Shown: positions 1 through 64,000 of the stretch, piece after piece
Numbering within the stretch: position 1 is the first letter of the stretch
How the letters are laid out: each line of letters opens with the position of its first letter
Assembly (NCBI GenBank): GCA_052033955.1
Contig: JBPOJD010000003.1
Span: 23,128-87,127, forward strand
From: Candidatus Hydrogenedentota bacterium
Lineage (GTDB): Bacteria; Hydrogenedentota; Hydrogenedentia; Hydrogenedentales; SLHB01
Length of the DNA stretch: 64,000 nucleotides
Direction of reading: 5' to 3'
Notes under the pieces: model-generated
Databases searched by the model: none
Seen by the model: only the letters and a program-made list of their open reading frames with translations
What the model was told of the DNA's origin: nothing
Made by a program: the position numbers and the translations under genes

Positions 1-1022
1 TGGATGCCGACAACCTGCTGTACTACAAGGAAGCCCAGGACGGGCAGATCCTCGAAGAGGGCATCAACGAGGCCGGGTCGATGTCGTCGTTCATCGCGGC
101 GGGCACGGCCTATGCCAAGCAGGGCGTGTACACGATCCCCTTCTTCACGTACTACTCGATGTTTGGTTTCCAGCGCATCGGCGACCTGATCTGGGCCGCG
201 GCGGATTCGCGTGCGAAGGGCTTCCTCGTCGGCGGTACCGCCGGGCGCACGACGCTCAACGGCGAGGGGCTCCAGCATCAGGACGGCCACAGTCACCTGT
301 TGGCCTACCCGGTGCCCAACCTGATGGCCTATGACCTGGCCTTCGCGTTCGAGATTGCCGTGGTGATTCGCGATGGCATCCGCCGCATGTACCAGGAGCA
401 GGAGGATATCTTCTACTACCTCACGGTCGAGAACGAAAACTATCCGCAGCCGCCGATGCCGGGCGACGTGCGCGAAGGCATCCTCAAGGGCATGTACAAG
501 TTCAAGGCGTCGGACAAGAAGGACGCCCCGCTGCGCGCACAACTGTTCGGGAGCGGCGCGATTCTCAACGAAGTCATCAAGGCGCAGGCGCTACTTGAAG
601 AGTACGGCGTGGCTGCGGACGTGTGGAGCATCACGAGTTTCAAGGAACTCCAGCGCGACGCCATGGACGTGGAGCACTGGAACTTCCATCACCCAGACAA
701 GCGGCCCCGGAAATCGTACATCGAGCAGGTGCTCGAGAACGAAGACGGCGTGTTCGTCGCGGCGTCCGACTACGTCAAGGCCCTGCCCGACTCGATCAGC
801 AAGTGGTTCCCGCGTCCGCTGTTCTCGCTGGGAACCGACGGCTTCGGACGCAGCGAGACGCGCGAGGCGCTGCGCGATTTCTTCGAGGTGGACGCGCGGC
901 ACGTGGCCTTTGGCGCCCTGTATTCCTTGGCGCGCGAAAAGAAGATCAAACCGGCCCAACTGGCCAAGGCCATGGACGCCTTGGGCATCAACCCGGACAA
1001 ACCGCACGCCCTCGGGCTCTGA
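1..1022 (+). CDS. aceE: Pyruvate dehydrogenase E1 component, C-terminal part (5' end lies outside the window)
   Basis: Open frame from the window edge. Translation (SSFIAAGTAYAKQGVYTIPFFTYYSMFGFQRIGDLIWAAADSRAKGFLVGGTAGRTTLNGEGLQHQDGHSHLLAYPVPN...) matches the conserved C-terminal region of homodimeric AceE-type E1. It is followed by E2 and E3 genes. Confidence 0.9.
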   Translation, partial: DADNLLYYKEAQDGQILEEGINEAGSMSSFIAAGTAYAKQGVYTIPFFTYYSMFGFQRIGDLIWAAADSRAKGFLVGGTAGRTTLNGEGLQHQDGHSHLLAYPVPNLMAYDLAFAFEIAVVIRDGIRRMYQEQEDIFYYLTVENENYPQPPMPGDVREGILKGMYKFKASDKKDAPLRAQLFGSGAILNEVIKAQALLEEYGVAADVWSITSFKELQRDAMDVEHWNFHHPDKRPRKSYIEQVLENEDGVFVAASDYVKALPDSISKWFPRPLFSLGTDGFGRSETREALRDFFEVDARHVAFGALYSLAREKKIKPAQLAKAMDALGINPDKPHALGL

Positions 1023-1051
1023 CGCAACACGCAACGACAGGACGGTTCATC

Positions 1052-2407
1052 ATGGCAACAGAATTCACGCTGCCGGTCCTCGGCGAGAACATCGAGAAGG
1101 GGACGGTCGTCAAGGTGCTGGTCGCGGTGGGCGACGTTATCGAGAAGAACCAGCCCCTGCTGGAGCTCGAGACCGACAAGGCCGTGCTGGAGGTCCCGTC
1201 GGGCGTCAGCGGGACGGTGTCGGAGATCAAGGTGGCCGAAGGCGCCACGGTTTCGGTGGGACAGGTTGTCCTTCTCGTCGACGGTGCGGGCGCGCAGGGC
1301 GGCAAGAAGGCCGCTCCCGCTCCGGCCCCGCCTGCAACGAAGGAAGCGCCCGCTCCCGAGGCCCCGGCGCCTGCGGTGACGAGCGAGCAGGCGCCTCCGC
1401 CTGAAGAAAAGAAGCACACGGCGCCGCGCACCGAACGGCCGCGCGCAGCGATGACGGCCGAGGCAGCGCCGGCCCAGGATACCGGAGCGGATCGCCGATC
1501 GGTGGCGACGCCCACGGTACGGCGGATGGCGCGGGAAATCGGTGTGGATATCCATCAGGTCGCGGGCTCCGGTCCCGGTGGACGGATCACCGTCGAGGAT
1601 GTCAAAGAGTTTGCCCGGCAGCAGAACACGCCCGCCGCAGGACGGCCCCTGCAAGCCCCCTTGCGCGCGGCCACGCCTGCGGTGTTGCCGGATTTCGAGC
1701 GTTGGGGCGAGGTGGACGTGCAGGACATGAGCAGTGTGCGGCGCCGCACGGCCGAGCATATGGCCTATGCCTGGACGAGCATTCCGCACGTGACGCAGTT
1801 CGACAAGGCCGACGTGACCGATCTCGAACGGCTGCGCAAGGAGTACGGGCCGCGAGTCGAAAAGGCCGGCGGCAAGCTCACGATGACGGCCTTCCTCATC
1901 AGGATCCTCGCGGCGGCGCTCAAGCGCTTTCCGGCGTTCAATGCCACCATCGACGTCGACAACGAGCAGATCATCTTCAAGAAGTACGTCAATATCGGGG
2001 TTGCGGTGGACACGGACCGGGGCCTGCTGGTGCCGGTGCTTCGCGATGTCGACCAGAAGACCGTGACGGAGATCGCGGTCGAGCTGGCGGCCATCGCGCA
2101 GCGCACGCGGGATCGCAAGCTGAGCCTGGAGGACATGCAAGGCGGCACCTTCACGATCACGAATCTCGGCGGCATCGGCGGCACCGCGTTTACGCCCATC
2201 GTGAACGCGCCCGAGGTGGCGATCCTGGGCGTGTCGCGCTCGCAGATCGAGCCCGTCTACATCGACGGGCAGTTCCAGCCGCGGACCATGCTGCCGCTCT
2301 CGCTCTCGTACGACCACCGCATCATCGACGGCGCGGATGCGGCGCGCTTCCTGCGCTGGGTGGCCGAAGCCGCCGAACAACCGTTCCTGCTTTTCCTCGA
2401 AGGCTGA
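1052..2407 (+). CDS. aceF: Dihydrolipoyllysine-residue acetyltransferase (pyruvate dehydrogenase E2)
   Basis: Starts MATEFTLPVLGENIEKGTVVKVLVAVGDVIEKNQPLLELETDKAVLEVPS (lipoyl domain with the ETDKA motif). Has an Ala/Pro-rich linker, a peripheral-subunit-binding domain and a C-terminal catalytic domain ending DHRIIDGA. The ATG at 1052 has an AGGACGG Shine-Dalgarno. The longer ORF from 623 overlaps aceE and is rejected. Confidence 0.9.
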   Translation: MATEFTLPVLGENIEKGTVVKVLVAVGDVIEKNQPLLELETDKAVLEVPSGVSGTVSEIKVAEGATVSVGQVVLLVDGAGAQGGKKAAPAPAPPATKEAPAPEAPAPAVTSEQAPPPEEKKHTAPRTERPRAAMTAEAAPAQDTGADRRSVATPTVRRMAREIGVDIHQVAGSGPGGRITVEDVKEFARQQNTPAAGRPLQAPLRAATPAVLPDFERWGEVDVQDMSSVRRRTAEHMAYAWTSIPHVTQFDKADVTDLERLRKEYGPRVEKAGGKLTMTAFLIRILAAALKRFPAFNATIDVDNEQIIFKKYVNIGVAVDTDRGLLVPVLRDVDQKTVTEIAVELAAIAQRTRDRKLSLEDMQGGTFTITNLGGIGGTAFTPIVNAPEVAILGVSRSQIEPVYIDGQFQPRTMLPLSLSYDHRIIDGADAARFLRWVAEAAEQPFLLFLEG

Positions 2408-2433
2408 CACTGGCCAGGAGTAACGACTGAACC

Positions 2434-3858
2434 ATGGCGAACAACGACATCAAACCACTGGTGGTATTCGGCGGCGGTCCCGGCGGCTATGCGGCGGCCT
2501 TCATGGCGGCCGACCTCGGCCTGGACGTCACGATGATCGACCTCGAGGAGAATCCCGGCGGCACCTGCCTGTACCGCGGCTGCATTCCCTCGAAGGCGCT
2601 TCTGCACGCCGCCAAGGTCATGACGGATGCGCGCGAGGCCCGGCAGTGGGGCATCACCTTCTCCGAGCCGGAGATCAACCTCGACATGCTGCGAGACAAG
2701 ACCTATTCCGTCGTTGGTGGCCTGACCGGCGGCCTGGGCCAACTCTGCAAGGCGCGCAAGATCACCTTCATCCGCGGCCGCGCGCGCTTCGAGGACTCGA
2801 ACCGTTTGGTGGTCACGCGGAACAGCGGCGAGGAGGAGGAGGTGCGCTTTGCGAAGTGCATCCTGGCCGCCGGGTCGCGTCCGGCCATGCTGGACCACCT
2901 TCTGCTGGACTCCCCGCGCGTCATGAACTCGACCGATGCGCTCGAGATCGAGAACATCCCCGCGACGCTGCTCGTGATTGGCGGCGGATACATCGGTCTC
3001 GAACTTGGATCGGTGTATGCCGCGCTCGGCACCAAGGTGACCGTGGTGGAGATGACGCCGGGGTTGCTGCCCGGTGCGGATGCGGACCTGGTGAAACCGC
3101 TCGCCGACCGGATGCAGACGATCCTGCACAAGATTCTGCTGAAGACCAAGGTCGACAGCATGAAGGAAGTGAAGAACGGCATCGAGGTGAGGATGAGCGG
3201 CGAAGGGCTCGAGCAGCCGGTGCAGGTCTTCGAGAAGGTGCTCGTGTGCATCGGCCGCCGCCCCAATTCGAGCGGCATCGGACTCCAGAGCACTGACGTC
3301 GAAGTGGACGCCAAGGGATTTGTGAAGGTGGACGAGCAACGGCGCACGACCGACCCGAACATCTTCGCCGTTGGCGACATCACCGGGCAGCCGATGCTGG
3401 CCCACAAGGCCAGTCACGAGGGCCGTGTCGCAGCCGAAGTGATCGCGGGCAAGAACGCCGCCTTCGAACCCCGTGCGATTCCCGCGGTGGTCTTCACGGA
3501 CCCCGAACTGGCCTGGTGCGGCATCACGGAGAACGAGGCCCGGGCGGAGGGACGCGAGGTCAAGGTTGCCCGCTTCGCCTGGGGCGCCAGCGGCCGCGCG
3601 GCCACCATGGGCCGACCCGAGGGCCTGACCAAGATCATCGCCGATCCGGAGACGGACGAGGTGCTCGGGGTAGGCATCTGCGGCAGCGGCGCGGGCGAGC
3701 TGATCAGCGAGGGCGCCTTGGCCATGGAGATGGGGGCGCTTGCGAGCGACATCCAGTTCACCATCCATCCGCATCCCACACTCGGCGAGACCATCATGGA
3801 GACCGCCGAGATCATCTTCGGCAGCAGCACCCACAGCTACCGGGGGAAGAAAAACTAG
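2434..3858 (+). CDS. lpdA: Dihydrolipoyl dehydrogenase (E3)
   Basis: MANNDIKPLVVFGGGPGGYAAAF (FAD-binding GxGxxG). Contains GGTCLYRGCIPSK, the redox-active disulfide CxxxxC motif. Has the pyridine-nucleotide disulfide oxidoreductase dimerisation domain. Sits directly downstream of aceF. Confidence 0.9.
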   Translation: MANNDIKPLVVFGGGPGGYAAAFMAADLGLDVTMIDLEENPGGTCLYRGCIPSKALLHAAKVMTDAREARQWGITFSEPEINLDMLRDKTYSVVGGLTGGLGQLCKARKITFIRGRARFEDSNRLVVTRNSGEEEEVRFAKCILAAGSRPAMLDHLLLDSPRVMNSTDALEIENIPATLLVIGGGYIGLELGSVYAALGTKVTVVEMTPGLLPGADADLVKPLADRMQTILHKILLKTKVDSMKEVKNGIEVRMSGEGLEQPVQVFEKVLVCIGRRPNSSGIGLQSTDVEVDAKGFVKVDEQRRTTDPNIFAVGDITGQPMLAHKASHEGRVAAEVIAGKNAAFEPRAIPAVVFTDPELAWCGITENEARAEGREVKVARFAWGASGRAATMGRPEGLTKIIADPETDEVLGVGICGSGAGELISEGALAMEMGALASDIQFTIHPHPTLGETIMETAEIIFGSSTHSYRGKKN

Positions 3859-3875
3859 CCGTCATATCCTCTCCC

Positions 3876-4058
3876 ATGGGCAGCGGGTCTTGGGCCATCG
3901 CGCGGCGGCAATGGGTGAGTCTGCAGGAGGCATCGAGCAGCGAGGCGAGCCAGCGGCGCATTCTGCGTGCCCACGAGACGCTCGCCGCGCTGAACGAGCA
4001 GAACCGTGAACAGTTTGCCAAGGTCATAGAGTACCTGAGCAAGGCCACCGCGCCGTAA
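3876..4058 (+). CDS. Hypothetical small protein (60 aa)
   Basis: First ATG after the lpdA stop within ORF 3516..4058 (MGSGSWAIARRQWVSLQEASSSEASQRRILRAHETLAALNEQNREQFAKVIEYLSKATAP). No clear Shine-Dalgarno and no recognisable family. Confidence 0.2.
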   Translation: MGSGSWAIARRQWVSLQEASSSEASQRRILRAHETLAALNEQNREQFAKVIEYLSKATAP

Positions 4059-4068
4059 CGACCCGGCA

Positions 4069-4416
4069 TCAGCCGATCACGCCGCACCAGCGCAGCGCAA
4101 GCAGCGCGAGTCCCAGCAGCATGACCCCGCCAAAGAATCGAAACGTGTGACGCGTGGCGCGTTCCGGCAGGAAGGTGTCGAAGACGTGCCCCGAGGTGGC
4201 CCCGTACCGTACCGCCAGCGCGGTGAGGGGACAGCGCAGGCCGTTGAGCGAAAAGACAAGGGTTTCGGCGCCCAGCAGGACCAGGGCGGCCCACAGCCAG
4301 GCGCCCGAGCGGCCGGTCGCCCCCGCGTAGAGCACGACAAAGGTCGATGCCGCCATGACGAGGTAGATGGCCGTGTGCACCGCCCGCACGATGGCGAGGC
4401 GTTGTGCGTCGTTCAT
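4069..4416 (-). CDS. Small integral membrane protein (DUF2784-like)
   Basis: MNDAQRLAIVRAVHTAIYLVMAASTFVVLYAG...LNGLRCPLTALAVRYGA...HVFDTFLPE has two or three transmembrane helices. The ATG at 4416 is preceded by a GGAGAAAAGGA Shine-Dalgarno. Family assignment is from memory of DUF2784 conservation. Confidence 0.5.
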   Translation of the reverse strand: MNDAQRLAIVRAVHTAIYLVMAASTFVVLYAGATGRSGAWLWAALVLLGAETLVFSLNGLRCPLTALAVRYGATSGHVFDTFLPERATRHTFRFFGGVMLLGLALLALRWCGVIG

Positions 4417-4568
4417 GTCCTTTTCTCCATTGCCTGCAGCGATGCGCGTGACCGCACCCATGCTAACACACGCTGGCCGCTTTCCGGGCCTTGGATCCTG
4501 AAATCGACGTCATGCGCGCTATCTGGCATAATGCATCCGGTCGTTCACCCGAGGGGAGAAGAAGCACC

Positions 4569-5888
4569 ATGCGCATCAGTGTATTCGGATTGGGCTATGT
4601 CGGGGCCGTTTCGGGAATCTGCTTGGCCGAAGCAGGACACGAAGTCATCGGCGTGGATGTCGACGCGTTCAAGGTGGACACCATCAATCGCGGCGAGAGC
4701 CCGATTGTCGAGGAACTCGTGAGCGATATCACGCGCGCCGCGGTGGATTCGGGCCGCTTGCGGGCCACGACCAACGTAGGCGAGGCCGTGGCGGCGACCG
4801 ACATCTCCTGGGTATGCGTGGGCACCCCCTCGACGGAGGGCGGCGGGCTCGATTCGCGCTATGTGCAGCGCGTGTGCGAACAGATCGGCGATGCCCTCAA
4901 GGACAAGCAGGACTATCATCTGGTGGTGGTTCGCAGCACCGTGCTTCCGGGCACGGTGCACGGTGTGGCCATCCCGGCGTTGGAGACCTACTCGGGCAAG
5001 AAAGCGGGCCGGGACTTCGGGGTCTGCTTTCATCCCGAGTTCCTGCGCGAAGGGACGTCGGTCCGGGATTTCCGCGAACCGCCGAAGATCGTGATCGGCG
5101 CCGATGACGCGCGCGCGGCCGACCGGCTGGCGGAGATCTACGCGGGATTCACCGCGCCCCTCTTCAAGACGTCGGTCAATGCCGCCGAGATGGTCAAATA
5201 TGCCGACAACTGCTTTCACGCGTTGAAAGTGGTCTTCGGCAACGAGATCGGGGCGGTCTGCAAGGCGCTGGGGATCGACAGCCACGAGGTGATGCGCATT
5301 TTCTGCCAGGACCGGATCCTGAACATCAGCCCGGCGTACCTGATGCCGGGGTTTGCCTACGGCGGGTCGTGCCTGCCCAAGGATCTGCGCGCGCTCAACC
5401 ATCTGGCGCGGACGCAGCACCTCGAACTGCCTGTGCTCGCGAATGTGCACCGGAGCAACGAGCTGCACCTCAAGCGCACGGTGGATCTCGTGCTGGGGCT
5501 GAAGGAGCGTGAGGTGGCCCTGCTCGGACTGAGCTTCAAACCGGGCACGGACGATCTGCGGGAGAGTCCGCTGGTGGAACTGGCCGAGCAGCTTGTCGGC
5601 AAGGGCTGTTCGCTGGCCATCTACGACGAGTACGTCTCGATTGCACGGCTGCGCGGCGGCAACAAGGCGTATATCGAGCACAAGCTGCCGCACATTGCGC
5701 AGTTGCTGGTGGGCGACCTGGACCAAGCGATCCGCGAGGCGAAGGTCGTTGTCGTGGGCGCGGCCACCCCGGCCATCCGCGACGCCCTTGCGGCGCACGG
5801 CCACGGCAAGATCGTCGTGGACTTGGTGCGGCTGGCCAAGGGCGACCTGCCGGCGCTCGGGGCGTACCACGGGGTGAGCTGGGCGTGA
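4569..5888 (+). CDS. algD: GDP-mannose 6-dehydrogenase (UDP-glucose/GDP-mannose dehydrogenase family)
   Basis: MRISVFGLGYVGAVSGICLAEAGHEVIGVDV..., YLMPGFAYGGSCLPKDLRAL and LLGLSFKPGTDDLRESPLVELAE match AlgD-type GDP-mannose dehydrogenase closely. Shine-Dalgarno GAGGGGAGAAG upstream of the ATG at 4569. Confidence 0.8.
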   Translation: MRISVFGLGYVGAVSGICLAEAGHEVIGVDVDAFKVDTINRGESPIVEELVSDITRAAVDSGRLRATTNVGEAVAATDISWVCVGTPSTEGGGLDSRYVQRVCEQIGDALKDKQDYHLVVVRSTVLPGTVHGVAIPALETYSGKKAGRDFGVCFHPEFLREGTSVRDFREPPKIVIGADDARAADRLAEIYAGFTAPLFKTSVNAAEMVKYADNCFHALKVVFGNEIGAVCKALGIDSHEVMRIFCQDRILNISPAYLMPGFAYGGSCLPKDLRALNHLARTQHLELPVLANVHRSNELHLKRTVDLVLGLKEREVALLGLSFKPGTDDLRESPLVELAEQLVGKGCSLAIYDEYVSIARLRGGNKAYIEHKLPHIAQLLVGDLDQAIREAKVVVVGAATPAIRDALAAHGHGKIVVDLVRLAKGDLPALGAYHGVSWA

Positions 5889-5914
5889 CCGCCACGGCCT
5901 GAGGCCCGCTTGCG

Positions 5915-7231
5915 CTATTTCTCCGTTCGGGGCGAAAAGCCCAACGCTTGACGCATCTCTTGCGAGAACGCCTCGGCCACGATGTAGAGCAGGGTCGCCA
6001 GGAAGGCGAGCACGGTTGCCATGCCGATGCGGGCGCGGTTGCTCATGGCGCCCGCCCGAACCGTGTAGATCTCGTCCGAAATACGGTTGAGGCCGACCGG
6101 CTGTTTGCCAATCTCCGGCGACGGGCGCGTCATCTGGGACGCCGTGTCCGCGAGCAGGCGAACTTTGTCGACCTCCGCGAAGACGCCCTTGTAGATGTCG
6201 GCCTTGGCCGTCAGCTCCTTCTGGCGGTAGGTGTGCGAGGCCAGCTTGACCTGGAGCTGCTCCTTCTCCTGCGTGAGCCGCTCGATAGCCTGAGTGATCT
6301 CCGCGATCTGGCCCTCGGCCTCCGTCATCTTCTCCAGCGCAAGACTCTCATGCGACCGGATCGATGCGTAAATGTCGTTGAGTATCTCAGTCTTCATGGC
6401 GCGCGCGGACAGATCCTGCAGCGCGTCGTCGGCCCCCTCACTCTGGCGGAGCCAGTACACGTCGTCGGACGGGGCTTTCAGGACGGTCAGGACGCGCGTT
6501 TCCTTGTCCAGTTCGGCGCGCAGCGCCGCAGCCTGTCTGGCGGCGCCTTCCCGTGCGCGCTGGTAGGTGACCAGATCCTCTTCCAGTTTGGTCAGCCGGT
6601 CGACGATCCCCGTCAACTGGGCCGTCAGGACGGCGGTATTGCCCTCGCCCTCCTCGCGTGCCAGTTCATTCCAGAGCGATTCCAGCGTTTCGCGGTAGGC
6701 GCCCGCCTGCTGGGTCACGGTGTCGGCCGCCAGCCCCACCCGCATGTGGGTCGTCCGGTTCGCGACCTCGACGGCCACCGTGCCCCAGGTGTCCGCGATC
6801 TGCTTGGCGAGGTCCTCCGGTCCGGTTACCAGCAGCGAGATGTACGGGGAATACGTCACCGGGCGGGTCGTCTCGTCCACCGTGCGGACCACGGCGCGCA
6901 GGCTGCCGCTGAATACCGTCAGCCCGGGCGGCTCGTCGTTTCCCCAGGCATTCTGCTCGATCAGGCGCCTCCGGGTCTCGCCGAGCACGGCCTGACTCTT
7001 GAGCAGGGGTTCATACGACTTGGCGGTGAGGTCCTCGGGCAGGAAGGCGCCCAGTTCAGTGCCTGCGCGGAAGTTGGTTACTGCGAGGATCACCTCGGCG
7101 GTGCGCGGCGCCGTCCGAAAGAATGACGAGACGAAGGCGGCCGCGAACACCACAAGGGTGACAGCGATGAGCAGGGTCTTCCTCGCGATTACGGCCGTCG
7201 CGCCTCGAACGAGCAACTGAGCGCGGTCCAT
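5915..7231 (-). CDS. Polysaccharide chain-length determinant (Wzz/PCP-family, no kinase domain)
   Basis: N-terminal transmembrane helix (LLIAVTLVVFAAAFVSSFF), long coiled-coil periplasmic region, C-terminal transmembrane helix (IGMATVLAFLATLLYIVAEAF). Start placed at the second ATG (MDRAQLL) because the AGGAGG Shine-Dalgarno abuts the first ATG. Confidence 0.7.
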   Translation of the reverse strand: MDRAQLLVRGATAVIARKTLLIAVTLVVFAAAFVSSFFRTAPRTAEVILAVTNFRAGTELGAFLPEDLTAKSYEPLLKSQAVLGETRRRLIEQNAWGNDEPPGLTVFSGSLRAVVRTVDETTRPVTYSPYISLLVTGPEDLAKQIADTWGTVAVEVANRTTHMRVGLAADTVTQQAGAYRETLESLWNELAREEGEGNTAVLTAQLTGIVDRLTKLEEDLVTYQRAREGAARQAAALRAELDKETRVLTVLKAPSDDVYWLRQSEGADDALQDLSARAMKTEILNDIYASIRSHESLALEKMTEAEGQIAEITQAIERLTQEKEQLQVKLASHTYRQKELTAKADIYKGVFAEVDKVRLLADTASQMTRPSPEIGKQPVGLNRISDEIYTVRAGAMSNRARIGMATVLAFLATLLYIVAEAFSQEMRQALGFSPRTEK

Positions 7232-7502
7232 GCGCATCCTCCTGTGGGCGTTTGTCTAACACCTTGCCATTCTGGATGATAGCGCGGGCCGCCGACAGGA
7301 ATCAAGGCATGGACGGGGCCCAAACGGCCGCTCGCTGCCGGTTGACTCCACCGGGCACGATGCGGTAACCTCCCTTCAATAGACGGCTTAGCTCGCTTCG
7401 GACGTGTGCCCATCCAAGAACAGGCCCCGGAATGACGATGCACACCCAATATGTGACCCTTGCTTGCGGCAACGTCCCGGCGCGGCTGCGTCCGGAGGCC
7501 CA

Positions 7503-9587
7503 GTGAAGGGCATCGGCGCCCACGCGGGCAAGGTCCTTGGGCGCCTCAACAAGGTCCGCCATGCCGGACTCCGGAACGCTGCTGCCGCCGGGGCGTCTCG
7601 TCTCCGGAAGCGGCTCGCCGCCACGGGGCCGGGTGCCCGGCTGTTTCCTCTCCCCGGCGCGGTGGATATGGCGGTGCTCCGACAGGCAATCGCCCGCTCC
7701 ACGGACCCGGGGCAGGACCTCGCGGCCTGTTTCATTCAAAGCGCGCGGGCGCGGCACTTCCTGGACGACGCCGCGGCTTCGGCTGCATGTGTGCGAGCCG
7801 CGTTTCCCGACGCCGTCCCCGCAACAATCGCCGTCGCGGATGCGATCTGTGCACACCGGTTTCATTTCCTGGGCCGTGAGGTGGAATTCGGGCCGGAAAT
7901 CGACTGGCAATGGAACCCGGATGGGGCCATCCCGTGGCCGCTTGTCGACTCCGAGCTGTTCCGCTACCGTCACAGCTACTTTCGCGACGACCGGCCCGGC
8001 GACGTCAAGCATCCGTGGGAGCTGCACCGGCACCAGTATTTCATGACCCTCGCCAAGGCCTACCTCCATACGGGCGACGAACGCTATGCCGAGGCATTTG
8101 CAGCGCTGGTCCTCTCGTGGACCGAGGCCAACCCCTACGGTAAGGGACTGGGGTGGTACGGCTCGATGGAGTTCGGCATTCGGATCATCAGTTGGGCCAA
8201 CGCCTTTGCGGTGTTCCGGGGTTCGCCGCACTTCGTGGCGCACGGCCTCGAACCGTTTCTGTGTGGACTCTATGCCATGGCGCGGCGGCTGGCCGCCTTC
8301 CTGACCACGGACTGGCTGGTACCCACCAATCACCTGATCGGCGAAACCGCCGGTCTGTTTGTCTTCAGCGTCTGTTTCCCGCAGTTCAGGGAAAGCGCAC
8401 GATGGCGGCGCAAGGCGTTGCGCATCTTCGTGCGCGAAGTCGAGCGACAGATATTCAGGGACGGCGTCAACAAGGAGCAGGCGACGGGCTACCACCGCTT
8501 TGTGGTTGACTTCATCCTGTTGGTCATGCGCTTGGGCGAGTTGAACGGCGTGGCCCTGCCTCCTGTATTGCGCGAACGCCTGGAAGCGATGCTCGAATAC
8601 GAGCAGCATGTGCTGCCGCCGGACAACCGGGTGCCCCAGGTGGGCGATTGCGACGATGGGCGCGGCGTCCTTTTGGGTGAACACGACGCCTTTTTCGACT
8701 TTCGCGGCTGGCAGGCGGTGGGAGCGGTCTGGTTTGGCCGCGACGACTTCGCCCGGGCCGCGGCTGGTGGCACCGAGGAGGCCGTATGGCTGCTGGGTCC
8801 CGATGGCTGGCGCGCCTTTCAGGCGATGCGTCCCGGCGCCGAGCCGCGTGCGTCACGGCTGTTTCCCGAGGGCGGGCAGGCCATTCTGCGTACCGGCGAC
8901 GGTCCCCGCGACAGCTATGTCCACACGCGATGCGGTCCTTTTGGACTCGGCGGCGAGGGCTCGTCGGGACACAGCCACGCGGACATGCTTGCGCTGGCCA
9001 TTCACTGGAACGGCCTGCCCTTGGCGGTGGACTCCGGAACCTACGCCTACTACTGCGCGACGGACGAACGGGACGCCTTCCGCCGCACCGCCGCGCACAA
9101 CACCATCGCTCCCGACGATGTCGAGCTGGCTGCGATGCACCGCCTCAAGAATTGGGGAGCGGTGCCGCGCACGCAGTTGCTCGAGTGGACACCAGTGGCG
9201 CGGGGCGGCACGCTGCGTGCCCGGATGGAGTCCCCAGGCGGCTATATCCACGAGCGCGCGGTGTGCCTCGAGCCCGGACGGCTCATGATACATGACCAGC
9301 TGGCCATGGCGCCCGGACGTGCGGCCGGGCCTGTTGTGTGGCGCCTGCACCTTCATCCGGACTGCGACGCACGCGCCGATGGCGGCCTGGTTCACATCGT
9401 CCGCGATGGGAGACCGTTCGCACGGCTGACCTTCGACGGATTCAACGCCTGTTCGATTGATGACACGTGGTATGCGCCATCCTACGGCGTCAAGCAGCGC
9501 AATCGCTGTGTGACGCTCACGAAAGAGGGCAGCACCGCCGAGGTTTCTGTGACCTTGATGGACGACACGAGACGCCCGGCGAGCTGA
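7503..9587 (+). CDS. Heparinase II/III-like / alginate-lyase-family protein
   Basis: Region DWQWNPDGAIPWPLVDSELFRYRHSYFRDDRPGDVKHPWELHRHQYFMTLAKAYLHTGDERYAEAFAALVLSWTEANPYGKGLGWYGSMEFGIRIISWANAF is typical of alginate_lyase plus Hepar_II_III domain proteins found in O-antigen/EPS clusters. In-frame GTG at 7503 has a GGAGG Shine-Dalgarno 5 nt upstream; the ATG at 7404 is the alternative. No signal peptide is evident. Confidence 0.6.
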   Translation: MKGIGAHAGKVLGRLNKVRHAGLRNAAAAGASRLRKRLAATGPGARLFPLPGAVDMAVLRQAIARSTDPGQDLAACFIQSARARHFLDDAAASAACVRAAFPDAVPATIAVADAICAHRFHFLGREVEFGPEIDWQWNPDGAIPWPLVDSELFRYRHSYFRDDRPGDVKHPWELHRHQYFMTLAKAYLHTGDERYAEAFAALVLSWTEANPYGKGLGWYGSMEFGIRIISWANAFAVFRGSPHFVAHGLEPFLCGLYAMARRLAAFLTTDWLVPTNHLIGETAGLFVFSVCFPQFRESARWRRKALRIFVREVERQIFRDGVNKEQATGYHRFVVDFILLVMRLGELNGVALPPVLRERLEAMLEYEQHVLPPDNRVPQVGDCDDGRGVLLGEHDAFFDFRGWQAVGAVWFGRDDFARAAAGGTEEAVWLLGPDGWRAFQAMRPGAEPRASRLFPEGGQAILRTGDGPRDSYVHTRCGPFGLGGEGSSGHSHADMLALAIHWNGLPLAVDSGTYAYYCATDERDAFRRTAAHNTIAPDDVELAAMHRLKNWGAVPRTQLLEWTPVARGGTLRARMESPGGYIHERAVCLEPGRLMIHDQLAMAPGRAAGPVVWRLHLHPDCDARADGGLVHIVRDGRPFARLTFDGFNACSIDDTWYAPSYGVKQRNRCVTLTKEGSTAEVSVTLMDDTRRPAS

Positions 9588-9627
9588 CGTACGTGCCATC
9601 CGCTTCGGTGTGAAAGGAGAGACGACC

Positions 9628-10623
9628 ATGGGTCTATTGCCGACGCGCCCCGAGCGGCGCGTCTCGCTGTCGTGGATCCGGTACACGAGCCGGGGGCCCA
9701 GCTTCGCGGCCGCGCTCTCGGCCGAACACTACTTCATCCAGCACGGCGAGCCATGGGGTTTCCTGAAATACATTGCGCGGACGCTGGCGTCCCTCGCGAT
9801 TCTGCTGCGGCGCCGGCCATCCCTGGTCATCGCGATGAATCCGCCGCTGTTCGCGCCCCTGCTGGCGTGGCTGTACTGTCGGCTGTTCGACGCCGACTAC
9901 GTCATGGATTCGCACTCCGGGGCGTTCAATAATCCGGTCTGGGCACGTTTCCGGCGGCTTCACCGCTTTCTCTCGCGCCGAGCCCTGTTCTGTGTGGTGC
10001 ACAACGAGGTGATCCACGCGCAACTGCGCGAATTCGGCGCGCGCGGGGTCGTGGTGTCGGATATCGCCTGCGACCTCGAACAGGGGCACTACCCGCTCGC
10101 CGACGGTATTCACGTCGCCGTCGTGTCCCAATACAGTTTCGACGAGCCGCTCGATGCGGTCTGGGAAGCGGCGCGCCGGATGCCGCACGTGACCTTTCAC
10201 GTGACCGGCAATGACAAGAAGGCACCGCGCGCCCTGCTCGAATCCCGCCCCGGCAACGTCGTCCTGACCGGCTTTCTGCCGGCGGCGGACTACGGCGCGC
10301 TGATGGCCCACGCCACCGTGATTCTGGCGCTCACCACTCGCGACAACACGATGCAGCGCGGCGGCAGCGAGGCAATCTCCGTCGGGCGGCCGCTGGTCAC
10401 GTCGGACTGGGCGTTGCTGCGCGAGGCCTACCGCGACGGCGCGGTGTACTGCGACAACTCGCCCGGGGGAATCCAGACCGCCATCGACGAGGTCCTGCAC
10501 AACCTGCCCCGCCACGAGCAGGGCATTGCCGCGTTGCGCGCCGCCCGGGATGCCCGCTGGCATGCCACGCTGGCGCAGATCGAGGCGCTGTTGTCCGAGG
10601 GCGGGCGCGCGTTGACGCGTTGA
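9628..10623 (+). CDS. Glycosyltransferase (GT-B fold, group 1-like)
   Basis: ATG at 9628 sits 8 nt after an AAGGAG Shine-Dalgarno. C-terminal half (HVTGNDKKAPRALLESRPGNVVLTGFLPAADYGALMAHATVILALTTRD...) resembles the GT4 C-terminal donor-binding domain. Confidence 0.55.
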   Translation: MGLLPTRPERRVSLSWIRYTSRGPSFAAALSAEHYFIQHGEPWGFLKYIARTLASLAILLRRRPSLVIAMNPPLFAPLLAWLYCRLFDADYVMDSHSGAFNNPVWARFRRLHRFLSRRALFCVVHNEVIHAQLREFGARGVVVSDIACDLEQGHYPLADGIHVAVVSQYSFDEPLDAVWEAARRMPHVTFHVTGNDKKAPRALLESRPGNVVLTGFLPAADYGALMAHATVILALTTRDNTMQRGGSEAISVGRPLVTSDWALLREAYRDGAVYCDNSPGGIQTAIDEVLHNLPRHEQGIAALRAARDARWHATLAQIEALLSEGGRALTR

Positions 10624-10698
10624 ACGTCAGGAAAAGCGCCGGTATACTCGTGGCTCACGCTCCGGGGACGCGCTGCTGCAAAGGATGGGACGGCAATC

Positions 10699-11610
10699 AT
10701 GGTGAAATCGCTGGTGAGATCCTGCGTCGCGCGCATGACGCATGCGATGCTCCGGGTCGCGCACGTGCCGCGCGTGCACGGCCGCCTCGAACAACGTGCG
10801 ACGATGCAGGGGGCGCGCGACCTGCGCCACCGGTACCTTGCCCCGCCGTCAAAAGAGGATCCCCGTCATTTGACGTGGCACGAGAACAGTGTGTACTCGC
10901 AAAATGGCGAGGACGGCATCCTGCAACACCTATTCTCCGAGATCGGGACCGGCTCGAAGCAGTTTGTCGAGTTCGGCGTTGAGGATGGCACGGAATGTAA
11001 CAGCGCCTTTCTGTCCATAGAGATGGGATGGAGCGGCCTTCTGATGGACGGCAGCGACGAGAATGCCCGCCGGGGCCGCATTTTCTATGATGCGATGATT
11101 CCGCATCGTCCTGGGGCGGTTGTCTTCAAGAGGGCCTGGATCACGCGCGAGAACATCAATGGCCTGATTGAGGAGAGTGGTTTCCGAGGCGAGATCGATC
11201 TGCTGAGTGTTGATATTGACGGTAATGACTACTGGGTGTGGCAGGCCATTGACGTAGTGCAGCCGCGGGTGGTGGTGGTGGAGTACAACGCCACCTTCGG
11301 TCCGGATCGTGCGGTCACGGTGCCCTATGAAGCGGATTTCGATCGCAGAAAGAAGTCGCCGACGCACTTTTACCACGGTGCATCGCTTGCGGCGCTTGAG
11401 AAGCTCGGCCGGGCCAAGGGCTACCGGCTGATTGGATGCGAATCGACCGGGGTCAATGCCTTCTTCGTTCGCGAGGACGTGATGGCGGATCACTTCCATG
11501 CCTTCAGCGCACGGGCCGCGTACATTCCTCAGCGGGCACGCCTCTTGAGAGGGTTCTCCACCGCCGCGCAGATGACGGCGATCCAACACCTTCCACTGGT
11601 CGAGGTATGA
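10699..11610 (+). CDS. FkbM-family SAM-dependent methyltransferase
   Basis: FVEFGVEDGTECNS (the FxDxGAnxG-like motif) and LLSVDIDGNDYWVWQAI (the lkiDvEGaE-like motif) match Methyltransf_21/FkbM. Sits inside the polysaccharide cluster. Start uncertain; later in-frame ATGs are possible. Confidence 0.5.
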   Translation: MVKSLVRSCVARMTHAMLRVAHVPRVHGRLEQRATMQGARDLRHRYLAPPSKEDPRHLTWHENSVYSQNGEDGILQHLFSEIGTGSKQFVEFGVEDGTECNSAFLSIEMGWSGLLMDGSDENARRGRIFYDAMIPHRPGAVVFKRAWITRENINGLIEESGFRGEIDLLSVDIDGNDYWVWQAIDVVQPRVVVVEYNATFGPDRAVTVPYEADFDRRKKSPTHFYHGASLAALEKLGRAKGYRLIGCESTGVNAFFVREDVMADHFHAFSARAAYIPQRARLLRGFSTAAQMTAIQHLPLVEV

Positions 11611-12902
11611 CGATATCGCGTGAGGAGATGCCTGTGCAGGCAATCGTCGCGTCTTCCAATGCCCCCATTCGTGTCTGTATGGCCGGCAGCCTCCCGCCAC
11701 CGACGGGAGGCGTACCGGAACTGTGTGTGCAGGTATCGCGTCGGCTCCCCTCCGCTGGCGTGACGGTTACCTTCGTGGACATCACGAAGCACCGGCGTAA
11801 CAAGCGTGTGCCGGACCATGCGGACCCCTATCTCCGTGGATCGATGGCGCGGCGGCTCCTTCGTGTCTCGGGTCATGTTCCGCTCCTGGTTAGGTACGCG
11901 TGGCAACTCTTCCGGGATCACCGCGCGCTGTTGGGTGGCGTGCGGCAAGTAGTCCGTGTCGCCGAGATGGCAACGGTGATTCACTTGGGATGCACGAAAT
12001 TCGGCCGGCCCGATGTGATTCACGCGCACCATGCCGCGGCCCGCGCTCTTGCCGGGATCGTCGTGGCCAGGACGCTGAAGGTGCCCTGCATCGTTACGAT
12101 CTACAGCGCGGAATTTGTGGAGACGTGGGCGAATCTCCCGCTCGCAATCTACTGCTGCAACGAGGCGGATCATGTCATCGCGATCTCGGAGTTCGCACTC
12201 CAGTTGGCCCGCGAACTGGGGGCGGACCCCGCGGCAAGCGTCGTCTACTGCGGCGTCGATCATGAGTATTTCAAGCGTTCCGCTGACGCGGCGCGTGTTC
12301 GCCCGAAATACGGCGTGGGGGCCGACGACCGGCTTGTGCTGTATGCGGGCTGGTACATCCATCGCAAGGGCCCCGATGTCCTCGTGGAGGCGCTGTGTCT
12401 ACTCAAGGAGAAAGGCCGGCTTCGTAGTGTCAAATGCGTCATGTGTGGTCCCGAGGAAGGACTCGGCCCGCGGCTGCGGCAGCTCGTGTTGGAGTATGGG
12501 CTTGAGGCGCACGTGAACGTTACGGGCGAGGTGCCTTTTGGGGACCTGGTGCAGTTGCATGCCACGGCCGATGTCTTTGTGTTCCCGACGCGGTGCCGCA
12601 CCGAAGGCTTCGGATTGGCCGCCGCCGAGGCGATGGCAAGCGGTACCCCCGTGGTCGCGTCACGCATTGGCGCCATCCCCGAGGTCGTGGAGGACGGCGT
12701 GACCGGCCTGCTGGCGACGCCGGATGACCCGGCGGATCTCGCCGACAAGCTGGAGCGACTTCTGAGCGATGAGCCCCTGCGTGCGCGGATGGCGGCGGCA
12801 GGGCCGGTGCGGATGCGGGAGAGGTTCAGTTGGCAGCGGGCCGCCGACGAGACCGCCGCCGTGTACCGGAAGGTCCTCGATTCCTTCGCCTCGGACCGGT
12901 AG
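11607..12902 (+). CDS. Glycosyltransferase family 4
   Basis: C-terminal GT4 signature region FPTRCRTEGFGLAAAEAMASGTPVVASRIGAIPEVVEDGVTGLL (EX7E-like). Its ATG overlaps the upstream stop (ATGA). Confidence 0.8.
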   Translation: MTISREEMPVQAIVASSNAPIRVCMAGSLPPPTGGVPELCVQVSRRLPSAGVTVTFVDITKHRRNKRVPDHADPYLRGSMARRLLRVSGHVPLLVRYAWQLFRDHRALLGGVRQVVRVAEMATVIHLGCTKFGRPDVIHAHHAAARALAGIVVARTLKVPCIVTIYSAEFVETWANLPLAIYCCNEADHVIAISEFALQLARELGADPAASVVYCGVDHEYFKRSADAARVRPKYGVGADDRLVLYAGWYIHRKGPDVLVEALCLLKEKGRLRSVKCVMCGPEEGLGPRLRQLVLEYGLEAHVNVTGEVPFGDLVQLHATADVFVFPTRCRTEGFGLAAAEAMASGTPVVASRIGAIPEVVEDGVTGLLATPDDPADLADKLERLLSDEPLRARMAAAGPVRMRERFSWQRAADETAAVYRKVLDSFASDR

Positions 12903-12950
12903 GGTCCGTTCTCAAGACCCTTCCTTGCGGCGCATCGTGCGGGGCCACGT

Positions 12951-14423
12951 TCAGATCTGACGGCCCCCCCGGGCCAGTTTCCCGCGAACGAAGCCGCTGA
13001 TCTGACGTCGTTCCTTCGGCGACACGATGCCAAACGCGAAGAGAACGAATACGAAGCCCATCAACGCCCCCGTCCTCACGGGCAGCGATACCAGGTAGGA
13101 CAGCGGATACGCGACGTAACAAAGTGCGCCGAGCGCGCCACCCGCGAGGAGGAGGGCGGCCAGGCGGCCGCGCTCATAGGGCACCGGATACACGCGCTGT
13201 GCCAGGACATACGCAACGCAGGCCTCCAGACTGAAGGCGAGGAACGTTGCCTGCGCGGCGCCTTCCATGCCGATGACGCGGATCAGCACCAGGGTCAGGA
13301 CCACCTTGGCCGCGGCGCCCATCACGTAGACCACCGCAACCAACGAGGTCTTCTTGGCGATGGTGATGTTGTTGCTCAACAGGAGCGTCGTCATGGACGA
13401 TACATACGAGAACGCGAACCACGGGATGTAGCGCACGGCGGCGGCGAGTGCGGGGGTGCCAAGAATCAGCACCAGTTCGGGAGCGAACGCGGTCAGACCG
13501 AGTGCCGCAAACAGCACGGCGGCAATCAGCAGGCGGTGAATGCGGCCAAGTATGGCCGGTCCATCGGGCTCGTTGGCGATCTGGAACGAGGCGGGTGGCC
13601 AGGCAGTCTGCATGGACCGTGTGACCAGCGCCATCATGATGGAGACTTTGAAGGCGAAGGAGTACGGCGCCATGGCCTCCAGGCCGAAGGCGCTCCGCAG
13701 GATGTAGCGGTCGGATACCGTTATCACGACGTAGGCCAGACCGCACAGCGTGAGCGGGACCCCGAAGGTGAGCATCTTGCGCGCCAGGACGGGGTCAAAA
13801 CGCGGGACGACCCATTTCCGGCACACCCACAGGCCGCTCAGCGCCATGGCCGACAGCCCGGCAAGATCGCCCCAGAGCACGCCGGCCGTGCCCATGTCGA
13901 AGTACACCACCAGCAGCAGGATAAGGGGCGGCCCCAGAACGACCCGTACGATAGTGAGCGTGACGTAGGTCGCGCTGCGTTCCTGGGCGCGCAGCAGCGA
14001 CAGTGGCTGGTTTCCAAGGACGGTTACGGCAGTGAGACAGACAATGAGCGGCACAAGCCCGGCGTGTTCCGGAGATCCAAAGATCGCCTGTGCCAAGGGG
14101 CGGCTGAACGCGAATCCAGCCACGATGCCAGTGCCTGCGAACAGCGCTACCAGGGCCAGGCTCGTGCTGAAGATCCGGCGACGCGACTCCTCGCCGTCAA
14201 CAAGATAATAGAAGCGCATCAGGGCGGTTGAGAGGCCTATCTCCAGAACGGGGATAGCGAACAATACCGTTGTGGTGCTCAGGTCCCAGATCGACATCTC
14301 GGCGAGTTGATCCTGCCACACGCGCGAATAGATAGGCAGAAGAATAAACGAGATGCCCCGGCTGGCAATCAATCCGGCGCTGTATATGCCCGTGTGCCAA
14401 AGCGTCCGCCGCGTTACTCCCAT
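12951..14423 (-). CDS. Oligosaccharide flippase (Wzx / polysaccharide biosynthesis protein, MOP superfamily)
   Basis: About 12-14 predicted transmembrane helices. The N-terminus MGVTRRTLWHTGIYSAGLIASRGISFILLPIYSRVW is typical of PST-family flippases. Confidence 0.75.
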   Translation of the reverse strand: MGVTRRTLWHTGIYSAGLIASRGISFILLPIYSRVWQDQLAEMSIWDLSTTTVLFAIPVLEIGLSTALMRFYYLVDGEESRRRIFSTSLALVALFAGTGIVAGFAFSRPLAQAIFGSPEHAGLVPLIVCLTAVTVLGNQPLSLLRAQERSATYVTLTIVRVVLGPPLILLLVVYFDMGTAGVLWGDLAGLSAMALSGLWVCRKWVVPRFDPVLARKMLTFGVPLTLCGLAYVVITVSDRYILRSAFGLEAMAPYSFAFKVSIMMALVTRSMQTAWPPASFQIANEPDGPAILGRIHRLLIAAVLFAALGLTAFAPELVLILGTPALAAAVRYIPWFAFSYVSSMTTLLLSNNITIAKKTSLVAVVYVMGAAAKVVLTLVLIRVIGMEGAAQATFLAFSLEACVAYVLAQRVYPVPYERGRLAALLLAGGALGALCYVAYPLSYLVSLPVRTGALMGFVFVLFAFGIVSPKERRQISGFVRGKLARGGRQI

Positions 14424-15865
14424 GAGGCGTCCGCCCCCCCTTCCACCTGAGGCTTACCGGTCGACGCAAGGAGATGAAGTGTCAGCCCCATGGACATATA
14501 GAGCGCGATGATGCTGCCAACCGCGAGCGGTTGCAGCATGGAGAATCCGAGCGCGCAGCAGTACAATGCGAGCATCGCGACCACCGGGGCGGCGTCAGCC
14601 GTGGTATCCCGGCGGAGTCCCCGGAATACGCGCCGGATCCATGCCACGTGAAACGCGCAGAAGAGCAGGAACCCCGGCACGCCCGTCTGGTACAGCACCG
14701 TCAGCAGTGTGTTGTGGGTACTGGAACGATACCAGTGAAAGAGACCATCGGATGCCCGGAAGGGATACACCAGTACCTGGCCCAGCCCGGCTCCGAGAAG
14801 TGGCCGTGCCGAAAACTGCCGCCAAGCTTCCTGCCACGCGTAGTAGCGCATGTCGTCCTTGAGCGAGAACGATGCCACGCGATCAACGAACTGCTCCCAC
14901 GCGTCGGTGAACGCGTGTGGAAACACGTAGATCGCGGCCGCGGCGCCACACGCGAGCAGAAGGGTGCCGAAGACACACACGTTGAAGAGTCCCTTCAGCC
15001 GTTCGCGCCGGATCCACGCGGCCCCCGCGAGTGCCAGCAAGGGAACGGCCAACGCAAGCACCGCCGATACGCGGTAACCGCTCATGAGCAGCAGCACCAT
15101 GGCCAGGGCGGCGCCGGGCACAGCCATCAGTTTGCCGAACCTTGATCCAGGCGTGCGCAGAATGGCGGCGAAATACGCCAGCGACATGGCCAGCGTGATG
15201 CATTCGGTGTACGAGAGCAGACGCGGCGACGGTATGTTGGCCATAATCACAAACTGGTGTTCGCGCCACGTCTGGCCGGTGGCCAGCCGGTACAGTCCCA
15301 TCGCGGCGACGAGGAGGAATGCGGTCCACAGGGCGGCGGGCACCAGGCGGAGGTGACGCCGGTCAAGCGGCATCAGCAGGACCAGGGGGAAAGCCAGGGA
15401 GTAGAAGAATATCCGCCGATAGGCCCCCAGAACGTCGTTGATGCGATGGTCCCGTAAGACAAGAGTCATCGCCAGTGCCAGGATGCCCCAACAGAAGTAG
15501 GCCGTGTAGGCCCTGGGGACACCAAGTTTGGGCGGCGCGCCGCAGGGTTCCGGGCTTCGTGTTCCTTCGGGTTTGAGCCAGCGCACCACCGGCAACGAGA
15601 GCATCAGCAACAGCACCGCATCCGCGCCGTAGAAGGAGTACCCGCCGATGGAAACCGGGTGCTCGTTCATGGCCACGGCGGCGCCGGTGAGCACGGCGAA
15701 GAATGGCAGCACCAGCCAATCGCCGACGGGCAGCAAAAAGAGTGCGACGGCCACGGCGATGAGCCCCAGAAGAACCGTCAGTTCCACCCAAACCAGCGCG
15801 AAGCCCGCGGCCGCCACCACGACGAGCGCCACTATTCTGGTTGCGGATGTGGATCGGGTCTGCAT
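14414..15865 (-). CDS. O-antigen ligase/polymerase-like membrane protein (Wzy_C domain)
   Basis: Multi-transmembrane protein with a central periplasmic loop (GYRVSAVLALAVPLLALAG...HNTLLTVLYQTGVPG) typical of the Wzy/WaaL family. The six-frame ORF extends to 16612, but its first 249 codons are Arg/Pro-rich, hydrophilic and overlap the divergent asnB-like gene. The ATG at 15865 (MQTRSTSATRIVALVVV...) is chosen as start; the alternative is 15964. Confidence 0.6.
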   Translation of the reverse strand: MQTRSTSATRIVALVVVAAAGFALVWVELTVLLGLIAVAVALFLLPVGDWLVLPFFAVLTGAAVAMNEHPVSIGGYSFYGADAVLLLMLSLPVVRWLKPEGTRSPEPCGAPPKLGVPRAYTAYFCWGILALAMTLVLRDHRINDVLGAYRRIFFYSLAFPLVLLMPLDRRHLRLVPAALWTAFLLVAAMGLYRLATGQTWREHQFVIMANIPSPRLLSYTECITLAMSLAYFAAILRTPGSRFGKLMAVPGAALAMVLLLMSGYRVSAVLALAVPLLALAGAAWIRRERLKGLFNVCVFGTLLLACGAAAAIYVFPHAFTDAWEQFVDRVASFSLKDDMRYYAWQEAWRQFSARPLLGAGLGQVLVYPFRASDGLFHWYRSSTHNTLLTVLYQTGVPGFLLFCAFHVAWIRRVFRGLRRDTTADAAPVVAMLALYCCALGFSMLQPLAVGSIIALYMSMGLTLHLLASTGKPQVEGGADASWE

Positions 15866-16165
15866 CGTGTCTGCGGAGTTTCCTGTGCCGTACCGCCCGA
15901 TAGGACCCGCTGCACGCTGCCGCACCGTGCCGGGCCAAGCCGCCGAAACTATAGCACACGCCATGAACCGTGCGGTAGCCGGCGTGGAGCCGGACAACCT
16001 GATCCTGAGCACCGTGACATCCCCCGCGCCCCGCCTCTCGTCTCTCGGAAAAGCCGTGCCGCGCGGTGGTCGTTTGCGCGGCCCGACCATGCTTGGTATC
16101 CTGCGGTGCATCAGTAGTTGTGCCGTCAATATCAAGGACGTACGCGCGTCCAGTGGAGGGATCGC

Positions 16166-18061
16166 ATGTTCTCGTTTCTCTTCGTTGCGGGCTGTGAAGA
16201 CCAGGCTGCGGGCGAACTGCTCGCGGCAGCTTGCGCGGTGATGAGCGGGCAGATGCCGGGCTGGCGAGCTGACGGCCGCATCGAGACGGCAGACCTGCCC
16301 GAGATCAGCGGTGGATTTGCTGTCATGGTGCCACGGGTCGGTTGGGAGCGTCCCCTCGTGGACGTTCATGTAGACGAGGATACCGCGGCGGTCGTCTATG
16401 GATCGCTCATCCTTGGCGAGGCGTCGATTGCCCGGGCGCTTTGTGGCGCATACCGTCGCGGCGGCGCGTCGGCCGCCCGGCGCCTCGAGGGCCACTATGG
16501 CGCCGTGGTCGTTGATCGTGCCAAGGGCGAGACCGTGGTGCTCGGCGATGTTTTGGGGGACCGGTCGTTGCGTTATGTGCATTCGGGCGGCATGTTGCTG
16601 GTCAGCCCGCATGACCTCACCCTCGTGGCGACCGGGCGCGTGGACGTGACGGACGTTGATCTGTGCAGCGCGGCCGCAGTGCTTGCCTTGGACAACTCCA
16701 CCAAGTCGAAGAGCCTGCTGAAGGGTATCGAGCCAGTGCCGCCGGAGACTTGGCTGCGCTGGCGCCCGGGCCGCCTTGACCAGATGGTGGATCAGCCTTT
16801 TTCATTCGAGAACCGCATTGCGGCGAACGATGCCACGGCCCTGCGCGACCAGAACGAGCGCATTCTAGCGCTGGCACGCCAGCAGGCGGCCGAACATCTC
16901 GCTGGCCGTGATGAGATCGCCCTTGACCTTACGGCTGGCCAGGACTCCCGCGCGATCCTGGCCCTGATCCGTTCGATTTCCGAGCCGCCCCGGATCAACG
17001 CCTATTGTGAGGGCGCACCGTGGTCGCTCGATGTCCGCGGCGCCAGAACAGTTGCACGGGCGGCGGGCATCCATTTTTCCTCGGCCAATCCTTCACCGGT
17101 CGAACCGGACACGTATCTGGACAACCTGGCTCGCAGCGCGTTCTGGATGAACGGTGCGACGGATGCCCAGCGCATGGTTACGGCCCGGCCCGTCTTCCCG
17201 CCTGCGGGCGTTCGCGTGTTTGGCGTCCCGGGGGAGTGTTTCCGGGACCCCTATCCGCTCGGCGATATCAGTGCCTGGCGCGACCAGCCGGCGGTCCGGT
17301 GTGTTTCCGATTTCATCTTCTCGAGAAGCCGGCACCGCACAAGCGGACTGGCGTTTATTCGTTTCCACACGCTTCCGTTCAGAGACGAGCTGCGCCGCTC
17401 AGTCCGCGAGCGTGTCGAGCAACGGCTCAACGACTTTGCCGCGTTCGCGGACGATCCGCACGACATCTGGAGTCTCTTCTACCTGCTTGAGCACATCATG
17501 ATCTGGGGGCAGATGGTCTATCGTGAACCCTATTGCCAGCACTACTGGATCCCGTTTGGCAGCCCGTCCCTGCTCGCGGAGACCTTCCGGTTTCCGGCGC
17601 CGATTGGCCCGCATTGCACGCTTCACCGCGACGCGATTCGGCGGTTCTTCCCGGAGGCCTACCGGATTCCGGTCAACGGCCGCCTTTTCCTGTTCTCGGA
17701 GACCCTTTCCAAGGCGTACAAATACAAGTACTACGCGGAAAAGGCGGTGATGCGGCTGCTGGGGCGCTTCGGGTCGCGCACCCGCCTCTATCAGGACAAG
17801 CTGCGGGCGCATCAGGATGAGCGTGGACGGTTTCTGGCCGAAACGCTGGGGGGCGTGGTGCGCGAGCGCCTGACCGGTTCCGGGAGCGTCGGGGGGCAAC
17901 TTTTCGGCGATGAGGGCCTTGACCGGCTCATGGCGCAGTTCATGGCCGAGCCCGGCTACCGGCACAGCCTCGCCTCCGTATCCCTGCTGCTGTCGATCGA
18001 GAGCTTCCTGCAACAGGCGAGAAATGTCGGGGCGGCCGCCGGTCTTTCTCATCGCGGGTGA
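16166..18061 (+). CDS. Asparagine synthase-family amidotransferase (AsnB/WbpS-like), EPS-associated
   Basis: The AsnB fold and synthetase domain, including a PP-loop-like LTAGQDSRAIL motif, are recognisable. The ATG at 16166 has a GGAGGG Shine-Dalgarno. The N-terminus (MFSFLF...) lacks the Cys2 nucleophile found in the MCG start of canonical AsnB. Confidence 0.75.
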   Translation: MFSFLFVAGCEDQAAGELLAAACAVMSGQMPGWRADGRIETADLPEISGGFAVMVPRVGWERPLVDVHVDEDTAAVVYGSLILGEASIARALCGAYRRGGASAARRLEGHYGAVVVDRAKGETVVLGDVLGDRSLRYVHSGGMLLVSPHDLTLVATGRVDVTDVDLCSAAAVLALDNSTKSKSLLKGIEPVPPETWLRWRPGRLDQMVDQPFSFENRIAANDATALRDQNERILALARQQAAEHLAGRDEIALDLTAGQDSRAILALIRSISEPPRINAYCEGAPWSLDVRGARTVARAAGIHFSSANPSPVEPDTYLDNLARSAFWMNGATDAQRMVTARPVFPPAGVRVFGVPGECFRDPYPLGDISAWRDQPAVRCVSDFIFSRSRHRTSGLAFIRFHTLPFRDELRRSVRERVEQRLNDFAAFADDPHDIWSLFYLLEHIMIWGQMVYREPYCQHYWIPFGSPSLLAETFRFPAPIGPHCTLHRDAIRRFFPEAYRIPVNGRLFLFSETLSKAYKYKYYAEKAVMRLLGRFGSRTRLYQDKLRAHQDERGRFLAETLGGVVRERLTGSGSVGGQLFGDEGLDRLMAQFMAEPGYRHSLASVSLLLSIESFLQQARNVGAAAGLSHRG

Positions 18062-18121
18062 TCTTTCCGGGGGTTCGTGCCATAATGAAGTGGGCAGTAC
18101 GGCCAGCAAGGAGGGGGTGGC

Positions 18122-18928
18122 ATGAAGCTCCTGCGTTGGATGGGTCTGCTATTGGCACTGCTGTTGGGACTCGGAGAGGGCGCGCCAGCGGTGGCGTCAG
18201 CGTCGGGACCCGGCGGTGTGTTGGGCGACTGCGGCTTTTTCATGGCCCGTGTCTGGTTTGACAACAACAAGCCGGATCCCAAGTCATGGAATATTTATCC
18301 GGGCGCGGACCGCAATGCTCTCGAGGAACTCCAGGCGTCGATGCGGTGCAGCGTGCACTTGCCCGGCGGCACGACCAACCTGCAACCCCGGACCGGCGAC
18401 CAGAGTCTCTTCAACGCCGTGGTCGACCTCCACTCCCTTGCCGTGTTGCGCGAGTACCCCGTCTTGTTCATGACATCGGACCGCTGTTTCGATCTGGATC
18501 CGCAACAGAAAAACAACCTGAAGGTCTATCTCGAACAGGGGGGCTTCCTTCTGTTGGATGACTGTGTGTGTTCAAGCGTTGTGGACTCCTGCACCTGCAA
18601 GGAGTGTGCGCCGGATGAGTTCTATCAGTGCGCCTACGCGATGCTCGAGGAATTGTTTGGTGCGGGCGCGGTGACACCGTTGCCGCTGGACCATGAGGTC
18701 TTCCACAACGTCTACGATCTCAGCGCCGTGGGCCTGCCGCACCTGCAAGGGATCAACCACGGCGGCCAAGGCGTCCATATCGACGGCCGCCTGGCGGTGT
18801 TTCTCAGTTCGACCGACATCCACTGCGGCTGGGGAGACCGCGAGCGCACCGAGTTCAAGGGCCGTCACGGTTACGACGAGGCGGTCCAGATGGCGGTCAA
18901 CATCTTCATGTATGCGATGACGCATTAG
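18122..18928 (+). CDS. Secreted protein, DUF4159-like (ThuA/GATase1-like fold)
   Basis: Signal peptide MKLLRWMGLLLALLLGLGEGAPAVASA. Motifs GGFLLLDDC and the C-terminal YDEAVQMAVNIFMYAMTH recall DUF4159 proteins common in Planctomycetes and Verrucomicrobia. Confidence 0.45.
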   Translation: MKLLRWMGLLLALLLGLGEGAPAVASASGPGGVLGDCGFFMARVWFDNNKPDPKSWNIYPGADRNALEELQASMRCSVHLPGGTTNLQPRTGDQSLFNAVVDLHSLAVLREYPVLFMTSDRCFDLDPQQKNNLKVYLEQGGFLLLDDCVCSSVVDSCTCKECAPDEFYQCAYAMLEELFGAGAVTPLPLDHEVFHNVYDLSAVGLPHLQGINHGGQGVHIDGRLAVFLSSTDIHCGWGDRERTEFKGRHGYDEAVQMAVNIFMYAMTH

Positions 18929-18949
18929 CGCGGCCGCGCGCGTCCCTTT

Positions 18950-19600
18950 CTACAGGTACCGTCCGCAGCCGTGCCACGTCTGGTCGTCGACCGTCAGGGT
19001 GACGCTGTGGTCAAAGCGTTCGCCGCTCATGATGTCCCGGCACGGCTCGCGGGTGATGATGACCCACACGTCGTGCTCTCCGGTCACCGCGTGGTAGACC
19101 GTGCGCGGGCCGTCAGTCGCAGGGCCGGGATCCGGCACGGTCACGTGGCGCTCGCCGTAGTCCGCCACCACCACAATGCGGTCGCCCGGGATGATCTCGA
19201 GGGTCCAGCCGGGTTCCTGACCGATCGCGCGGAAGGCTGCGCCGCGCGCGCGGGCGTCGTCCCACGGCTGGGAGGAGTAGGGTTCGGTGATCACGCAGTC
19301 GTTACAGGCGTTTCCATCCATCTCGACCATGGCGGCGTCGCCTTTCATCCAGACCATCATCCCGGCGCCCTCATATTTCACGCCGGATGCGGTCCGGACG
19401 TGGCGCAGCACCTGCCGGACGCCGTCCGGACGATCGACGACCAGGGTATCCGCGTCGACCACGGCATCGAGTGTGATGCCATCGCAGGTGATGCGGATCG
19501 CGTGCGGTTCGGGCGCGTCGAGCGACTCCGGGGGGCCGAGCGGGGCGGTGGCGCAGCCAGCGGCGGGGAGCAGCGCAGCGAGTAGGAGGAGGCATTTCAT
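18950..19600 (-). CDS. Lipoprotein with MliC-like N-terminal half and META/DUF306-like C-terminal half
   Basis: Lipobox LLPAAGC after an MKCLLLLAAL signal. Two small beta-rich modules with conserved Cys pairs. Confidence 0.45.
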   Translation of the reverse strand: MKCLLLLAALLPAAGCATAPLGPPESLDAPEPHAIRITCDGITLDAVVDADTLVVDRPDGVRQVLRHVRTASGVKYEGAGMMVWMKGDAAMVEMDGNACNDCVITEPYSSQPWDDARARGAAFRAIGQEPGWTLEIIPGDRIVVVADYGERHVTVPDPGPATDGPRTVYHAVTGEHDVWVIITREPCRDIMSGERFDHSVTLTVDDQTWHGCGRYL

Positions 19601-19910
19601 GGGCGGAACTCCTGATGATCGGCGGCCGGCAAACGCGCGGCGACAGGCCCAGCGCGTGCGCCGCTACCGCTCCTGCTTGAGGCGAGGCGTCGACCCACAG
19701 GATACCAGAAGTCCGCCCCGGACTGTCTCGTGGGCCGCGGCGTGATCACTTTGGGCGGTCGCGGCCATTGTATTCACGAATCCGGCTGCCGACTGTCGCT
19801 CCCCCTTTGCGGCAGCGGCAGCCCCAGGATGGGGCGGGCGTCCAACTCAGCGCCCGTCCCCTCCTCCCCTTGCCGGGGCGGTCTTTCGCCTCCGTTTTCC
19901 GCGGGCGGCC

Positions 19911-22900
19911 TTACGGTTCCAGAAAATCCGGGATGCCGTTGCCCGAGCTGTCGCCTTGCCCCTCGACGGCATCGGGGATGCCGTCGCCGTCGGAATCTGC
20001 CTCGGGGTCCAGGATCGGCAGGATGCCGTGGGTCACGAGCTGCCAATACTCGGTCGGCAGCACAAAGCTCGCGCCTTGCGCGAGGATGTAGTCGACGATC
20101 TGGTCGAACACGGGAAGGTTGCCGGGGAAGACCGGGGCATCCGGGTGAATCTGCAACACCAGGTACTCGGGTTCGGGCCGATAGTGCCCAACAAAGTGGT
20201 CGTAATCGAAGGTGCCAATCGTGACCGGCTCGAGCGAGAAGTCGCGGCCAAGCACCATCTTCGTCGAACCCGCGGATGGTCCGTACAGCCACACCTCGAT
20301 GTCCGGCGATTCGTTGATTACCTGCGTAGTTGCCGCGTCGATCTGGTTGAAGGGGGCGCCAAAGGCCGTGAAGGGGAACCCGAGCACATCTCGGGCCAAC
20401 GCCTCGGACATATCGACGTGCGCCTTCTGGAACGAGTAGGGCGTGTTGAAGAACTCGGTCCAGCCGACGCCGGACGAGTGGTCGTAGCCGTGCAGCCAGA
20501 ATTCGAAGCGCCCGGTCTCATGCAGCGCCACGGTGAGGTCGATGTATGCGCCCCAGGCGTTGTCGGCCGGGGGCGTGGGTACCGACGGGTAATCCGGGTC
20601 GAGTGATTGGGCGACGACACCCATGGAGGACTTGATCCCCTTGTCGAGGATGTAGTCGGCGTAGATCTGCCAATAGGGTCCGACGCCGTTGGGCTCCCAT
20701 GGGTAACGCGCCCAGTCGTCTGCCTTGAGCATCACAAATTGGTTGTACAGGACCAGTGCGGCGGATCGGGTGACCAGCGGAACGCCCTGCCGCGATACCG
20801 TCACGCTGACTACCGCGTACCCAGGTTCGACCGCGCTGGGAGCCGTCAACACCGCCGAGGAGCCCTGGGCCGTGAGCGAGCCGGCGGTCGTGGTCCACTG
20901 GTAGGACCAGTAGGGATCCAACTCGTCGCCCGGCGTCACGTGCAGCGTGACGGACTGGCCGGGACGCAGTGAGCCAGTCGCAGGCAGAACATGTAGGTCA
21001 TCCGGATCGGCAATGTGGGTCGGTTTGTCGATGTAGTTGGGCAGGCCGCCGGGTGTCAGAGCATCCGGTGTGCCGTCCCCGTCCGAATCGAGATCGAGGA
21101 AATTGGGGATGCCGTCCCCCTCGAGGTCCTCCATCCCTTCCATGTGATCGGGAATCCCGTCGCCGTCGGTGTCTCCCAAGGGGTCGAGCATCGGCAGCGT
21201 TCCAGTCCTTGCCAGCCGGGCGTATTCGGTCGGAAGGATGAAGGTGGCCTTGTTGGCGACCAGCCAATCGAGGATCAGGCCAAATTCCGGGAAGTTGTCG
21301 CGGAAGGTCTGAGCCCAAGGCTGATGCTGGAGCACCAGGACGCCCGGTGTGGCCGTGTAAGTGGAGAGGAAGCGTGCGTAGCTCGGCATCCCTGAGCTGG
21401 ATTCGACTTGGACGCTGGTCGAGGGCAGCACAAGCTTCTGTGAACCGCTTGCGGGCCCATACAGCCACGCCTCGACGTCTGGCGACTCGTTCACCACCGT
21501 GGTGGTGACGGCGTCGATGGCGTTGAACGGCGCACCAAAGGCCGTCAACGGAAACCCGAGGACATTGCGGGCCAAGGCCTGGCCGCGTTCGAGGTGATCT
21601 TTCTGATACTCATATGTGGTAGCGCGGAATTCCCACCAGCCCGATCCGCTCGACCGGTCGTAGCCGTTGTTCCAGAACTCAACATACCCACCGTCGTGGC
21701 GGTCGCGCATGTACTGCATGCTTTGCGCGTAGGTCGGGTGGTCGTTATAGGCCGGGTCCAGGAAACGGGTGAGCACCCCCGCCGACGTCTTGATGCGGCG
21801 CGCATCCACCACCTGCTCGAGATAGTACTTCCACTGATCAGGCACGACCTTCCACCCCACGAAGACGTCACCCTTGAGCACCACGAACTGCGAATAGACC
21901 AGCACAACGCAGTGGCCAGTACCCGCATGCTCGCCGTCGATATAGAGCGAGACGGACACGACGTCATAGCCGGGGTTCACGGTCGCCCCGGCGGCGTACG
22001 TGACCACGGCCCCATCGCTGGTGATGGACCCGCGCTGCGCGGCCCAGACGTACTGTCCCTGAGCGGCGGGCGAATCCACGCGGAGCGTCGTCGTCTGTCC
22101 CCGGCGGACCATGCGGGAGTCCGGCGTTACATGCAGCGTTGCTGGAGAGGCCGCAATGACGATGACGGTGCGCGAGACAGGCTCAGCGTTGTTTCCGGCG
22201 GCGTCGGCGACGTTGTAGGTGACGGTATAGGTGCCGGGTACGGCGGTATCGACGTTGCTTGTGGCGACGAGTTGTGCGGTGATGTCGCCATCGACGTCAT
22301 CGTGAGCGGTGGCGCCGGCATCGACGTAGGCGTCGCCGGTGTAGAGGTAGACGGTGGCGTCGCCGATGAGCGTGATGACGGGGGGCGCGGTGTCGGGCGG
22401 CGCGAGCACAGCGACGGTGCGCGAGACGGTCTCGGCCGCGATGCCGAGCGAATTGGAGACGTCGTAGGTGAGTACGTAGACACCCGGAGTGAACACATCC
22501 ACCGCGCCGCCCACGACGATACTCGCTGTCAGGTCGCCATCGGTTTCGTCATAGGCAGTTGCGCCAGCGTCCACATAGGGTTGGCCCGCGGCGACGGAGA
22601 CCCACGGTTCGCCCAGCAGGGTGATGGTGGGCTTGACGGCTGGGGTGGACTCGACCGTCAGCACGGCCGCGTTGGAGACGGCATTGCCAAGCCAGTCGCC
22701 TGCCCGGTTGCGGATTTCGCAGGTGTACACGCCCGCGTCATCGCTCTGAACGGCCGCGAGCGAGAGCGTTGGCGCTTCGGCGCCCGGCAGGGGCGTGCCA
22801 TCCTTCCTCCACTGGTAGAAGAGCGGTTCCGACCCATCGGCGACCACGGTGAACGTGAAGGGCTGACCGATATAGGCCGTGCTGCCCTGAGGGTGCGTGA

Positions 22901-24044
22901 GAATAGCGGGCGGATGGTCTACCTCGAGGAAATCCGGGAGCCCGTTGCCATTGCTGTCTCCCGCCCCTTCGATGGTGTCGGGAATGCCGTCGCCGTCCGT
23001 GTCCGCATCCGGTTCAAGCGGCAGGCGGCCTTCGCGAACGAGGCGGTAGTACTCGGTGGGCAGGATGAAGGTCACCTTCTGGGCAACAAGATGGTCCAGG
23101 ACCTGTTCAAACTGCGCGAAGTTGTCGCGGAAGGTCTGAACATAGGGGTGGTGTTGCAGCACGACGACGTTTGGCTGGGCCGAGTAGATTGAAGTGAAGC
23201 GGCTGTAGCTTGGTGACCCCCAACTGCTCTCGATCTCGCCGCCGCCGCGGCTGAGCGTGACGCCGTTGAACCCGGTCGTGGGGCCGAAGAGCCACACGCG
23301 CAGGTCCGGCGACTCGTTGGCCACGGTCACGGTCGTCGCGTCGTACTGATTGGCCGGCGCCCCGAACGCGGTCATCGGGAAGCCGAGAACAGTGCGCGCC
23401 AGGTTTTCGGTGAGGCTCATGTGGCTCTTCTGGAACTCGTAGGTGGTATTCATGAACTCGTACCACCCGGTGCCGCTCTGATGGTCGTATCCTTTGTTCC
23501 AGAACTCGACGCGTCCGGTTGCGTGCAGCGCCGACATGTACGCCATGTTCTGGGCATAACTTGCCAGGTTGTTGTAGGCGGGGTCGAGAAAGCGGCCCAG
23601 CACGCCGATGGATGTCTTGATCTTGCGAGTCGTGACCACGCGGTCAATGTAATAGAGGTAGTTGGCGGGGATGACCTTCCAGGTCACCCAGTCTTCGGCC
23701 TTGAGGACCACAAACTGGGCGTAGACCAACAGGGCGCAGTACCGGGTATCCAGCAGGGTGTCGCCGGAGTGAACCGACACGGACACGATGTCGTAGCCGG
23801 GCGCGAGGCCGGTCGCGGCCGAGTAGGTTGCCTGGGCGCCGTTGCCGGAGACGAGACCGCGCTGAGCCGTCCAGGTATAGGTCCACGCGGGGTCGGGAGG
23901 GGTGGCTGTCTGGGCGTGCAGGGCCGTGGACTGGCCTGTGCGCACGGCCCACTGGCCGGGGACGACGGTGAGGGATTCTAGCGCTGCCTGCGCGGCAACG
24001 GCGGGCAAAAGCAGCGCCAGGAAAACACGTATCCACGGACCCAT
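19911..24044 (-). CDS. Giant secreted multidomain protein (1377 aa): three polysaccharide-deacetylase-like modules (DUF2334-like), one Ig I-set-like domain, two DUF5011 Ig-like domains, and Ca-binding TSP3-like motifs
   Basis: Signal peptide [21 protein letters not shown]. The ATG at 24044 has an AGGAGG Shine-Dalgarno 5 nt upstream; the upstream part of the ORF to 24104 is rejected. There are three approximately 340-aa paralogous modules (...FVVLK.D.W..W...P..Y.YY.....D...IKTS.GVL.RFLDP.Y.......YAQ.M.YM...H..G.VEFW..GYD..SG.GW.EF..T.Y..QK.H......LAR.VLGFP.TAFGAP.N..D..T..V.NESPD...WL.GP..G). DxDxDGxxD-type motifs recur ([29 protein letters not shown]). Confidence 0.8.
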
Positions 24045-24259
24045 GCGGCACCTCCTTCCGAGACAGATTTCGCCTCGGAAAGATAGGTGCGCCCCGCAAC
24101 CCATTCGTCGCGTTTACACGCTCAGTATAGCACGGAACAGCCGTTGGAGGAGCAATATTTCTGCCGGAACGGGACTCAAAGCAATGCCGGCGGCCCGCTT
24201 GTCGCGGACCGCCGGCACGTTCCGTCGCGTTGCGCCCCCTTGGACGCCAAGGTGTTGTC

Positions 24260-27200
24260 TTATCTGAAGCTGCGCGTCGTGGCCACAACCCTGACCGTGC
24301 GCGTTACCGTCTTGGCCGCGTTGCCCGCCGTATCGCTCACGTTGTAGGTCAACGTATAGGTGCCGGCCACGGACGTGTTCACCGTGCCACTTACCACAAT
24401 GCGCCCGGTGATGTCGCCGTCGACGTCATCATAGGCGGTGGCGCCTGGATCCGTAGAGGCTGAGCCGACGGGAATCCGTACATTGGACGAGCCGATCAGC
24501 GTGATCACCGGCGGCGTCGTGTCGAGGACCGGGGCCGGTTCCGGCTCGGGCTGAGGGGCCGGGCTGCTGGAACTGTGGACGAACTCGAACGCGCCGATGT
24601 CCGGGGCGCCGCCCTGGGGCACCGGCGTGCCGTCGAAGTCCGCCTCGACGCCGACGTAGGCGCCCGCATCGACGAGCGGGCTGTCCGGCTTCAGGCGGAA
24701 GTCGCCCTTGGCCGGGTCCACGAACTTGTGGTCACTCACGCGCAGGTCGCCGGGGCGCAGCGTGAGGTTGCCCGGGACGGCGTTGTGGCTCACGGCCGGA
24801 CTCGAGTTGGTCCACATGTACCGGCCCGTGGCCGAGATTGCGTTGTTCCTGACGGTCGCGCTGGGACAGTCGTGCAACTCGATGTCGTAGTCGCGGACGC
24901 CGTGGAACGTGTTGTTCTCGATGCGGATACCCGGGAGCGGCACGACCTCGCGGGTCGAGTCATTGATGCCCCAGATGTTGAGGCCACGGTAGGCCGTGAT
25001 GACGTTGTTGCGGAACGTGATGTCACGGGTGGGCTGGCGCATCTGGGAAATCATCGCGGCCTGATACCCCGCGTTGCCGGTTGGCAGATTGACCGTGTTG
25101 CCTTCGATCAGGATGTCGTAGGCAGGCCCGAAGGTCTGGAAGGCATCGACATGAGGCCCGACGTTGCCGTAATCGTCCATCGTGATGCTGTGGATGTGGT
25201 TGCCGCGGATCACGTGGTTCCGGCCACCAAACTTGATGCCGTCGGCGTCGGGTCCGCCGGCCGTGCTCAGTGTGGGATACAGCGGGTGCTGCACGGTGTG
25301 GCTGATGTCGTTGTACTCGATCAACTGGGCCATGCCGTTCAGCGTGATGCCCGCGTAGGCGCCGGCATACTCAATGCGGTTGGCGCTGATCACGTTGTAG
25401 CTGCTGTCCGCGGCGTCCTCGCCGAGGGTCGAGTACACCATGACCCCTTCCCGCAACGTGTGGTGAACGTAGTTGTTCTTCACCGTGCAGTACTTGGTGT
25501 TGATCAGGGCGACGCCACTTCCCGTGCCCCAGACATCCCATGAAGCCAGCCGGGGAATCGTGATCTCGAAACCGTCGATCTGGACGTAGGAGCCGCGTAC
25601 CGTGAAGCCGTAGGTGACCACGCCCGGTGCCGCAGCCTTGAAGACAAGCGGGGCGCTGGCCGTCCCGGACCGCGTGATCGTAACCCGCTGGGCATAGGTG
25701 CCCGGGGCCACGAGACAGGTGTTCCCAGCAGGCATGGAGTTGGCGGCCTTCTGGATCGTCTTCCACGCTGCCGTGGGCGAAAGGCCGCTGTTGAGGTCGT
25801 TGCCGGTGGCCGCGTTCACGTAGTACGTGTTGGCATCGGCGATGACCTGTTCGACCTTGACGTAGCGGGTGACCGGCGTGGCGGCGTTCCCGGCGTTGTC
25901 CTTGACGTTGTAAACCACCGTATAGTTGCCCGCCACGTACGTGTTCACCGTGCTGGTCGCCACAATGCGGCTGGTGATGTCGCCGTCCACATTATCCGAG
26001 GCCGTGGCGCCGGCATCGGTGTACACCGCGCCCACCGTGAGCGTCACCTGGGCCGATCCGAGCAGGGTGATGACCGGCGGCGTCGTATCGGGAGCGGTCT
26101 GGACAACCACCGTGCGCACGACCGGTGTGGCAGCGTTCCCGGCGTTGTCCTTGACGTTGTAGGTGACCGTGTAGGTGCCGACCGCGTTCGTGTTGACGTT
26201 GCTGGTCGTCACGATCCGGCTGGTGATGGTGCCGTCGACGTTGTCCGAGGCCGTCGCGTCGGCGTCGGTGTAGGCCGTGCCCACGGTGACCGTGACGGTT
26301 GCCGACCCGAGCAGGGTGATCACCGGCGGAGTCGTGTCGACGACATTGACCGCACGCACGACGGGGGTGGCGGCGTTCCCGGCGTTGTCCTTGACGTTGT
26401 AGGTGACGGTGTAGGCGCCGACCTTGGCCGTATTGACGTTGCTGGTGGCGACGACGCGGCTGGTGATGTCGCCGTCCACGTTATCCGAGGCCGTGGCGCC
26501 CGCGTCGGTGTAGGTGGCACCAAAGGAGACCGTAACCGTCGCCGATCCGAGGAGCGTAATGACCGGAGGGGTCGTATCGGGAGCGGTCTGGACGACCACC
26601 GTGCGGACAACAGGCGTGGCGGCGTTTCCGGCGTTGTCCTTGACGTTGTAGGTGACGGTGTAGGTACCCGCCGCGTTCGTGTTGACGTTGCTGGTGGTGA
26701 CGATACGGCTGGTGATGTTTCCGTCGACGTTGTCCGAAGCCGTGGCACCCGCGTCGGTGTAGGTGGCGCCAAGAGAGACGGAGACAGTCGCCGACCCGAG
26801 CAGCGCAATGACCGGCGGCGTCGTGTCGACGACGTTGACGGTGCGCGCCACGGGCGCTGCGGAGTTTCCAGCGATGTCCTTGACGTTGTAGGTGACATTG
26901 TAGGTGCCGACCTTCGCGGTATTGACGTTGCTGGTGGCGACGATACGGCTTGTGATGTTTCCGTCGACGTTATCGGAGGCGGTAGCGCCCGCATCGGTGT
27001 AGGTCGTGCCGAAGGAGACGGTGACGGTCGCGGAGCCGAGCAGGGCGATGACCGGCGGCGTCGTGTCGACGACGTTGACGGTGCGGACGACGGGCGCAGC
27101 GGCGTTTCCGGCGCTGTCCTTGACGTTGTAGGTGACGTTGTAGGCACCTACCTTCGCGGTATTGACGTTGCTGGTGGCGACGATGCGGCTGGTGATGTTT

Positions 27201-28693
27201 CCGTCGACGTTATCGGAGGCGGTAGCGCCCGCATCGCTGTAGGTCGTGCCGAAGGAGACCGTAACGGTCGCCGACCCGAGGAGCGTGATGACCGGCGGGG
27301 TGGTGTCCGCGGGGTTGGTGCCAACCGAGGTCGAGAACTCAAAAGCGCCGATATCCGGGGCCGATCCTTGCGGAACGGAGGTTCCATCGAGATCGCTCGT
27401 AATGCCGACATGGGTTCCCGCATCGATGAGCGGGCTGGTGGCCTGCAGGCGGAAATTACGGCCCGCGGCGTCCACAAACTTCGGATCGCTGATCCGGACG
27501 TCGCCGGACCGCAACGTGATCGAACCCGGGACAGCGTTATGGCTGGTGGTGGGCCCGGAATTGGTCCACATGTACCGGCCCGTGGCCGAAATGACGTTGT
27601 TCTTGACGGTTGCACTCGGGCAGTCGTGCAGTTCGACGTCGTAGTCGCGCACGCCGTAGAACGTGTTGTTCTCGATGCGGATGCCCGGAAGCGGGACGAT
27701 CTCGCGGGTCGAGTCGTTGATACCCCAGATGTTCAGCCCGCGGTACGCCGTGATGACGTTGTTGCGGAAGGTAAGGTCGCGCGTGGGGGTGCGCATCTGG
27801 GAGATCATCGCCGCCTGATAGGTGCCGTTGGTGGTCGGCAGGTTGATGGTATTGCCTTCGATGAGGATGTTGTAGGCGGGACCGAAGGTCTGGAAGGCAT
27901 CGATATGCGGACTCACGTTGCCGGTGTCCGCCATGGTGATGCTGTGAATGTGGTTGCCGCGGAAGATGTGGTCGCGGCCGTGGAACTTGATGCCATCGGC
28001 ATCCGGGCCACCGGCAGTGCTCAGTGTGGGATAGAGCGGGTGCTGGATGGTGTGGCTGATGTCGTTGTTCTCGATGAGCTGCGCGGCGCCATTGAGCGTG
28101 ATGCCGGCGTAGGCGCCCGCGTAGGCGATCCGGTTGCCGCGAATGATGTTGTAGCTGCTGTTGGTGGAATCCGCGGCGCCGGTCGTGAAGACCATGACGC
28201 CTTCCCGCAGCGTGTGGTGAATGTAGGTGTTCTGCACCGTGCAGTACTGCGTGTTGACGAGCGCGACCCCGCTGCCCTTGCCCCAGACGTCCCAGGAGGT
28301 CTGGCGAGGCATCGTGATCTCGAAGCCGTCGATGACGACGTAGCGCACGGTCGAGGAACCCTGGACCGTGAATCCCTGGGTGACCACGGCGCCGTCAGCC
28401 TTGAAGATGAGGGGGGCCGAGGCCGTGCCCGAACGCGAGATGGTCACGCGTTCATTGTAGGTGCCCGGCGCGACGAGACAGGTATTGCCCGCGGGCATGC
28501 TGTTGGCGGCCTTCTGGATCGTGCGCCACGCGGAGGCCGACGAGGTGCCGGTGTTGGCGTCGTTGCCACTTGAACCGTTTACATAGTAGGTGGCGGCGTG
28601 GGCCATAGCGCCCGTGGCCAGCAGGGCCAGCACCACCACGGTGGTGAAAGCGCGGAAGGGCGGAATGCTTCTTCCTGTGCGAATTGTTCCCAT
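24260..28693 (-). CDS. Giant secreted protein (1477 aa): two right-handed parallel beta-helix (pectin-lyase-fold) modules separated by six tandem DUF5011 Ig-like repeats, with a seventh at the C-terminus
   Basis: Signal peptide MGTIRTGRSIPPFRAFTTVVVLALLATGAMAHAATYY. Shine-Dalgarno AAAGGAG upstream of the ATG at 28693. The beta-helix module (ATYYVNGSSGNDANTG...[34 protein letters not shown]...[29 protein letters not shown]...) occurs twice. The approximately 80-aa repeats begin DTTPPVITLLGSATVTVSFGTTY.DAGATASDNVDG.ITSRIV.TSNVNT...Y.VTYNVKD.AGNAA.PV.RTV.V. Confidence 0.8.
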   Translation of the reverse strand: MGTIRTGRSIPPFRAFTTVVVLALLATGAMAHAATYYVNGSSGNDANTGTSSASAWRTIQKAANSMPAGNTCLVAPGTYNERVTISRSGTASAPLIFKADGAVVTQGFTVQGSSTVRYVVIDGFEITMPRQTSWDVWGKGSGVALVNTQYCTVQNTYIHHTLREGVMVFTTGAADSTNSSYNIIRGNRIAYAGAYAGITLNGAAQLIENNDISHTIQHPLYPTLSTAGGPDADGIKFHGRDHIFRGNHIHSITMADTGNVSPHIDAFQTFGPAYNILIEGNTINLPTTNGTYQAAMISQMRTPTRDLTFRNNVITAYRGLNIWGINDSTREIVPLPGIRIENNTFYGVRDYDVELHDCPSATVKNNVISATGRYMWTNSGPTTSHNAVPGSITLRSGDVRISDPKFVDAAGRNFRLQATSPLIDAGTHVGITSDLDGTSVPQGSAPDIGAFEFSTSVGTNPADTTPPVITLLGSATVTVSFGTTYSDAGATASDNVDGNITSRIVATSNVNTAKVGAYNVTYNVKDSAGNAAAPVVRTVNVVDTTPPVIALLGSATVTVSFGTTYTDAGATASDNVDGNITSRIVATSNVNTAKVGTYNVTYNVKDIAGNSAAPVARTVNVVDTTPPVIALLGSATVSVSLGATYTDAGATASDNVDGNITSRIVTTSNVNTNAAGTYTVTYNVKDNAGNAATPVVRTVVVQTAPDTTPPVITLLGSATVTVSFGATYTDAGATASDNVDGDITSRVVATSNVNTAKVGAYTVTYNVKDNAGNAATPVVRAVNVVDTTPPVITLLGSATVTVTVGTAYTDADATASDNVDGTITSRIVTTSNVNTNAVGTYTVTYNVKDNAGNAATPVVRTVVVQTAPDTTPPVITLLGSAQVTLTVGAVYTDAGATASDNVDGDITSRIVATSTVNTYVAGNYTVVYNVKDNAGNAATPVTRYVKVEQVIADANTYYVNAATGNDLNSGLSPTAAWKTIQKAANSMPAGNTCLVAPGTYAQRVTITRSGTASAPLVFKAAAPGVVTYGFTVRGSYVQIDGFEITIPRLASWDVWGTGSGVALINTKYCTVKNNYVHHTLREGVMVYSTLGEDAADSSYNVISANRIEYAGAYAGITLNGMAQLIEYNDISHTVQHPLYPTLSTAGGPDADGIKFGGRNHVIRGNHIHSITMDDYGNVGPHVDAFQTFGPAYDILIEGNTVNLPTGNAGYQAAMISQMRQPTRDITFRNNVITAYRGLNIWGINDSTREVVPLPGIRIENNTFHGVRDYDIELHDCPSATVRNNAISATGRYMWTNSSPAVSHNAVPGNLTLRPGDLRVSDHKFVDPAKGDFRLKPDSPLVDAGAYVGVEADFDGTPVPQGGAPDIGAFEFVHSSSSPAPQPEPEPAPVLDTTPPVITLIGSSNVRIPVGSASTDPGATAYDDVDGDITGRIVVSGTVNTSVAGTYTLTYNVSDTAGNAAKTVTRTVRVVATTRSFR
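25873..27328. repeat. Six tandem, near-identical coding repeats of about 240 bp (DUF5011 Ig-like units) inside the giant beta-helix gene
   Basis: The unit ggcggcgttcccggcgttgtccttgacgttgtaggtgac recurs at about 25876, 26131, 26371, 26611, 26851 and 27091, i.e. a period of 240 bp (255 bp once), with only a few substitutions per unit. Confidence 0.85.
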
Positions 28694-29068
28694 CTGTGAG
28701 ACTCCTTTGTAACGTACCGCTGCATGTGCAATCCAAAGAGTCTCAACTCGAGAGGCGCGGGCGAGGGCCAGTCCCCATGCGCCTCCCGGGACCGAGGGGC
28801 GCCCTTAGAGGGAACTCTGGGGGCGCCTGACGACGTCACGGAGGCGGGTGCGGATGTCGCGCCACGCCGTGAGCGTTGGTGTCAGACCGGTAGAGGAGGC
28901 GAACGCGCCAGCGGGTGTCTGCGCTGCAATAGCGACGCTCTCAGGGGACAGACGTGTCATCAGAGATTGAGGCTCCTTTTGCGTGCATCCTCGGAACAGC
29001 GTGCTGGCGAATCGAGTCTCAAAGCGGCGAGACGGAAGCCGTCGAAAGCCACACCGTCTTGCGACCTT

Positions 29069-29120
29069 CACTCAGTGTTTCTGGACTACCGATCCAGGGA
29101 CACTGAGTGTCGTTTTTCGG
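29069..29120 (+). terminator. Rho-independent-terminator-like hairpin oriented on the plus strand
   Basis: A 9-bp perfect stem CACTCAGTG ... CACTGAGTG encloses an inner 5-bp stem (CTGGA/TCCAG), followed by TCGTTTTTCGG. Immediately after comes a second small hairpin TTTCGG-CCTG-CCGAAA. The U-run occurs only in plus orientation, although no convincing plus-strand gene lies upstream. Confidence 0.35.
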
Positions 29121-29479
29121 CCTGCCGAAACGTCGCGCCGTGGGGCACGACTCACCGCACACAGAACGAGTGCACATGACCTGGGACAGATGACTGACAC
29201 GATGCGGCAGGTCCCAAAAAACGATGGAGGGGGTGGCGTGTGCGCCGGGAGGGAATTTATCAGTAAGCGCACATTGATGTCGCCGAACCCTCAAATCTCG
29301 CGCCGTAGTCCGCAGACCCGGCATGAACTCCACAGAGAGTATGCCTTTTCGCAGCCAGAATGTCAAGTGTTTCTGGGAAATAATCGTTCTCGGTTGACAA
29401 ACATTGACCGGAAGGAAGGCGTAAATCACGCCGTGTTGGGGGGATGCGGATGCAGCGGCAAGGCCGGTGACCGGCCGGG

Positions 29480-30625
29480 TTACCGCGGCGCGGGAGGCCG
29501 CGGGATCGGGCGGGGCCGGTGGCGCCAGTTCTGGAAGGTGCGCCAGGTGTGCCGGGCCTGCATGGCCGCGCCGATGATGACCCGGCTCGCGGGGCTCTCG
29601 CAGATCTGGTACTCGCCGATGTACTGGATGTCCCGGCCGCCGACGCCCTTCTTGAAGGTGTAGCCGCCCGGGTACGCCACGGGATCGATGCCGCCCATGT
29701 CCAGGTGCCGGAAGCCCATTTCCTTGGCGGCGCAGATCTGATCCCAGACGAGCCGGTTCGCGGCTTGGCACGTGAGCGCGCGGTCGCTCGTGGCGAACAG
29801 GATTCCCATGGCCCGGCCCCCGACGGCCGAAAGCGTGGATGCGGCCACCGGCTCGCCCTCGGAGTACAGCACGGTGATGCGCATCTTGTGGTGATCCGGC
29901 AGGCGCCGCTGGATCTCGCGGAATTCGTTTACGTCCACGTAGCGCACGAAGCCCTTGCGCGCATGCATTACCTCGTAGAGGTCCGCCAAGTGCCCGTAGA
30001 GGTCGTCGCCGACGCCGTGGACGAGGGTGATGTCGCGGTCGTAGCTTTTCCGGAGCCGGTTTCGCCAGTCAGAGGCCAGCCCCTTGTGCAGGCCGTCGAT
30101 GGACGGGGTGAGGTCCAGCAGGAAGGTGCGGTAGGGCTTCGTCGCGGCCACAAGGCGGAAGCCTTCCTGTTCCAGGATGTCCCGGGCGGGACACGGCTCT
30201 TCGGCGACCTCGCGGGGGATGATCCGGAGCTGGAGCCCGCGCCGGGCGACAAATTCGTCCCGGAGCGCGCGCAGAACGGCCCGCAGGGCCTCGGGGTCGG
30301 CCTCGTGGCCGCGGGGCCGCCACATCGGGCCGAGGTACAGATACGCGACGCCCGCCCTGAGGACCGGGAGGACGAGCGCGCGCACCTGCGCGGCCGCCAC
30401 GACGCGTCCGCCACGGCGTATGACGACATGGTGCATGCGATGCGCGCCCCACCGGACCTCCTCATAGGCCCAAGTCTGGTAGATGGTCGCATCCTCGAAC
30501 TCGTCGACGATGGCGGTCCACTCGGAGGCGGTGACCTGGTCGATTTCCGCGGTGAACGCGTTGTCTGCGGCCACGCGGCGCCACGCCGCCGGGGGGGCGG
30601 CTTCACGGACGGGTGAAATGGACAC
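29480..30625 (-). CDS. FemAB-family (Acetyltransf_6/GNAT-fold) protein, EPS-locus associated
   Basis: Start is a GTG with an AAGGAG Shine-Dalgarno 6 nt upstream. Similar in length and sequence to the exosortase-system-associated FemAB family (...IYQTWAYEEV...LHKGLASDWRNRLRKSY...GGIDPVAYPGGYTFKKG...). Confidence 0.7.
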   Translation of the reverse strand: MSISPVREAAPPAAWRRVAADNAFTAEIDQVTASEWTAIVDEFEDATIYQTWAYEEVRWGAHRMHHVVIRRGGRVVAAAQVRALVLPVLRAGVAYLYLGPMWRPRGHEADPEALRAVLRALRDEFVARRGLQLRIIPREVAEEPCPARDILEQEGFRLVAATKPYRTFLLDLTPSIDGLHKGLASDWRNRLRKSYDRDITLVHGVGDDLYGHLADLYEVMHARKGFVRYVDVNEFREIQRRLPDHHKMRITVLYSEGEPVAASTLSAVGGRAMGILFATSDRALTCQAANRLVWDQICAAKEMGFRHLDMGGIDPVAYPGGYTFKKGVGGRDIQYIGEYQICESPASRVIIGAAMQARHTWRTFQNWRHRPRPIPRPPAPR

Positions 30626-31496
30626 TGGCCTCTCCTTTCGCCTCGATGCGTTCCGGGGAACGGCGCATCAGCCGGCGCATCAGCTGTCCCTTGATGGCCG
30701 ACATGACAGGCATCCAGCAATACGCGCCCTTGACCTTGAGCCGGAACTCCCACAGGAGGTCCGAGGGGTCCACGCGGACGCGTCCAATGACGAACTCGTC
30801 CTGGGTCATGCGGGCCGGCCGGGCATTGCCGGTGAACACCCGCCGGTAACCGGCGTTCCGCACCATGTCGACCAGGGATGCATTGTGGCGGCCGTAGGGG
30901 AACACAAAGGTGTCGATCTCGCGCCCCAGCGCCTGCTCGAGGCATTCCCGGGAGGCCTCGAGCTCCAGACGGGCCTCCTGTTCGTTGAGCAGACACATGT
31001 TCCGGTGGGAGACGCCGTGGGACCCGATGGCGACCAGGCCGGCGGGCAGTTGCCGCAGGTCGCTCGCCGAGGCCACGGTCTCCGAGGTGTCGCGCGAGTG
31101 GAGCGCCTGGCGCCAGTTGGCCGGTCCGCCCATCTTGCCCGAGGGCACAAAGACCGAACAGGGAAGGCCTCGCGAGACAATTTCGGGTATGGCCCCGGTG
31201 ACGGCGCAGGTGAACGCGTCGTCGAAGGTGAGAGCGGCGTAGCGGCTTCCAGGCGCGAGTCCGTGCCGTTCACCGGCCGGGACCACGCGGGCCATGCGCT
31301 GCAACTCGTCCAACTGGCGGCGGAACGCGGGCATCTCATCGGCGCGGACCGAGTGATAACACACCACCATGCAGGTGGGAGGCGTTTCCTGTCCGGCGGC
31401 GCGCCGGATCCGCTGCCAGGCCTGATGCAGGATCCAGTACACCTGGCTGACGGCGAGTGTGAGGATGCGGTGGAGGATGGCGGTTACCGTGTGCAT
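30603..31496 (-). CDS. Polysaccharide deacetylase (NodB homology domain, CE4)
   Basis: ALTFDDAFTCAVTGAIPEIVSRGLPCSVFVPSG (the TFDD motif) ... IGSHGVSHRNM (His motif) ... FVFPYGRHNASLV. The ATG at 31496 is chosen; the upstream 150 codons of the ORF are Arg-rich, overlap the next gene and are rejected. Confidence 0.75.
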   Translation of the reverse strand: MHTVTAILHRILTLAVSQVYWILHQAWQRIRRAAGQETPPTCMVVCYHSVRADEMPAFRRQLDELQRMARVVPAGERHGLAPGSRYAALTFDDAFTCAVTGAIPEIVSRGLPCSVFVPSGKMGGPANWRQALHSRDTSETVASASDLRQLPAGLVAIGSHGVSHRNMCLLNEQEARLELEASRECLEQALGREIDTFVFPYGRHNASLVDMVRNAGYRRVFTGNARPARMTQDEFVIGRVRVDPSDLLWEFRLKVKGAYCWMPVMSAIKGQLMRRLMRRSPERIEAKGEASVHFTRP

Positions 31497-31954
31497 TGCG
31501 CGGCCTCTGCGCCGTGCCGGCGCGTGTCGTCGGGAAAGGCGGTGACGGTGTGCGTAAGGGTGCCGCGCAGCGCAGCGCCACGCGCCTGAAACGCGGCCTC
31601 GATGGCGCGCACCACGTGACGCGCATGCTCCGTGGGGGTGCCGGTCAGGATGACCCCGATGGCGGATCCGCTGTTCTGCCATCCGGCCACGTCGCTCAGG
31701 CGCACGCGGGTGCGCACCGCGCCGGCGAGCAGGCCGAGGAGCCGGTCCGGATCCGCGCCGTCCCAGGCATCGACGGTAAACGACACGAGCACACACGGCG
31801 TGCCGGTGCGGTCCGCGAGGGCACGTTGGCGCAGCAACGCGTCGCGAAAGGCACGTTCGTCGAGCAGCGCAGGCGTGTCCAAGGGCGGCGGGGATTCCGC
31901 GCGGGTCCCACTGGGCCACCTTTCCGGTGTCTTCTGCTGTCGCCACCTTGTCAT
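31484..31954 (-). CDS. Small protein with a degenerate GGDEF-like (diguanylate-cyclase-fold) domain
   Basis: CVLVSFTVDAWDGADPDRLLGLLAGAVRTRVRLSDVAGWQNSGSAIGVILTGTPTEHARHVVRAIEAAF aligns to the GGDEF-domain core, with GWQNS in place of GGDEF. Start at ATG 31954; upstream ORF part rejected. Confidence 0.45.
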   Translation of the reverse strand: MTRWRQQKTPERWPSGTRAESPPPLDTPALLDERAFRDALLRQRALADRTGTPCVLVSFTVDAWDGADPDRLLGLLAGAVRTRVRLSDVAGWQNSGSAIGVILTGTPTEHARHVVRAIEAAFQARGAALRGTLTHTVTAFPDDTRRHGAEAAQCTR

Positions 31955-31994
31955 GTCGTGTCGCCTGGCCGCCGCTGGCGCCGGTTCTGCCCTG

Positions 31995-32390
31995 TCAGTG
32001 ATTGACCACTGACGGCCGGTCCTGGTTCTGATTGCCGCCTTCGTCGAGGCGTCTGCGTGCAACATCCAGCAGCGTGGAGATGTCCCGGCCGTCGCTCGGG
32101 TACGAGGCCGCGCCGAAACGCACCGACACCGCCCCGCCATAGGCGTGCTGGAGCCGGTGTATTGCCGCGCGCGCCCCGTCGCTGTCGGTCTCGCCCATGA
32201 GCACCGTTACGTGGGGCTTCGACTCGATCACCGCGTCGCTCACGCGCAGGAACCCCGAGAAGAGCTGGCGGAACTTGTCGCGGGGTTTCCCGACACTGCA
32301 CACGAGCACCGTGAAAAACCGCTGATAGCGTTCGGAGTTGCGCAGCTCGTGTTCGGCGAGCAACTCGAAAAGCTCAGGCTTGTTCTCCAC
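31995..32390 (-). CDS. Second small protein with a degenerate GGDEF-like domain
   Basis: FTVLVCSVGKPRDKFRQLFSGFLRVSDAVIESKPHVTVLMGETDSDGARAAIHRLQ...PSDGRDISTLLDVARRRLDEG follows the GGDEF-domain pattern but lacks the GGDEF/GGEEF residues. The GTG at 32390 avoids overlap with the upstream GT4; the alternative ATG at 32519 would overlap it by about 57 nt. Confidence 0.4.
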   Translation of the reverse strand: MENKPELFELLAEHELRNSERYQRFFTVLVCSVGKPRDKFRQLFSGFLRVSDAVIESKPHVTVLMGETDSDGARAAIHRLQHAYGGAVSVRFGAASYPSDGRDISTLLDVARRRLDEGGNQNQDRPSVVNH

Positions 32391-32461
32391 TCGTGAGACC
32401 CTTGTCGTTCCGGGTGCGCGGCGCCGGTGCGCGGGGTGTCCCGGGCGGCGCCGCGGCGCCG

Positions 32462-33637
32462 CTATGCCGCCAGAAGCCGTTCTACCAGATTCGTGTACAC
32501 CCTCTTGTGTTCGTTCCATCTGTATTTCGCTCCAAATCCCATCCAGGCCGCCTGGCCGAGTTCCAAACGCTTGTCCGGGTGAGCGTAGAGATCCTCCACG
32601 GCCCCGGCGAACGACGTGGGGTCGTCTGCGTCGAAGAACTGAACCATGGCGGCATCGAAATAGCGCATGATGGTCTGTGTCCTGGGTACCACACAGGGAA
32701 TCCCCATCTGCACGTACTCGAGCAGCTTGGTGGGAAGCATCAATTCGGTCGCGCTCGAGATGCGCATCGGGATGACGCCGACATCGACGTCCGCCAGGCG
32801 ATACGGAATCTCTTCGACGGGCACGAACCCGTCGCTGAACGCGACCCGGGACGCAACGCCGAGGTCCGCGGCCCGCCGCGCCAGCTCCTCGCGGGCTTCC
32901 CCGTCCCCGATGATGCGCAGCTCGATGTCCGGAATGCGTTCGCACAGCACCGGCATGGCCTCGACGGCGATGTCCAGGCCAAGACGGTGCGCGAGCGTGC
33001 CGTGATAGGCCAGGACAAAGGGCGCGCCCGGACGCCGGGTTCGCGGTTCGCGCGGCGGCGCGAAGATCCGCTCGTCCGGAAGATTGAACAATACCGAGAT
33101 CTTGTTGCGCGGGATGCCGCGTTGGGACAGCACGTCCTTGAGGCGCTCCTCGACGGTGAGCACCTGTGTGGCAAAGCGCCCGGCCATCCACTCTTGGGAC
33201 GCAAGCAGCCGGATCACCCAGTGGCGCGCGCCGACATGAAACTTCTCCATGTAAAGCTCGGGCATCGGGTCATGGACGTCGTGGATAACGGGAACACCCA
33301 GGGCGCGGGGAAGCCACGCGGCGAGGACGAGGAAATCGGGCATGTTGCTGACGTGAATCAGGCGGTACCGGAGCGGGTGGGCCGTCATGTGCGCGCAGAT
33401 CTGAAGGAAGAAGAGGAGATAGTCCGCCAGATAGGCCGCGACCGAATCCGGTTTGTGCGACCGCGCCCGGGTCCGGCGCACGTCCACCCCCATGATCGTC
33501 TCGCGCCGGGGTTGGCCCGGCTGGCCGCGGGCGATGAAGACCACGCGGTGGCCTTCCTCGACCAGCGCCTCGGCCTCGCGCCGGACGCGGGGATCGCGGC
33601 TGTAGTTCGTGTATGCGGCCATGAGCACGGTTGCCAT
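32462..33637 (-). CDS. Glycosyltransferase family 4
   Basis: MATVLMAAYTNYSRDPRVRREAEALVEEGHRVVFI ... C-terminal GT4 signature MLPTKLLEYVQMGIPCVVPRTQTI (EX7E). ATG at 33637. Confidence 0.8.
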   Translation of the reverse strand: MATVLMAAYTNYSRDPRVRREAEALVEEGHRVVFIARGQPGQPRRETIMGVDVRRTRARSHKPDSVAAYLADYLLFFLQICAHMTAHPLRYRLIHVSNMPDFLVLAAWLPRALGVPVIHDVHDPMPELYMEKFHVGARHWVIRLLASQEWMAGRFATQVLTVEERLKDVLSQRGIPRNKISVLFNLPDERIFAPPREPRTRRPGAPFVLAYHGTLAHRLGLDIAVEAMPVLCERIPDIELRIIGDGEAREELARRAADLGVASRVAFSDGFVPVEEIPYRLADVDVGVIPMRISSATELMLPTKLLEYVQMGIPCVVPRTQTIMRYFDAAMVQFFDADDPTSFAGAVEDLYAHPDKRLELGQAAWMGFGAKYRWNEHKRVYTNLVERLLAA

Positions 33638-33641
33638 TGCC

Positions 33642-35012
33642 TTACCCGTCCAGGTCGCGCGGCGCGACCGAGGCGTGCGCGTCGCATCCCCCCGCCATCG
33701 CGGCGGACCAGTCCTTGGGGATGCCGAGCGTCCTGCGGCCGGTGCCCAAGTACAAGAGGCCCGCGCGTGCCGCAGCGAGGGGGTCCCAGAAGTCCCTTCC
33801 ATCAACGACTACGCTGATCCCACCGGCCGCCCACGCAGCGAAGTCCGGCGAGGCAAATTCCTCGTGCGCGGTGTTCAGAAACACGACGTCCGCGCGGTCC
33901 CGGTCCACGTCCGCCGGACGGAACCCCGCGCAGAGAATCTCGTGACTGCTGTAATGCGGATCCTGGAGCGTGACGATGGCGCCGTGCCGGATCAGTTCAT
34001 CGCGAAGCGCGTAGGCGCTGCTGAAGATGTCGACCTTGACGCCGGGGCGGAAGGCGAGTCCGAGGATATGCGCCCGTTTGTTCGCGAGCGGCTGCCACGC
34101 CTGGGCCACACGCGCCACGTGCCGCGCAGGCTGGGCGTCGTTGACCGCCCGCGCGGTCTCCGCGAGCCGCTGTCCGACCCCGAGGCGCCGCGCGGCCCGG
34201 GTCAGAAAGTAGGGGTACACCGGAGTGCAGTGACCGCCGACGCCGATTCCCGGCGCGAGCAGATGGGCCTCGCCGCTGGTGTTGGCGGCGCGCCGGACTA
34301 CCTCGAAATCCACGCCAACGGCCTCGGCGAACTCGGCCAGTTCGTTGGCGAGCGCGATGCTGACGTCGCGGTAGAGCATGTCGGCAAGCTTCGCCATCTC
34401 AGCGGCCTCGAGGGTCCGCACGTCGTGCACGGGCGCGCCCAGATACAGACTGTAGAAGGCGACGGCCTTGGCGCAGGAGGCCTGATCATAGCCCCCGACG
34501 ACCTTGGGCGTCTTCCGCAGGCGTTCCAGCACGAGGTTGGCCTTGACCCGTTCGGGGCTGAATGCCACGTGAAAATCGCGTCCGGCCTTGAGGCCACTGT
34601 GGTCTTCAAGCACCGGGACCAGTTCGTGACGGGTGCCGCCGACCGATACCGTCGTTTCGAAAATGACGAGGGCGCCCGGCTGGAGCCCCTCGCCGACCCG
34701 TGCCGCCGCGTCCTTGAGAATGGCGTAGTCGATGTCGCGCTCATTCGTGAGGTGGGCCGGGACGATGACAATGATGACGTCCGCATCCCGCGCGGCCTGC
34801 GTCGTGTCGAGGGTCGCCCGGAGCCGGCCTTCCTGGTGGACTTCATCGAGGAGGGCGGCGAGGCCGGGCTCCTCGTACGGGCACAAGCCCTCGTTGATCT
34901 GGCGGACGAGGGCGGGGTTGATGTCGCAGACCGTGGCTGCGGCGCCGTTTCCAGCGAGCACACACGCCAGCGGCAACCCCATGCGGCCGGCGCCCACGAC
35001 CATCGCGTTCAT
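33642..35012 (-). CDS. Nucleotide-sugar 6-dehydrogenase (WbpA/WecC-like UDP-N-acetylhexosamine dehydrogenase)
   Basis: MNAMVVGAGRMGLPLACVLA (Rossmann GxGxxG) ... GGHCTPVYPYFL (catalytic Cys region of the UDPG/MGDP dehydrogenase family). Its ATG overlaps the upstream aminotransferase stop (ATGA). Confidence 0.75.
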   Translation of the reverse strand: MNAMVVGAGRMGLPLACVLAGNGAAATVCDINPALVRQINEGLCPYEEPGLAALLDEVHQEGRLRATLDTTQAARDADVIIVIVPAHLTNERDIDYAILKDAAARVGEGLQPGALVIFETTVSVGGTRHELVPVLEDHSGLKAGRDFHVAFSPERVKANLVLERLRKTPKVVGGYDQASCAKAVAFYSLYLGAPVHDVRTLEAAEMAKLADMLYRDVSIALANELAEFAEAVGVDFEVVRRAANTSGEAHLLAPGIGVGGHCTPVYPYFLTRAARRLGVGQRLAETARAVNDAQPARHVARVAQAWQPLANKRAHILGLAFRPGVKVDIFSSAYALRDELIRHGAIVTLQDPHYSSHEILCAGFRPADVDRDRADVVFLNTAHEEFASPDFAAWAAGGISVVVDGRDFWDPLAAARAGLLYLGTGRRTLGIPKDWSAAMAGGCDAHASVAPRDLDG

Positions 35013-36139
35013 GCGCAGCGCTCCTTCAGGGTTGATACCGCCGCCCGAAGCCCGTCGCAGACGAAGCCGATCTGTTCATCGGTGATCTCGGCGAACATCG
35101 GCAGCGACAGCAGGTGCAGGGCCTGCTGTTCGGCCACGGGGAAATCGCCTTCGCCATGGCCGCGCGCGGCGTAGGCCTTCTGCAGGTGCAGCGGGATGGG
35201 GTAATGCAGGCCGGTGGCGATGCCCTGCCCGGCGAGCGCGGCCTGGACCTCGTCCCGGTTGGGCACCTGCACCACGAAGAGATGCCAGACGGGCCGGCAG
35301 TGCGCCGGCACCGTCGGCAAGACCACCCCATCCACATGCGCCAGCAGCTCCATGTAGCGCCGGGCGGCCCTGCGCCGGGCCTCCGTCCAATCCGGCAGGC
35401 AGCGGAGCTTCACGCGCAGTGCCGCCGCCTGAAGGGCGTCACAGCGGCCATTGTGTCCTTCGATGTCGTGATAGTACTTCTTGACCTGGCCGTGGTCGCG
35501 CAGCATGCGCACCCGGTCGGCGAGGTCGGTGTCGTTGGTGACGACGGCCCCGGCCTCCCCGCAGGCGCCGAGGTTCTTGCCCGGATAGAACGAGAATCCG
35601 GCCGCGACGCCCATCGTTCCGGTGCGACGGCCTTTGTACTCGGCGAGATGGGCCTGTGCGGCATCTTCGACGACCCACAGCCCATGCTCGGCGGCTACGG
35701 CGCCGATGGCGTCCATGTCGGCGGGCTGTCCATAGAGGTGGACCGGAACGATGCCCTTGGTGCGGGGCGTGATGACTTGTTCGATCTGCTGCACGTCCAG
35801 GTTGTACGTGTCCGGGCGGACATCGATGAAGACGGGTGTTCCGCCGGCCAGGCTCACGGCCTCGCTCGTGGCGATGAAGGTGTTGGCCGGTACGATGACC
35901 TCGTCGCCGGGGCGGAGTCCCAGGGCCTTGAAGATGAAGAGGAGCGCGTCCGTCCCATTGCTGACCGTCACGCAGTGACGCGCGTCGCATGCCGCGGCGA
36001 ACTCTTCTTCGAAGGCAGCAACGTGCGCCCCGCCGATGAACCCCGCCGTGTCAAGAATGTCGCTCCACAGGGTCAAGATCTCTTGCTTGACGAGCCGGTG
36101 CTGCGCTCTCAGATCCAGGAAGGGGACGTTCGTCTGCAT
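35009..36139 (-). CDS. DegT/DnrJ/EryC1/StrS-family PLP-dependent sugar aminotransferase (WbpE/PglE-like)
   Basis: MQTNVPFLDLRAQHRLVKQEILTLWSDILDTAGFIGGAHVAAFEEEFAAACDARHCVTVSNGTDAL ... SFYPGKNLGACGEAGAVVTND is the classic DegT family signature. Confidence 0.85.
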   Translation of the reverse strand: MQTNVPFLDLRAQHRLVKQEILTLWSDILDTAGFIGGAHVAAFEEEFAAACDARHCVTVSNGTDALLFIFKALGLRPGDEVIVPANTFIATSEAVSLAGGTPVFIDVRPDTYNLDVQQIEQVITPRTKGIVPVHLYGQPADMDAIGAVAAEHGLWVVEDAAQAHLAEYKGRRTGTMGVAAGFSFYPGKNLGACGEAGAVVTNDTDLADRVRMLRDHGQVKKYYHDIEGHNGRCDALQAAALRVKLRCLPDWTEARRRAARRYMELLAHVDGVVLPTVPAHCRPVWHLFVVQVPNRDEVQAALAGQGIATGLHYPIPLHLQKAYAARGHGEGDFPVAEQQALHLLSLPMFAEITDEQIGFVCDGLRAAVSTLKERCA

Positions 36140-36620
36140 GGGATGCCGCCTTTCTCATGAAGCGGGCGGGATTGCCCGCCCAGATCTCGCCATCAGGGAT
36201 GGACTTGGTCACGACACTGCCCGCGCCGACGACGGCGCCCGCACCGATGCGTACGCCACAGAGAACCGTGACGCTCGAACCGAGTGAGGCCCCGTCGCCG
36301 ACATGCGTTGGGATAACAGCCCAATCCGCCTCGGTCTGAAGGGAACCGCCGGGGTTGGTCGCCCGGGGGTACCGGTCATTGATGAAGGTGACGTTGTGGC
36401 CGACAAACACCCCGTCGCCAATGGTCACGCCCTCGCAGATAAAGGTGTGACTGGATACCTTGCAGTCCTTGCCGATAACGGCGTTTTTCTGGATCTCGAC
36501 GAAGCAGCCGATCCGCGAGCGGTCGCCGATCCGGCAGCCGTAGAGGTTGACGAATCCAAAGATCCGCACGTCTTCTCCCATCACCACGTCCGGCGCGATG
36601 CGCGAATAGGATTCCATCAT
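36051..36620 (-). CDS. Hexapeptide-repeat (left-handed beta-helix) sugar N-acetyltransferase (WbpD/PglD-like)
   Basis: MMESYSRIAPDVVMGEDVRIFGFVNLYGCRIGDRSRIGCFVEIQKNAVIGKDCKVSSHTFICEGVTIGDGVFVGHNVTFIND is made of hexapeptide repeats. Shine-Dalgarno AAAGGA 6 nt upstream of the ATG at 36620. The C-terminal 30 aa overlap the aminotransferase start by 88 nt. Confidence 0.7.
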   Translation of the reverse strand: MMESYSRIAPDVVMGEDVRIFGFVNLYGCRIGDRSRIGCFVEIQKNAVIGKDCKVSSHTFICEGVTIGDGVFVGHNVTFINDRYPRATNPGGSLQTEADWAVIPTHVGDGASLGSSVTVLCGVRIGAGAVVGAGSVVTKSIPDGEIWAGNPARFMRKAASHADERPLPGSESAAPARQARDLDPVERHS

Positions 36621-36858
36621 GCGTTGTCCTTTCGAATGGATGGGGCTCCGAACCGCCGGCGCCCATGCCGCGATGCGAGCAACGCATGTGCCAACGCGTC
36701 GCCGCCCCGCAAGACTGCCGCGGATATGCGGAAATCTGCGGGCGCGCCGGTGATCAACGGGAACACCAGCGCTGTGATGTGGCGATTGCATGCGCGATCT
36801 GGCGCGCAACCCTTGGCTGGATTCGGCATGTCCGCAGTGGGCCGCGGCATGGGTGAGG

Positions 36859-37752
36859 TCACTGGACGCGCCATGGCCGCCACCCCCCCGACACCGAGCC
36901 CCAGAGCTTGCGGTGCTGTTCCTCGCGGATAAACCGCGCCAGATCCGGCGGCACGCGGTAGTCGCCATGGCCCGCGACGCCCCAGAGATACCCGAGCGTC
37001 CGCACGAGCGCGCCGACAACGTAGGGGCGCTCGATGCTGCGGTACGCCGCGCGCGCCAGCACGAACCACGGGCTCCATCCGAAGACGCCCTGCGTGACAC
37101 CTTGGCGGAAACGCGCGCGCAGCAGGCTGCCCGCGGCCTGGCCGGTTACGCCGTGATGCAGCACGGGCAATTCGGGAAACGAGCGTGACTCCCATCCCTT
37201 CCACCGGGCGACATGGAGTGCCAGCGCATCTTCGGAGCCCAGCCGCAACGGCACGTAGCCGCCGATGTCCTCGTAGCACGCCCGTCGGAACATCTGGACC
37301 GCGCCCCCGACGCTGTCGAGGCTCGCATGCTTGGGATGGGCCATGCCGTCGTAGAAGTCGAAGGTGACGCCGCCGCCGATGCCGAGGCGGGGGTTGGCGT
37401 CGAAGCGCGCAAGCAGCCGCTCGAAGTAGTCGGGGCCAAACGTAATGTCCGCGTCGAGATTGCCCACGTACGCGTAGTCCTCGCCGGCCAACAGTTCCAG
37501 GCCGGCGTTGATGGCATGCACCTTCGAACCGAAGTCCCGGGTCCCTTGACCATCGCGGCGGAGGTAGCGTACGAACGGATAGTGTTCCGCGCAGGCCTTT
37601 GCGATTTCGTCGGTGCCGTCCGTGGACCCGTCGCTGACGATTACCCATCCAAGCGGGCGGCGGGTCTGCGAGACGACCGCGTCGATCGTGAGTTCGAGGG
37701 TTGCTGCGGCGTCGCGCGCGGGGGTGATCAATACGTAGTCCTGCCCGTTCAT
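36859..37752 (-). CDS. Glycosyltransferase family 2
   Basis: MNGQDYVLITPARDAAATLELTIDAVVSQTRRPLGWVIVSDGSTDGTDEIA is a GT-A fold N-terminus with a DxD-type region. The ATG at 37752 overlaps the upstream gene's stop. The long Arg-rich N-terminal ORF extension is rejected. Confidence 0.75.
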   Translation of the reverse strand: MNGQDYVLITPARDAAATLELTIDAVVSQTRRPLGWVIVSDGSTDGTDEIAKACAEHYPFVRYLRRDGQGTRDFGSKVHAINAGLELLAGEDYAYVGNLDADITFGPDYFERLLARFDANPRLGIGGGVTFDFYDGMAHPKHASLDSVGGAVQMFRRACYEDIGGYVPLRLGSEDALALHVARWKGWESRSFPELPVLHHGVTGQAAGSLLRARFRQGVTQGVFGWSPWFVLARAAYRSIERPYVVGALVRTLGYLWGVAGHGDYRVPPDLARFIREEQHRKLWGSVSGGWRPWRVQ

Positions 37753-39155
37753 GCCAGTGCCTCCCCTTCTGAGACGCCACGTCCGAGGTGAACTGGCGTC
37801 TGCCGGGGCACGGGCGCCTGTTCTGGTTGCGCCAAGACCGCCGGAAGCGCGCAACAGAGCGCCCAGAAGCACCAGAAGGCGACGGAGGTGAAGCCGCGGC
37901 TGCTGGTGATCGCCGTCTCGACGAAGTTCGACAGCAGGCACTGCACCATCACAATGACCACGACCGCCTTCAGGTCGCCGGGCGGAAGGTGCAGAGCTCT
38001 TATCAAGGGCAGCACGAGGATGATCATCCAGACCAGTCCACCCACGAGCCCCATGCCGATCACGGCATTCAGGTAGCCATTGTGGAGCGATGTGCGCGCG
38101 CTGCCCCAGGTCGACTCCATCTGCTTGGTCGAAAAACGTGGGTCGGTCCATACCTCGCCGCCTACCTCGTAGCCGTAGCCGCGAAGCGGGCGCTGCCCGA
38201 TGAGGGCCAGGCTGGGCCCCCAGAACTGTTCGCGCCCGGTGAGATCGGTGATCGTGCGTGTGGCGGCCTGATCGCGCTCGAGACTGGGCACCACCGCCGC
38301 GGACAGAAGCACCAGCGGTACCCCGACGACAACGGCCGTCAGGCTGAAACGAAGGCCCTGTCCCAAGAGGACGTGCCAGAGCAGGACCGCGGCCACGGCA
38401 CACCCGATGGATGACCGGGAGCCTGACAGGAGGAGCAGCCCCCATGCGAGCCCGAACATGGCGCCGAAGAAGGTCTTGCCGAAACCGGCCGAGCGCCGGT
38501 ACCGCCACATGAGCAGCGATATGGCGATCATGCACAGTCCGCCAAGCATGTTGGGGTGGCCCGTGATGCCCTGATACCGGTTCGGAGACTGCCACCACCA
38601 CACCTGGGACGGCGCGAACACCAGTGCCGCCGCGTTGATCACCAGCCCGGCGCATGACAGCACGGTAAGCAGCGCTAAGATGCGCTCGACACCGGACCGC
38701 TCCTGGGCCATCGCATACAAGCCAAGGAGGAAGGCCAGGAAGACGATGGCCTCGGACGCCCGAATGAAAGTAAAAGCGGGATTGATGCTGTACCACGTGG
38801 TGACCAACGCCGCACCAAAGAATGCGCCGGCCATCGTGAAGACCGGCGGCACGGGGAGTTCCTGCCGCGAGCGGACGCGCAGGCAGGCGGCGGCTCCTGC
38901 GAGCCCGGCGACAAGAATGATCGCCATGCGGACGTAGGTGCTGATCTCAGTGGATTCGGCGAACTCGAGAAACTCGTTGAAGCGCAGTTCCTCATTTGAT
39001 GAGGTCAACCAGTGGGCCCACGGGGATATCCACACGAGCCCGGCCATGATCTCGAAGCGGCGCAGCGAGTGCGCGAAGACGACCGCGACAGTCAGCGCGC
39101 CGCACAGTGCCAAAAGGGCGCTCACCACGAGGCCATGTTGCACCAGGAACGTCAT
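37749..39155 (-). CDS. O-antigen ligase/polymerase-like membrane protein (Wzy_C domain)
   Basis: Multi-transmembrane protein whose periplasmic loop carries GSRSSIGCAVAAVLLWHVLL ... HNGYLNAVIGMGLVG, typical of O-antigen ligase/Wzy. ATG at 39155 (MTFLVQHGLVVSALLAL). Confidence 0.7.
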   Translation of the reverse strand: MTFLVQHGLVVSALLALCGALTVAVVFAHSLRRFEIMAGLVWISPWAHWLTSSNEELRFNEFLEFAESTEISTYVRMAIILVAGLAGAAACLRVRSRQELPVPPVFTMAGAFFGAALVTTWYSINPAFTFIRASEAIVFLAFLLGLYAMAQERSGVERILALLTVLSCAGLVINAAALVFAPSQVWWWQSPNRYQGITGHPNMLGGLCMIAISLLMWRYRRSAGFGKTFFGAMFGLAWGLLLLSGSRSSIGCAVAAVLLWHVLLGQGLRFSLTAVVVGVPLVLLSAAVVPSLERDQAATRTITDLTGREQFWGPSLALIGQRPLRGYGYEVGGEVWTDPRFSTKQMESTWGSARTSLHNGYLNAVIGMGLVGGLVWMIILVLPLIRALHLPPGDLKAVVVIVMVQCLLSNFVETAITSSRGFTSVAFWCFWALCCALPAVLAQPEQAPVPRQTPVHLGRGVSEGEALA

Positions 39156-39174
39156 GGCGTGTCCCCGTGTACTG

Positions 39175-40629
39175 TCAGCGATCGGCCCATGCCAACGCTC
39201 CCCGGAGCGCGGTGCGCTCCTGTGCGGTCCAAAAAGGTCCCAGCCAGACCACGGCCGTGCAGGCCGCGAAGAAGGCGCCGATGCCGCCGAGGAACAGGGG
39301 GACGGTGGCGTGGCGCAGCGCGAAGGCCGCCATGAGCAGGGCGCCAAACACGCAGCACAGCAGAAAGAGTCGTCCCCACTCGACATGCTCGACAAGGTTC
39401 AGCCGGCGCATGCCCAGCGCCAGCTCAACGGAGTCAGCGAATAAGGCCGCCGATGTCGAGGCGATGACCGCGCCGTGCCATCCGAAGCGGGGAATCAGCA
39501 CGAGGCTCAGGACCACACAGGCCGCACCGCACGAGGAGTTGAGCGCGGCGAGCACGCTGGTGCGACGCGCGGCGCCCAGCAGCGTCTCGCCGAAGTAATG
39601 AAGGCCCATGAGCGCCTGTCCCGGCAGGAGCCACAGCATCACGATGAAGGCATCGGAGTAGGTTGGGGGCGCGACGAGCGGCAGCAGCAGCCGCGTCCCG
39701 ACTATGATGGCGAAGGAGAAGGTCGTGGTGACCAGCACGAGATAGGTCAGCAGGCGTGCCACATTGCGTTCAATCCCCGGGTTGCCCAGATTACCGTACA
39801 CGTAGGGCTGGAACGCCAGCTGGAACGGCAGAAAGACGCCTATCGCGGTCAGGGTGGCGAACTTGTAGCCGAGCGAGAACACGGCGACCGTGGTCAGGCC
39901 TGCGGAATAGCTGAGGACGTACAGACTTACGCCGTAAATCGTCGATTGCCCCGCGGACGAAATAACGAGCGGGCCGCCAAAACGCAGGAAGACGGGCAGC
40001 AGCGTTCGGGACACGCGGACGCCACGCCGGGGAAAGATGTCCAGCGCGACGATGATGTAGACCATGCAGTACGTCGCGATGTACGCGTACAGCGCGCCGC
40101 GAACGCCGAGGCGGAGCACATACAGCGCGATGATGGTGTTCACGAGGAGGATCAGGCCGCTGCCCAGACCGACGCCGATGAAGCGGCGGGAGAGGTTATG
40201 GGCGCGGTAATACGACATGATCTGGAGGGTGAGCGTCTGGGCGAGCGCCGCGACACAGGTCAGTCCGATCAGGGCGAGCACCGTGTCGGTGTGCAGGATG
40301 ACCCGGAAGAGGTTGGGCAACAGCAGGACGGCGACGCCGGTCACGACGGCGCCGCCCATCAGCACAATGACCGTGCAGGTGCCCAGCAGGTGGCTGATGC
40401 GGCCGGCTTCCTCGCATTCCTTGGTGAATCGCAGCGCGGTCTCGCCCATTCCGACGTTCATCAGAAACAGCATGAAGTGGATGGTGATCTGGAGCGTCGC
40501 CCACATGCCGAAGTCGTCCATGGACAGGCAGTAGGTGTAGACCGGCGTCAACAGCAGCGAGGCGGTCCGCATTCCGATGTTGCCGAGCCCGTACAGCGCG
40601 GCATCTTTGAAGAAACCCGACAGTTTCAT
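39175..40629 (-). CDS. Oligosaccharide flippase (Wzx / polysaccharide biosynthesis protein)
   Basis: MKLSGFFKDAALYGLGNIGMRTASLLLTPVYTYCLSMDDFGMW is a typical PST-family start. About 12-14 transmembrane helices. Its ATG at 40629 overlaps the stop of the upstream oxidoreductase. Confidence 0.75.
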   Translation of the reverse strand: MKLSGFFKDAALYGLGNIGMRTASLLLTPVYTYCLSMDDFGMWATLQITIHFMLFLMNVGMGETALRFTKECEEAGRISHLLGTCTVIVLMGGAVVTGVAVLLLPNLFRVILHTDTVLALIGLTCVAALAQTLTLQIMSYYRAHNLSRRFIGVGLGSGLILLVNTIIALYVLRLGVRGALYAYIATYCMVYIIVALDIFPRRGVRVSRTLLPVFLRFGGPLVISSAGQSTIYGVSLYVLSYSAGLTTVAVFSLGYKFATLTAIGVFLPFQLAFQPYVYGNLGNPGIERNVARLLTYLVLVTTTFSFAIIVGTRLLLPLVAPPTYSDAFIVMLWLLPGQALMGLHYFGETLLGAARRTSVLAALNSSCGAACVVLSLVLIPRFGWHGAVIASTSAALFADSVELALGMRRLNLVEHVEWGRLFLLCCVFGALLMAAFALRHATVPLFLGGIGAFFAACTAVVWLGPFWTAQERTALRGALAWADR

Positions 40630-41807
40630 GCGATATGCCGTCCGGTGTCGCTCGCAACCGGCGCGGCGGCCGGCGCTCCCTTGGACTGAAGGGCCGCATG
40701 GGCGACGTGCGCGATGGAGGAACCATTTACCGGTTCGGGCCTCATGGGGACCGCTGCCGCCGGTTTCATCGCCCAGACGGCGCGGCGCCCATTGGTCGCC
40801 ACCTTGCCGCCGCCGTTCCGGAGGGAGGCGGTCGAGGCCTCGAGCACCCGCACGACGGCCAGCCCGTTGGCGCCGTCGCTCAGGGGGGTCTTGCCTTCGC
40901 GCAGGCACTCGACGAAGTGCTGGCACTCGATCTTGAGCGGTTCCTGCTCGCGGATGTAGGGACAATGCATGTCGCCGTAGTGATACGAGTACTGAAAGTC
41001 GGCGTAGGTATCGTAGTGCGGCGGCACCTCGACGTGTTTGTCGTAGATCTTGATCTTCTCGACGGGTGCGATGTCGTCGTAGACAAGCATCTTACGGGTG
41101 CCGACAAAGGTCATCTCGCGGGTCTTGTTCGGGTCGAGCCAACTGCTCTGGACCATGGCGAGGACGCCCGAGGGGAAGCTCAGCGTCATGTTGGTGACAT
41201 CCTCGATGCCGCGCGCGATACCGGCCTTGCCCTGGCAGGCGACGAACTCGGGGTCTTCGCCGACGACATGGATGATGATGGAGATGTCGTGGGGGGCAAG
41301 ATCCCAGGTGACGTTGATGTCCTTCTGGAAGAGCCCGAGGTTCAACCGGCGCGAGGTGACGTAGAGCAGCGTGCCCAGTTCGCCGGAGTCCACGATTTCC
41401 TTGATGGCGCGGACCGGACTCGAGTACAGGAAGGTGTGGCCGACCATCAGGGTCAGGCCCTTCTTCTGGGCCAGCCCGATCAGGGTGCGGCATTCGGCCG
41501 AGGACGCGGCCATCGGTTTCTCGATGAAGGTGTGTTTCCCGGCGCTCAGTGCCTTCTTTGCCAAGGCGAAGTGGGCCTGCACGGGGGTGACGATGGCCAC
41601 GGCATGGATGTCCGGGTTGCCCGTGACGTCATTGAAGTCCGAGGTGGTGGTGACCTGGGGCCAGAGGCCCTTCATGTGGGCAAGCCGGCTGGGGTTTGCG
41701 TCGCACAGCATCGTCACTTGGCAGTCCGGTGCGGAATTGAAGTTCCGCACCAGGTTTGGGCCCCAGTACCCGCACCCCACGACGGCGACATTGCATGTGG
41801 CGTTCAT
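40626..41807 (-). CDS. Gfo/Idh/MocA-family NAD-dependent oxidoreductase (WbpB-like UDP-sugar 3-dehydrogenase)
   Basis: MNATCNVAVVGCGYWGPNLVRNFNSAPDCQVTMLCDANPSRLAHMKG ... EKPMAASSAECRTLIGLAQKKGLTLMVGHTF is the Gfo/Idh/MocA N-terminal Rossmann fold plus its C-terminal domain. Start at ATG 41807. Confidence 0.8.
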   Translation of the reverse strand: MNATCNVAVVGCGYWGPNLVRNFNSAPDCQVTMLCDANPSRLAHMKGLWPQVTTTSDFNDVTGNPDIHAVAIVTPVQAHFALAKKALSAGKHTFIEKPMAASSAECRTLIGLAQKKGLTLMVGHTFLYSSPVRAIKEIVDSGELGTLLYVTSRRLNLGLFQKDINVTWDLAPHDISIIIHVVGEDPEFVACQGKAGIARGIEDVTNMTLSFPSGVLAMVQSSWLDPNKTREMTFVGTRKMLVYDDIAPVEKIKIYDKHVEVPPHYDTYADFQYSYHYGDMHCPYIREQEPLKIECQHFVECLREGKTPLSDGANGLAVVRVLEASTASLRNGGGKVATNGRRAVWAMKPAAAVPMRPEPVNGSSIAHVAHAALQSKGAPAAAPVASDTGRHIA

Positions 41808-41812
41808 TACAG

Positions 41813-42892
41813 TCACTCCTTTCCGAAGAGAAGATCGTTGAATTGGCTGCCGACCGTCGGCAGCGTCTTGAGCAGTATCCAAAGGTCCGACCACAGCGAA
41901 AACGTGCGGGCGTACCGGATATCCAGCCGGACCATTTCGTGAAAGGTGAGCCGGTTCTTGCCGCTGACCTGCCACAGGCCTGTCATGCCCGGGACGCAGT
42001 CAAAACGCGCGGCGTGCCACGCGGCGTAGGCCTCGACCTCGTAGGGGATGGCGGGCCGCGGGCCGATCAGGCTCATTTCCCCGCAGAGGACATTGAAGAG
42101 CTGCGGGAGTTCATCCAGACAGAGCGAACGCAGCAGGCGCGCGAAGGGGATAAGCTGCGGATCGTACTCGAGCTTGACCATCGGGCGTTGGACGTCGCCG
42201 CGGCACACGCCATTGCCCTGGATGAGTTCGGTGACGTGACGGCGGTGGATTGCCGTGTCGGCGTGCACCCGCATGGTGCGGAATTTCCACATGCGGAACG
42301 GGAATCCGCGGAACCCGACGCGCTCCTGCGAGAATAATACCGGCCCCGGCGACGCGATCTTGACGTAGAGAGCCAGTGCCGCAAAAAGGGGCGCCAGCAG
42401 AATCAGTCCGATCAGCGCGCCGGTGACGTCCATCGCCCGTTTCCAGCGCGGCAGTGGGCGCCCGAAGAGCGCTTCGGCCGGCATGCACGGCGGGGAGTTC
42501 ACTGCGGCGTCCGGCGCCGTCTCGCGGCCCGTTGTCGTGGGATACACGAACATCGAGCACAGGATCCGCGGGACGGGCGTTCCGGCAGGCAGCCGTGTGG
42601 CGGCCGCTTCCGCGAAGGCCGCCTCGATCGATGCCATCACGCTTTGCGCGCCCGCCTGCCGGGCATTGGGGAGCAGGAGGCCGATGGCGTGGTGGCGCGG
42701 GTCCTCCCAGCCGGCGATGTCGCTCTTGCGGTGGCGTGCGGCAACGGTCTCGGCGAGAAGGGTGAGCCACGTCCGTTTGCCGGGACGGGATCCCTCGATG
42801 CGGAACCGCAGGAACGCGAACGGCCGTTCCGATCGGTCGGCGTAGGCGCGATGCTGCACCAGTGCCCGGGCCAGGGCCTCGCTGGACAACAT
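41813..42892 (-). CDS. Polyprenyl-phosphate sugar transferase (bacterial sugar transferase, WbaP/EpsB-like) with an N-terminal degenerate GGDEF-like domain
   Basis: C-terminal LIGLILLAPLFAALALYVKIASPGPVLFSQERVGFRGFPFRMWKFRTM...DELPQLFNVLCGEMSLIGPRP is the Bac_transf domain. The N-terminal region ERPFAFLRFRIEG...KSDIAGWEDPRHHAIGLLLPNARQAGAQSVMASIEAAF resembles GGDEF, with GWEDP in place of GGDEF. Start at ATG 42892 (MLSSEALARAL...). Confidence 0.75.
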   Translation of the reverse strand: MLSSEALARALVQHRAYADRSERPFAFLRFRIEGSRPGKRTWLTLLAETVAARHRKSDIAGWEDPRHHAIGLLLPNARQAGAQSVMASIEAAFAEAAATRLPAGTPVPRILCSMFVYPTTTGRETAPDAAVNSPPCMPAEALFGRPLPRWKRAMDVTGALIGLILLAPLFAALALYVKIASPGPVLFSQERVGFRGFPFRMWKFRTMRVHADTAIHRRHVTELIQGNGVCRGDVQRPMVKLEYDPQLIPFARLLRSLCLDELPQLFNVLCGEMSLIGPRPAIPYEVEAYAAWHAARFDCVPGMTGLWQVSGKNRLTFHEMVRLDIRYARTFSLWSDLWILLKTLPTVGSQFNDLLFGKE

Positions 42893-42958
42893 CCCGGCGC
42901 TGGGGGGCGGGTCAGACGCGCGCTGTGTTCCCCCTGTGCGTGCGTGCGTACCGTTGCC

Positions 42959-43648
42959 GTGTCCTTGCATGGCGTGTTCCTGGCGCTACAGGCGCTGGTA
43001 GAGGAACTCGGGGATGTACTGCCGTTGATTGCTCAGGATGGCCCCGAGAATCCGGCCGTTGTTCGCGACGATCTGTTCCGCCTGGTGTTTGACGGCCTGC
43101 CACCGGGCCCTCTCGGCTTCGACGACCAGCACGACGCCGTCCGCCGCGCCGCACAGAAGCTGAGTGCGCGCGGGCAGCCCGCCGAGGGCCGCATCCACCA
43201 GCACCCAGTCGAACGTTTCGCGCCACTGGGCGCAGAGCCGGTCCACATCGGCGGGGTCGCCCGCCGCGGCGGTCGCCGCATCCACGGCATCCGGGCGTGA
43301 GCCGTTGTTTCCGTTAACAGGCGCTTCCGGCCATGCCGGGTCGTTCTTGTGAAGCCCGTTGCCCATGACGCGCCCACCCACGACGAGCACTCGCTTCTTG
43401 AGGCAGCACTCCGCCGTCCTGGCGACCAAGGTCAGCACAGGCGTCCCGTTCGGCTGCGCGGGCACGGAGACGAAGGCCAGCACGGCGCCGCGTGAACGGT
43501 CGAGCTGTGCATCGATGCGCTTGCATGCCCCAAGGAGGCTCTCGTCAATCTCCGCCAAGGGAAGCGGGGGGACGGCGGCAACCGGGGCGGTCTCGACGGG
43601 TTGTGCGCGGTCTTTACTGGCCTGTTGCAGGGCTTCGTAGATCTTCGT
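42959..43648 (-). CDS. BY-kinase-like (ParA/MinD-fold) protein with a degenerate Walker A motif
   Basis: MTKIYEALQQASKDR ... VLAFVSVPAQPNGTPVLTLVARTAE ... DWVLVDAALGGLPARTQLLCGAADGVVLVVEAERARWQAVKHQAEQIVANNGRILGAILSNQ has the architecture of an EPS tyrosine autokinase C-terminal domain. The Walker A GK(S/T) is replaced by PNGT. Confidence 0.5.
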
Positions 43649-45126
43649 CATGGCTGGCGGGACTCCCATTCCGGCACGCCGGGTTCTTCCGCTGCGAGCA
43701 AACTGTCCGCTGCGTTGTCCGGCATGGACGCCGGGAAGACGATCTCCTGTCCGACGTGGATCACATCCACGTTCTGTATTCCGGGGTTGTGACGCTGCAC
43801 GAATTCGATCATCGTGCCGTTGCAGTACCCATAGATCTCCGTGATCAGGCGTGTGAGGCAGTCTCCTTGGCCCGCGACGCGGCGCAGCTCCGCCGGAGCC
43901 TGAGCCGGAGCCGGAGCGGGCGCGGAGGCGAGGGTAGCCTGTTGGACCGGGGCCTCGACCGGCGGCAGGTCGACGCGCTCCACCGCCGGGGCAATCGCTG
44001 GCGGCCCGGGCGAAACCGGTGCGGCCGCGGGCTCGGGCGCCGTCGTAGCGGCTTGGGTGTCGCCAACATGGGGAACAGAAAGGGGAATCGGGCTGGGGAC
44101 CGCGGCCAGGTGAGTGCTGTCCGGAGCGATCTCGGCGTCCGCCGCATAGGTGCGGGGCAGCACATTTCCGTCATTCGACGACTCGGCGGTCGTGACGAGG
44201 GGGCTTCCAGCCGCATCCAGGCCGGACCGGATCCCCAGGCCCGATAGCAGACCAACAACCAGCACCACGAGGGCGAGGGCCGCGACACTCCGCGTGCGCC
44301 GCGCCGCCGGAACCGGAGCGGCCCCGGAGAGTTCGCGGGCGACCCGTGCGGCGATGCGCGCCGGCACCGGGCGGCGCTGGCTTCCGTACCCGGCGATGAG
44401 GGCGTTGTCGCAGAGGATGTTCAGGGTGCGCGGGATGCCCTTGGCGCGAAGGGTGATCGCGGACAGGGCCCGCAGCGAGAAGACGGGTCCCAGCGCGCCC
44501 GCCTTATCGAGGCGAAAGCGGATGTACTCGGTGCTCTCCCTCGGGGACAGCGGCTGGATCGCCGCCCGCACGGCGATGCGCTGTTTGAGCTGGCGGAGGG
44601 CGTAGAGGTCCAGCTTGTGGTCCAGCTCCGGCTGTCCCACAAGCACGATTTGTAGGAGTTTCTCCTGTTCGGTTTCGAGGTTTGACAGGAGCCGGAGCTT
44701 TTCCAGCGTCTCGACGGGCATGTTCTGTGCCTCGTCGATAAGCAGGACCACATTGCGTCCCTGGGTGAACTCTGCGATGAGCTGCATCTGAAGCCGTTCG
44801 AGCGGACTCGCCAGGCCGTCATCACCGGCAGGGGCCCCCAGTTCGCGAAGCAGCAGGGCCAGGAGGGCGTCGTAGGTGATATCCGGGTCGAAGAGGTAGA
44901 TCGGATGGACGCCGCTGCCTTGGGCCATGCTCAGATAGGCCCGCAGTACCGTCGTCTTGCCCGTGCCGACCTCGCCGGTCACGACGACGAATCCCTTGCG
45001 GGCGTTCACGCCGTATACGACCGAGGCGAAGGCCTCGCGGTGGCTCGGGCTCAGGTAGAGGAACTTCGGATCCGGTGTGATCCGGAACGCCTCCTCGGAG
45101 AGTTGATAGAAGTCCAGGTACATCAC
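43648..45126 (-). CDS. ExeA/GspA-like AAA ATPase (EPS/exosortase-locus secretion ATPase family)
   Basis: MMYLDFYQLSEEAFRITPDPKFLYLSPSHREAFASVVYGVNARKGFVVVTGEVGTGKTTVLRAYL (Walker A) ... LLIDEAQNMPVETLEKLRLLSN (Walker B). Ala/Pro-rich linker, then a C-terminal probable peptidoglycan-binding module. Confidence 0.75.
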   Translation of the reverse strand: MMYLDFYQLSEEAFRITPDPKFLYLSPSHREAFASVVYGVNARKGFVVVTGEVGTGKTTVLRAYLSMAQGSGVHPIYLFDPDITYDALLALLLRELGAPAGDDGLASPLERLQMQLIAEFTQGRNVVLLIDEAQNMPVETLEKLRLLSNLETEQEKLLQIVLVGQPELDHKLDLYALRQLKQRIAVRAAIQPLSPRESTEYIRFRLDKAGALGPVFSLRALSAITLRAKGIPRTLNILCDNALIAGYGSQRRPVPARIAARVARELSGAAPVPAARRTRSVAALALVVLVVGLLSGLGIRSGLDAAGSPLVTTAESSNDGNVLPRTYAADAEIAPDSTHLAAVPSPIPLSVPHVGDTQAATTAPEPAAAPVSPGPPAIAPAVERVDLPPVEAPVQQATLASAPAPAPAQAPAELRRVAGQGDCLTRLITEIYGYCNGTMIEFVQRHNPGIQNVDVIHVGQEIVFPASMPDNAADSLLAAEEPGVPEWESRQP

Positions 45127-46664
45127 GTGTAACTCTTCTCCCGCAGGACGGCGAGCACCGGAATCCCGAGCGATTTCTCGAGTTGCTCGCGCGACCGGAC
45201 GGAGCTGTCGAAGTGGTCACGCACAAAGGCCAGGGTAACCGCCAGAAAGAGGGCGGCGATCATGCCGAGGACGATATCGACCGGCTTGTTGGGGCGAACC
45301 GGTGCGGGAAACACCGTGGCCGCCTGCACTACGCTGATGTTCGAGACGCGATCCATATCCATCGCGGTCGAGATGCGCGCCCGCTGAAGGCTGTCGTGAT
45401 AGTCGCGGTAGGCCTTTTCGGCCAGTTGCGCTTCGCGGGCCAGGCCGTCCAGCTCGACTTCGCGCGCCACCAGGGTGGCCAGCATATCCTCGTGCCGCGC
45501 AAGCTGGGCCAGCAACACCTCGTGCCGGGCCTTCTCCGCCTGGGCACGGGTCACCTCGCTGTCGAGTTCGAACTGGAGAGCCTCGCGCCGTTCGTCCAGC
45601 CCGGTCGTGACTTCGGTCAACGTGGCGTTCTCGGCCGCGAGCGAGGCCTCGAGCTGTGCTATCTGTTCACGGACCTGTACCAAGGGGCGATGGCTGTCGG
45701 GGTAGCGGGCCGAAAGGTCGGTTTCCTGGAGGCGCAGATCAGACAGGCGCTCCTTGAGCGAGTCGGCCGCGACGTTGGTCTTGCCGGTTGTGCGCACGAT
45801 TTCGCGGGTCGTGGGGCGGCCCGCCAACGTGTTGCGGAGGGCCGCGGCGCGGGCCTCGTGGGCGGAAGCGGCGGCCGCGGCCAGGTCCGCTTCGGACCGC
45901 GCCGAACTGATGCGCTCGATGAGCGTCGATTTCTCCTGGGCCAGGTCCGCGATGCGGTGCTGAGTGCGGAAGGCCTCGAGCGCGCGTTGCCGGTCGGTGA
46001 GTTCGGCGCCCAGAGCGCCTACCTGCGCCTCGAAGAAGTCCGGCGTGGCCTGGGTCGCATAGACCTCGATATGACGTTTCAGATAGCCCGTCACGATGTA
46101 GTCGAGCGCCTGCCGGGCGATCTCGGGATCGTGCGCCTCATAGGTGGCGCTGATAATGTTGTCGCGCTTGCCGACCTCGGCGGAGAAGCTCCGCATGACC
46201 CGCCGCACGGCCTTGTTCCGCGTCGTGACCGGCGGCAGGATGTTCAGCGCGGCGAGGGTGCCGGCGACCGCACTCTTTGCGTTTCGGACCGCAGCGCCCA
46301 CAGCGCCGGGTTCTTCGGACGACGGGCGACGCCCCAGGATCGTCTCGGGGCCAAGGGAATCGACGAGTCCTTCGGCGAGGTCACGGCTCTGGAGAATGGC
46401 GAGCTCGGAATGAACCTCATTGTCGCGGTTCACGTAGGGGTTGACCGTGGGTCCTGACACGGACGGGTCCATCGCCAGGTTCTCGCGCCCGAGCCGGATG
46501 AGCATATGGGCCTCGGCCTGGTATACCGGCGCGCGCAGACAGGTGACGACGACGACCAGCGCGGTGACGGTCGCGAAGACCACCAGGATCATCCGGCGCC
46601 GGCGAAACAGCACGGCGAGGATGTCCCGGGGAGAAGTGGTTACCGTCCCATTATTTCCAGCCAT
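45123..46664 (-). CDS. Polysaccharide chain-length determinant protein (Wzc N-terminal-type / GumC-EpsF-like, no kinase domain)
   Basis: N-terminal transmembrane helix (ILVVFATVTALVVVVTCL), Wzz domain, long coiled-coil, C-terminal transmembrane helix (IVLGMIAALFLAVTLAFV). The ATG overlaps the stop of the upstream ATPase gene. Confidence 0.75.
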   Translation of the reverse strand: MAGNNGTVTTSPRDILAVLFRRRRMILVVFATVTALVVVVTCLRAPVYQAEAHMLIRLGRENLAMDPSVSGPTVNPYVNRDNEVHSELAILQSRDLAEGLVDSLGPETILGRRPSSEEPGAVGAAVRNAKSAVAGTLAALNILPPVTTRNKAVRRVMRSFSAEVGKRDNIISATYEAHDPEIARQALDYIVTGYLKRHIEVYATQATPDFFEAQVGALGAELTDRQRALEAFRTQHRIADLAQEKSTLIERISSARSEADLAAAAASAHEARAAALRNTLAGRPTTREIVRTTGKTNVAADSLKERLSDLRLQETDLSARYPDSHRPLVQVREQIAQLEASLAAENATLTEVTTGLDERREALQFELDSEVTRAQAEKARHEVLLAQLARHEDMLATLVAREVELDGLAREAQLAEKAYRDYHDSLQRARISTAMDMDRVSNISVVQAATVFPAPVRPNKPVDIVLGMIAALFLAVTLAFVRDHFDSSVRSREQLEKSLGIPVLAVLREKSYT

Positions 46665-46677
46665 GGCAAACGTCCTC

Positions 46678-47487
46678 TTAAGGCACGGTTATGGGCCACT
46701 GTGTGTCAATGGTTACGTTGCGGGACTCGGACCGCGACTCGTTGGCGACCTCGCTGAAGGTGTAGTGAAGATTGCGCGGGACGATGCGGTTGATGTACTG
46801 CTCGACCCACTGGTTGACCCGGTCGATGCCGGTGCGCGGCACGTACACAATGTCATAGGGTTCGAGAAAGAATGCCTCGCTCTGCGGCGATCGCATTGGC
46901 TTGGCGAGATCGATGGCCATCGCGTATTGCTGGTCGCCCTCGCGCCGCAGGACCACGACGTTGGACATCTGGGCGCTTTCCTTGAGATGACCGCCAGCCT
47001 GCATGATCGCCTGGAGCGGGGTCATGCGGCCTGTCAGCGCGATGACGCCCGGCGCCTGCACCTCGCCGCCGACGTAGACGCGGTGGCTCTCCAGGCCACT
47101 CACGACCACGTTGATCTCCGGATCCTTGAGCTTGTCCCGGTAGGCTTCCAGAAGCTGGTCGCGGAACTGCGCGGGCGTGCGTCCCTCGGCATGTTGCTCG
47201 CCCACCAGCGGCAGCGACAGCTTGCCGTCCGGGCGGATGGCCTGATTCTGATTGAGTTCTGGCCAGTGGATGAACTGGATCTCGAGCACGTCGCCGGCGC
47301 GCAGCAGCAGCGCGTCCTGGGTCGCCGGACCGTCCGTGTGGGCACTCTCGATGGTGCGCGGCAACGACGTGCTGGCGCATCCACCGGCGAGTGCCGCCAC
47401 GGCCATCAGAAGACCCAGGACCGCAGTGCACACCGGGGCGTACCGCCGCCCTGAGCAGCCCAAGGATGAAGCAGTAATTGGATTCAT
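46678..47487 (-). CDS. Polysaccharide export outer-membrane lipoprotein (Wza-like; Poly_export + SLBB)
   Basis: Lipobox LAGGC after the signal peptide. DVLEIQFIHWPELNQNQAIRPDGKLSLPLVGEQHAEGRTPAQFRDQLLEAYRDKLKDPEINVVVSG is the Poly_export domain. The ATG at 47487 has a GGAGGAA Shine-Dalgarno; the GTG at 47505 is the alternative. Confidence 0.8.
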   Translation of the reverse strand: MNPITASSLGCSGRRYAPVCTAVLGLLMAVAALAGGCASTSLPRTIESAHTDGPATQDALLLRAGDVLEIQFIHWPELNQNQAIRPDGKLSLPLVGEQHAEGRTPAQFRDQLLEAYRDKLKDPEINVVVSGLESHRVYVGGEVQAPGVIALTGRMTPLQAIMQAGGHLKESAQMSNVVVLRREGDQQYAMAIDLAKPMRSPQSEAFFLEPYDIVYVPRTGIDRVNQWVEQYINRIVPRNLHYTFSEVANESRSESRNVTIDTQWPITVP

Positions 47488-47586
47488 GTCCAGCGATTCC
47501 TCCACGCTTGCCGTCTGCCGGTTGCGTTGCCGGGTGGGGGGGCTTCCGATTCACCGTCCCGCCCGCGTCGACGCGCGCCGGGCTGT

Positions 47587-47608
47587 GCAAGAGCAAGCGG
47601 TGTGCCGG
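47587..47608 (-). promoter_or_regulatory. Candidate sigma-54 (-24/-12) promoter for the wza-led EPS operon
   Basis: The minus-strand sequence cCGGCACaccgcTTGCtcttgca has GG at -24 and GC at -12 with the canonical 5-nt spacing between GGCAC and TTGC. It lies about 95-115 nt upstream of the wza start codon and immediately downstream of a sigma-54-dependent activator gene. Confidence 0.45.
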
Positions 47609-47908
47609 TTTCCGAAGATAGGGGAACGCCCGGGGGGGCGCGTTCCGGGTATGCGGGGACAGCAGGATGATCGCTCCGGGCGTTGCGCACCGATTCAATG
47701 AAGCCCGTATGGTTGGGCGGACGCGGGGGCCGGTTCAGGAGCAGCGCTTCGGAAGACCCAGCGGTTTCATGCGCAATGTGTCGGGCGGCAGGTGTCGAAA
47801 ACGATTAAGGGAATGCCCGATGGCGTGTGAAGCGAACAGAGCGGGGGCGGGGGAACAGGGCCGGGCCAGCCATCGCGCGAGCGCGGCTGCGGCGGGGCGA
47901 GATGCGCG

Positions 47909-49300
47909 CTACGCGCAACGGAAGGGCACGGTCTCGTCAAGGTGATGTTTGGCGATGCGGCGCCGGAGGGCGCTGTAGCTGATGCCGAGGTTCGAGGCGG
48001 CCTGGCGCTGGTTCCACCGGCACTCGACGAGGGCGGCGAGAATGGTGCTGCGTTCGATGGCCTCGAGCTTGTCGTCGTGGGGGCCGGTCTCCGGAGCGGC
48101 CACGGCGGGAGCAACGGTTTGCAGGACCGGCTCGATGTCGCCCGTGAGGGCGTAGCGTGCCACGAGTGCTTCCAGCTCGCGGACATTCCCCGGCCATTGG
48201 TAGCGGATGAAGTGCGGGACGACCTCGGGCGGCAGCCCGGTGTGCGTGAACCCGCGCTTGGCCGCGCAGGTCTGTAGAAAATGCTCACACAGCAGCGGGA
48301 TGTCGTCGACGCGGTCGCGCAGCGCGGGCAGGGTGATGCTGAACTGGCGCAAGCGGTAGAACAGGTCCGGCCGGAAGGCGCCGGTCTCGATCATGTGCTC
48401 GAGGGGCGAGCTGGTCGCGGCGATGATGCGGCCGTCAAACAGCGTGGTTCCCTTTCCTCCGACCCGCACGAACTGCTTGTGCTCGATCACCTCAAGGAGC
48501 TTCGACTGCATCGAGGGGGACATGAGCCCGATCTCGTCGAGAAAGATGGTGCCGCCCTCGGCCAGCTCGAAGCGGCCCGGCTTCTGCGACACCGCGCCGG
48601 TGAAGGCGCCCTTCTCGTAGCCGAACAACTCGGACTCGAGCAAGGTGTCGGGGATGGTGGGGCAGTTGATCTTCACGAAGTTGCCCGTTGCGGCCCGGGG
48701 AGACAGCGCGTGGATCAGGCGGGCGACCACGTCCTTGCCGGTGCCGCTCTCGCCCCGGATCAGGACCGTCATGTCCGACGGGGCGACCTGGGCGACGAGG
48801 TCCAGCACCCGCTTGACGCACGGTGTGGCCCCGACGAAGGCAGGCAACACCTGATCCCAGTCAGTCGAGGGGGCCTGTACGGGCACGGTTCTCCTCTGGT
48901 GTCCGTTCAGATGCACAGCGGCCGTCTGACACTCGATGGCGCGGGTCGTGGACGCCGGGAGCCGGCCGAGGTCGTCCGGGCGAATGAGAAATTCGTAGAC
49001 GGCAGCGCCCAGGCGCTCGCGGAGAGTGGTGATGCCGGGTTCGGGTGCAGTGACAATCAGTTTCGCGCGGCACGGCGGACAGGTCAGTCGTTCAACCAGT
49101 TGGATGCTGGACTCGTCGATGTGCTCAATGTCGATCACCGCCACGTCAAAGCCGTCGCGGGATACGAGGGCCATAACGTCATACTCGGACTCGCCAGGGG
49201 TGATTGCGCATCCGGTCTCGTGCAGGCACCACACGAGGGCCTTGCGCCACCCCTCGGTTTCAGACCAGACCAGCACGTTCCCCTTCCGCCTGGTGTTCAT
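47909..49300 (-). CDS. Sigma-54-dependent response regulator (NtrC family; resembles PEP-CTERM-locus regulator PrsR)
   Basis: N-terminal receiver-like domain (NVLVWSETEGWRKAL...DVAVIDIEH). Central AAA+ sigma-54 activator domain (GESGTGKDVVARLIH...ESELFGYEKGAFTGA with the GAFTGA motif...GGTIFLDEIG). C-terminal Fis-type HTH (AASNLGISYSALRRRIAKH). ATG at 49300. Confidence 0.85.
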   Translation of the reverse strand: MNTRRKGNVLVWSETEGWRKALVWCLHETGCAITPGESEYDVMALVSRDGFDVAVIDIEHIDESSIQLVERLTCPPCRAKLIVTAPEPGITTLRERLGAAVYEFLIRPDDLGRLPASTTRAIECQTAAVHLNGHQRRTVPVQAPSTDWDQVLPAFVGATPCVKRVLDLVAQVAPSDMTVLIRGESGTGKDVVARLIHALSPRAATGNFVKINCPTIPDTLLESELFGYEKGAFTGAVSQKPGRFELAEGGTIFLDEIGLMSPSMQSKLLEVIEHKQFVRVGGKGTTLFDGRIIAATSSPLEHMIETGAFRPDLFYRLRQFSITLPALRDRVDDIPLLCEHFLQTCAAKRGFTHTGLPPEVVPHFIRYQWPGNVRELEALVARYALTGDIEPVLQTVAPAVAAPETGPHDDKLEAIERSTILAALVECRWNQRQAASNLGISYSALRRRIAKHHLDETVPFRCA

Positions 49301-49582
49301 CTCGACCTCCCCTTCTTTCTCACATGCAGGGTCTTTTTCACTTTTCGCTCCTATATCAAAATACCCGCAACCATCGCCATCGCCTATCGGGACGCGGCGC
49401 ATTATCGGGTCAGGGGAACCCGGATAACGCGAAAGCGGCCGATCAGGTACACTGTGGTGGGGCTCAGACCGCTCGAGCCGTCCAACCACCTTCACGCGCC
49501 GCTCTGAGCCCCCCGAGATGCGGCGCGTTTCCGGCTACAGGCCGGGTGGGAGACCTCCACCGTGTTTCCCGGAGTGAGGCCA

Positions 49583-51250
49583 ATGCGTCGTAGCGCGTCG
49601 CGCGCCGTCGGCCCGGTATCCCTGTTTCCCCTCGCGGCGGCGCTGGCGGCGGTGTTGGCGGGTCTCGGGATTGCCTTGGCCGCAGACGCCGCCACGTACT
49701 ACGTCGACGGGGCCACGGGGCGCAACACCAACAACGGCCTGAGCGCCGGTACCGCCTGGCGGACGATCCAGAAGGCGGCCACCACGGTGACCAGCGGGAG
49801 CACGGTGCTGGTGGCGCCGGGCCAGTATCCCGAGCGCGTGACCATGTCCCGGTCGGGCGCGGCCGGTGCGCCGATCGTCTTTCAGGCCATGGGACCCGGG
49901 ACACAGTGCTACGGCTTCACAGTCGAGGGGTCGGTCATCGTGCGCTACGTCATCGTGGACGGATTCGAGATCACGATGCCACGAAGCAGCACGTGGGATG
50001 TATGGGGCGCCGGAAGCGGGGTGGCGCTCGTCCATACCCAGTACTGCGAGGTGCGAAACAACTGGATCCACCACACCTTGCGCGAAGGCGTCCTGGTGCA
50101 CACCCGCGGGGCGGCGGACGGATACAACAGCAGCTTCAATGTGGTCCGCGGGAACCGCATCGAGTACGCGGGGACCTATGCGGGCATCACGGTCAACGGC
50201 GCGTCGCAGCTCATCGAGAACAACGACATCAGTCACACCATCCAGCACCCGCTCTATCCCATCCTCAGCAGCGCGGGCGGCCCGGATGCCGACGGCATCA
50301 AGTTTTCGGGGCGGGACCACGTGTTTCGCGGCAACCGGATTCACAGCCTGAGCGCCAACGACCCGGGGAATGTGGATGCGCACATCGACGCCTTCCAGAC
50401 CCTGGGCCCGGCGTACAACATCCTCATCGAGGCCAACGTCATTGACCTGCCGCCGAGCGATTCCCATGGTCAGGCGGCCATGATCAGCCAGATGGTGCAG
50501 CCTACGCGCGACCTGACCTTCCGTTACAACGTGATCTGCGCCTACACGGGCTTGAACATCTGGGGCATCCACGACCAGACGCGCGAGGTGGTTCCGATCA
50601 GCGGGATACGCATCTTCAACAATACCTTCTACGGCATGCAGGCCTACGAGATCGAGCTGCACGACTGTCCGTCGGCCGTGGTGAAGAACAACATGATGTC
50701 GGCGACCGGACGCTACATCTGGTTCAACTACCCGACGGATATTGGCTACAACGGCGTCCGCCGCCGCAGCATGGCACGTCCCAACGACGTCGTTGTCACC
50801 GATGCGCGGTTTGTGGATGCATCCGCACGCAACTTCCGGCTGCTCGCCGACAGCCCGCTGATCGACGCGGGCGTCAACGTGGGATTGGCCGAGGACTTCG
50901 ACGGCACGCCGGTTCCGCAGGGAAATGGGGTCGACATTGGAGCTTTCGAGTTTGACCTGCGGAGCACCAATGGAGGTGGTGACGACGGCGGGGGCGAGGC
51001 AGATCCCGACGACGACGGGGACGGCCTGTCCAACGCGCGGGAACTCGAGCTCGGCACCGACCCGAACAACCCCGATACCGATGGTGACGGGATCCCGGAC
51101 GGCGTCGAGGTGGCGCTCGGGCTCGATCCGCTCGACCCGGGCGACCCCGCGCTTCTGATTGTGCGCGGATGGCCGTTCTTCTTGATAGCGGGTCTGTTGG
51201 CGCTGGTGTCCCGGCGCGCGTGGCGGCCCGTCGCGCGGCGGCAACCCTGA
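49583..51250 (+). CDS. Secreted right-handed beta-helix protein (paralog of the modules in 24260..28693) with TSP3-like motifs and a C-terminal transmembrane helix plus Arg-rich tail
   Basis: ATG at 49583 after a GGAGTGAGG Shine-Dalgarno. Signal peptide [36 protein letters not shown]. The beta-helix module ([56 protein letters not shown]...) is about 60 percent identical to the modules in the giant protein. The C-terminus reads ...[82 protein letters not shown]. Confidence 0.8.
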
Positions 51251-51333
51251 ATCAGGGGACGGCTTGGTTTTTGTGCTTGTCTTTGTGGCGGCGGGTCCCC
51301 GATACTCTGTGGAACTACCGGAAAGGGAATGCC

Positions 51334-53916
51334 ATGCCGCGCACGCCTCTCAATGACGGTCCCCGGTCGCCGCTGTTCAGCCCCATACCCCTTGCCGGCA
51401 CGACTTCGCTGAAGGCGCTGTCCCGCCAAGGCACGTCGGAGGCGATGCGCGCCAACGCATGCCACGCGCCCGAGGGACCATGCACGGCGTGGGGCATCCC
51501 CTTCGACGTGGGGCGGGTCATCCTGGCGTCGGACCGGCCCGTGGTGGAGACGTGGCGAGGCTTCAAGGCGCCGTGGCTGGTCTTCATGCACACGACCGAC
51601 TTTGTGCCACCGGACCGCAACGAGGACGGACTCATTTCGCCGATGCGTGGTGCGGGCCGCTTGGGCGAGTGCGTTGCGGATTACGTCTTCGTGTACGCGG
51701 ACGGCACCGAGGTGCGGGAGAAGATCCTGCGGCGGCGGCAGATCGGCATGCTGATGCGGACGCACTGGGGCGAGGTCTGTTTCGAGGCCGTCGGTCCGCA
51801 GAAGCCGCATCCCGTGCCGTCCCTCACGGACCAGCCGCAGTTCGGGGGAGCGTGGGGCTGGTCGCAGCAGCACATTGCCAATCCGGACTGGAAACCGTGG
51901 ATGAACTGGCTCTGGGCGTGGGAGAACCCGCACCCGCGCAAGCCGATCACCGGGCTCCGTATCGAGCCCAAGGCGCCGCTCGTCATTTCGGCGGTGACAC
52001 TTGGCCGGGTGTCGTCGATGCCGTTGCGCTGGGGATCGCGTCAGAAGGCCCTGTGGCGCCTGCCCAAAGGTGAGCGCTTCGACCCGGCGTATGCCGCGAA
52101 CGGCACCGTGAAGCAACTACAGATCGACCTGGGACAGGTGATCTCCGTGATGCCGAAGTTCGAGTACCCGAATGACACGTGGAAGGATTCCTACAACAAC
52201 CAGGTGCCGGCCGTTCGCGAGGATACGTTCATCGTCGAGTACACCGCCCACCCTGAGGCACGGTTCCACTTCGCCGATGGAACGGCGGTGCCCGTCGAGG
52301 CACTGGGCAGCCGCAAGGCGTTGACACCGGTTGCGCCTGCGACGCGCCGTGTGCGGCTTCGGGTTGTCGAGAAGGGCAGCACCACGCCCGTAGCCGTCAA
52401 GCTGCACGTGCACGGCGAGGCGGGCGAGTACCTGGCGCCCGTTGACCGGCACCGCATCCCGAATCCGAACTGGTTTGAGGACTACGGCGCGGACTTCCTC
52501 AACGAGCGCAACCACTTCTGCACCTATATCCCCGGCGAGACGGTCATCGACCTGCCGCTGGGAACGGTGTACATCGAAGTGAGCAAGGGGTTCGAGATCG
52601 CGCCTATCCGCCGGGTGGTCAAGGTTGGCCCGAACACGAGGAAAATCACGTTCACACTGAAACGGGTGCTGCCGTGGCGGGCGCGCGGCTGGGTGACGGC
52701 GGACACGCATGTGCACTTCCTGTCGCCGCCGACCGCGGGGCTCGAGGGGGCGGGTGAAGACGTCAACGTCGTCAACCTGCTGGCGAGCCAGTGGGGCGAG
52801 CTCATGACGAATGTCGGCGACTTTGACGGCAGGACGACGTTCGGCGCCCGGGAGGCAGGCGGCACGGGCGAGTACCTCGTCCGGGTGAGCACGGAGAACC
52901 GCCAGCATACCCTCGGGCACATTTCGCTGCTAGGCTATAGCGGCCCGATCATCGCGCCGATGTGCGCGGGCGGGGCCGATGAATCCGCGCTGGGCGATCC
53001 AGTCGCGATCCTGCTGACCGAGTGGGCGCAGCAGTGCCGTAAACAGGGGGGTATGGTGGTCATTCCACATTTCCCCAATCCCCGGGCCGAACACGCGGCG
53101 ACAATCGTCACCGGCAACGCCGACGCGATTGAGATGACCTCGTGGGGCTGGCACTACGGCGGTATTGACCCGTATTCGCTGTCGGACTGGTACCGCTATC
53201 TCAACTGCGGCCACTTTATCCCCGCGGTCGGCGGCACGGACAAGATGAGCGCGGACACAAGCGTCGGGACCATCCGCACCTATGCGCGGCTTCCCGAGGG
53301 CCGGGAGTTTACGTACGACGCGTGGATGGACGCGGTGCGTTCGGGCAACACCTTTGTTTCCTATGGACCGCTGGTCGAATTTACCGTAGACGGCCGGTCG
53401 GCGGGGTCACGCATTTCGATGGGCCGCAGCGGGGGCACGGTGGACGTCGAGTGGACGGTTGCGAGCGTGACGGTGCCCCTGTCCCGCGTCGATCTGGTCG
53501 TCAACGGGGAGATCGTCGAAAGCCGGGCCCTCGACCCGCGCGAGGATACGGGGCGCTGCCGGGTGAAGGTCGGGAAGAGTTCGTGGATGGCACTCCTCGT
53601 GCGGGGCCACTATCCAGACAAGCCGGAGATGATTGCCGCGCACACCTCGCCGGTCGTGGTGCCGGTGGAGGGCTCACCGTTCTTTGCGGCGGCCGACGCC
53701 TTGACCATCCTCGAACAGATCGAGGGCGCGATCGCCTTCTTTGACACGATGGCCACGCGGGCGGACGAGACGGCCCGCAAGCGCATGCGGCTCGTGCTCA
53801 CCGGCGCGTACCGCGCCCTGCATAACCGCCTGCACCAGCAGGGCTACGACCACCCGCACACGCACGTCACCGACCACCCCGGCCACCATCGGGCGCGCGG
53901 CCCGCGGCGACGTTGA
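51334..53916 (+). CDS. Large cytoplasmic protein with a C-terminal PHP-type (CehA/McbA-like) metallohydrolase domain
   Basis: WVTADTHVHFLSPP (HxH motif I), GHISLLG, MVVIPHFPNP and GGTDKMS resemble PHP-domain metal ligands. The N-terminal 450 aa or so are of unknown function. ATG at 51334 follows an AAAGGGA Shine-Dalgarno. Assignment is tentative. Confidence 0.5.
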   Translation: MPRTPLNDGPRSPLFSPIPLAGTTSLKALSRQGTSEAMRANACHAPEGPCTAWGIPFDVGRVILASDRPVVETWRGFKAPWLVFMHTTDFVPPDRNEDGLISPMRGAGRLGECVADYVFVYADGTEVREKILRRRQIGMLMRTHWGEVCFEAVGPQKPHPVPSLTDQPQFGGAWGWSQQHIANPDWKPWMNWLWAWENPHPRKPITGLRIEPKAPLVISAVTLGRVSSMPLRWGSRQKALWRLPKGERFDPAYAANGTVKQLQIDLGQVISVMPKFEYPNDTWKDSYNNQVPAVREDTFIVEYTAHPEARFHFADGTAVPVEALGSRKALTPVAPATRRVRLRVVEKGSTTPVAVKLHVHGEAGEYLAPVDRHRIPNPNWFEDYGADFLNERNHFCTYIPGETVIDLPLGTVYIEVSKGFEIAPIRRVVKVGPNTRKITFTLKRVLPWRARGWVTADTHVHFLSPPTAGLEGAGEDVNVVNLLASQWGELMTNVGDFDGRTTFGAREAGGTGEYLVRVSTENRQHTLGHISLLGYSGPIIAPMCAGGADESALGDPVAILLTEWAQQCRKQGGMVVIPHFPNPRAEHAATIVTGNADAIEMTSWGWHYGGIDPYSLSDWYRYLNCGHFIPAVGGTDKMSADTSVGTIRTYARLPEGREFTYDAWMDAVRSGNTFVSYGPLVEFTVDGRSAGSRISMGRSGGTVDVEWTVASVTVPLSRVDLVVNGEIVESRALDPREDTGRCRVKVGKSSWMALLVRGHYPDKPEMIAAHTSPVVVPVEGSPFFAAADALTILEQIEGAIAFFDTMATRADETARKRMRLVLTGAYRALHNRLHQQGYDHPHTHVTDHPGHHRARGPRRR

Positions 53917-54061
53917 CTCCGCGGGCCGCTCACGAGGCACGGCTGGACTGACAAGACTCTCGAAAACGAGGGATGGCTTGTGTATAGTGCTTCGTGGCAG
54001 AGGCTGCCGCGGGGGTGGCTGGGAGTTACTGGGCCGTTGGTTATACTGTGTGGGAACGGGC

Positions 54062-55888
54062 ATGTCCTTAGAGGTAAATGAAACCGTACCAGTGAGGCGC
54101 AAGGGATTCAGCGCCTTTTTCCACGTCGTCGCGTATTTCTTGCCTTCTCTTTATCCTGTCTGGGACAAGATCCTTCTCAAGTTTCTCATCGGCAATTGTA
54201 TGACGTTTCTCGGGGTGTCCGGGGCCATGGTGGCCGGGAAGGTGGTGGACGAAGGCCTTGCCCCGCTCGACATGGACCGCTTTATGTTCTGGATTGGTCT
54301 CGGCGGCCTGATCTCCCTGATAGTAGCCTCGCTGGGCCTCTGCAATACCATCATCGGCGCCTACATCAACGCGGTGCTCGAGGCCCGCTTTCGCTTCTCG
54401 GTATTCGATCACCTCCAGAAGCACTCACTGCGTTTTTTCCAGTCGCGCCCCGTGGGCGAGCACATGTATCGCACCAACGACGACACGATGATGACGGTAC
54501 AGTTCGTTGGCGTGGCGTTTCTCCAGTTGCTTGAACGGCTTCAGACGGTGACCATCGCGCTGGGCGTGATCTTTACGGTAAACGTCTCGGTCGGGCTGAT
54601 TGTGCTGGTCTACATGGTCTTCTATGCCCCGGTCAGTCACATTGCCGCTTCGTTTGTGCGCAACATGCATTTCACCTCGCGCTGGCGCATTCAGCGGTCC
54701 TTCGCCACACTCCAGGAGAACCTTGCGGGCTATCCCGTCGACAAGATGTTCGCTACCGAACGCCGCAATCTGCGCACCTACTACGCCATCCTGTCCGATG
54801 CCACGCGGTACGCGATTCGCTACATGAACTTCAGTTCCATCCTCAACCATTTCATATCGGGTATTGGCGGCAATCTCCTGCGCTCGGTGTTCCTGCATGT
54901 GTCCGGGGTGATGTTCTTCGGGTACCTGGTCATGTCGGATCGCCTGAGCACCGGCGAATACATTTTCATGGGCGGCGTGCTGGTGACCCTGATTGGCCCC
55001 TTCGAGGAACTGATTGCCTCGGTCGCGGGCATGCGTATCTGGGCGGTGCCCGCGGAACGCATGCTCGAAACCCTTGAGGTCAAGCCGGAGATCGAGAATG
55101 TTCCGGCGCCCAAGCGCATCACGGCACCTCAGGGCGTCGTCGAGTTCGAGAACGTCTCGTTCCGCTACGGGCCCGGCATGCCGGACGTGGTGAAGGGACT
55201 GTCCTTCCGCGCAACACCGGGCACGATGACCGCCTTCGTCGGGTTGTCGGGGGCCGGAAAGACGTCGGTGTTCAACCTGCTCATGCGGTTCTATGATCCC
55301 ACCGGCGGGTGCGTGCGCATCGATGGCGAAGATCTTCGCGCGTACGACCTGAAGTCCTATCGCGACCATGTGGGCCTGGTGTTGCAGGAGAGCTACCTGT
55401 TCTCCGCGACGCTGCGCGACAACATTCTCGTCGGTAACCCCCATGCCACGGAAGAGGCCGTGACGGCCGCCCTGCGCCGCGTCGACATGGAGGAATTCGT
55501 GCGGCGGCTGCCGTACGGACTGGATGCGGTCATGTCCGAAGCGGGCAATGTGTCGGTGGGCGACCGTCAGCGCATCAGCATTGCCCGCGCCTTGCTGCGG
55601 GATCCGCAGTTCCTGTACCTGGACGAGCCGACGGCATCGCTCGACCCCGAGACGACCCGCGAAATTGCCAGGCATCTGGATGTGGTGATGGCGGGGCGGA
55701 CGAGCATCGTCATTGCCCACAGCCTGCAACTCATCACCGGCGCGGATCAGATCATCGTGATGGACAAGGGCGTGGCGATTCAGCGCGGCAAACACGCCGA
55801 CTTGCTCGAGCAACCGGGATTCTACCGTGAGATGTGGTACGCCGAACTGGAGAAGAACCGGCGTGACGTTCAGGCGAGGGGAAACTAG
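54062..55888 (+). CDS. ABC transporter permease/ATP-binding protein (exporter type; MsbA/HlyB-like half transporter)
   Basis: Six-transmembrane domain, then an NBD with GLSGAGKTSVFNLLMRFYDP (Walker A), LSVGDRQRISIARALL (ABC signature variant) and FLYLDEPTASLD (Walker B). ATG at 54062. No N-terminal C39 peptidase domain. Confidence 0.85.
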   Translation: MSLEVNETVPVRRKGFSAFFHVVAYFLPSLYPVWDKILLKFLIGNCMTFLGVSGAMVAGKVVDEGLAPLDMDRFMFWIGLGGLISLIVASLGLCNTIIGAYINAVLEARFRFSVFDHLQKHSLRFFQSRPVGEHMYRTNDDTMMTVQFVGVAFLQLLERLQTVTIALGVIFTVNVSVGLIVLVYMVFYAPVSHIAASFVRNMHFTSRWRIQRSFATLQENLAGYPVDKMFATERRNLRTYYAILSDATRYAIRYMNFSSILNHFISGIGGNLLRSVFLHVSGVMFFGYLVMSDRLSTGEYIFMGGVLVTLIGPFEELIASVAGMRIWAVPAERMLETLEVKPEIENVPAPKRITAPQGVVEFENVSFRYGPGMPDVVKGLSFRATPGTMTAFVGLSGAGKTSVFNLLMRFYDPTGGCVRIDGEDLRAYDLKSYRDHVGLVLQESYLFSATLRDNILVGNPHATEEAVTAALRRVDMEEFVRRLPYGLDAVMSEAGNVSVGDRQRISIARALLRDPQFLYLDEPTASLDPETTREIARHLDVVMAGRTSIVIAHSLQLITGADQIIVMDKGVAIQRGKHADLLEQPGFYREMWYAELEKNRRDVQARGN

Positions 55889-55891
55889 ACG

Positions 55892-57724
55892 ATGATCCAG
55901 CCGGTCATTCTGGATTCAGTCGCACGGCCCGACGAGAGCCGTTTCACAGGCTGGCAGCAGCTCATCCTGATCCTGCGCGTGCTGCGCTATGCCCGGCTGG
56001 TGTGGGATAAAGTCCTGCTGCGACTGGTCATCTCGCAGATCAACGCGTTCGTTGCCGCGGCGCCGGCGGTGCTGGGCATCCGCATCATCGACGAGGCCTT
56101 CGCGCAACGCGACATGGGCTTGTTTCTTGAACTGGCGCTCATCGCGGGCGCGGCGCTCATCATGGTCAAACTGCTCGATTTCACCGCCGACGTGATGGCC
56201 ATCTACGGGATTGGCCGCGTGGGCCTGCAATTGCGCACGGATGTCGTCGAGCACATTCTGCACCTGCCGCCGAGCTTCTACGAGTCCCGGCCGGTAGGTG
56301 AGCACATGTACCGTTGTGTATATGACACAAGCGACGTGCAGATGGTCGTCAATGATCTGCTGCCGCGCGCCATCATGAATCTCCAGAAGATGGTGGCCCT
56401 GACCATTGTGCTGGCGTCGATCAAGCTGTGGCTGCTTCCGATCTGCGCCGTGTACCTGGTGCTTTTCTTCCTTGTGAAACACACCATCGCCACGAGGTTG
56501 CGTGTTGTGCTGCGCCGCGAGCGCCGCGCCGCGCAGCGTGTCGACGCGCTCAGCCGGGAGCTGTTCACGGCCTTCAAGCTCGTCAAGGGGTACAACCTCG
56601 AGCGCATGGCGCGCCGCTGGTACTGGGCCCAGATGTCGATCTACGTCCGTCAGGTGTTCCGCCGCAACGCCTGGACGGCGCTGGACATCACCCTCGGTCA
56701 TCCCAGCTTGGGGTTCGGGTTTCCGTTGCTGATCTTTCTGTTGAATCTCATTGCGGGCAGAATGCTCATAGCCGGCGAGATGGGGCTGACCATCGGCGAG
56801 TACACCGCCATCGCGTTGGTGGTCGGTCAGTTGGCCCTGCCCATCCAGGACGCGATCGCGCTGTTCCAGGAAACGCGCCAGCGCCTGGTCCCGGTGGAAC
56901 GTCTCATGGACACGATGGAGATACAGTCGGACATCGTCGATGCGCCGGGCGCCGTGGAACTGAATGCCCCCGCCGGCCACATCGAGGTGCGCAACGTGAC
57001 CTTCGCCTACGGCGACGAGCCGGTGCTGCGCAACGTATCCATCGAAGCGAAGCCGGGCGAGAAGGTCGCCATCGTTGGTCCCATCGGCGCGGGGAAGAGC
57101 ACGCTGCTGCGGCTGCTGTTGCGGCTGGCGGATCCGCAGGACGGCGCCATCTGCATCGACGGCATCGACATTCGCGCGATCGGGCAGCGCAGCCTGCGCC
57201 GGGCCTTCGGCACGGTGCCGCAAGGGGCGATCCTGTTTTCCGAGACGCTCGAGGACAACATTCGGCGCGCGGTCCCGGGAGCGCGGCGCGCGCGGGTCGA
57301 GGATGCCGCGCGCATGGCGCGAGTGGATGAGTTTGTGGACGAGCTGCCCGAGGGGTATGACACCCAGATTCAGGCCGGGACGAATCTTTCCGGCGGCCAG
57401 CGGCAGCGCGTGTGTCTGGCGAGGGCGCTCATCAAGGACGCACCCATGCTGCTGCTTGACGAGGCGACTTCGGCCCTCGACCCTGTTTCCGAGCAGGAGG
57501 TGGTCGCCGCGGTGGATGCCCGGTATGCCGGGCGCACGCGTGTGATTGTTGCCCACAACCTGCTCAACGCGCGCACCGCGGACCGGGTGTATGTGCTCGA
57601 TCAGGGCGAAGTGGTCGAGTCGGGCACGCACGCCGAACTCATGGCCCGGGGGGGCAAGTACTGCGAGTTGTGGGAAAGCGAGCCGCGGCGCGAACCGGAT
57701 GCCGAGCAGGCCAAGACTGTCTAG
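55892..57724 (+). CDS. ABC transporter permease/ATP-binding protein (second half-transporter, probable heterodimer partner)
   Basis: Transmembrane domain, then an NBD with GPIGAGKSTLLRLLLRL (Walker A), LSGGQRQRVCLARAL (signature) and LLLDEATSALD (Walker B). Begins 4 nt after the upstream ABC gene. Confidence 0.85.
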   Translation: MIQPVILDSVARPDESRFTGWQQLILILRVLRYARLVWDKVLLRLVISQINAFVAAAPAVLGIRIIDEAFAQRDMGLFLELALIAGAALIMVKLLDFTADVMAIYGIGRVGLQLRTDVVEHILHLPPSFYESRPVGEHMYRCVYDTSDVQMVVNDLLPRAIMNLQKMVALTIVLASIKLWLLPICAVYLVLFFLVKHTIATRLRVVLRRERRAAQRVDALSRELFTAFKLVKGYNLERMARRWYWAQMSIYVRQVFRRNAWTALDITLGHPSLGFGFPLLIFLLNLIAGRMLIAGEMGLTIGEYTAIALVVGQLALPIQDAIALFQETRQRLVPVERLMDTMEIQSDIVDAPGAVELNAPAGHIEVRNVTFAYGDEPVLRNVSIEAKPGEKVAIVGPIGAGKSTLLRLLLRLADPQDGAICIDGIDIRAIGQRSLRRAFGTVPQGAILFSETLEDNIRRAVPGARRARVEDAARMARVDEFVDELPEGYDTQIQAGTNLSGGQRQRVCLARALIKDAPMLLLDEATSALDPVSEQEVVAAVDARYAGRTRVIVAHNLLNARTADRVYVLDQGEVVESGTHAELMARGGKYCELWESEPRREPDAEQAKTV

Positions 57725-57741
57725 AGGAGACGACGTCCGCC

Positions 57742-58587
57742 ATGACAAGACGTACCGACGAAGAGATGGCCGTGCGGCCCATGGGTTTCCGGCGGTTCTT
57801 CAACCAGCGCTTTGTGCAGGCTGTGGAAGTCTTTGGCTATCTCGTGTGCGCCATGATCGCCCTTGGGCTGGCCTACGCGGTCTGGGCGAAGGTGGATATT
57901 GAGGTGCAGCTTGAGGGCGTTCTCATCGCGCCATCCGCGGCGATCCACGCGCCCGGCGACCTCGCGGTCACGGGGTGGGCCGTGGAGGCGGGCCAGCCGA
58001 CCGAAGCGGGTGCATTGGTGTACGCCTATGTCTCCGACCCTGCGCAGCGCGACACCGCGCGAGCCCGCACGTTGATCGCCGGCGCGATGGAGGCGCTGAA
58101 AGGCAACCATTCGGCCACGCAGGCCGCGGCCGAACACTGTGCGCGGGCGCTGGAAGCACTGCCTGCCGTCGAGGGGGAAGTGCGGGTGACATCGCCCACG
58201 GCGGGGATCGCCGTGCCGTCGCCGTTGGCGGCCCTGGGCGCGACCGTGCCGCAAGACACGGTTGTTGCGCGGGTAGTCGACGTGACGCGGCTCCAACTCG
58301 AGGGCTCGCTGACCGGCAATGCGGCGGCGCAGGTGAAAGAGGGAAATCCGGTCCGTGTCACGGATCCGTTGTCCGGGCAGGATCTGGTGGGCGAGGTGGC
58401 GCGCGTGGAGCGTGAGAACGTGACCGCAAACCTCGTGCTGGCCTTTGCGCAGGTCCCCAAGGAGACGGCCGAGGCCTATGAGCACGACGTGCTGAACCCC
58501 GATCCCGCCTCACCGTCCGCGCGCGTCCGGGCCCGTATCGTGGTGGGCCAGCAGTCGCTGTTCAAGAGTGTGTTTGGCCGCCGCTGA
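57742..58587 (+). CDS. HlyD-family periplasmic adaptor / membrane fusion protein (short form)
   Basis: ATG at 57742 after an AGGAGA Shine-Dalgarno. N-terminal transmembrane anchor (FGYLVCAMIALGLAYAVWA), then a beta-rich region with biotinyl/lipoyl-like hairpin motifs (VEGEVRVTSPTAGIAV...GNPVRVTDPLSGQDLVGEV). Confidence 0.55.
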   Translation: MTRRTDEEMAVRPMGFRRFFNQRFVQAVEVFGYLVCAMIALGLAYAVWAKVDIEVQLEGVLIAPSAAIHAPGDLAVTGWAVEAGQPTEAGALVYAYVSDPAQRDTARARTLIAGAMEALKGNHSATQAAAEHCARALEALPAVEGEVRVTSPTAGIAVPSPLAALGATVPQDTVVARVVDVTRLQLEGSLTGNAAAQVKEGNPVRVTDPLSGQDLVGEVARVERENVTANLVLAFAQVPKETAEAYEHDVLNPDPASPSARVRARIVVGQQSLFKSVFGRR

Positions 58588-58667
58588 CGCCTTCCCGCGC
58601 GTTTGGCGGGGTAGAACACCCCCCCGGACACTCATGGTGACCGGGGGAGCGATGCAGGGCAGGTCCT

Positions 58668-58820
58668 ATGAGACGGGTACCTGCTTGAGGAGGCCCGCAA
58701 GCAGACTGTCAGCGTCCACACACTTCGTGTTGGAGCGGACGATGAGCCAGCCGCAGACCGTATCCTCTTGTGCCTTGGCGGGCATCTTCTCAGACGACAA
58801 CGTGTTCAGATGCTTCATCA
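58668..58820 (-). CDS. Unlisted small ORF (50 aa) with a strong Shine-Dalgarno: MKHLNTLSSEKMPAKAQEDTVCGWLIVRSNTKCVDADSLLAGLLKQVPVS
   Basis: Found by reading the minus strand. GGGAGG lies 6 nt upstream of the ATG at 58820. The ORF lies between the end of the ABC/HlyD operon and the terminator of the downstream beta-helix gene. Two Cys in a CxW...KC context. Absent from the supplied ORF track, presumably because it is under the length cut-off. Confidence 0.3.
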
Positions 58821-58887
58821 CTTGCCTCCCTCTATCGTTGCGGTTTCGACTACCTGTGGGGTTAACCCGCCGCCAGCAGCGGGTATT

Positions 58888-58931
58888 CCCAGAATAAGGA
58901 AGGGGCTGTCCCTCGTGTGAAGGACAGCCCC
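58888..58931 (-). terminator. Intrinsic (Rho-independent) terminator after the 939-aa beta-helix protein gene
   Basis: On the minus strand a perfect 10-bp stem GGGGCTGTCC / GGACAGCCCC with a 10-nt loop is followed by TTCCTTATTCT, about 25 nt downstream of the stop codon at 58957-58959. Confidence 0.55.
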
Positions 58932-58956
58932 GAACGCGCCGTTTCAGGCGGTTTGC

Positions 58957-61620
58957 TCAGTTGGAGCGCAGCTTTCGCGATCGCCTGCTGAACACGGCGA
59001 GGGCCGCGAGCACGAGCGCCACCACGCTCAGGTCGGTCCACGGCGCGCCGTGGCTGCTCCCGGCATGGCAGCCGACCGCAGTGTTGCCATCGCCGCCGCC
59101 GCGGATGAAGGGCGTCACGTTGACCGGTCCGATGATTTTCTTGTTGATCATTCCTCTGGTGTAGACGCCCCAGTCATTGTTCTGGGCCAGCATCTCAATG
59201 CCGGTATTGTTGATGATGAAATTGCCGCCAATATTGCGGAACACATTGTTGCCGCTCTCACCGACCCTCGTGCTTCCCAGGAAAGGCACGGCTGCGGCGG
59301 TACTTTTTTCGAGTGGCGGCTGCACAAAGATCGCATCGCTCCGAATAGCCTCAAAGGTGTTGTCGCGCAGTTCGACTTCCGTGTCAATGGCATGTACGCC
59401 AAAGTGAAGCCGCCGGATCTGGCAGTCTTCAATGAGCGTGTCGAAGGACCCCTCGCCGTCAATCAGCAGACCTATCGAAAACAGATTGTCGTTGCCCACA
59501 AAGTCGACACCGGCGACGTGCATGTTTACATTGTGGATGCGCAAGAGCGTCGTAACGAAGCCGTGGACGCCGGGAAGGCGCACGGTGCAGTCATAGAGAC
59601 CGCCGTTGTCGGCGCCGTACAAGACGAAGCTCTCCGCCCCCATCTGCCCGACGCCACTGATGACCGTGGCGCCCTGTCCGGCGCCCGCCAGCGTCACATC
59701 AGCGCCGAAGACGACGCTTTCCGGGTAGATGCCGGCGCCCACGCTGACGTTCACGGGGCGGGCGCCCAGTCCGTAGATGCCCCCGGCGGTATAGATGCGG
59801 GCGGCCGTCATGGCGCGCGTGATGGTTCTCCATGGACTGTCGGCGGCCCCGAGGTTCTGGTAATCGTCGCCTTGCAGTTTCACAAACCGTTCCTGCGGCG
59901 GATCCGCCGGGTCGGTGGGATCGATATCATAAATCACCTCGTATCCATTGGGCAGTCCGTCGCCATCGGCGTCATCCAAGGCATCATGCATGGTCGGATC
60001 CAGGCCGTAGGCCACCTCGACGCCATCGCGCATGCCGTCGCGGTCCGTGTCCCAACTCAGGGGATCGGTGCCGTACACCATGATCTCGTCGTGATTCGTC
60101 AGTCCGTCGCCATCGTCATCGCGATCGGCATCCTCCGCGTCATAGGGGTTCAGCCCGGCGGCCACCTCCAACAGGTCCGGAATGCCGTCGCCGTCCGTGT
60201 CGTCCTCACCGGTAATGCCGTCGCCGTTTTCGCCCTGCAAGAACTCATAGGCACCCATGTCCGGTGCGGCGCCGCTGGGCTGCCAGATCCCGTTCAACGA
60301 CGGACCCGGTACCCACAGCGCCTCGGCGGCGTCGATGCTCGGCGAGTCTGCGGTCAGGTTGTAGTCGCCGTTGGCGGGGTCCGCGAAGAGCGGGTCGGCG
60401 GTGATGTTGCCCAAGCCGGGCAGGGACGACAGGAGCGCGGAATAGGTGACGGTCCGGGAGGTGGCCGTGATCGGTTCGCGCACAATGCTGTTCTGAACAG
60501 TGACGTTTTTCGCGAGAATGCCGCCGTTCACATTATCCGCCACCGTGCAATGCAGCAACTGCACGGCGCCCGAGTCGGTGGCATGGACGGTCCGTCCTGT
60601 GTTGCCGGTTACCTGACAGTTGGCCATGATCAACGAACCTACATGCAATCCGGTGAGCGTGCCGCTTGCCGTGGACGTGTTGCCAGAAATGATCGTTCGC
60701 TCGATGACGACGGCACTGTTGTACGCCACGGCCCGCGTCGTGTTGTCGAGAAAGACACAGTCCGTGATGCGCAGCGGCGCGAAATTTGTCCTGACCGTCC
60801 CGTTGGTGGACGACGTGCGCTCGAACCGGCTGCCCTGTATCTGGCCACGGCTATGCAATAAATAGACGGCTGTTCCGGTCAGGTCCTCGAACACGCAGTC
60901 GTCGACCAAGAGGTACGCCACCGCGGATGCCTCTATGCCGGCCACTGCGTCTGCGTTAGAACCGTTCCCCCGGAAGGAACATCCACGGAACGTGGCAACC
61001 CGGCTTCTGTCCAGTTGCACCGGCGCACGCCCCGTGAAGTGGTGGAACTCGCAGTTGATGAAGACAGGGGCACAGTTGGCCGAGGCGTCTACAGCCTCGC
61101 TCTCCGGACCACTGCCGCGGAAGCGGCAGTTGCGCACATGCGGGGAGGCTTCACGGATGTAAAGTGCAACATTCCAGCTGTTGCTCGTCGGCCCCGCCCC
61201 CTGGATCGTGAACCCGTCCAGTACGTTGCTTGCGGCCCTGATCACAACCGAGGCAGGGTAGCCCTTGCGGGCCGTGGAACCGTCGATGATGGTCACGTTG
61301 GCGTCCCAGTCGCGTTCTTCGCGCAGCGTCTCGGTCCCCGAGAATCCGCCGTAGAGGTCGACGTTGCTGCGCATGATGAGCGCCCCATCCGGGTCGGTAC
61401 GCAGTTCGTCATAGGTGCCCGCGGCCACCCAGACCTCACTGAACGTGGCCGGGTCGGCCGCGTCGATGGCATCCTGGACCGCGCGGAACGCCGTGGCCCA
61501 CGAGGCCCCGTCCTGCACGCCGGACGTGTTGGCGCGGTCAACGTAGATGACGGCGGCCGGAGCGGACAGGGCGGTCAGTATGGCTGCGCAGACAACACCT
61601 GATAGTACGAGTACACGCAT
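58957..61620 (-). CDS. Secreted right-handed parallel beta-helix repeat protein (887 aa) with TSP3-like Ca-binding motifs and a C-terminal transmembrane helix plus Arg/Lys-rich tail
   Basis: ATG at 61620 after a GGAAAGGA Shine-Dalgarno. Signal peptide MRVLVLSGVVCAAILTALSAPAA. Many NxT/NxS-rich beta-helix rungs. Asp-rich DxDxDGxxD motifs occur mid-protein. The C-terminus reads ...GGGDGNTAVGCHAGSSHGAPWTDLSVVALVLAALAVFSRRSRKLRSN. Confidence 0.8.
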   Translation of the reverse strand: MRVLVLSGVVCAAILTALSAPAAVIYVDRANTSGVQDGASWATAFRAVQDAIDAADPATFSEVWVAAGTYDELRTDPDGALIMRSNVDLYGGFSGTETLREERDWDANVTIIDGSTARKGYPASVVIRAASNVLDGFTIQGAGPTSNSWNVALYIREASPHVRNCRFRGSGPESEAVDASANCAPVFINCEFHHFTGRAPVQLDRSRVATFRGCSFRGNGSNADAVAGIEASAVAYLLVDDCVFEDLTGTAVYLLHSRGQIQGSRFERTSSTNGTVRTNFAPLRITDCVFLDNTTRAVAYNSAVVIERTIISGNTSTASGTLTGLHVGSLIMANCQVTGNTGRTVHATDSGAVQLLHCTVADNVNGGILAKNVTVQNSIVREPITATSRTVTYSALLSSLPGLGNITADPLFADPANGDYNLTADSPSIDAAEALWVPGPSLNGIWQPSGAAPDMGAYEFLQGENGDGITGEDDTDGDGIPDLLEVAAGLNPYDAEDADRDDDGDGLTNHDEIMVYGTDPLSWDTDRDGMRDGVEVAYGLDPTMHDALDDADGDGLPNGYEVIYDIDPTDPADPPQERFVKLQGDDYQNLGAADSPWRTITRAMTAARIYTAGGIYGLGARPVNVSVGAGIYPESVVFGADVTLAGAGQGATVISGVGQMGAESFVLYGADNGGLYDCTVRLPGVHGFVTTLLRIHNVNMHVAGVDFVGNDNLFSIGLLIDGEGSFDTLIEDCQIRRLHFGVHAIDTEVELRDNTFEAIRSDAIFVQPPLEKSTAAAVPFLGSTRVGESGNNVFRNIGGNFIINNTGIEMLAQNNDWGVYTRGMINKKIIGPVNVTPFIRGGGDGNTAVGCHAGSSHGAPWTDLSVVALVLAALAVFSRRSRKLRSN

Positions 61621-61845
61621 TGGGTGGTTTCCTTTCCCCCGTAGAGACCTGCCGTTCCCCGCCCCCATGGCGCTGACGGCAAAGCCGGCACATGAACCTG
61701 CGCCGATTGGACCAGATGGTATCACGCGGGGTTTCAGCCAAGAAAGTTTCGCCGCCGCGGGATGGCCAACGAGCAATAGTCTCGCCGCGGCGGGTTGTTC
61801 ACTACAAGGCCTGACGCCGTCTACCCGTCAGGCTGGGAGGGACAT

Positions 61846-62742
61846 ATGGAACGGCGCCGCTTTGGGGGGACGGACATGGAGGTTTCGGTGCTGGGGTTTG
61901 GCGGGGCGGAGATTGGCTTCGAGGGGGCCGGGCAGTGGGATGTGGACTGTCTGCTTGGAGAGGCACTGGACGCAGGGCTCAACGTGATTGACACGGCCCC
62001 CTGCTACGCCAACAGCGAGGAGCTGATCGGCGAGGCGATTGGCGCCCGTCGCGACAGCTATTACCTTTTCACCAAGTGCGGCCACGTCGGCGAACTGGGC
62101 AAGGAGGATTGGAGCCGCGAATGGATCCTTCAGAGCATCCAGAACAGTCTGCGACGGCTCAAGACGGACCACGTTGACGTGTTGCTGCTGCATAGTTGCA
62201 CGGAGGAGATCTTGCGGCGCGGCGAGGCCATCGAGGCGTTGCAGACGGCCCGCGACAAGGGGTACACCCGGTACATCGGCTATAGCGGCGACCACGCGGC
62301 GGCCGCTTTCGCCATCGAGTGCCGCGCGTTCGATGCCCTGGAGACCTCGGTCAACATCGCTGACCAGATGTGCCTGACCGACACCCTGCCTCAGGCGCGT
62401 GAAAACGGTTTGGGGGTGATCGCCAAGCGGCCGGTCGCCAACGTGGCGTGGAGAACGAAGCACAAGCCCGAAAATCCCTACCACGAGGTCTATTGGGAGC
62501 GCCTGAAGGCGCTGGACTACGATTTCCTCGGGTACGACCTGCAGCAGGCGGTCGCGATCGCCCTGCGCTTTGTTCTGGCCGTTGCGGGGGTTCACACCCT
62601 GATCGTGGGCACGAAGAAGCCGGGCCGGTGGCTGGAGAACGCGTCGTTGGCGGCCGAAGGCCGGCTGTCCGCCGCGGACGTGGCGGCCATTCGGGCGCGG
62701 TGGGATACCGTGGCGGACCCGTCGTGGACTGGCCAGGTCTAG
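61846..62742 (+). CDS. Aldo/keto reductase family oxidoreductase
   Basis: MERRRFGGTDMEVSVLGFGGAEIG...LNVIDTAPCYANSEELIGEAIG ... LLLHSC are AKR signature regions. GGAGGG Shine-Dalgarno before the ATG at 61846. Confidence 0.85.
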   Translation: MERRRFGGTDMEVSVLGFGGAEIGFEGAGQWDVDCLLGEALDAGLNVIDTAPCYANSEELIGEAIGARRDSYYLFTKCGHVGELGKEDWSREWILQSIQNSLRRLKTDHVDVLLLHSCTEEILRRGEAIEALQTARDKGYTRYIGYSGDHAAAAFAIECRAFDALETSVNIADQMCLTDTLPQARENGLGVIAKRPVANVAWRTKHKPENPYHEVYWERLKALDYDFLGYDLQQAVAIALRFVLAVAGVHTLIVGTKKPGRWLENASLAAEGRLSAADVAAIRARWDTVADPSWTGQV

Positions 62743-62818
62743 GGCTTGCCGTCTGGGTCCGTATTCTGTAGAGTAATAAGACATGTTACCGATTGCCTTC
62801 AACATGGGAGAAGCGACG

Positions 62819-63466
62819 ATGAGCGGGTTCAAGAAGTCAGTCCTGGTCTCCTTGCCGTGTGTTCCGGCGGTTGCGGTCCTTCTTGTGTTTGTTGCGAGCG
62901 CGCTGGCACAGCAGCAGCCGGTGGCGGGCGCGGAATATGTCGGCCACCAACAGTGTAAGGTGTGTCACAACAAGCCCTCGACCGGCGCGCAGTGGAGCAA
63001 ATGGAGCGAGATGGGCCATTCCAAGGCCATCGAGGTGCTGAAGACCGACGAGGCCAAACAGGTGGCCGCCGATCTCGGGTTGGAGGTGCCCCCTCATGAG
63101 GCGCCGGACTGCCTGCGGTGCCATGTGACGGCCTACGATGTGGAGACGAAAGCGTTGCCGGCGGCGTTGAAGATGGCCGACAGTGTCCAGTGTGAATCGT
63201 GTCACGGCCCGGCGTCGGTCCATGTCGAGGCCGCCAAGAAGGTCATGTTCAGCAAGGACGCGGGCGATATCGATCTGACGTCGTTTGTGCGCCATGCGGA
63301 CGATGCGACGTGCAGGACCTGTCACAACGAGGAGAGTCCGACCTGGAAGGCCGACCGGTACACCCTCGAGGACGGCACGAAGGCTGGTTTCGATTTCGAA
63401 CAGGCGTGGAAGAAGATTGCCCATCCCAACCCCGAAAAGGCGGCTGGTGCAGCGCCCGGCGCGTAA
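62819..63466 (+). CDS. Tetraheme c-type cytochrome (secreted or periplasmic)
   Basis: Signal peptide, then four CxxCH haem-binding motifs (CKVCH, CLRCH, CESCH, CRTCH). GGGAGAAG Shine-Dalgarno before the ATG at 62819. Confidence 0.75.
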   Translation: MSGFKKSVLVSLPCVPAVAVLLVFVASALAQQQPVAGAEYVGHQQCKVCHNKPSTGAQWSKWSEMGHSKAIEVLKTDEAKQVAADLGLEVPPHEAPDCLRCHVTAYDVETKALPAALKMADSVQCESCHGPASVHVEAAKKVMFSKDAGDIDLTSFVRHADDATCRTCHNEESPTWKADRYTLEDGTKAGFDFEQAWKKIAHPNPEKAAGAAPGA

Positions 63467-63621
63467 CCCGCGCGTCGCGGAGTGGCAGTTGTCTCTGGAG
63501 ATCCGATGATGCGAGGTTCCCTGCTGTGTGAGGTGGGGAACCTTTCTGTTTACCGTGCCGTGACCACACCTGGTCATGTGACCGAATCCGCGCGGATACC
63601 CGCAGGAGGCTGGCTGTCGCG

Positions 63622-64000
63622 ATGGGTCACGATGCGGCCCAATCCGGAACTACCGACAAGGAAGACGTTGTGCCAAGTCCAGTAACCCGTGTTGCAGTGG
63701 GATTGTACCGCTTCTTCAGCTCGTACAGCCTGGCGTCTGTGCTCTTCCTGTTCCTGTTGCTGCTCACGTACCTGGGCACCGTGGAGCAGGTCAACCACGG
63801 CCTGTACCTGACCCAGAAGAAGTACTTCGAATCGCTCTTCGTCGTGCATCCGTTGTTCAACGCCATCCCGATCGTGCTTCCGGGGGTCTACCTCCTGTTG
63901 ATTCTGCTCAGCATCAACATCTTTCTCGGCGGCATCGTGCGGTTGCGCAAGAGCTGGACGCAGGTGGGCGTGTTCATTTCGCACGGCGGCATTCTGCTGC
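63622..64000 (+). CDS. ResB/Ccs1-like cytochrome c biogenesis membrane protein, N-terminal part (continues past the window)
   Basis: Open frame to the window end. Hydrophobic start ...SLASVLFLFLLLLTYLGTVEQ... resembles the ResB N-terminus. It directly follows a multihaem cytochrome gene. Start codon uncertain (ATG 63622, or GTG 63670 or 63697). Confidence 0.45.
   Translation, partial: MGHDAAQSGTTDKEDVVPSPVTRVAVGLYRFFSSYSLASVLFLFLLLLTYLGTVEQVNHGLYLTQKKYFESLFVVHPLFNAIPIVLPGVYLLLILLSINIFLGGIVRLRKSWTQVGVFISHGGILL

Follow-up and report, generated by a model that had tools for sequence, protein, structure and literature searches.

A predicted secreted protein with one intact and two degenerate DUF2334 modules encoded among exopolysaccharide genes of Candidatus Hydrogenedentota

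The window, the entire stretch of 64,000 nt analyzed here, contains on its minus strand an open reading frame at 19911..24104, in which the version encoding 1377 amino acids begins at the ATG at 24044. We favored this start codon over the upstream ATG at 24104 because it is preceded by the Shine-Dalgarno sequence AAGGAGGT (Table 1). The resulting protein has an identical counterpart at NCBI, the singleton P0002. The GC3 of the real frame is 0.81 in a genome of 65% GC, and the plus-strand ORFs within the gene are shadow ORFs of this GC-rich genome. Scanning for promoters and terminators yielded no signal above chance. Judged by eye, the N-terminus looks like a Sec signal peptide, in which no lipobox cysteine was found. 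The C-terminus showed neither PEP-CTERM nor LPXTG nor a transmembrane anchor, and no outer-membrane secretion or anchoring signal could be recognized in the protein.

Exopolysaccharide genes lie on both flanks of the gene. The window encodes a flippase, Wzy, glycosyltransferases and sugar dehydrogenases, together with a priming transferase, a chain-length determinant and a sigma-54 regulator. A heparinase II/III-like lyase and a separate CE4 deacetylase are encoded there as well; genes for transport or sugar catabolism were not observed next to the gene. The immediate upstream neighbor, a secreted β-helix protein of 1477 amino acids, is likely a partner in polysaccharide processing. The placement in an exopolysaccharide locus beside a β-helix protein, already part of the original prediction, was confirmed and recurs in a related genome, where homologs (locus L004) adjoin a priming sugar transferase, a sigma-54 regulator and a β-helix and Ig protein.

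The protein is built from three modules, each composed of an Ig-like β-sandwich, a DUF2334 domain (PF10096) of ~240 amino acids and a TSP3-like linker with putative calcium-binding function. Modules 1 and 2 are separated by one Ig_3/I-set domain and two domains of the DUF5011 type. The modules, which had been described as paralogous, can be aligned over about 355 columns with 46–55% identity (46–59% over the catalytic domains). Part of the shared core proposed for them was recovered in all three, namely VEFW..GYD..SG.GW.EF, LGFP.TAFGAP and NESPD; RFLDPAY, in contrast, is restricted to modules 1 and 2 and reads SLDPDY in module 3. The variants KGYDH (residue 184, module 1), NGYDR (793, module 2) and HGYDH (1185, module 3) were found as claimed. 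Four exact copies of the likewise anticipated DxDxDGxxD motif are present, at residues 348, 958, 986 and 1350, and it is from this motif that calcium binding by the linkers is predicted. In Pfam, DUF5011 (PF16403) reached 133.2 bits in two stretches (cut-off 27), and TSP3_bac (PF18884) stayed at 16.2 bits versus a cut-off of 25, in a single stretch at residues 1350–1361 of linker 3.

Table 1 Features of the gene and its surroundings (all on the minus strand), from the upstream neighbor to the C-terminus.
Feature	Residues	Position in window	Strand	Basis or remarks
Upstream neighbor, secreted protein of 1477 aa		24260..28693	-	two right-handed β-helix modules and seven DUF5011 domains
Shine-Dalgarno site AAGGAGGT		24050..24057	-	strong; 5-nt spacing to ATG 24044; read from sequence
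Whole gene, secreted multidomain protein of 1377 aa	1-1377	19911..24044	-	stop codon 19911-19913 included; GC3 0.81
Putative signal peptide	1-20	23985..24044	-	basic residue, hydrophobic core, A-Q-A; by eye
Module 1, N-terminal Ig-like β-sandwich	22-106	23727..23981	-	module alignment; weak matches to PKD, Big_2 and phage decoration proteins
Module 1, DUF2334/NodB-like domain	107-342	23019..23726	-	degenerate: D117E, H184K; 27/30 conserved positions kept
TSP3-like linker 1, putatively calcium-binding	346-375	22920..23009	-	motif alone
Ig_3/I-set-type immunoglobulin domain	378-450	22695..22913	-	W412, Y440-x-C442; Pfam
DUF5011 (PF16403) domain 1	about 474-546	22407..22625	-	Pfam; matches BT_2262 and chitinase 60 Ig-like domains
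DUF5011 (PF16403) domain 2	557-629	22158..22376	-	Pfam best stretch, profile positions 1-71 of 71
Module 2, N-terminal Ig-like β-sandwich	634-715	21900..22145	-	module alignment
Module 2, DUF2334/NodB-like domain	716-951	21192..21899	-	predicted dead: D727V, H793N, H797R, H908Q; 26/30 kept
TSP3-like linker 2, putatively calcium-binding	956-994	21063..21179	-	two DxDxDGxxD motifs
Module 3, N-terminal Ig-like β-sandwich	1013-1098	20751..21008	-	module alignment and model
Module 3, DUF2334/NodB-like domain	1099-1343	20016..20750	-	predicted active site intact: D1109, D1110, H1185, H1189, H1300
TSP3-like linker 3, putatively calcium-binding, and C-terminus	1348-1377	19914..20003	-	motif; sub-threshold Pfam TSP3_bac

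Pfam assigned DUF2334, a bacterial family of the glycoside hydrolase/deacetylase superfold, with 71.3 bits (E-value 1.1e-19) in three stretches, against a gathering cut-off of 26 bits. The match to Polysacc_deac_1 (PF01522) was marginal, with 24.2 bits for the whole protein versus a cut-off of 23.1, and covered only profile positions 46–118, in module 1 (residues 165–244). Relatives score 23–48 bits for PF01522 and carry precomputed PF10096 and PF01522 annotations, and in JGI data one relative bears the name PgdA/CDA1 family deacetylase. With the full-length sequence as well as a profile built from the three modules as queries, the PDB yielded Ig-type matches only; a solved structure related to the repeated module was not among them. 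An AlphaFold model of module 3, built on an alignment of 11 sequences, reached a pLDDT of 87 and a pTM of 0.87; a single-sequence prediction (overall pLDDT 41) gave the N-terminal sandwich as β-strands with a pLDDT of 65–85. Foldseek matched the model to CE4 acetylxylan esterases and peptidoglycan deacetylases with E-values of 3e-8 to 1e-5, the CE4 pseudoenzyme BA3943 among them. According to this model, the fold of the repeated module is the NodB/CE4 distorted β/α barrel. The deacetylase-like character given to the modules in the original prediction, which had also proposed modeling one of them, is upheld by both the DUF2334 matches and the modeled fold. A full-text search of the DUF2334 literature retrieved two incidental mentions only, with no functional study or published activity.

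Aligning the domain by hhalign to the CE4 deacetylase of the same window placed HGYDH on HGVSH (MT2) and TFGAPxN on TFVFPYG (MT3). In the module 3 model, D-D, HGYDH, FGAP and LQxHP each lie at the C-terminal end of one predicted strand. The Asp-Asp pair of MT1, placed after strand 1 from the modeled secondary structure, exists in module 3 only (D1109, D1110), with E-D in module 1 and D-V in module 2. The H-x-x-x-H of MT2 is likewise confined to module 3 (H1185, H1189) and is K...H in module 1 and N...R in module 2. All three modules contain FGAPFN (family-wide F-G-A-P-x-N), which retains the proline of MT3 (R-P-x-Y) and lacks its arginine, the residue positioning the catalytic Asp in CE4 enzymes, in these modules and throughout the family. 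In NodB2 and Agd3, an equivalent of this arginine is supplied from elsewhere in the protein. MT4, whose Asp pairs with the His of MT5, was not recognizable from sequence; D1236 and W1252 are invariant in the family. The His of L-Q-x-H-P is 98% conserved, kept in modules 1 and 3 and replaced by Gln in module 2; the spacing is one residue off the LxH of MT5, and the likeness to MT5 is by strand position in the model only.

Compared with the CE4 proteins SpPgdA, CtCE4, HpPgdA (3qbu) and that of M. smegmatis (3rxz), the sequence identity of the module is merely 10–18%, FGAPFN takes the place of RPPYG, LQxHP that of MT5, and the family possesses the extra invariant residues E1181, E1197, Q1206 and D1236. 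The exopolysaccharide-modifying deacetylases PgaB/IcaB, PelA and Agd3 have other domain partners, in no case tandem dead copies, and are more distant from module 3 by fold score than the NodB1.2-type matches. We also considered whether the domain might be a GH57- or GH38-like glycoside hydrolase, which would share the superfold, instead of an esterase or amidase. This assignment is extremely improbable and was rejected: the invariant D-D, H-x3-H and H follow the CE4 motif order and are aligned to a CE4 enzyme by hhalign, Pfam found DUF2334 and Polysacc_deac_1 and not GH57, and the name of the JGI relative points in the same direction.

An exhaustive representative search identified 859 cluster representatives of DUF2334 at a maximum E-value of 0.001; a word-indexed homolog search gave one match for module 3 and eight for a 30-sequence profile. 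In 169 domain matches from the best 150 of the 859 representatives, the signature D-D...H...H...H is nearly invariant. Members of the family are mostly single-domain proteins of about 250–450 amino acids, in contrast to the three modules found here; three-module proteins among these best 150 are only the present one and P0003, and about seven have two modules. Looking at 30 positions conserved to at least 85% across 133 single-domain members, we found 28 kept in module 3, including all five predicted catalytic residues. Module 1 keeps 27, having lost D117 (to Glu), H184 (to Lys) and W129 (to Tyr), and retains D118, H188 and H299. In module 2, 26 are kept, and the four exchanges, D727V, H793N, H797R and H908Q, all hit predicted active-site residues; the probability that four random losses all fall among the five active-site positions is 5/27405. 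Modules 1 and 2 have lost invariant residues of the family. Because active-site residues were lost and other conserved positions retained (apart from W129Y in module 1), we interpret both as probable folded pseudoenzymes. One catalytic unit accompanied by two binding or decoy units, as had been suggested initially, appears to be the best reading of this family-wide conservation.

The nearest relatives were detected in a Candidatus Hydrogenedentes genome, scanned with the three-module alignment, which encodes at least six paralogs on four contigs (L001–L004). Between the window and this genome, the dead modules (56–58% identity) are conserved to the same degree as the active one (51–52%). In P0003, P0004 and L002, the N-terminal modules are degenerate and the C-terminal module is intact, as in the protein described here, and the relatives share a fixed cassette of module, Ig_3 and DUF5011. 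In a neighbor-joining tree, the degenerate modules fall into one paralog clade and the intact C-terminal modules into others, and the substitutions differ from one degenerate module to the next. A separate new site within this clade was considered and discarded, as the six clade-only positions (Y131, Y163, S274, S279, V294 and R306) are too few. The known CE4 pseudoenzymes BA3943 and Ba0150 of Bacillus anthracis and EcCDA of Encephalitozoon cuniculi stand alone, whereas the dead domains here are fused in tandem to an intact paralog and represent a recurrent paralog lineage.

With D118, H188 and H299 in place, module 1 might have kept some activity, and its E-D pair recurs in module 2 of P0003 and module 1 of P0004. 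Such a module could act by an altered chemistry or metal use, with Glu117 as the base and Lys184 in place of the His ligand, so that the protein would have two activities and one dead module. The conservative nature of the D to E exchange, the 27 of 30 conserved positions and the existence of metal-independent NodB-fold enzymes, for example PuuE allantoinase, are in line with this. However, the position equivalent to H184 varies among the E-D modules (K, S, A, N), which suggests that constraint was relaxed, not that a new catalytic residue arose, and we regard a second active module as quite improbable.

In two of the relatives, the protein at 9626-14572 of L004 and L003, a single dead NodB-like domain precedes 13 Ig domains. 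These proteins, the inert CE4 proteins BA3943 and Ba0150, and the Ig_3, DUF5011 and TSP3-like repeats typical of surface adhesins would be compatible with a mainly structural matrix protein or adhesin, in which all three NodB-like modules are lectin-like binders and module 3 is either inactive or catalytic without relevance to function. We consider this rather unlikely in view of the five predicted catalytic residues and 28 conserved positions retained in module 3, of the intact module or modules (at least one) in every multi-module relative examined, and of the intact paralog encoded directly upstream of the dead L004 protein.

The Ig segment between the modules matched Ig_3 (PF13927) with 54.2 bits (E-value 2e-14, cut-off 30), I-set (PF07679) with 31.7 bits (cut-off 23.7) and also Ig_2, and no Big_2 or Big_3 family was matched by Pfam at residues 378–450. 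The domain was therefore correctly predicted to be of the I-set/Ig_3 rather than the Big_2/Big_3 type, but the accompanying description as eukaryote-like and rare in bacteria did not hold. Among solved structures, those closest to it are phage tail proteins (PDB 9c2d and 9ncf), with 38.4 bits for the best single phage tail domain versus 36.6 bits for titin. By tblastn it matches 441 phage records, and 39 occurrences were counted in five related loci, including 14 and 13 copies in two neighboring proteins. The domain possesses W412 and C442 (Y-x-C) and lacks the B-strand cysteine of the canonical disulfide (FTFTV region), as do the aligned phage relatives. With phage and bacterial I-set-type domains (tail, Hoc-like decoration and neck-whisker proteins) it shares YQW(R/K)KDG and DAGxYTC, and its identity to phage tail proteins is 38–41%; here it occurs as a single copy between enzyme-like modules, in contrast to the arrays in phages and L004. 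Horizontal acquisition from a metazoan was rejected in view of the phage relatives and the copies in related loci, and bacterial Ig_3/I-set domains should not be annotated as "eukaryote-like" acquisitions.

Taken together, we propose, with a probability of roughly 0.55, that the protein is a secreted exopolysaccharide-modifying deacetylase consisting of one enzyme module and two pseudoenzyme modules that would serve in binding. Exported by the Sec pathway and binding calcium, it would act on polysaccharide outside the cytoplasm, most likely the exopolysaccharide of the surrounding locus. The C-terminal module would be the sole working enzyme. If it works like CE4 enzymes, a divalent metal would be coordinated by D1110, H1185 and H1189, water would be activated by D1109 as the base, and H1300 would serve as the acid; the predicted chemistry is the cleavage of N- or O-linked acetyl groups off sugars. 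In modules 1 and 2, binding of the polymer has most likely been preserved, and they may target, anchor or space the active module, with the Ig_3, DUF5011 and TSP3-like linkers together forming a putative calcium-stiffened stalk. What is unusual here is how known types of domain are combined; we do not regard the protein as a new kind of system.

The same logic of one enzyme plus binders could also serve feeding or competition, with a target of foreign origin, for instance chitin, peptidoglycan, acetylated glycans of plants or algae, or the matrix of another organism. Secreted glycan-degrading enzymes are typically multidomain and combine enzyme and binding modules; the at least six paralogs in one Hydrogenedentes genome resemble a degradative repertoire, and the heparinase II/III-like lyase lies in the same window. 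We nevertheless consider a foreign target the less probable option, as the gene resides within biosynthetic exopolysaccharide loci of two distant genomes, near a priming transferase and a sigma-54 regulator, with no transporter or sugar-catabolic genes alongside.

Extending the proposal of an exopolysaccharide-modifying deacetylase, the degenerate NodB-like modules could, as a tentative idea that we hold to be possible rather than probable, constitute an unrecognized class of carbohydrate-binding module derived from a deacetylase, in which the groove was kept and the metal site lost. Fused in tandem to the active paralog, they might hold the polymer in register for a defined, spaced deacetylation pattern on the exopolysaccharide; in that case, the stand-alone dead versions (L003 and the second giant protein of L004) would act as lectins recognizing this polymer.

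DUF2334 is a widespread family, to judge from its 859 cluster representatives, without a characterized member, for which the active-site prediction made here is clear and testable. The paralogous copies in this protein and its relatives, stripped of predicted catalytic residues repeatedly and independently, provide a natural experiment. If the dead copies bind glycans, an enzyme-derived binding module would join the carbohydrate-active toolkit, and a route to patterned deacetylation of matrix polysaccharides would be shown.

The original prediction placed the gene correctly; it is read from the minus strand, the plus-strand translation being stop-ridden. AAGGAGGT lies 5 nt before the ATG at 24044, which favours a 1377-aa product within the slightly longer single ORF (see table). 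The window has a GC content of 65 % and the coding frame a GC3 of 0.81; the long plus-strand ORFs within the gene are shadow ORFs. An NCBI singleton has the identical protein sequence. Judged by eye, the N-terminus would be a Sec-type signal peptide; neither a sorting signal at the C-terminus nor a membrane anchor was seen.

Coordinates of the target gene, its neighbors and the related locus L004 of a Candidatus Hydrogenedentes genome
Feature	Location	Coordinates	Strand
Heparinase II/III-like protein	window	7404..9587	+
Wzy-like polymerase	window	14414..16612	-
647-aa ORF	window	16118..18061	+
DUF4159 protein	window	18122..18928	+
MliC-domain protein, 216 aa	window	18950..19600	-
Target, 1377 aa	window	19911..24044	-
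Single ORF containing the target	window	19911..24104	-
Beta-helix protein, 1477 aa	window	24260..28693	-
Classical CE4 deacetylase ORF	window	30603..31946	-
Giant paralogue, intact, 1654 aa	L004	4634..9598	+
Giant paralogue, dead, 1648 aa	L004	9626..14572	+
Beta-helix + Ig protein	L004	14582..16783	

Pfam assigned to the target three DUF2334 stretches (PF10096, 71 bits), one Ig_3/Ig_2/I-set domain (residues 378-450) and two DUF5011 domains (PF16403), together with a marginal Polysacc_deac_1 match and a TSP3 repeat match below threshold. With the repeated modules called M1 to M3, the order is putative signal peptide, M1, TSP3, Ig_3, two DUF5011, M2, TSP3, M3 and TSP3. The modules can be aligned end to end, each consisting of a beta-sandwich of ~85 aa with weak PKD, Big_2 and phage-decoration similarity (modeled as strands in M3), a DUF2334 domain of ~240 aa and paired DxDxDGxxD-type linkers (four exact motifs in the whole protein). 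Their catalytic domains are 59 % identical between M1 and M2 and 46-47 % between either of these and M3. All motifs listed previously are present, but module 3 lacks RFLDPAY.

PDB sequence searches yielded no match for the repeated module. An AlphaFold model of M3 based on an 11-sequence alignment was confident (pLDDT 87, pTM 0.87), and Foldseek matched it to CE4 acetylxylan esterases and peptidoglycan deacetylases (E 3e-8 to 1e-5), as well as to the CE4 pseudoenzyme BA3943. The module is thus deacetylase-like, as had been proposed, by both its Pfam family and its modeled fold. In the divergent NodB1.2 subclass, 3rxz and 3qbu are the only members with all five active residues (PMC10967932).

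An exhaustive profile search identified 859 cluster representatives of the DUF2334-like family. Among the best 150 of these, D-D (LKADD), H-G-x-x-H, F-G-A-P-x-N and L-Q-x-H-P are near-invariant, as are several acidic and Gln residues. Using hhalign, HGYDH aligned to HGVSH, the MT2 motif with two metal-binding His, of a CE4 deacetylase encoded elsewhere in the window, and TFGAPxN to its MT3 motif TFVFPYG. In the M3 model each conserved motif follows the C-terminal end of a strand, the location of CE4 active-site motifs (PMC10967932), and the predicted active-site residues would cluster in three dimensions. Classical CE4 enzymes possess an MT3 arginine, whereas the target's module lacks it and no residue was assigned to MT4. 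On these grounds, the module is CE4-like, not a classical CE4 member. Glycosidase chemistry is a minor rival to deacetylation. A literature search found no characterized DUF2334 member. One DUF2334-like subfamily (P0153-P0156; L013, L015, L024-L026, L028, L036, L038, L043, L044, L046, L061, L063) swaps the second motif His (HGY[KR]..) and FGAPxN (to FGPHWS or FGEHWS); its new second-motif histidine may substitute as ligand.

We compared the modules at 30 positions that are ≥85 % conserved in 133 single-domain relatives. M3 keeps 28 and has lost none of the five predicted catalytic/metal residues. M1 keeps 27 (lost: D117E, H184K, W129Y) and M2 26 (lost: D727V, H793N, H797R, H908Q). M2 has thereby been stripped of the predicted metal-binding Asp, of both predicted metal-binding His and of the predicted catalytic acid; the probability that four losses at random would hit nothing but the five active-site positions is 5/27405. 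The dead modules are thus, judging from their sequences, intact folds with the active site removed, not decaying sequence. For M1, a second, altered activity is a rival reading.

Similar arrangements recur in relatives, the nearest being in a Candidatus Hydrogenedentes genome, followed by Nitrospiraceae, Verrucomicrobiota, Planctomycetota and Bacteroidota (species representatives scanned, the window's own genome not among them). The homologs P0003 and P0004 have three and two modules; the Hydrogenedentes protein at L002 has a degenerate N-terminal and an intact C-terminal module, and both modules of P0005 are intact. In a neighbor-joining tree, M1 and M2 fall into one N-terminal/degenerate clade with P6, L2_M1, L3, L4b, P3_M1, P3_M2, P4_M1 and P5_M1, and intact C-terminal modules are placed in other clades. 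Residues at the catalytic positions vary across this clade (E-D-K-H, D-V-N-R, N-N-N-A, G-T-N-F, E-N-A-C, E-D-S-H, E-D-S-R), and P6 and P5_M1 are still intact, which together indicates that catalytic losses arose several times. At L004, the two adjoining giants carry one NodB-like domain each, with the catalytic signature kept in the 1654-aa protein and lost in the 1648-aa one (G-..N..F..N). When the window is compared with the Hydrogenedentes genome, conservation is 56-58 % for dead modules and 51-52 % for the live module. Dead modules are thus at least as well conserved as the live one, an argument for their having kept a function. Conservation specific to the degenerate clade is limited to six positions, and we therefore claim no new site.

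The Ig segment belongs to the I-set/Ig_3 group rather than to Big_2 or Big_3 (Pfam), in line with the original prediction, but it is not the metazoan oddity suggested there, having phage relatives and many copies in related loci. Its best solved relatives are the phage tail proteins 9c2d and 9ncf, the best single phage tail domain scoring 38.4 bits versus 36.6 for titin, and tblastn found it in 441 phage records of tail, decoration and neck-whisker proteins. The B-strand cysteine is absent from the segment. Ig-like domains on phages have long been known. Five related loci contain 39 copies of this type; the 1654- and 1648-aa giants have 14 and 13 by phmmer (10 and 11 Pfam Ig_3 stretches). In relatives, Ig_3 is part of a fixed cassette of NodB-like module, Ig_3 and DUF5011 repeats (P0004, P0008, P0011, L001, L002), and L002 matches the target's order of dead module, Ig_3, two DUF5011 and live module.

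The expected setting among exopolysaccharide genes, beside a beta-helix protein, was confirmed. Such genes make up most of the window: two UDP-sugar dehydrogenases, a Wzz-like protein, GT4 glycosyltransferases, a flippase, a Wzy-like polymerase, a FemAB-like protein, a CE4 deacetylase, a DegT aminotransferase, a priming glycosylphosphotransferase, a chain-length determinant, an XrtA-system-like ATPase and a sigma-54 regulator. The heparinase II/III-like gene (N- and C-terminal domains, E 1e-40 and 1e-34) lies in the first cluster between the Wzz-like gene and glycosyltransferases. Directly upstream of the target on the same strand, the 1477-aa protein contains a pair of right-handed beta-helix modules, ~440 aa each and closely resembling one another, with six near-identical DUF5011 repeats between them and a seventh after the second, and so shares the target's layout of module, stalk, module. 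The only PDB sequence match of its helix module below E 0.1 is 7v6m (residues 2-64, E 9.6e-5). Around the L004 homologs lie genes for a sigma-54 response regulator, a priming sugar transferase, a sugar epimerase and, after the 1648-aa giant, a beta-helix + Ig protein, so that the pairing is found again in a second genome.

On its downstream side the target is directly followed by the gene for a protein with an MliC-type lysozyme-inhibitor domain (E 1.3e-6) and, in convergent orientation, by a DUF4159 gene. The 647-aa ORF has a coding-like GC3 of 0.76 but matches no Pfam family at E <= 0.001. At its 5′ end it shares ~500 bases with the Wzy-like gene, so one of their starts is probably wrong. 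At its annotated length, the classical CE4 deacetylase ORF has an arginine-rich N-terminal extension of ~190 aa, non-coding in appearance; translation probably begins far downstream of the annotated position, close to the PPTCMVVCYH segment.

From the architecture, fold, residue pattern, recurrence and context observed directly, the best-supported reading is a secreted protein, stiffened by calcium, whose function is divided among three parts. M3 would be a metal-dependent de-N- or de-O-acetylase acting on polysaccharide, M1 and M2 pseudoenzymes probably still binding polymer, and the Ig, DUF5011 and TSP3 parts spacers; a purely adhesive protein is a rival to this division of labor. The putative substrate is most simply the exopolysaccharide of the target's own locus. 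Its main rival is a foreign glycan, in view of the six or more paralogues in one Hydrogenedentes genome. All domain families involved, and stand-alone CE4 pseudoenzymes, are already known. What is unusual is that dead and live paralogues are fused in tandem, only 2 of the best 150 representatives having three modules, that the active site has been lost so specifically, and that this loss is repeated within one paralogue lineage.

Follow-up and report, generated by a model that had tools for sequence, protein, structure and literature searches.

A two-module β-helix protein with an old, diverged Ig-domain array in an exopolysaccharide locus of a Hydrogenedentota bacterium

The window analysed here, a stretch of 64,000 nucleotides from a Candidatus Hydrogenedentota bacterium, contains on its reverse strand a gene whose product comprises, in this order, a signal peptide, a β-helix module (M1), six PF16403 Ig domains (R1–R6), a second β-helix module (M2), a Pro/Glu-rich linker and a seventh Ig domain (R7). 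The gene, its parts in the order of the protein, and the neighbouring features are as follows.

24260..28693, reverse strand: whole gene for the two-module β-helix/Ig-repeat protein, 1477 aa (ORF list and translation)
28595..28693, reverse strand: signal peptide, aa 1–33 (MGTIRTGRSIPPFRAFTTVVVLALLATGAMAHA/ATYYV, the slash marking the cleavage site), judged by eye from the sequence
27308..28606, reverse strand: module M1, aa 30–462, with about 12 rungs between a DUF1565-type N-cap and a choice-of-anchor-Q C-cap (PF07602, PF13229, NF041518)
27068..27307, reverse strand: Ig unit R1, aa 463–542 (PF16403), closest to R2 with 90.4% nucleotide identity
26828..27067, reverse strand: Ig unit R2, aa 543–622 (PF16403 and unit table)
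26579..26827, reverse strand: Ig unit R3, aa 623–702, plus a 3-codon TAP linker; groups with R5 in the tree (84.6% nucleotide identity)
26339..26578, reverse strand: Ig unit R4, aa 706–785 (unit table and tree)
26090..26338, reverse strand: Ig unit R5, aa 786–865, plus a 3-codon TAP linker (unit table and tree)
25850..26089, reverse strand: Ig unit R6, aa 869–948, the most diverged of the array (72–78% nucleotide identity to R1–R5)
24557..25843, reverse strand: module M2, aa 951–1379, 77% identical to M1
24524..24556, reverse strand: Pro/Glu-rich linker (PQPEPEPAPVL), from the translation
24284..24523, reverse strand: seventh, C-terminal Ig unit R7, aa 1391–1470 (best PF16403 stretch, aa 1397–1469)
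28694..29479, reverse strand: non-coding leader/promoter region of 786 bp upstream of the gene, with a sigma-70-like promoter (29366 to 29338) and a hairpin with a 17-bp stem (29069–29109)
19911..24104, reverse strand: downstream neighbour, 155 bp away, 1397 aa, with a CE4 deacetylase domain, two PF16403 Ig domains and DUF2334 (Pfam)
49562..51250, forward strand: paralogue with one module, TSP3 repeats and, at the C-terminus, a hydrophobic segment ahead of a basic tail (Pfam and NCBIfam; C-terminus read from the sequence)
58957..61776, reverse strand: fourth, distant β-helix gene, absent from the first-pass annotation of this DNA

The ORF starts with an ATG, with AAGGAG lying 8–13 nt upstream, and has a GC3 of 0.87; an identical protein is already on record at NCBI (P0121, on a 141-kb contig). 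Its N-terminus, read by eye, displays a basic n-region, a hydrophobic core and an AHA-A cleavage motif, features that suggest Sec-type export, and the mature protein has a computed mass of about 151 kDa and a pI of 5.4. The C-terminus, as read from the translation, carries no cell-anchoring signal.

The surroundings encode Wzx, Wzy, GT4, a priming transferase, a Wza-like exporter, a chain-length determinant, the CE4 deacetylase and a FemAB-like protein, together with two nucleotide-sugar 6-dehydrogenases above the curated cutoff, a 3-dehydrogenase-like enzyme and a DegT aminotransferase. This is the gene content of a conserved Wzx/Wzy exopolysaccharide (EPS) cassette able to produce uronic acids. 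The locus bears some resemblance to XrtA/PEP-CTERM EPS loci, but every marker model that matches (ATPase, chain-length determinant, exporter, FemAB, regulator) scores below its cutoff (TIGR03015: 242 bits vs a cutoff of 324.5), and the scanned ORFs of the window include no exosortase. An origin from a phage tailspike or depolymerase was rejected, the matches being to the generic fold only and the context being a chromosomal EPS locus. As for the 786-bp upstream region, it matched no Rfam family and is 95% identical in a sister strain; distant orthologous loci have an upstream gap of similar size but its sequence is not conserved with that of the window. A sigma-54 promoter was also considered and dropped, since only two loose GG/GC matches were found there, the one nearest the start codon with, in our reading, the wrong spacing. 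The inverted paralogue that the first-pass annotation placed 21 kb away is indeed present on the opposite strand, its module being 67% identical to M1 over 424 aa.

Likewise, the two right-handed β-helix modules of about 430 aa proposed in that annotation are borne out. Both the PF13229 and PF07602 matches and the fold of the AlphaFold model (pLDDT 96.4) indicate a right-handed parallel β-helix with a DUF1565 N-cap, and NF041518 (choice-of-anchor Q) scores 73 bits, against a curated cutoff of 25, over two stretches, one in each module. Over 428 aligned residues, M1 and M2 are identical at 77.3% of amino acids and 77.2% of nucleotides (dS 0.82, dN/dS 0.19). They display the same set of conserved polar residues, namely D231, D233, H250, H263, D265, Q268 and E279 in M1 and D1149, D1151, H1168, H1181, D1183, Q1186 and E1197 in M2. 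In module numbering, these residues (D202, D204, H221, H234, D236, Q239 and E250) are 87–100% conserved in 68 homologues that are 32–77% identical to M1. More generally, the family has 49 positions with a conservation of at least 90%, and 48 of them are kept in M1, M2 and the 49562..51250 paralogue. Since M1 and M2 both keep the invariant Asp/His/Glu set, both are probably active. Within the central region of the 68 homologues, neither Lys nor Arg attains 90% conservation at any position (R216 reaches 82% and R281 76%), which counts against a metal-assisted lyase because such a lyase would need one.

The module belongs to an uncharacterised clade within the DUF1565/Pel9A-like/choice-of-anchor-Q group, a clade comprising 305 cluster representatives at E ≤ 1e-30. 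Its best fold matches are overwhelmingly enzymes: GH136, Pel9A, GH120, PL9 and PL6 structures head the Foldseek results, and the AlphaFold model resembles RbmB, AlgE4, Pel9A, GH136 and GH120. At the sequence level, the family profile run against PDB sequences matches GH120 XylC (E = 5e-22) and GH136 LnbX (E = 4e-16). The first-pass annotation had raised a possible resemblance to polysaccharide lyases or to the AlgE/AlgG epimerases; at the level of catalytic residues, however, membership in AlgE/AlgG, PL9, GH136 or GH120 is unsupported. (i) The match to the GH120 β-xylosidase XylC (3vst) and the GH136 lacto-N-biosidases (5gqc, 7v6m) comes mainly from the two caps, N-terminal and C-terminal. In HMM alignments, the catalytic carboxylates of these enzymes, which we take to be D411 and D418 in LnbX and D382 and E405 in XylC (numbering checked against the printed alignment), lie opposite non-conserved or non-acidic positions of the window family, LnbX D411/D418 and XylC D382 being out of line with its conserved acids. 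(ii) The sequence match to the Pel9A/PL9 lyases (PDB codes 1ru4 and 5olq; pectate, rhamnogalacturonan) covers only the N-terminal part. Pel9A relies on a Ca-binding Asp cluster and on Lys273 as the base; set against this pattern in a sequence alignment, the acids D202, D204, D236 and E250 are conserved and no Lys or Arg of the central region reaches 90%. PF22842 (Pel9A-like_beta_helix) has precomputed matches in close homologues and is absent from the Pfam matches of M1 and M2, even among those with E-values up to 1. (iii) RbmB, the VPS lyase of Vibrio cholerae (PDB code 9ozd), is a single-domain protein 14% identical to M1 that uses Lys227 as the base and several Arg, whereas the window family has no equally conserved Lys or Arg. 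Reading the chemistry from aligned catalytic residues was also tried with whole-module and central-region profiles against the PDB; these gave only cap-driven matches and weak GH28 matches (E about 1e-4), which do not allow a choice between hydrolase, lyase and epimerase.

In architecture, the two-headed window protein has an analogue in AlgE1 of Azotobacter vinelandii: the mannuronan C5-epimerases AlgE1 and AlgE3 have the module order A1-R1-R2-R3-A2-R4..., and the two catalytic A-modules present among the six modules of AlgE1 collaborate (PMC12269086). The two systems differ in their spacers, which are PF16403 Ig domains in the window protein (no RTX match in Pfam) and RTX-type Ca-binding R-modules in AlgE, and in export, with an N-terminal signal-like sequence in the former and type I secretion in the latter. 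Similarity to the AlgE A-module is not significant, the family profile matching 2pyg with an E-value of 1.6 and in the wrong region. The catalytic motif of the A-module, which we assume to be YG(F/I)DPH(D/E), is half present, as GNVSPHIDAFQ in M1 and GNVGPHVDAFQ in M2, the Tyr and the first Asp being missing.

The lack of conservation at the catalytic positions of the nearest solved enzymes would also suit a protein of the cell surface or matrix that has no catalytic function. Its β-helices would bind polysaccharide or host/particle surfaces and its Ig string would serve as a stalk, as in adhesins such as PfbA or in Leptospira surface proteins of the LIC10774 type. Arrays of PF16403 Ig domains typically occur in large surface proteins, and the NCBIfam model of the LIC10774 family gives a partial match (110 bits vs a cutoff of 380). 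However, a His/Asp/Glu/Gln set that is invariant over 68 distant homologues fits an active site better than a binding face, synteny with the EPS-tailoring CE4 and FemAB-like enzymes is conserved, the best matches are enzymes, and a surface protein would sit poorly with a C-terminus devoid of anchoring signal. We regard such a non-catalytic role as rather improbable.

Turning to the Ig domains, PF16403 (Bact_surface_Ig-like, formerly DUF5011) matches seven stretches of the protein (454.5 bits vs a cutoff of 27, E = 1.7e-139; Pfam). TRF detects a tandem array at 25871–27307 with a period of 240 (5.9 copies, score 1508, 81% matches) and, as a second solution, a period of 489 (3.0 copies, score 1786). 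Six tandem DUF5011-like repeats with a 240-bp period are thus present as first annotated, the seventh Ig domain having been overlooked. R1–R6 are six in-frame 80-codon units (25850–27307) with two 9-nt inserts (TAP), one after R3 and one after R5, and the 489-bp super-period corresponds to R2–R3 and R4–R5. R6 is basal within the R1–R6 clade. R7 shares 66–73% nucleotide identity with R1–R6 and groups apart from them, with the Ig domain of the neighbouring gene and the terminal Ig of P0003, a single-module close homologue found outside any obvious EPS locus; it is older than R1–R6.

The DNA of the units is not nearly identical, contrary to what had been proposed: R1–R6 show pairwise identities of 72.1–90.4%, R1/R2 being the best pair, with dS values of 0.33–1.01 and dN/dS values of 0.08–0.27. 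The longest exact run common to any two units is 45 nt, and the entire gene contains only 13 exact repeats of at least 25 nt. Thus the repeats prove diverged on alignment (72–90% identity), while the gene and its tandem array are themselves real. A sister strain, about 95% identical and present in samples SRR29340343, SRR29340344 and SRR29340345, provides a time scale: its first 497 codons are colinear with those of the window gene at 94.7% nucleotide identity, with a dS of 0.185 and a dN/dS of 0.09. Since dS is 0.33–1.0 between units and 0.185 between the strains, no duplication, not even the youngest (dS 0.33), is more recent than the separation of the strains; and the dN/dS values show that each unit is individually maintained. 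The array is therefore an old domain set kept by purifying selection and not a slippage-prone repeat.

The two-module design is not unique to this gene. A homologue search with M1 alone (8000-candidate word filter) had given nothing longer than 755 aa among the matches listed, but full-length and exhaustive representative searches found others: about 10 of the best 150 cluster representatives show two full-length module matches, so the design recurs. M1 had no usable relative among 185,579 species genomes (best identity 37%), the full protein had a best match of 59%, to one module, among metagenome contigs, and an exact contig look-up of the 1477-aa protein and one neighbouring protein returned no match. 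Two positional orthologues, P0126 (1135 aa) and P0129 (1129 aa), come from two metagenomes; they are 67–68% identical and consist of a signal peptide, a module, three Ig domains and a module. Their loci, L100 and L102, share with the window a conserved cassette in which DegT, dehydrogenase, GT4, a pair of small ORFs, CE4 and FemAB-like genes precede the gene for the two-module protein. Compared to the window protein, which has six Ig domains plus the C-terminal seventh, P0126 and P0129 have three and lack the C-terminal one, and their loci contain an additional single-module gene directly upstream. The modules of P0126 and P0129 group by position in the tree, whereas M1 and M2 of the window are each other's closest relatives. 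Of the two explanations weighed for this sisterhood, independent duplication and concerted evolution, conversion seems the likelier: the modules are orthologous by position, and P0126 shows a conversion tract, with 96% identity over 90 nt.

These comparisons bear on whether the array is hypermutable, with slippage or unequal recombination expanding and contracting the units so that spacer length differs between strains, as the first-pass annotation proposed. In favour of this, the units follow one another in tandem without loss of frame, growth of the array by duplication is clear and includes a two-unit step, orthologues have three or six units, and the few exact repeats of 25–45 nt between units could allow rare RecA-dependent unequal exchange. 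Yet frequent expansion and contraction was predicated on near-identical units, and that premise fails, the units differing at 10–28% of bases, with no exact run beyond 45 nt; hypermutable (contingency-type) repeats would have near-identical DNA units, in contrast with the 72–90% identity and dS of 0.33–1.0 found here. In addition, unit dS exceeds that between sister strains, dN/dS indicates that the units are each maintained, and the 3-vs-6 contrast lies between proteins that are just 67–68% identical. Spacer length does vary between the window and the P0126/P0129 lineages, though not demonstrably between strains. The slippage version is largely refuted, and a hypermutable array seems unlikely. 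As to the assembly risk also raised, the sister-strain short-read contigs (L094–L096, the sole close-strain contigs) do stop at the array start, their ends falling precisely on the exact repeats of 45 nt and 29 nt, which is fragmentation and not collapse. That an assembler created or mis-joined the six units or the second module is very improbable, even in a region whose sister-strain contigs break at exact repeats and which is hard to assemble, because every unit is distinct, with its own, mostly synonymous substitutions, and in frame over an intact 4.4 kb, the units form an ordered phylogeny, the module–Ig–module plan recurs in independent metagenomes, and the sister strain is colinear over the first 497 codons.

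Because the Ig repeats are old and clearly diverged (72–90% DNA identity), 24260..28693 is an ordinary modular gene, probably for an enzyme, within an EPS locus and not a fast-changing repeat locus. The reading that we favour, with moderate confidence, is that of a Sec-exported, two-headed enzyme of about 151 kDa working on the cell's own EPS and carrying a stable, old Ig array. Its probable substrate would be an acidic heteropolysaccharide from the surrounding Wzx/Wzy cassette, which it may cleave, as a hydrolase or lyase, or modify by C5-epimerisation once the polymer has been exported. As a rough division, a hydrolase comes first, a lyase or epimerase close behind, and a protein devoid of catalysis a distant third. 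The two heads might have two specificities or might act cooperatively and processively on one chain, as in AlgE1. The location of the close homologue P0003 outside any obvious EPS locus counts against this reading. The Ig array was built up by stepwise in-frame duplications, one of them a two-unit (489-bp) step; these are old, the units having since been held by purifying selection, and copy number shifts on the timescale of lineages (three vs six Ig domains) and not by rapid slippage. What the data show directly is the protein's anatomy and fold, how far the units have diverged, which residues are conserved, the synteny and the difference in Ig number between orthologues; secretion, catalysis, the substrate and any cooperation of the heads are inferred from these. 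A bolder proposal, which we consider speculative and unlikely to hold as a whole, is that the module founds a new GH or PL family with its own Asp/His/Glu site and that the Ig string is a molecular ruler that sets the spacing of two active sites along a single EPS chain, the number of Ig domains (three vs six) tuning polysaccharide size or pattern.

When genomes are scanned, a striking 240-bp periodicity in coding sequence should not on its own be taken as a sign of hypervariability; the DNA identity of the units and their dS need measuring. If our favoured reading of a secreted two-headed enzyme is true, the protein would be one more modular EPS-tailoring enzyme, from an uncultivated lineage, and of modest practical value. 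Among named genomes, the best relatives of a housekeeping gene in the window are MAGs of Candidatus Hydrogenedentota. The proteins with one module, two modules and three Ig domains, and two modules and six Ig domains form a natural series for the question of linker length in two-headed enzymes, and the fairly large uncharacterised β-helix clade found in conserved EPS cassettes could be a source of activities that degrade biofilms or modify polymers.

The gene carrying the two beta-helix modules is one unbroken open reading frame by ORF listing and translation. It starts with an ATG codon preceded by AAGGAG 8–13 nt 5' of it, has a GC3 of 0.87, like the real genes of the window (65% GC), and encodes a protein identical to one already on record from a 141-kb NCBI contig (P0121). 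Its parts are:

24260–28693, minus strand: the whole gene, 1477 aa
Residues 30–462: M1, first large module
25850–27307, minus strand: R1–R6, six 80-codon units, delimited by cutting the protein at the repeated DTTPPVI motif
Residues 951–1379: M2, second large module
24284–24523, minus strand: R7, a seventh unit at the C-terminus

Pfam family PF16403 (Bact_surface_Ig-like, formerly DUF5011) matches the protein seven times (E 1.7e-139), and a three-codon TAP insert comes after R3 and another after R5. M1 and M2 are 77.3% identical in amino acids and 77.2% in nucleotides over 428 aligned residues, and the single-module paralogue (49562–51250, plus strand) is 67% identical to M1. The ORF, Pfam matches and alignments bear out the anatomy proposed in the first-pass annotation (two beta-helix modules, six Ig repeats between them and an inverted paralogue), whose positions were off by about 20 bases.

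The same annotation described the units as near-identical, and in this it was mistaken. Tandem Repeats Finder places the array at 25871–27307 (period 240, 5.9 copies, only 81% matches) and also gives a 489-bp super-period. Pairwise DNA identity ranges from 72.1 to 90.4% among R1–R6 and from 66 to 73% between R7 and the other units; no two units have an exact run in common longer than the 45 nt of R1/R2, and the whole gene contains only 13 exact repeats of at least 25 nt. Unit-versus-unit dS is 0.33–1.01 (dN/dS 0.08–0.27), M1 and M2 give a dS of 0.82 (dN/dS 0.19), and the DNA identity of the duplicates is not above their protein identity, a pattern indicating that the repeats are old duplicates under purifying selection. 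Since the units are not near-identical, the inference of rapid instability for the array falls together with its premise. In the unit tree, (R6,((R3,R5),(R4,(R1,R2)))), R1–R6 are monophyletic, which argues for expansion of the array within this lineage through stepwise duplication; one of these steps copied two units together, which accounts for the 489-bp period. R7 clusters instead with the last Ig domain of a single-module relative and the Ig domain of the neighbouring gene.

A sister strain is present in the Logan assemblies of runs SRR29340343, SRR29340344 and SRR29340345, where contigs L094–L096 are colinear with the window from 45012 down to 27203 at ~95% identity. Across codons 1–497 of the gene, dS between the strains is 0.185 (dN/dS 0.09), suggesting that the youngest repeat pair (dS 0.33, a value that is noisy on 80 codons) is at least as old as the split between them. 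None of the three contigs crosses the array. Two exact repeats matter here:

27192–27236 and 26952–26996: 45-nt repeat common to R1 and R2
27561–27589 and 24807–24835: 29-nt repeat common to M1 and M2

L095 stops at 27203, within the first, and L094 at 27560, adjoining the second. The repeats thus fragment short-read assemblies of the sister strain, a direct illustration of how modest exact repeats break k-mer assemblies.

The closest relative among the species genomes scanned is only 37% identical, and the best match in the metagenome DNA scan reaches 59%, to a single module. A full-length protein search retrieved two proteins, P0126 (1135 aa) and P0129 (1129 aa), that are 67–68% identical to ours and consist of a signal peptide, a module, three Ig domains and a module, without the C-terminal Ig. 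Upstream of both genes (loci L100 and L102) lies a cassette encoding a DegT aminotransferase, a nucleotide-sugar dehydrogenase, a GT4, two small ORFs, a CE4 deacetylase and a FemAB-like protein. The window has the same cassette order, from 36139 down to 28693, which makes the three genes positional orthologues. The expected variation in spacer length is therefore real as three versus six Ig domains across lineages, but these lineages are a third diverged in protein. L100 (7551–8918) and L102 (7637–9061) carry a single-module beta-helix gene (P0007 and P0005, respectively) between the FemAB-like and two-module genes; the window has none in this gap, its single-module paralogue lying 21 kb away.

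28694–29479: non-coding gap 5' of the two-module gene, 786 bp

This gap, which may be a long regulatory leader, contains a sigma-70-like promoter (29366 to 29338) some 640 nt ahead of the start codon, as well as a hairpin with a 17-bp stem (29069–29109). It shows 95% conservation in the sister strain and matches no Rfam family; a gap of comparable size, about 1 kb (0.94–1.08 kb), without sequence similarity to it, precedes the two-module genes of L100 and L102.

In the module tree, the M1s of P0126 and P0129 group together, as do their M2s, whereas M1 and M2 of the window are sisters. Independent duplication would account for the latter, but concerted evolution seems likelier because P0126 displays a local conversion tract between its own modules (96% identity across 90 nt). 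Among 1.84 billion cluster representatives, searched exhaustively, 305 match the module at E ≤ 1e-30 and 4115 at E ≤ 1e-10, making the family a sizeable one. Two full-length module matches occur in about 10 of the top 150, so the two-headed design is not unique but recurs in a minority of members; an extreme multi-module relative from outside the window, P0247 (4910 aa), has 15 stretches matching the module.

Both modules match DUF1565 and Beta_helix above the Pfam cutoffs and end in a choice-of-anchor-Q domain. Modelled by AlphaFold with 68 homologues, M1 forms a regular beta-helix (pLDDT 96.4). In structural comparisons, the model scores 30.1 with the C5-epimerase AlgE4, 29.9 with Pel9A (23% identity across 326 residues), 28.3 with GH141 and 28.0 with NosD, followed by many lyases, hydrolases and phage depolymerases; the first Foldseek matches are GH136 lacto-N-biosidases, Pel9A and GH120 XylC. 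Against solved structures, the family profile matches XylC (5e-22) and LnbX (4e-16), mostly via a common N-terminal cap. Because fold scores were too flat to pick a chemistry, residues were examined across the 68 homologues (32–77% identical to M1), leaving out the Asn ladder. The polar residues that are invariant, or nearly so, are D202, D204, H221, H234, D236, Q239 and E250 in module numbering, i.e. D231, D233, H250, H263, D265, Q268 and E279 in the protein, and M2 has the same residues (D1149 to E1197). M1, M2 and the paralogue keep 48 of the 49 positions conserved at ≥90%, so both heads look functional, judging from conservation.

In profile alignments, neither LnbX nor XylC has its catalytic carboxylates opposite the conserved residues of the family. 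The DADG and HxD motifs on successive rungs recall the NTD/DD carboxylate arrangement of GH28, to which the central-region profile gives only an E of about 1e-4. The modules have only half of the AlgE motif (SPHID in M1, GPHVD in M2). RbmB depends on Lys227 together with a number of Arg residues (PMC12993940); in the 68 homologues, every central Lys or Arg is conserved below 90%. Altogether, a hydrolase is the leading assignment, though tentative and by a narrow margin; a lyase or epimerase is almost as likely, and a non-catalytic role rather unlikely.

An exopolysaccharide (EPS) locus takes up most of the window, with two Wzx-like and two Wzy-like proteins, several GT4s, a priming phosphotransferase, a Wza-like exporter and a chain-length determinant, together with an AAA ATPase, a sigma-54 activator, CE4 deacetylases and a FemAB-like protein. 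Two nucleotide-sugar 6-dehydrogenases exceed the curated cutoff (309 and 396 bits versus 189.8) and are accompanied by a 3-dehydrogenase-like oxidoreductase and a DegT aminotransferase, which, by established pathway knowledge, points to a polymer containing uronic acid and amino-uronic acid sugars. The locus is not assigned to a PEP-CTERM system, all matches to its models being below cutoff and no exosortase being found among the window ORFs scanned. Other genes of the window are:

7404–9587, plus strand: heparinase II/III-like protein (PF16889 and PF07940) of the left-hand EPS block, a second candidate polysaccharide lyase
19911–24104, minus strand: downstream neighbour, 1397 aa, 155 bp from the two-module gene and on the same strand
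58957–61776, minus strand: fourth beta-helix gene, 939 aa, with DUF1565, Beta_helix and TSP3 repeats

The left-hand EPS block seems to be strain-variable: left of 18055, sister-strain contigs L097 and L098 carry housekeeping genes, among them those for HisRS, an ankyrin protein, QRPTase and a biotin ligase, in place of the Wzy/Wzx/GT genes (~4500–18055), and a third sample (L099) has the arrangement of the window. The 1397-aa neighbour comprises a CE4 polysaccharide deacetylase, Ig_3, two PF16403 domains, a deacetylase-like DUF2334 and an acidic TSP3-like tail, hence, like the two-module protein, two putative catalytic parts with Ig domains between them. At its C-terminus, the 939-aa protein has a Cys, a hydrophobic stretch and a basic tail, much as in sorting signals of the MYXO-CTERM type. 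Segment 59108–61748 is absent from sister-strain contigs L091 and L092, otherwise 94–99% identical, indicating that this gene was gained or lost between strains. The paralogue terminates in TSP3 repeats and then 38 residues (not shown) whose hydrophobic segment and basic tail are reminiscent of a PEP-CTERM-like sorting signal.

Enzymes for trimming or modifying the polysaccharide produced are a common component of EPS loci; AlgL, AlgG, AlgE, PslG and PelA are examples. RbmB plays this part for its own locus (PMC12993940), and the two-module protein would fit such a role. Its closest architectural analogue, with two beta-helix heads in a multi-module protein, is AlgE1, in which two catalytic A-modules among six modules act in collaboration (PMC12269086). 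That the module founds a CAZy-type family of its own, with the Ig domains as a 'ruler', strikes us as improbable. The gene is modular and well preserved and encodes a two-headed beta-helix protein, presumably secreted, that probably processes the EPS; the protein belongs to an uncharacterised clade, and its spacer length varies at the lineage level.

What the first reader, a model, noticed from the sequence alone, without database searches (positions are those of the whole stretch)
29480..49300. A 20-kb minus-strand EPS locus with an exosortase/PEP-CTERM-type gene set, but no exosortase, EpsI or sensor kinase in the window
Its gene set matches EPS loci that accompany exosortase (XrtA/EpsH) systems. 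The set comprises a Wza-like OM exporter, a Wzc-N-type chain-length determinant, an ExeA-like AAA ATPase, a BY-kinase-like ATPase, a polyprenyl-P sugar transferase, a FemAB-family protein and a NodB-type deacetylase. A sigma-54-dependent response regulator with a -24/-12 promoter sits upstream. No multi-transmembrane exosortase gene, EpsI-type protein or PrsK-like histidine kinase can be identified anywhere in the 64 kb. Two nearby surface proteins carry C-terminal TM-plus-Arg tails (a separate finding). Either the sortase module is encoded elsewhere, or this is a variant of the system.
Basis: partly seen in the sequence, partly recalled or inferred. Interest (0 to 1): 0.7.

Follow-up and report, generated by a model that had tools for sequence, protein, structure and literature searches.

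The report
Polysaccharide export locus without exosortase
This is a real 20-kb gene cluster for making and exporting a surface polysaccharide; its export core is a distant cousin of the cores found next to exosortase protein-sorting systems, but it belongs to a separate lineage that, in every relative examined, has no exosortase within about 10 kb.

Summary
The genes are all present on the minus strand of 29480-49300. No exosortase, EpsI, PrsK/PrsT or any histidine kinase is encoded in the 64 kb. The locus is a complete Wzx/Wzy-dependent polysaccharide pathway with a 3-acetamido-sugar branch. Two sigma-54 promoter-like sites follow a sigma-54 activator.

The likeness to exosortase loci is real but distant. 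The PEP-CTERM-context models are the best NCBIfam hits for the ATPase, chain-length determinant and exporter. All score below their cut-offs, and at roughly half (exporter, chain-length determinant) to four-fifths (ATPase) of the scores of an exosortase-adjacent acidobacterial locus used as a calibrator.

The ATPase falls in a separate clade (Hydrogenedentota, Nitrospirota, Geobacteraceae, Syntrophobacter). Its members carry a transmembrane helix and a C-terminal LysM domain. Their "BY-kinase" partner has lost the Walker A lysine and the tyrosine cluster, and the beta-barrel gene of the sister clade is missing. None of 12 distinct loci holds an exosortase in the flanks available.

The two nearby C-terminal tails do not match PEP-CTERM. 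Whether an exosortase lies elsewhere in the genome could not be tested. Verdict: an ordinary kind of locus with a little-described export-core variant; modest interest.

The parts
47909..49300 (-). Sigma-54-dependent transcriptional activator: divergent receiver-like N-terminus, Sigma54_activat AAA+ domain and HTH_8. The real start is probably Met66 of the long ORF, at 49300.
   Evidence: Pfam Sigma54_activat 211 bits and HTH_8, with no Response_reg hit. NCBIfam NifA 314 and NtrC 306 exceed PEP_resp_reg 277, whose cut-off is 502.6.
47593..47607 (-). Sigma-54 (-24/-12) promoter-like site CGGCACACCGCTTGC, about 90 nt upstream of the exporter gene.
   Evidence: One mismatch to TGGCAC-N5-TTGC. It lies in the 400-nt gap between the activator and the exporter, on the coding strand.
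46678..47505 (-). [quoted passage not shown] It has a lipobox-like signal peptide, a Poly_export domain and one SLBB domain, and no Wza-type C-terminal helix domain was detected.
   Evidence: PF02563 63 bits, SLBB_2 47 bits. TIGR03027 90.3 bits against a cut-off of 180. Sequence.
45123..46664 (-). Polysaccharide co-polymerase (chain-length determinant). Two transmembrane helices, a long periplasmic coiled coil, no fused kinase, and a short cytoplasmic C-terminal tail.
   Evidence: Wzz and GNVR. TIGR03007 132.7 bits against a cut-off of 278.9. Transmembrane helices at 25-43 and 462-480.
43648..45123 (-). ExeA/GspA-like AAA+ ATPase of 491 aa. Cytoplasmic P-loop domain (1-270), one transmembrane helix (281-299), a Pro/Ala-rich linker, and a C-terminal LysM-type domain (about 415-465).
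   Evidence: AAA_22 100 bits. TIGR03015 242 bits against a cut-off of 324.5. The family profile's C-terminus hits LysM domains of Kbp, SafA and Ecp6 in the PDB. The conserved C-terminal motif is in alignment A1. The 491-aa length matches the public record.
42986..43651 (-). Stand-alone BY-kinase homologue with a degenerate nucleotide site (probable pseudokinase). It has no Walker A GK[ST] and no C-terminal tyrosine cluster, and it carries a conserved YIPxFxYRRL end.
   Evidence: Alignment A2 with true kinases from exosortase-adjacent loci. The family profile hits CapB, VpsO, Etk and Wzc. TIGR01007 gives only 29.9 bits, and there is no Pfam hit.
41813..42970 (-). Initiating polyprenyl-phosphate sugar-phosphate transferase (Bac_transf), fused to a 170-aa N-terminal cytoplasmic domain.
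   Evidence: PF02397 195 bits at residues 177-373. The N-terminal domain matches the separate 149-aa gene product of locus L001, E=2e-12.
40626..41804 (-). Gfo/Idh/MocA oxidoreductase, a probable nucleotide-sugar 3-dehydrogenase.
   Evidence: GFO_IDH_MocA domains. The best NCBIfam hit is UDP-GlcNAc 3-dehydrogenase, 160 bits, below its cut-off.
39175..40629 (-). Wzx-type flippase (multi-transmembrane, Polysacc_synt-like).
   Evidence: PF01943 25.9 bits and HfsF 26.9 bits. At least 10 predicted transmembrane helices. It clusters with Polysacc_synt proteins of L007.
37749..39158 (-). Wzy-type polymerase (O-antigen ligase/polymerase family).
   Evidence: PF04932 Wzy_C 45.9 bits. 10-13 predicted transmembrane helices. 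Orthologues are present in related loci.
36859..37752 (-). GT2 glycosyltransferase.
   Evidence: PF00535 70 bits. The gene boundary was resolved by the GC3 frame plot.
36679..36693 (-). A second sigma-54 promoter-like site, a perfect TGGCACATGCGTTGC, 59 nt upstream of the acetyltransferase ATG in a 240-nt gap.
   Evidence: This is the only zero-mismatch match in the window.
36051..36620 (-). Left-handed beta-helix N-acetyltransferase for a 3-amino sugar.
   Evidence: Hexapep 73 bits. The best solved relatives are a WxcM-like protein, WlbB (3mqg) and QdtC.
35009..36139 (-). DegT-family PLP aminotransferase, of the sugar C-3 aminotransferase type.
   Evidence: The best solved relatives are QdtB 348 bits, the transaminase 2oga 346 bits (DesV, identified from memory), and WbpE 286 bits.
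33642..35012 (-). NDP-sugar 6-dehydrogenase, which makes a uronic acid.
   Evidence: TIGR03026 309 bits, above its cut-off of 189.8.
32462..33637 (-). GT4 glycosyltransferase.
   Evidence: Glyco_trans_4_4, Glyco_trans_1_4 and Glycos_transf_1. TIGR04063 78.8 bits against a cut-off of 442.
31995..32390 (-). Small ORF (131 aa) with a strong coding signal, faintly GGDEF-like. No homologue was found in any related locus.
   Evidence: GC3 of 0.88-0.93. GGDEF_2 E=0.035 only. No hits in the fetched loci.
30603..31496 (-). NodB-type polysaccharide deacetylase.
   Evidence: PF01522 58.6 bits. No TIGR03006 hit. The L007 orthologue is 310 aa.
29480..30625 (-). FemAB/GNAT-fold acyl- or aminoacyl-transferase-like protein, adjacent to the deacetylase as in L007.
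   Evidence: Acetyltransf_6 37 bits and FemAB 26.8 bits. TIGR03019 26.5 bits against a cut-off of 260. The L007 orthologue scores 372 bits.

Best explanation
The locus is a self-contained Wzx/Wzy-dependent pathway for an acidic, N-acetylated amino-sugar polysaccharide (EPS or capsule). It does not need an exosortase.

Shown by domain content:
- A Bac_transf enzyme starts the repeat unit on a polyprenyl phosphate.
- GT2 and GT4 enzymes extend it, Wzx flips it, and Wzy polymerises it.
- A co-polymerase (PCP) and a short lipoprotein exporter (OPX) take the polymer out.

Inferred from the closest solved or named relatives:
- The dehydrogenase, C-3 aminotransferase, N-acetyltransferase and 6-dehydrogenase make a UDP-2,3-diacetamido-2,3-dideoxy-hexuronic acid. 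This parallels the WbpA/B/E/D and WlbA-D route.
- The adjacent deacetylase and FemAB-like protein remodel an N-acetyl group on the polymer. This is weakly supported.

Inferred for the export core, which is a lineage-specific variant:
- A kinase-dead BY-kinase homologue docks on the cytoplasmic tail of the PCP as a scaffold, as the kinase-dead domain of PslE does.
- A membrane-tethered AAA+ ATPase reaches the peptidoglycan through a periplasmic LysM domain. By analogy with ExeA/GspA, it helps assemble or hold the PCP-OPX conduit through the wall.

Inferred for regulation: the adjacent sigma-54 activator drives two transcription units from the -24/-12 sites at 47607 and 36693. Its receiver-like domain is divergent and no cognate kinase lies nearby.

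Evolutionary placement: the core shares ancestry with the XrtA-associated EPS core but forms a sister lineage in which no exosortase was found nearby.
For: - All pathway parts are present, with family hits above Pfam thresholds.
- Sugar branch: the aminotransferase is closest to QdtB, the transaminase 2oga (DesV, from memory) and WbpE. The acetyltransferase is closest to a WxcM-like protein, WlbB and QdtC.
- ATPase architecture: AAA domain, one transmembrane helix and a LysM domain.
- Pseudokinase: the Walker A lysine and the tyrosine cluster are lost across the clade but kept in exosortase-adjacent loci. The BY-kinase fold family is confirmed.
- The four-gene order OPX-PCP-ATPase-kinase homologue is conserved in Hydrogenedentota, Geobacteraceae and Syntrophobacter; the Nitrospirota loci (L009, L016) are held only through the ATPase. 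L007 is syntenic for nearly the whole locus.
- The AAA-domain tree separates this clade from the exosortase-linked short ATPases.
- No exosortase occurs in any clade locus or in the window.
- Two promoter-like sites fall in the two large intergenic gaps on the coding strand. About 0.03 would be expected there, from 5.86 expected in the whole window.
- Precedents: an AAA+ ATPase (PrmE) is required for a Wzy-dependent EPS in a cluster without an exosortase (PMC11340318). PslE is kinase-dead and PslD lacks an obvious C-terminal helix (PMC13434223). Disrupting EpsH did not affect methanolan synthesis (PMC1569441).
Against: - The rest of the genome could not be scanned, so an exosortase and PEP-CTERM substrates may exist elsewhere.
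- Flanks of related loci reach only 10 kb, and some are shorter. The contrast of 0/12 against 5/about 17 is not statistically strong.
- The roles of the ATPase, the pseudokinase and the FemAB/deacetylase pair rest on analogy, not on tests.
- No outer-membrane beta-barrel partner for the short OPX was found, so the last export step is unexplained.
- The sigma-54 site upstream of the exporter is not conserved in relatives. L007 has a sigma-70-like promoter there.
- The NJ tree is rough.
Confidence: 0.6

Rival explanations
1. It is the EPS half of a true exosortase/PEP-CTERM-type system. The exosortase, its substrates and a sensor kinase are encoded elsewhere in the genome.
For: - The best NCBIfam hits of the ATPase, PCP, exporter, GT4 and FemAB-like protein are XrtA/PEP-CTERM-context models.
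- The order activator-OPX-PCP-ATPase-kinase homologue matches exosortase-adjacent loci, which also carry a beta-barrel gene between OPX and PCP.
- A deacetylase/FemAB-like pair and a sigma-54 activator are present.
- Curated cut-offs are also missed by proteins of exosortase-adjacent loci.
- Nearby surface proteins carry a transmembrane helix plus an Arg-rich tail and choice-of-anchor Q domains.
Against: - Window scores are far below those of the calibrator L040: 242 against 304, 133 against 270, 90 against 160, no hit against 150, and 26 against 146 bits.
- The ATPase belongs to a separate clade with no exosortase in any held flank.
- The kinase homologue is degenerate.
- The tails give no PEP-CTERM hit even at E<=10. 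One is weakly MYXO-CTERM-like, 13.4 bits against a cut-off of 20.
- Haft et al. note that all these accessory families also occur in PEP-CTERM-negative genomes. Only EpsH is diagnostic.
Confidence: 0.25
2. It is an O-antigen or LPS-type cluster. The Wzy_C protein would act as a ligase or polymerase for a lipid-A-core-linked glycan, not for a secreted EPS or capsule.
For: - The Wzy_C family covers both O-antigen ligases and polymerases.
- 2,3-diacetamido uronic acids are classic O-antigen and LPS sugars (WbpA/B/D/E, WlbA-D; established knowledge). The closest solved relatives include WbpE and WlbB.
Against: - A dedicated OPX exporter and a PCP with a long coiled-coil periplasmic domain plus a kinase-type partner are hallmarks of capsule/EPS export, not of O-antigen ligation.
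- A second Wzx/Wzy set lies at 13-16 kb and could serve another glycan.
Confidence: 0.1

Closest known systems
XrtA/PEP-CTERM-associated EPS export core (Haft et al. 2006; NCBIfam TIGR03015, TIGR03007, TIGR03027, TIGR03018, TIGR03019, TIGR03006, TIGR02915)
   Same: The ATPase, PCP, OPX and kinase-type protein are homologous. The gene order activator-OPX-PCP-ATPase-kinase homologue matches exosortase-adjacent acidobacterial loci apart from their beta-barrel gene. A FemAB-like/deacetylase pair is present, and a sigma-54 activator lies upstream.
   Different: No exosortase, EpsI, PrsK or PrsT. All context models score below cut-off, at roughly half to four-fifths of the calibrator's scores. The ATPase carries an extra transmembrane helix and a LysM domain. 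The kinase homologue is catalytically degenerate. There is no beta-barrel gene between OPX and PCP. No PEP-CTERM tails were recognised.
Promonan (prm) cluster of Sphingomonas sp. LM7: PrmC beta-barrel, PrmD Wza, PrmE AAA+ ATPase, PrmF Wzz, PrmG CapB-type kinase (PMC11340318)
   Same: A Wzy-dependent EPS cluster in which an AAA+ ATPase sits beside the OPX, PCP and a split kinase-type protein. That ATPase is genetically required. No exosortase is listed in the cluster.
   Different: The gene order differs (Wza-ATPase-Wzz-kinase). A beta-barrel porin is present. PrmG is described as a bona fide BY-kinase. Sequence homology between PrmE and the window ATPase was not tested here.
Pseudomonas aeruginosa Psl export pair PslD-PslE (PMC13434223)
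   Same: The kinase-like domain lacks the catalytic Walker lysine and the tyrosine cluster. The OPX has no obvious C-terminal helix. The pathway is Wzx/Wzy-type and no phosphatase is present. PslE appears among the PDB hits of the kinase-homologue family.
   Different: In PslE the dead kinase domain is fused to the PCP, whereas here it is a separate polypeptide (the split arrangement of S. aureus CapA/CapB). Psl has no AAA+/LysM ATPase.
ExeA/GspA (and MshM) secretin-assembly ATPases of type II secretion and MSHA pili
   Same: AAA_22-type cytoplasmic ATPase, a single transmembrane helix and a periplasmic peptidoglycan-binding domain. JGI annotates the homologues as 'general secretion pathway protein A'.
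   Different: The wall-binding module is LysM rather than the PF01471-type domain of ExeA (from memory). The partner here is an OPX/PCP polysaccharide conduit, not a secretin. No ExeB/GspB-like gene was seen.
Class-3 OPX / Wzp porin systems of Myxococcus xanthus (PMC9603273, PMC12819527)
   Same: A short lipoprotein OPX without a detected Wza-type C-terminal helix, paired with a PCP.
   Different: No Wzp-like beta-barrel gene lies in the locus, in the window, or in related loci of the clade. The sister, exosortase-linked clade does have one between OPX and PCP.
WbpA/B/E/D (P. aeruginosa) and WlbA-D (Bordetella) route to UDP-2,3-diacetamido-2,3-dideoxy-glucuronic acid
   Same: The same four enzyme classes are present: a 6-dehydrogenase, a Gfo/Idh/MocA 3-dehydrogenase, a C-3 aminotransferase and an LbH N-acetyltransferase. 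WbpE and WlbB are among the best solved relatives.
   Different: No equivalog cut-off is reached. QdtB (and 2oga) score higher than WbpE. No WlbA/WbpB structure appears among the dehydrogenase hits. No 2-epimerase is present. The exact sugar is therefore not established.

Membership tests
Exosortase (XrtA)/PEP-CTERM system | An exosortase (EpsH family; TIGR02602, TIGR04178, PF09721) encoded in or near the EPS locus | tested here: not met
   No hit in any called gene. The local HMM was built from five exosortases found in fetched loci; the two checked against NCBIfam (L027, L040) pass TIGR02602 or TIGR03109. It finds nothing in the window's six-frame ORFs. The rest of the genome was not testable.
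Exosortase (XrtA)/PEP-CTERM system | Several proteins with a PEP-CTERM sorting domain (TIGR02595) | tested here: not met
   The C-terminal 69 aa of four surface proteins were scanned at E<=10. There was no PEP-CTERM hit. One tail is weakly MYXO-CTERM-like, 13.4 bits against a cut-off of 20. This covers the window only.
Exosortase (XrtA)/PEP-CTERM system | PrsK histidine kinase, PrsR regulator and PrsT TPR protein | tested here: not met
   There is no histidine kinase or PrsT in the window. The regulator scores 277 bits on TIGR02915 (cut-off 502.6), below its scores on NifA and NtrC.
Exosortase (XrtA)/PEP-CTERM system | Accessory proteins reach the curated cut-offs of the context models (TIGR03015, 03007, 03027, 03018, 03019, 03006) | tested here: not met
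   Window scores against cut-offs: 242/324.5, 132.7/278.9, 90.3/180, no hit, 26.5/260, no hit. Caveat: the exosortase-adjacent locus L040 also misses them, at 303.8, 269.6, 159.5, 150 and 146.
Wzx/Wzy-dependent polysaccharide pathway | Initiating phosphoglycosyl transferase, Wzx flippase, Wzy polymerase, PCP and OPX together | tested here: met
   PF02397 195 bits and Wzy_C 45.9 bits. Polysacc_synt scores 25.9 bits (just under Pfam's 28.2), supported by at least 10 predicted transmembrane helices and clustering with the L007 Wzx. Wzz+GNVR and Poly_export+SLBB are also present.
BY-kinase (bacterial tyrosine autokinase) | Walker A GxxGxGK[ST] with the catalytic lysine, and a C-terminal tyrosine cluster | tested here: not met
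   The window has SVPAQPNGTP in place of GEGKT, and the protein ends in YIPEFLYQRL. True kinases of loci L034, L040 and L043 keep both features. The fold family is confirmed by PDB hits to CapB, VpsO, Etk and Wzc.
ExeA/GspA-type ATPase | Cytoplasmic AAA_22 P-loop domain, a single transmembrane helix and a periplasmic peptidoglycan-binding domain | tested here: met
   AAA_22 100 bits, with Walker A GEVGTGKTT and DEAQ. Transmembrane helix at 281-299. The C-terminus matches LysM structures, E=9e-5. Topology and wall binding were not tested experimentally.
NtrC-family sigma-54 response regulator | A receiver domain with the phospho-acceptor pocket, a sigma-54 AAA+ domain and an HTH | tested here: inconclusive
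   Sigma54_activat and HTH_8 are clear, and Response_reg gives no Pfam hit. Full-length NtrC and PrsR models do align across the N-terminus. By eye the acceptor Asp is kept, but the acidic pair and the conserved Lys (FLIRP) are changed. That comparison uses an NtrC sequence recalled from memory.
Class-3 OPX with Wzp porin | A short OPX lacking the outer-membrane helix, plus an adjacent 18-stranded beta-barrel porin | tested here: inconclusive
   The OPX is short, with one SLBB domain and a lipobox-like signal. No beta-barrel candidate lies in the locus or in the clade's loci. The sister clade has one. No structure was modelled.

The most novel reading that the evidence does not exclude
The conserved cassette of short OPX, kinase-less PCP, LysM-tethered AAA+ ATPase and stand-alone dead BY-kinase could be a distinct, uncharacterised trans-envelope polysaccharide export module. 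It occurs in Hydrogenedentota, Nitrospirota and Desulfobacterota-type lineages. In this reading, ATP hydrolysis by a peptidoglycan-anchored AAA+ protein replaces the tyrosine-phosphorylation cycle. The module would also work without the beta-barrel porin and the exosortase that accompany its sister cassette.
Probability: 0.3. Interest if true: 0.55.

Novelty: new variant of a known kind. Interest (0 to 1): 0.3.

Why it matters
- It shows that the 'exosortase-context' gene set (ExeA-like ATPase, chain-length determinant, exporter, kinase homologue, FemAB, deacetylase) is not by itself diagnostic of an exosortase system. Annotators should not infer PEP-CTERM sorting from it.
- It defines a recognisable sub-lineage of the poorly understood EPS-associated AAA+ ATPases: a transmembrane helix and LysM domain, paired with a dead kinase. 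This gives a concrete, testable idea of what these ATPases do, namely wall-anchored assembly of the export conduit.
- It describes the surface-polysaccharide machinery of an uncultured phylum (Hydrogenedentota-like).
- None of this overturns current views.

Tried and rejected
- Exact look-ups of window proteins, to obtain the source contig and extend beyond the window, failed. Cluster membership shows that the source is a 141,110-bp NCBI contig.
- The genome-contig scan found no near-identical genome. The best ATPase match was 59% over its best segment (48% for the syntenic L007).
- Literature searches for exosortase or PEP-CTERM in Hydrogenedentes/Hydrogenedentota returned nothing.
- Curated cut-offs were considered as a clean membership test and rejected, because exosortase-adjacent loci also miss them.
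- Conservation of the sigma-54 site upstream of the exporter was tested across relatives. It is not conserved, and L007 has a sigma-70-like promoter there.
- The idea that the small ORF 31995-32390 is a paralogue of the transferase's N-terminal domain was tested and found unsupported.
- Rfam and tRNA scans of the window were empty.
- My first GC3 gene caller missed or mis-started several genes (GT2, acetyltransferase, Wzx and Wzy starts, the AsnB-like ORF). These were corrected with frame plots and HMM coordinates.

Full report
**1. Observation**

The window is about 65% G+C. Genes were therefore called from third-position GC and frame plots and checked with NCBIfam and Pfam. In transcription order the locus contains:
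- a sigma-54 activator (47909-49300);
- a short Poly_export/SLBB exporter (46678-47505);
- a Wzz/GNVR co-polymerase with two transmembrane helices and no kinase domain (45123-46664);
- an AAA_22 ATPase (43648-45123);
- a 222-227-aa BY-kinase homologue (42986-43651);
- a Bac_transf initiating transferase (41813-42970);
- a Gfo/Idh/MocA dehydrogenase (40626-41804);
- Wzx (39175-40629) and Wzy (37749-39158);
- a GT2 (36859-37752);
- a hexapeptide acetyltransferase (36051-36620);
- a DegT aminotransferase (35009-36139);
- an NDP-sugar dehydrogenase (33642-35012);
- a GT4 (32462-33637);
- a small unassigned ORF (31995-32390);
- a PF01522 deacetylase (30603-31496);
- a FemAB/GNAT-like protein (29480-30625).

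**2. Absences**

No called gene in the 64 kb hits any exosortase/archaeosortase, EpsI, PrsK or PrsT model, or any histidine-kinase domain. As an independent check I built an exosortase HMM from five exosortases found in fetched loci. The two checked against NCBIfam (L027, L040) pass TIGR02602, and L027 also passes XrtA TIGR03109. Run without filters against all six-frame ORFs of at least 100 aa, the HMM finds nothing in the window. The only multi-transmembrane proteins in the window are two Wzx, two Wzy_C and two ABC transporters. Two surface proteins do end in a transmembrane helix plus an Arg-rich tail. Scanned at E<=10, neither tail hits PEP-CTERM. One is weakly MYXO-CTERM-like, 13.4 bits against a cut-off of 20.

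**3.

All exosortase-context models score below their curated cut-offs.

| Component | Model | Window (bits) | Cut-off (bits) |
|---|---|---|---|
| ATPase | TIGR03015 | 242 | 324.5 |
| Chain-length determinant | TIGR03007 | 132.7 | 278.9 |
| Exporter | TIGR03027 | 90.3 | 180 |
| FemAB | TIGR03019 | 26.5 | 260 |
| Deacetylase | TIGR03006 | no hit | - |
| Kinase | TIGR03018 | no hit | 230.7 |
| Regulator | TIGR02915 | 277 | 502.6 |

The regulator scores higher on NifA (314) and NtrC (306).

I calibrated the test with a locus that does sit next to an exosortase (L040, Acidobacteriota). Its proteins also miss the cut-offs: 303.8, 269.6, 159.5, 150 (TIGR03018) and 146 (TIGR03019) bits. The cut-offs are therefore too strict to decide alone. 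What remains informative is that the window's proteins score lower than those of a real exosortase-adjacent locus: about four-fifths for the ATPase, about half for the exporter and chain-length determinant, and far less for FemAB and the kinase. Haft et al. already noted that these accessory families have close homologues in PEP-CTERM-negative genomes and that only EpsH is diagnostic. They also noted that disrupting EpsH did not affect methanolan synthesis (PMC1569441).

**4. Relatives**

The ATPase has thousands of homologues. The named ones closest to it are Candidatus Hydrogenedentes/Hydrogenedentota, as are the named relatives of the window's dihydrolipoyl dehydrogenase.

Neighbourhoods came from two look-ups and 80 genome loci. 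They were compared with the window proteins and with an NJ tree of the AAA domains. The window groups with loci L001-L016, from Hydrogenedentota, Nitrospirota, Geobacteraceae/Geomonas and Syntrophobacter. In this clade:
- the order exporter-PCP-ATPase-kinase homologue is invariant wherever the contig extends far enough;
- L007 (an 88-kb Hydrogenedentes contig) carries orthologues of almost every gene of the locus, including the deacetylase/FemAB-like pair placed directly after the kinase homologue;
- none of 12 distinct loci has an exosortase in the held flanks (8 of them have at least 14 kb), and their only multi-transmembrane proteins are one Wzx-like and one Wzy-like.

A sister clade, mostly Acidobacteriota, has short (about 316-aa) ATPases. 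Its order is activator-exporter-beta-barrel-PCP-ATPase-kinase. Five of about 17 such loci have an exosortase within 10 kb. The numbers are too small for a strong statistical claim, but they are consistent.

**5. What distinguishes the window's clade**

(a) The ATPase continues past the AAA domain into one transmembrane helix, a Pro/Ala-rich linker and a conserved C-terminal domain of about 50 aa. The family profile matches that domain to LysM domains of Kbp, SafA and Ecp6. The architecture therefore parallels ExeA/GspA: a cytoplasmic ATPase, a membrane anchor and a periplasmic wall-binding domain.

(b) The kinase homologue belongs to the BY-kinase fold family (CapB, VpsO, Etk and Wzc hits). 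It has lost the Walker A lysine: SVPAQPNGTP in the window and GEGTS in Geobacteraceae, against GEGKT in exosortase-adjacent loci. It has also lost the tyrosine cluster and ends in a conserved YIPxFxYRRL.

(c) The signal-peptide-bearing gene of about 480-550 aa, ending in an aromatic residue, that separates the exporter and PCP in the sister clade is absent. It is a probable outer-membrane beta-barrel.

(d) The 170-aa N-terminal domain of the window's initiating transferase is a separate 149-aa gene in L001.

**6. Sugar branch**

The aminotransferase's best solved relatives are QdtB, the transaminase 2oga (DesV, from memory) and WbpE, which I recall as C-3 aminotransferases. The acetyltransferase's best relatives are a WxcM-like protein, WlbB and QdtC, which I recall as 3-amino-sugar N-acetyltransferases. 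The Gfo/Idh/MocA enzyme has UDP-GlcNAc 3-dehydrogenase as its best NCBIfam hit, and a generic NDP-sugar 6-dehydrogenase is also present. Together these suggest a 2,3-diacetamido-2,3-dideoxy-hexuronic acid precursor. No equivalog cut-off is met and no WlbA/WbpB structure appears among the dehydrogenase hits, so the exact sugar is an inference.

**7. Regulation**

The regulator has clear Sigma54_activat and HTH_8 domains but no Pfam receiver hit.

Across the whole window, TGGCAC-N5-TTGC with at most one mismatch is no more frequent than chance (6 found, 5.86 expected). Two of the six matches, however, lie on the coding strand in the two large intergenic gaps of the locus:
- CGGCACACCGCTTGC at 47593-47607, about 90 nt before the exporter gene;
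- the only perfect match, at 36679-36693, 59 nt before the acetyltransferase ATG.

Those gaps make up about 0.5% of the positions scanned, so about 0.03 matches would be expected there. This supports two sigma-54-dependent transcription units.

The arrangement is not conserved. Most relatives lack such a site before the exporter. L007 has a TTGACA-17-TACTAT sigma-70-like promoter there, and a sigma-54-like site downstream of its own activator.

**8. Mechanism proposed**

Shown by domain content: the repeat unit is built on a lipid carrier, flipped by Wzx, polymerised by Wzy and exported through PCP and OPX.

Inferred:
- The dead kinase homologue docks on the cytoplasmic C-terminal tail of the PCP (…EQLEKSLGIPVLAVL…) as a scaffold. 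PslE offers a precedent: it lacks the catalytic lysine, the tyrosine cluster and kinase activity, yet forms the conduit with PslD, an exporter without an obvious C-terminal helix (PMC13434223).
- The LysM-tethered AAA+ ATPase couples the machine to the cell wall and helps assemble it, by analogy with ExeA. Genetic support that such an ATPase can be essential comes from the Sphingomonas promonan cluster. There the AAA+ ATPase PrmE, encoded beside Wza, Wzz and a CapB-type kinase in a cluster without an exosortase, is required for EPS production (PMC11340318). I did not test homology between PrmE and the window protein.

Unexplained: short (Class-3) exporters are reported to need a Wzp beta-barrel porin (PMC9603273 and PMC12819527), and none is encoded here.

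**9. Verdict**

The locus is evolutionarily related to exosortase-associated EPS cores, but it belongs to a separate sub-lineage with no exosortase in the flanks examined. Nothing in the window points to PEP-CTERM sorting. An exosortase elsewhere in the genome cannot be excluded, because the source contig (141 kb, NCBI) and its assembly could not be read. As a kind of system it is known (a Wzx/Wzy EPS locus). The export-core variant appears undescribed but is only moderately surprising.

Noticed in passing
window 4491-18061: A second polysaccharide cluster. It holds a UDP-glucose-type dehydrogenase, a Wzz-like protein, a heparinase II/III-like protein, two GT4s, an FkbM-like methyltransferase, Wzx, Wzy_C and a distant asparagine-synthase-like ORF (16118-18061, +) that my GC3 caller missed. 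It has no exporter of its own, so it may share the OPX of the studied locus.
   Followed up: partly
window 3859-64000 compared with L087: A relative with 88% identical Lpd (JGI contig, 41 kb) is syntenic only across the PDH E1-E2-E3 genes (window 1-3858). Downstream it carries housekeeping genes, and none of them match the window. Both polysaccharide clusters and the surface-protein genes therefore lie in a variable region. Base composition shows no obvious foreign signal.
   Followed up: partly
window 58957-61776 (-) and 49562-51250 (+): Surface proteins with choice-of-anchor Q and thrombospondin-type-3-like repeats. Each ends in a transmembrane helix plus an Arg-rich tail. The first tail (GCHAGSS…) is weakly MYXO-CTERM-like, 13.4 bits against a cut-off of 20. 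The second matches no known sorting domain.
   Followed up: partly
window 31995-32390 (-): A 131-aa ORF with very high GC3 (0.88-0.93), faintly GGDEF-like (E=0.035). It has no homologue in any of the 87 fetched loci. About 500 nt of apparently non-coding sequence separate it from the deacetylase gene.
   Followed up: partly
window 29069-29109 and 29338-29366: A perfect 17-bp-stem hairpin and a TTGACA-17-CATACT sigma-70-like promoter. Both lie in the 786-nt gap between the FemAB-like gene and the 1477-aa surface-protein gene. That gene therefore seems to have its own promoter and a long leader.
   Followed up: no
window 53741-58587 (+): Two MsbA/HlyB-type ABC exporter genes followed by an HlyD-like adaptor, lying between the two tailed surface-protein genes. 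This may be a type-I-like secretion or lipid-export set.
   Followed up: no
window 38001-40000: AT skew rises to +0.28. The interval coincides with the minus-strand Wzx and Wzy membrane-protein genes, whose codons I take to be T-rich on the coding strand. It is probably compositional, not a separate feature.
   Followed up: no
L007 21390-21405: In the syntenic Hydrogenedentes locus, a near-perfect sigma-54 site (TGGCACATAGATTGCT) lies just downstream of the orthologous activator gene, at the edge of the held sequence. That activator may control a gene outside the EPS locus.
   Followed up: no
L001/L004, about 2990-6900: In two Hydrogenedentes relatives the cassette is preceded by divergently oriented hybrid histidine kinases. 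One carries an [FeFe]-hydrogenase-like sensor domain (Fe_hyd_lg_C + HisKA). L004 also has a single-domain receiver gene. This is a different regulatory input from the window's sigma-54 activator.
   Followed up: no
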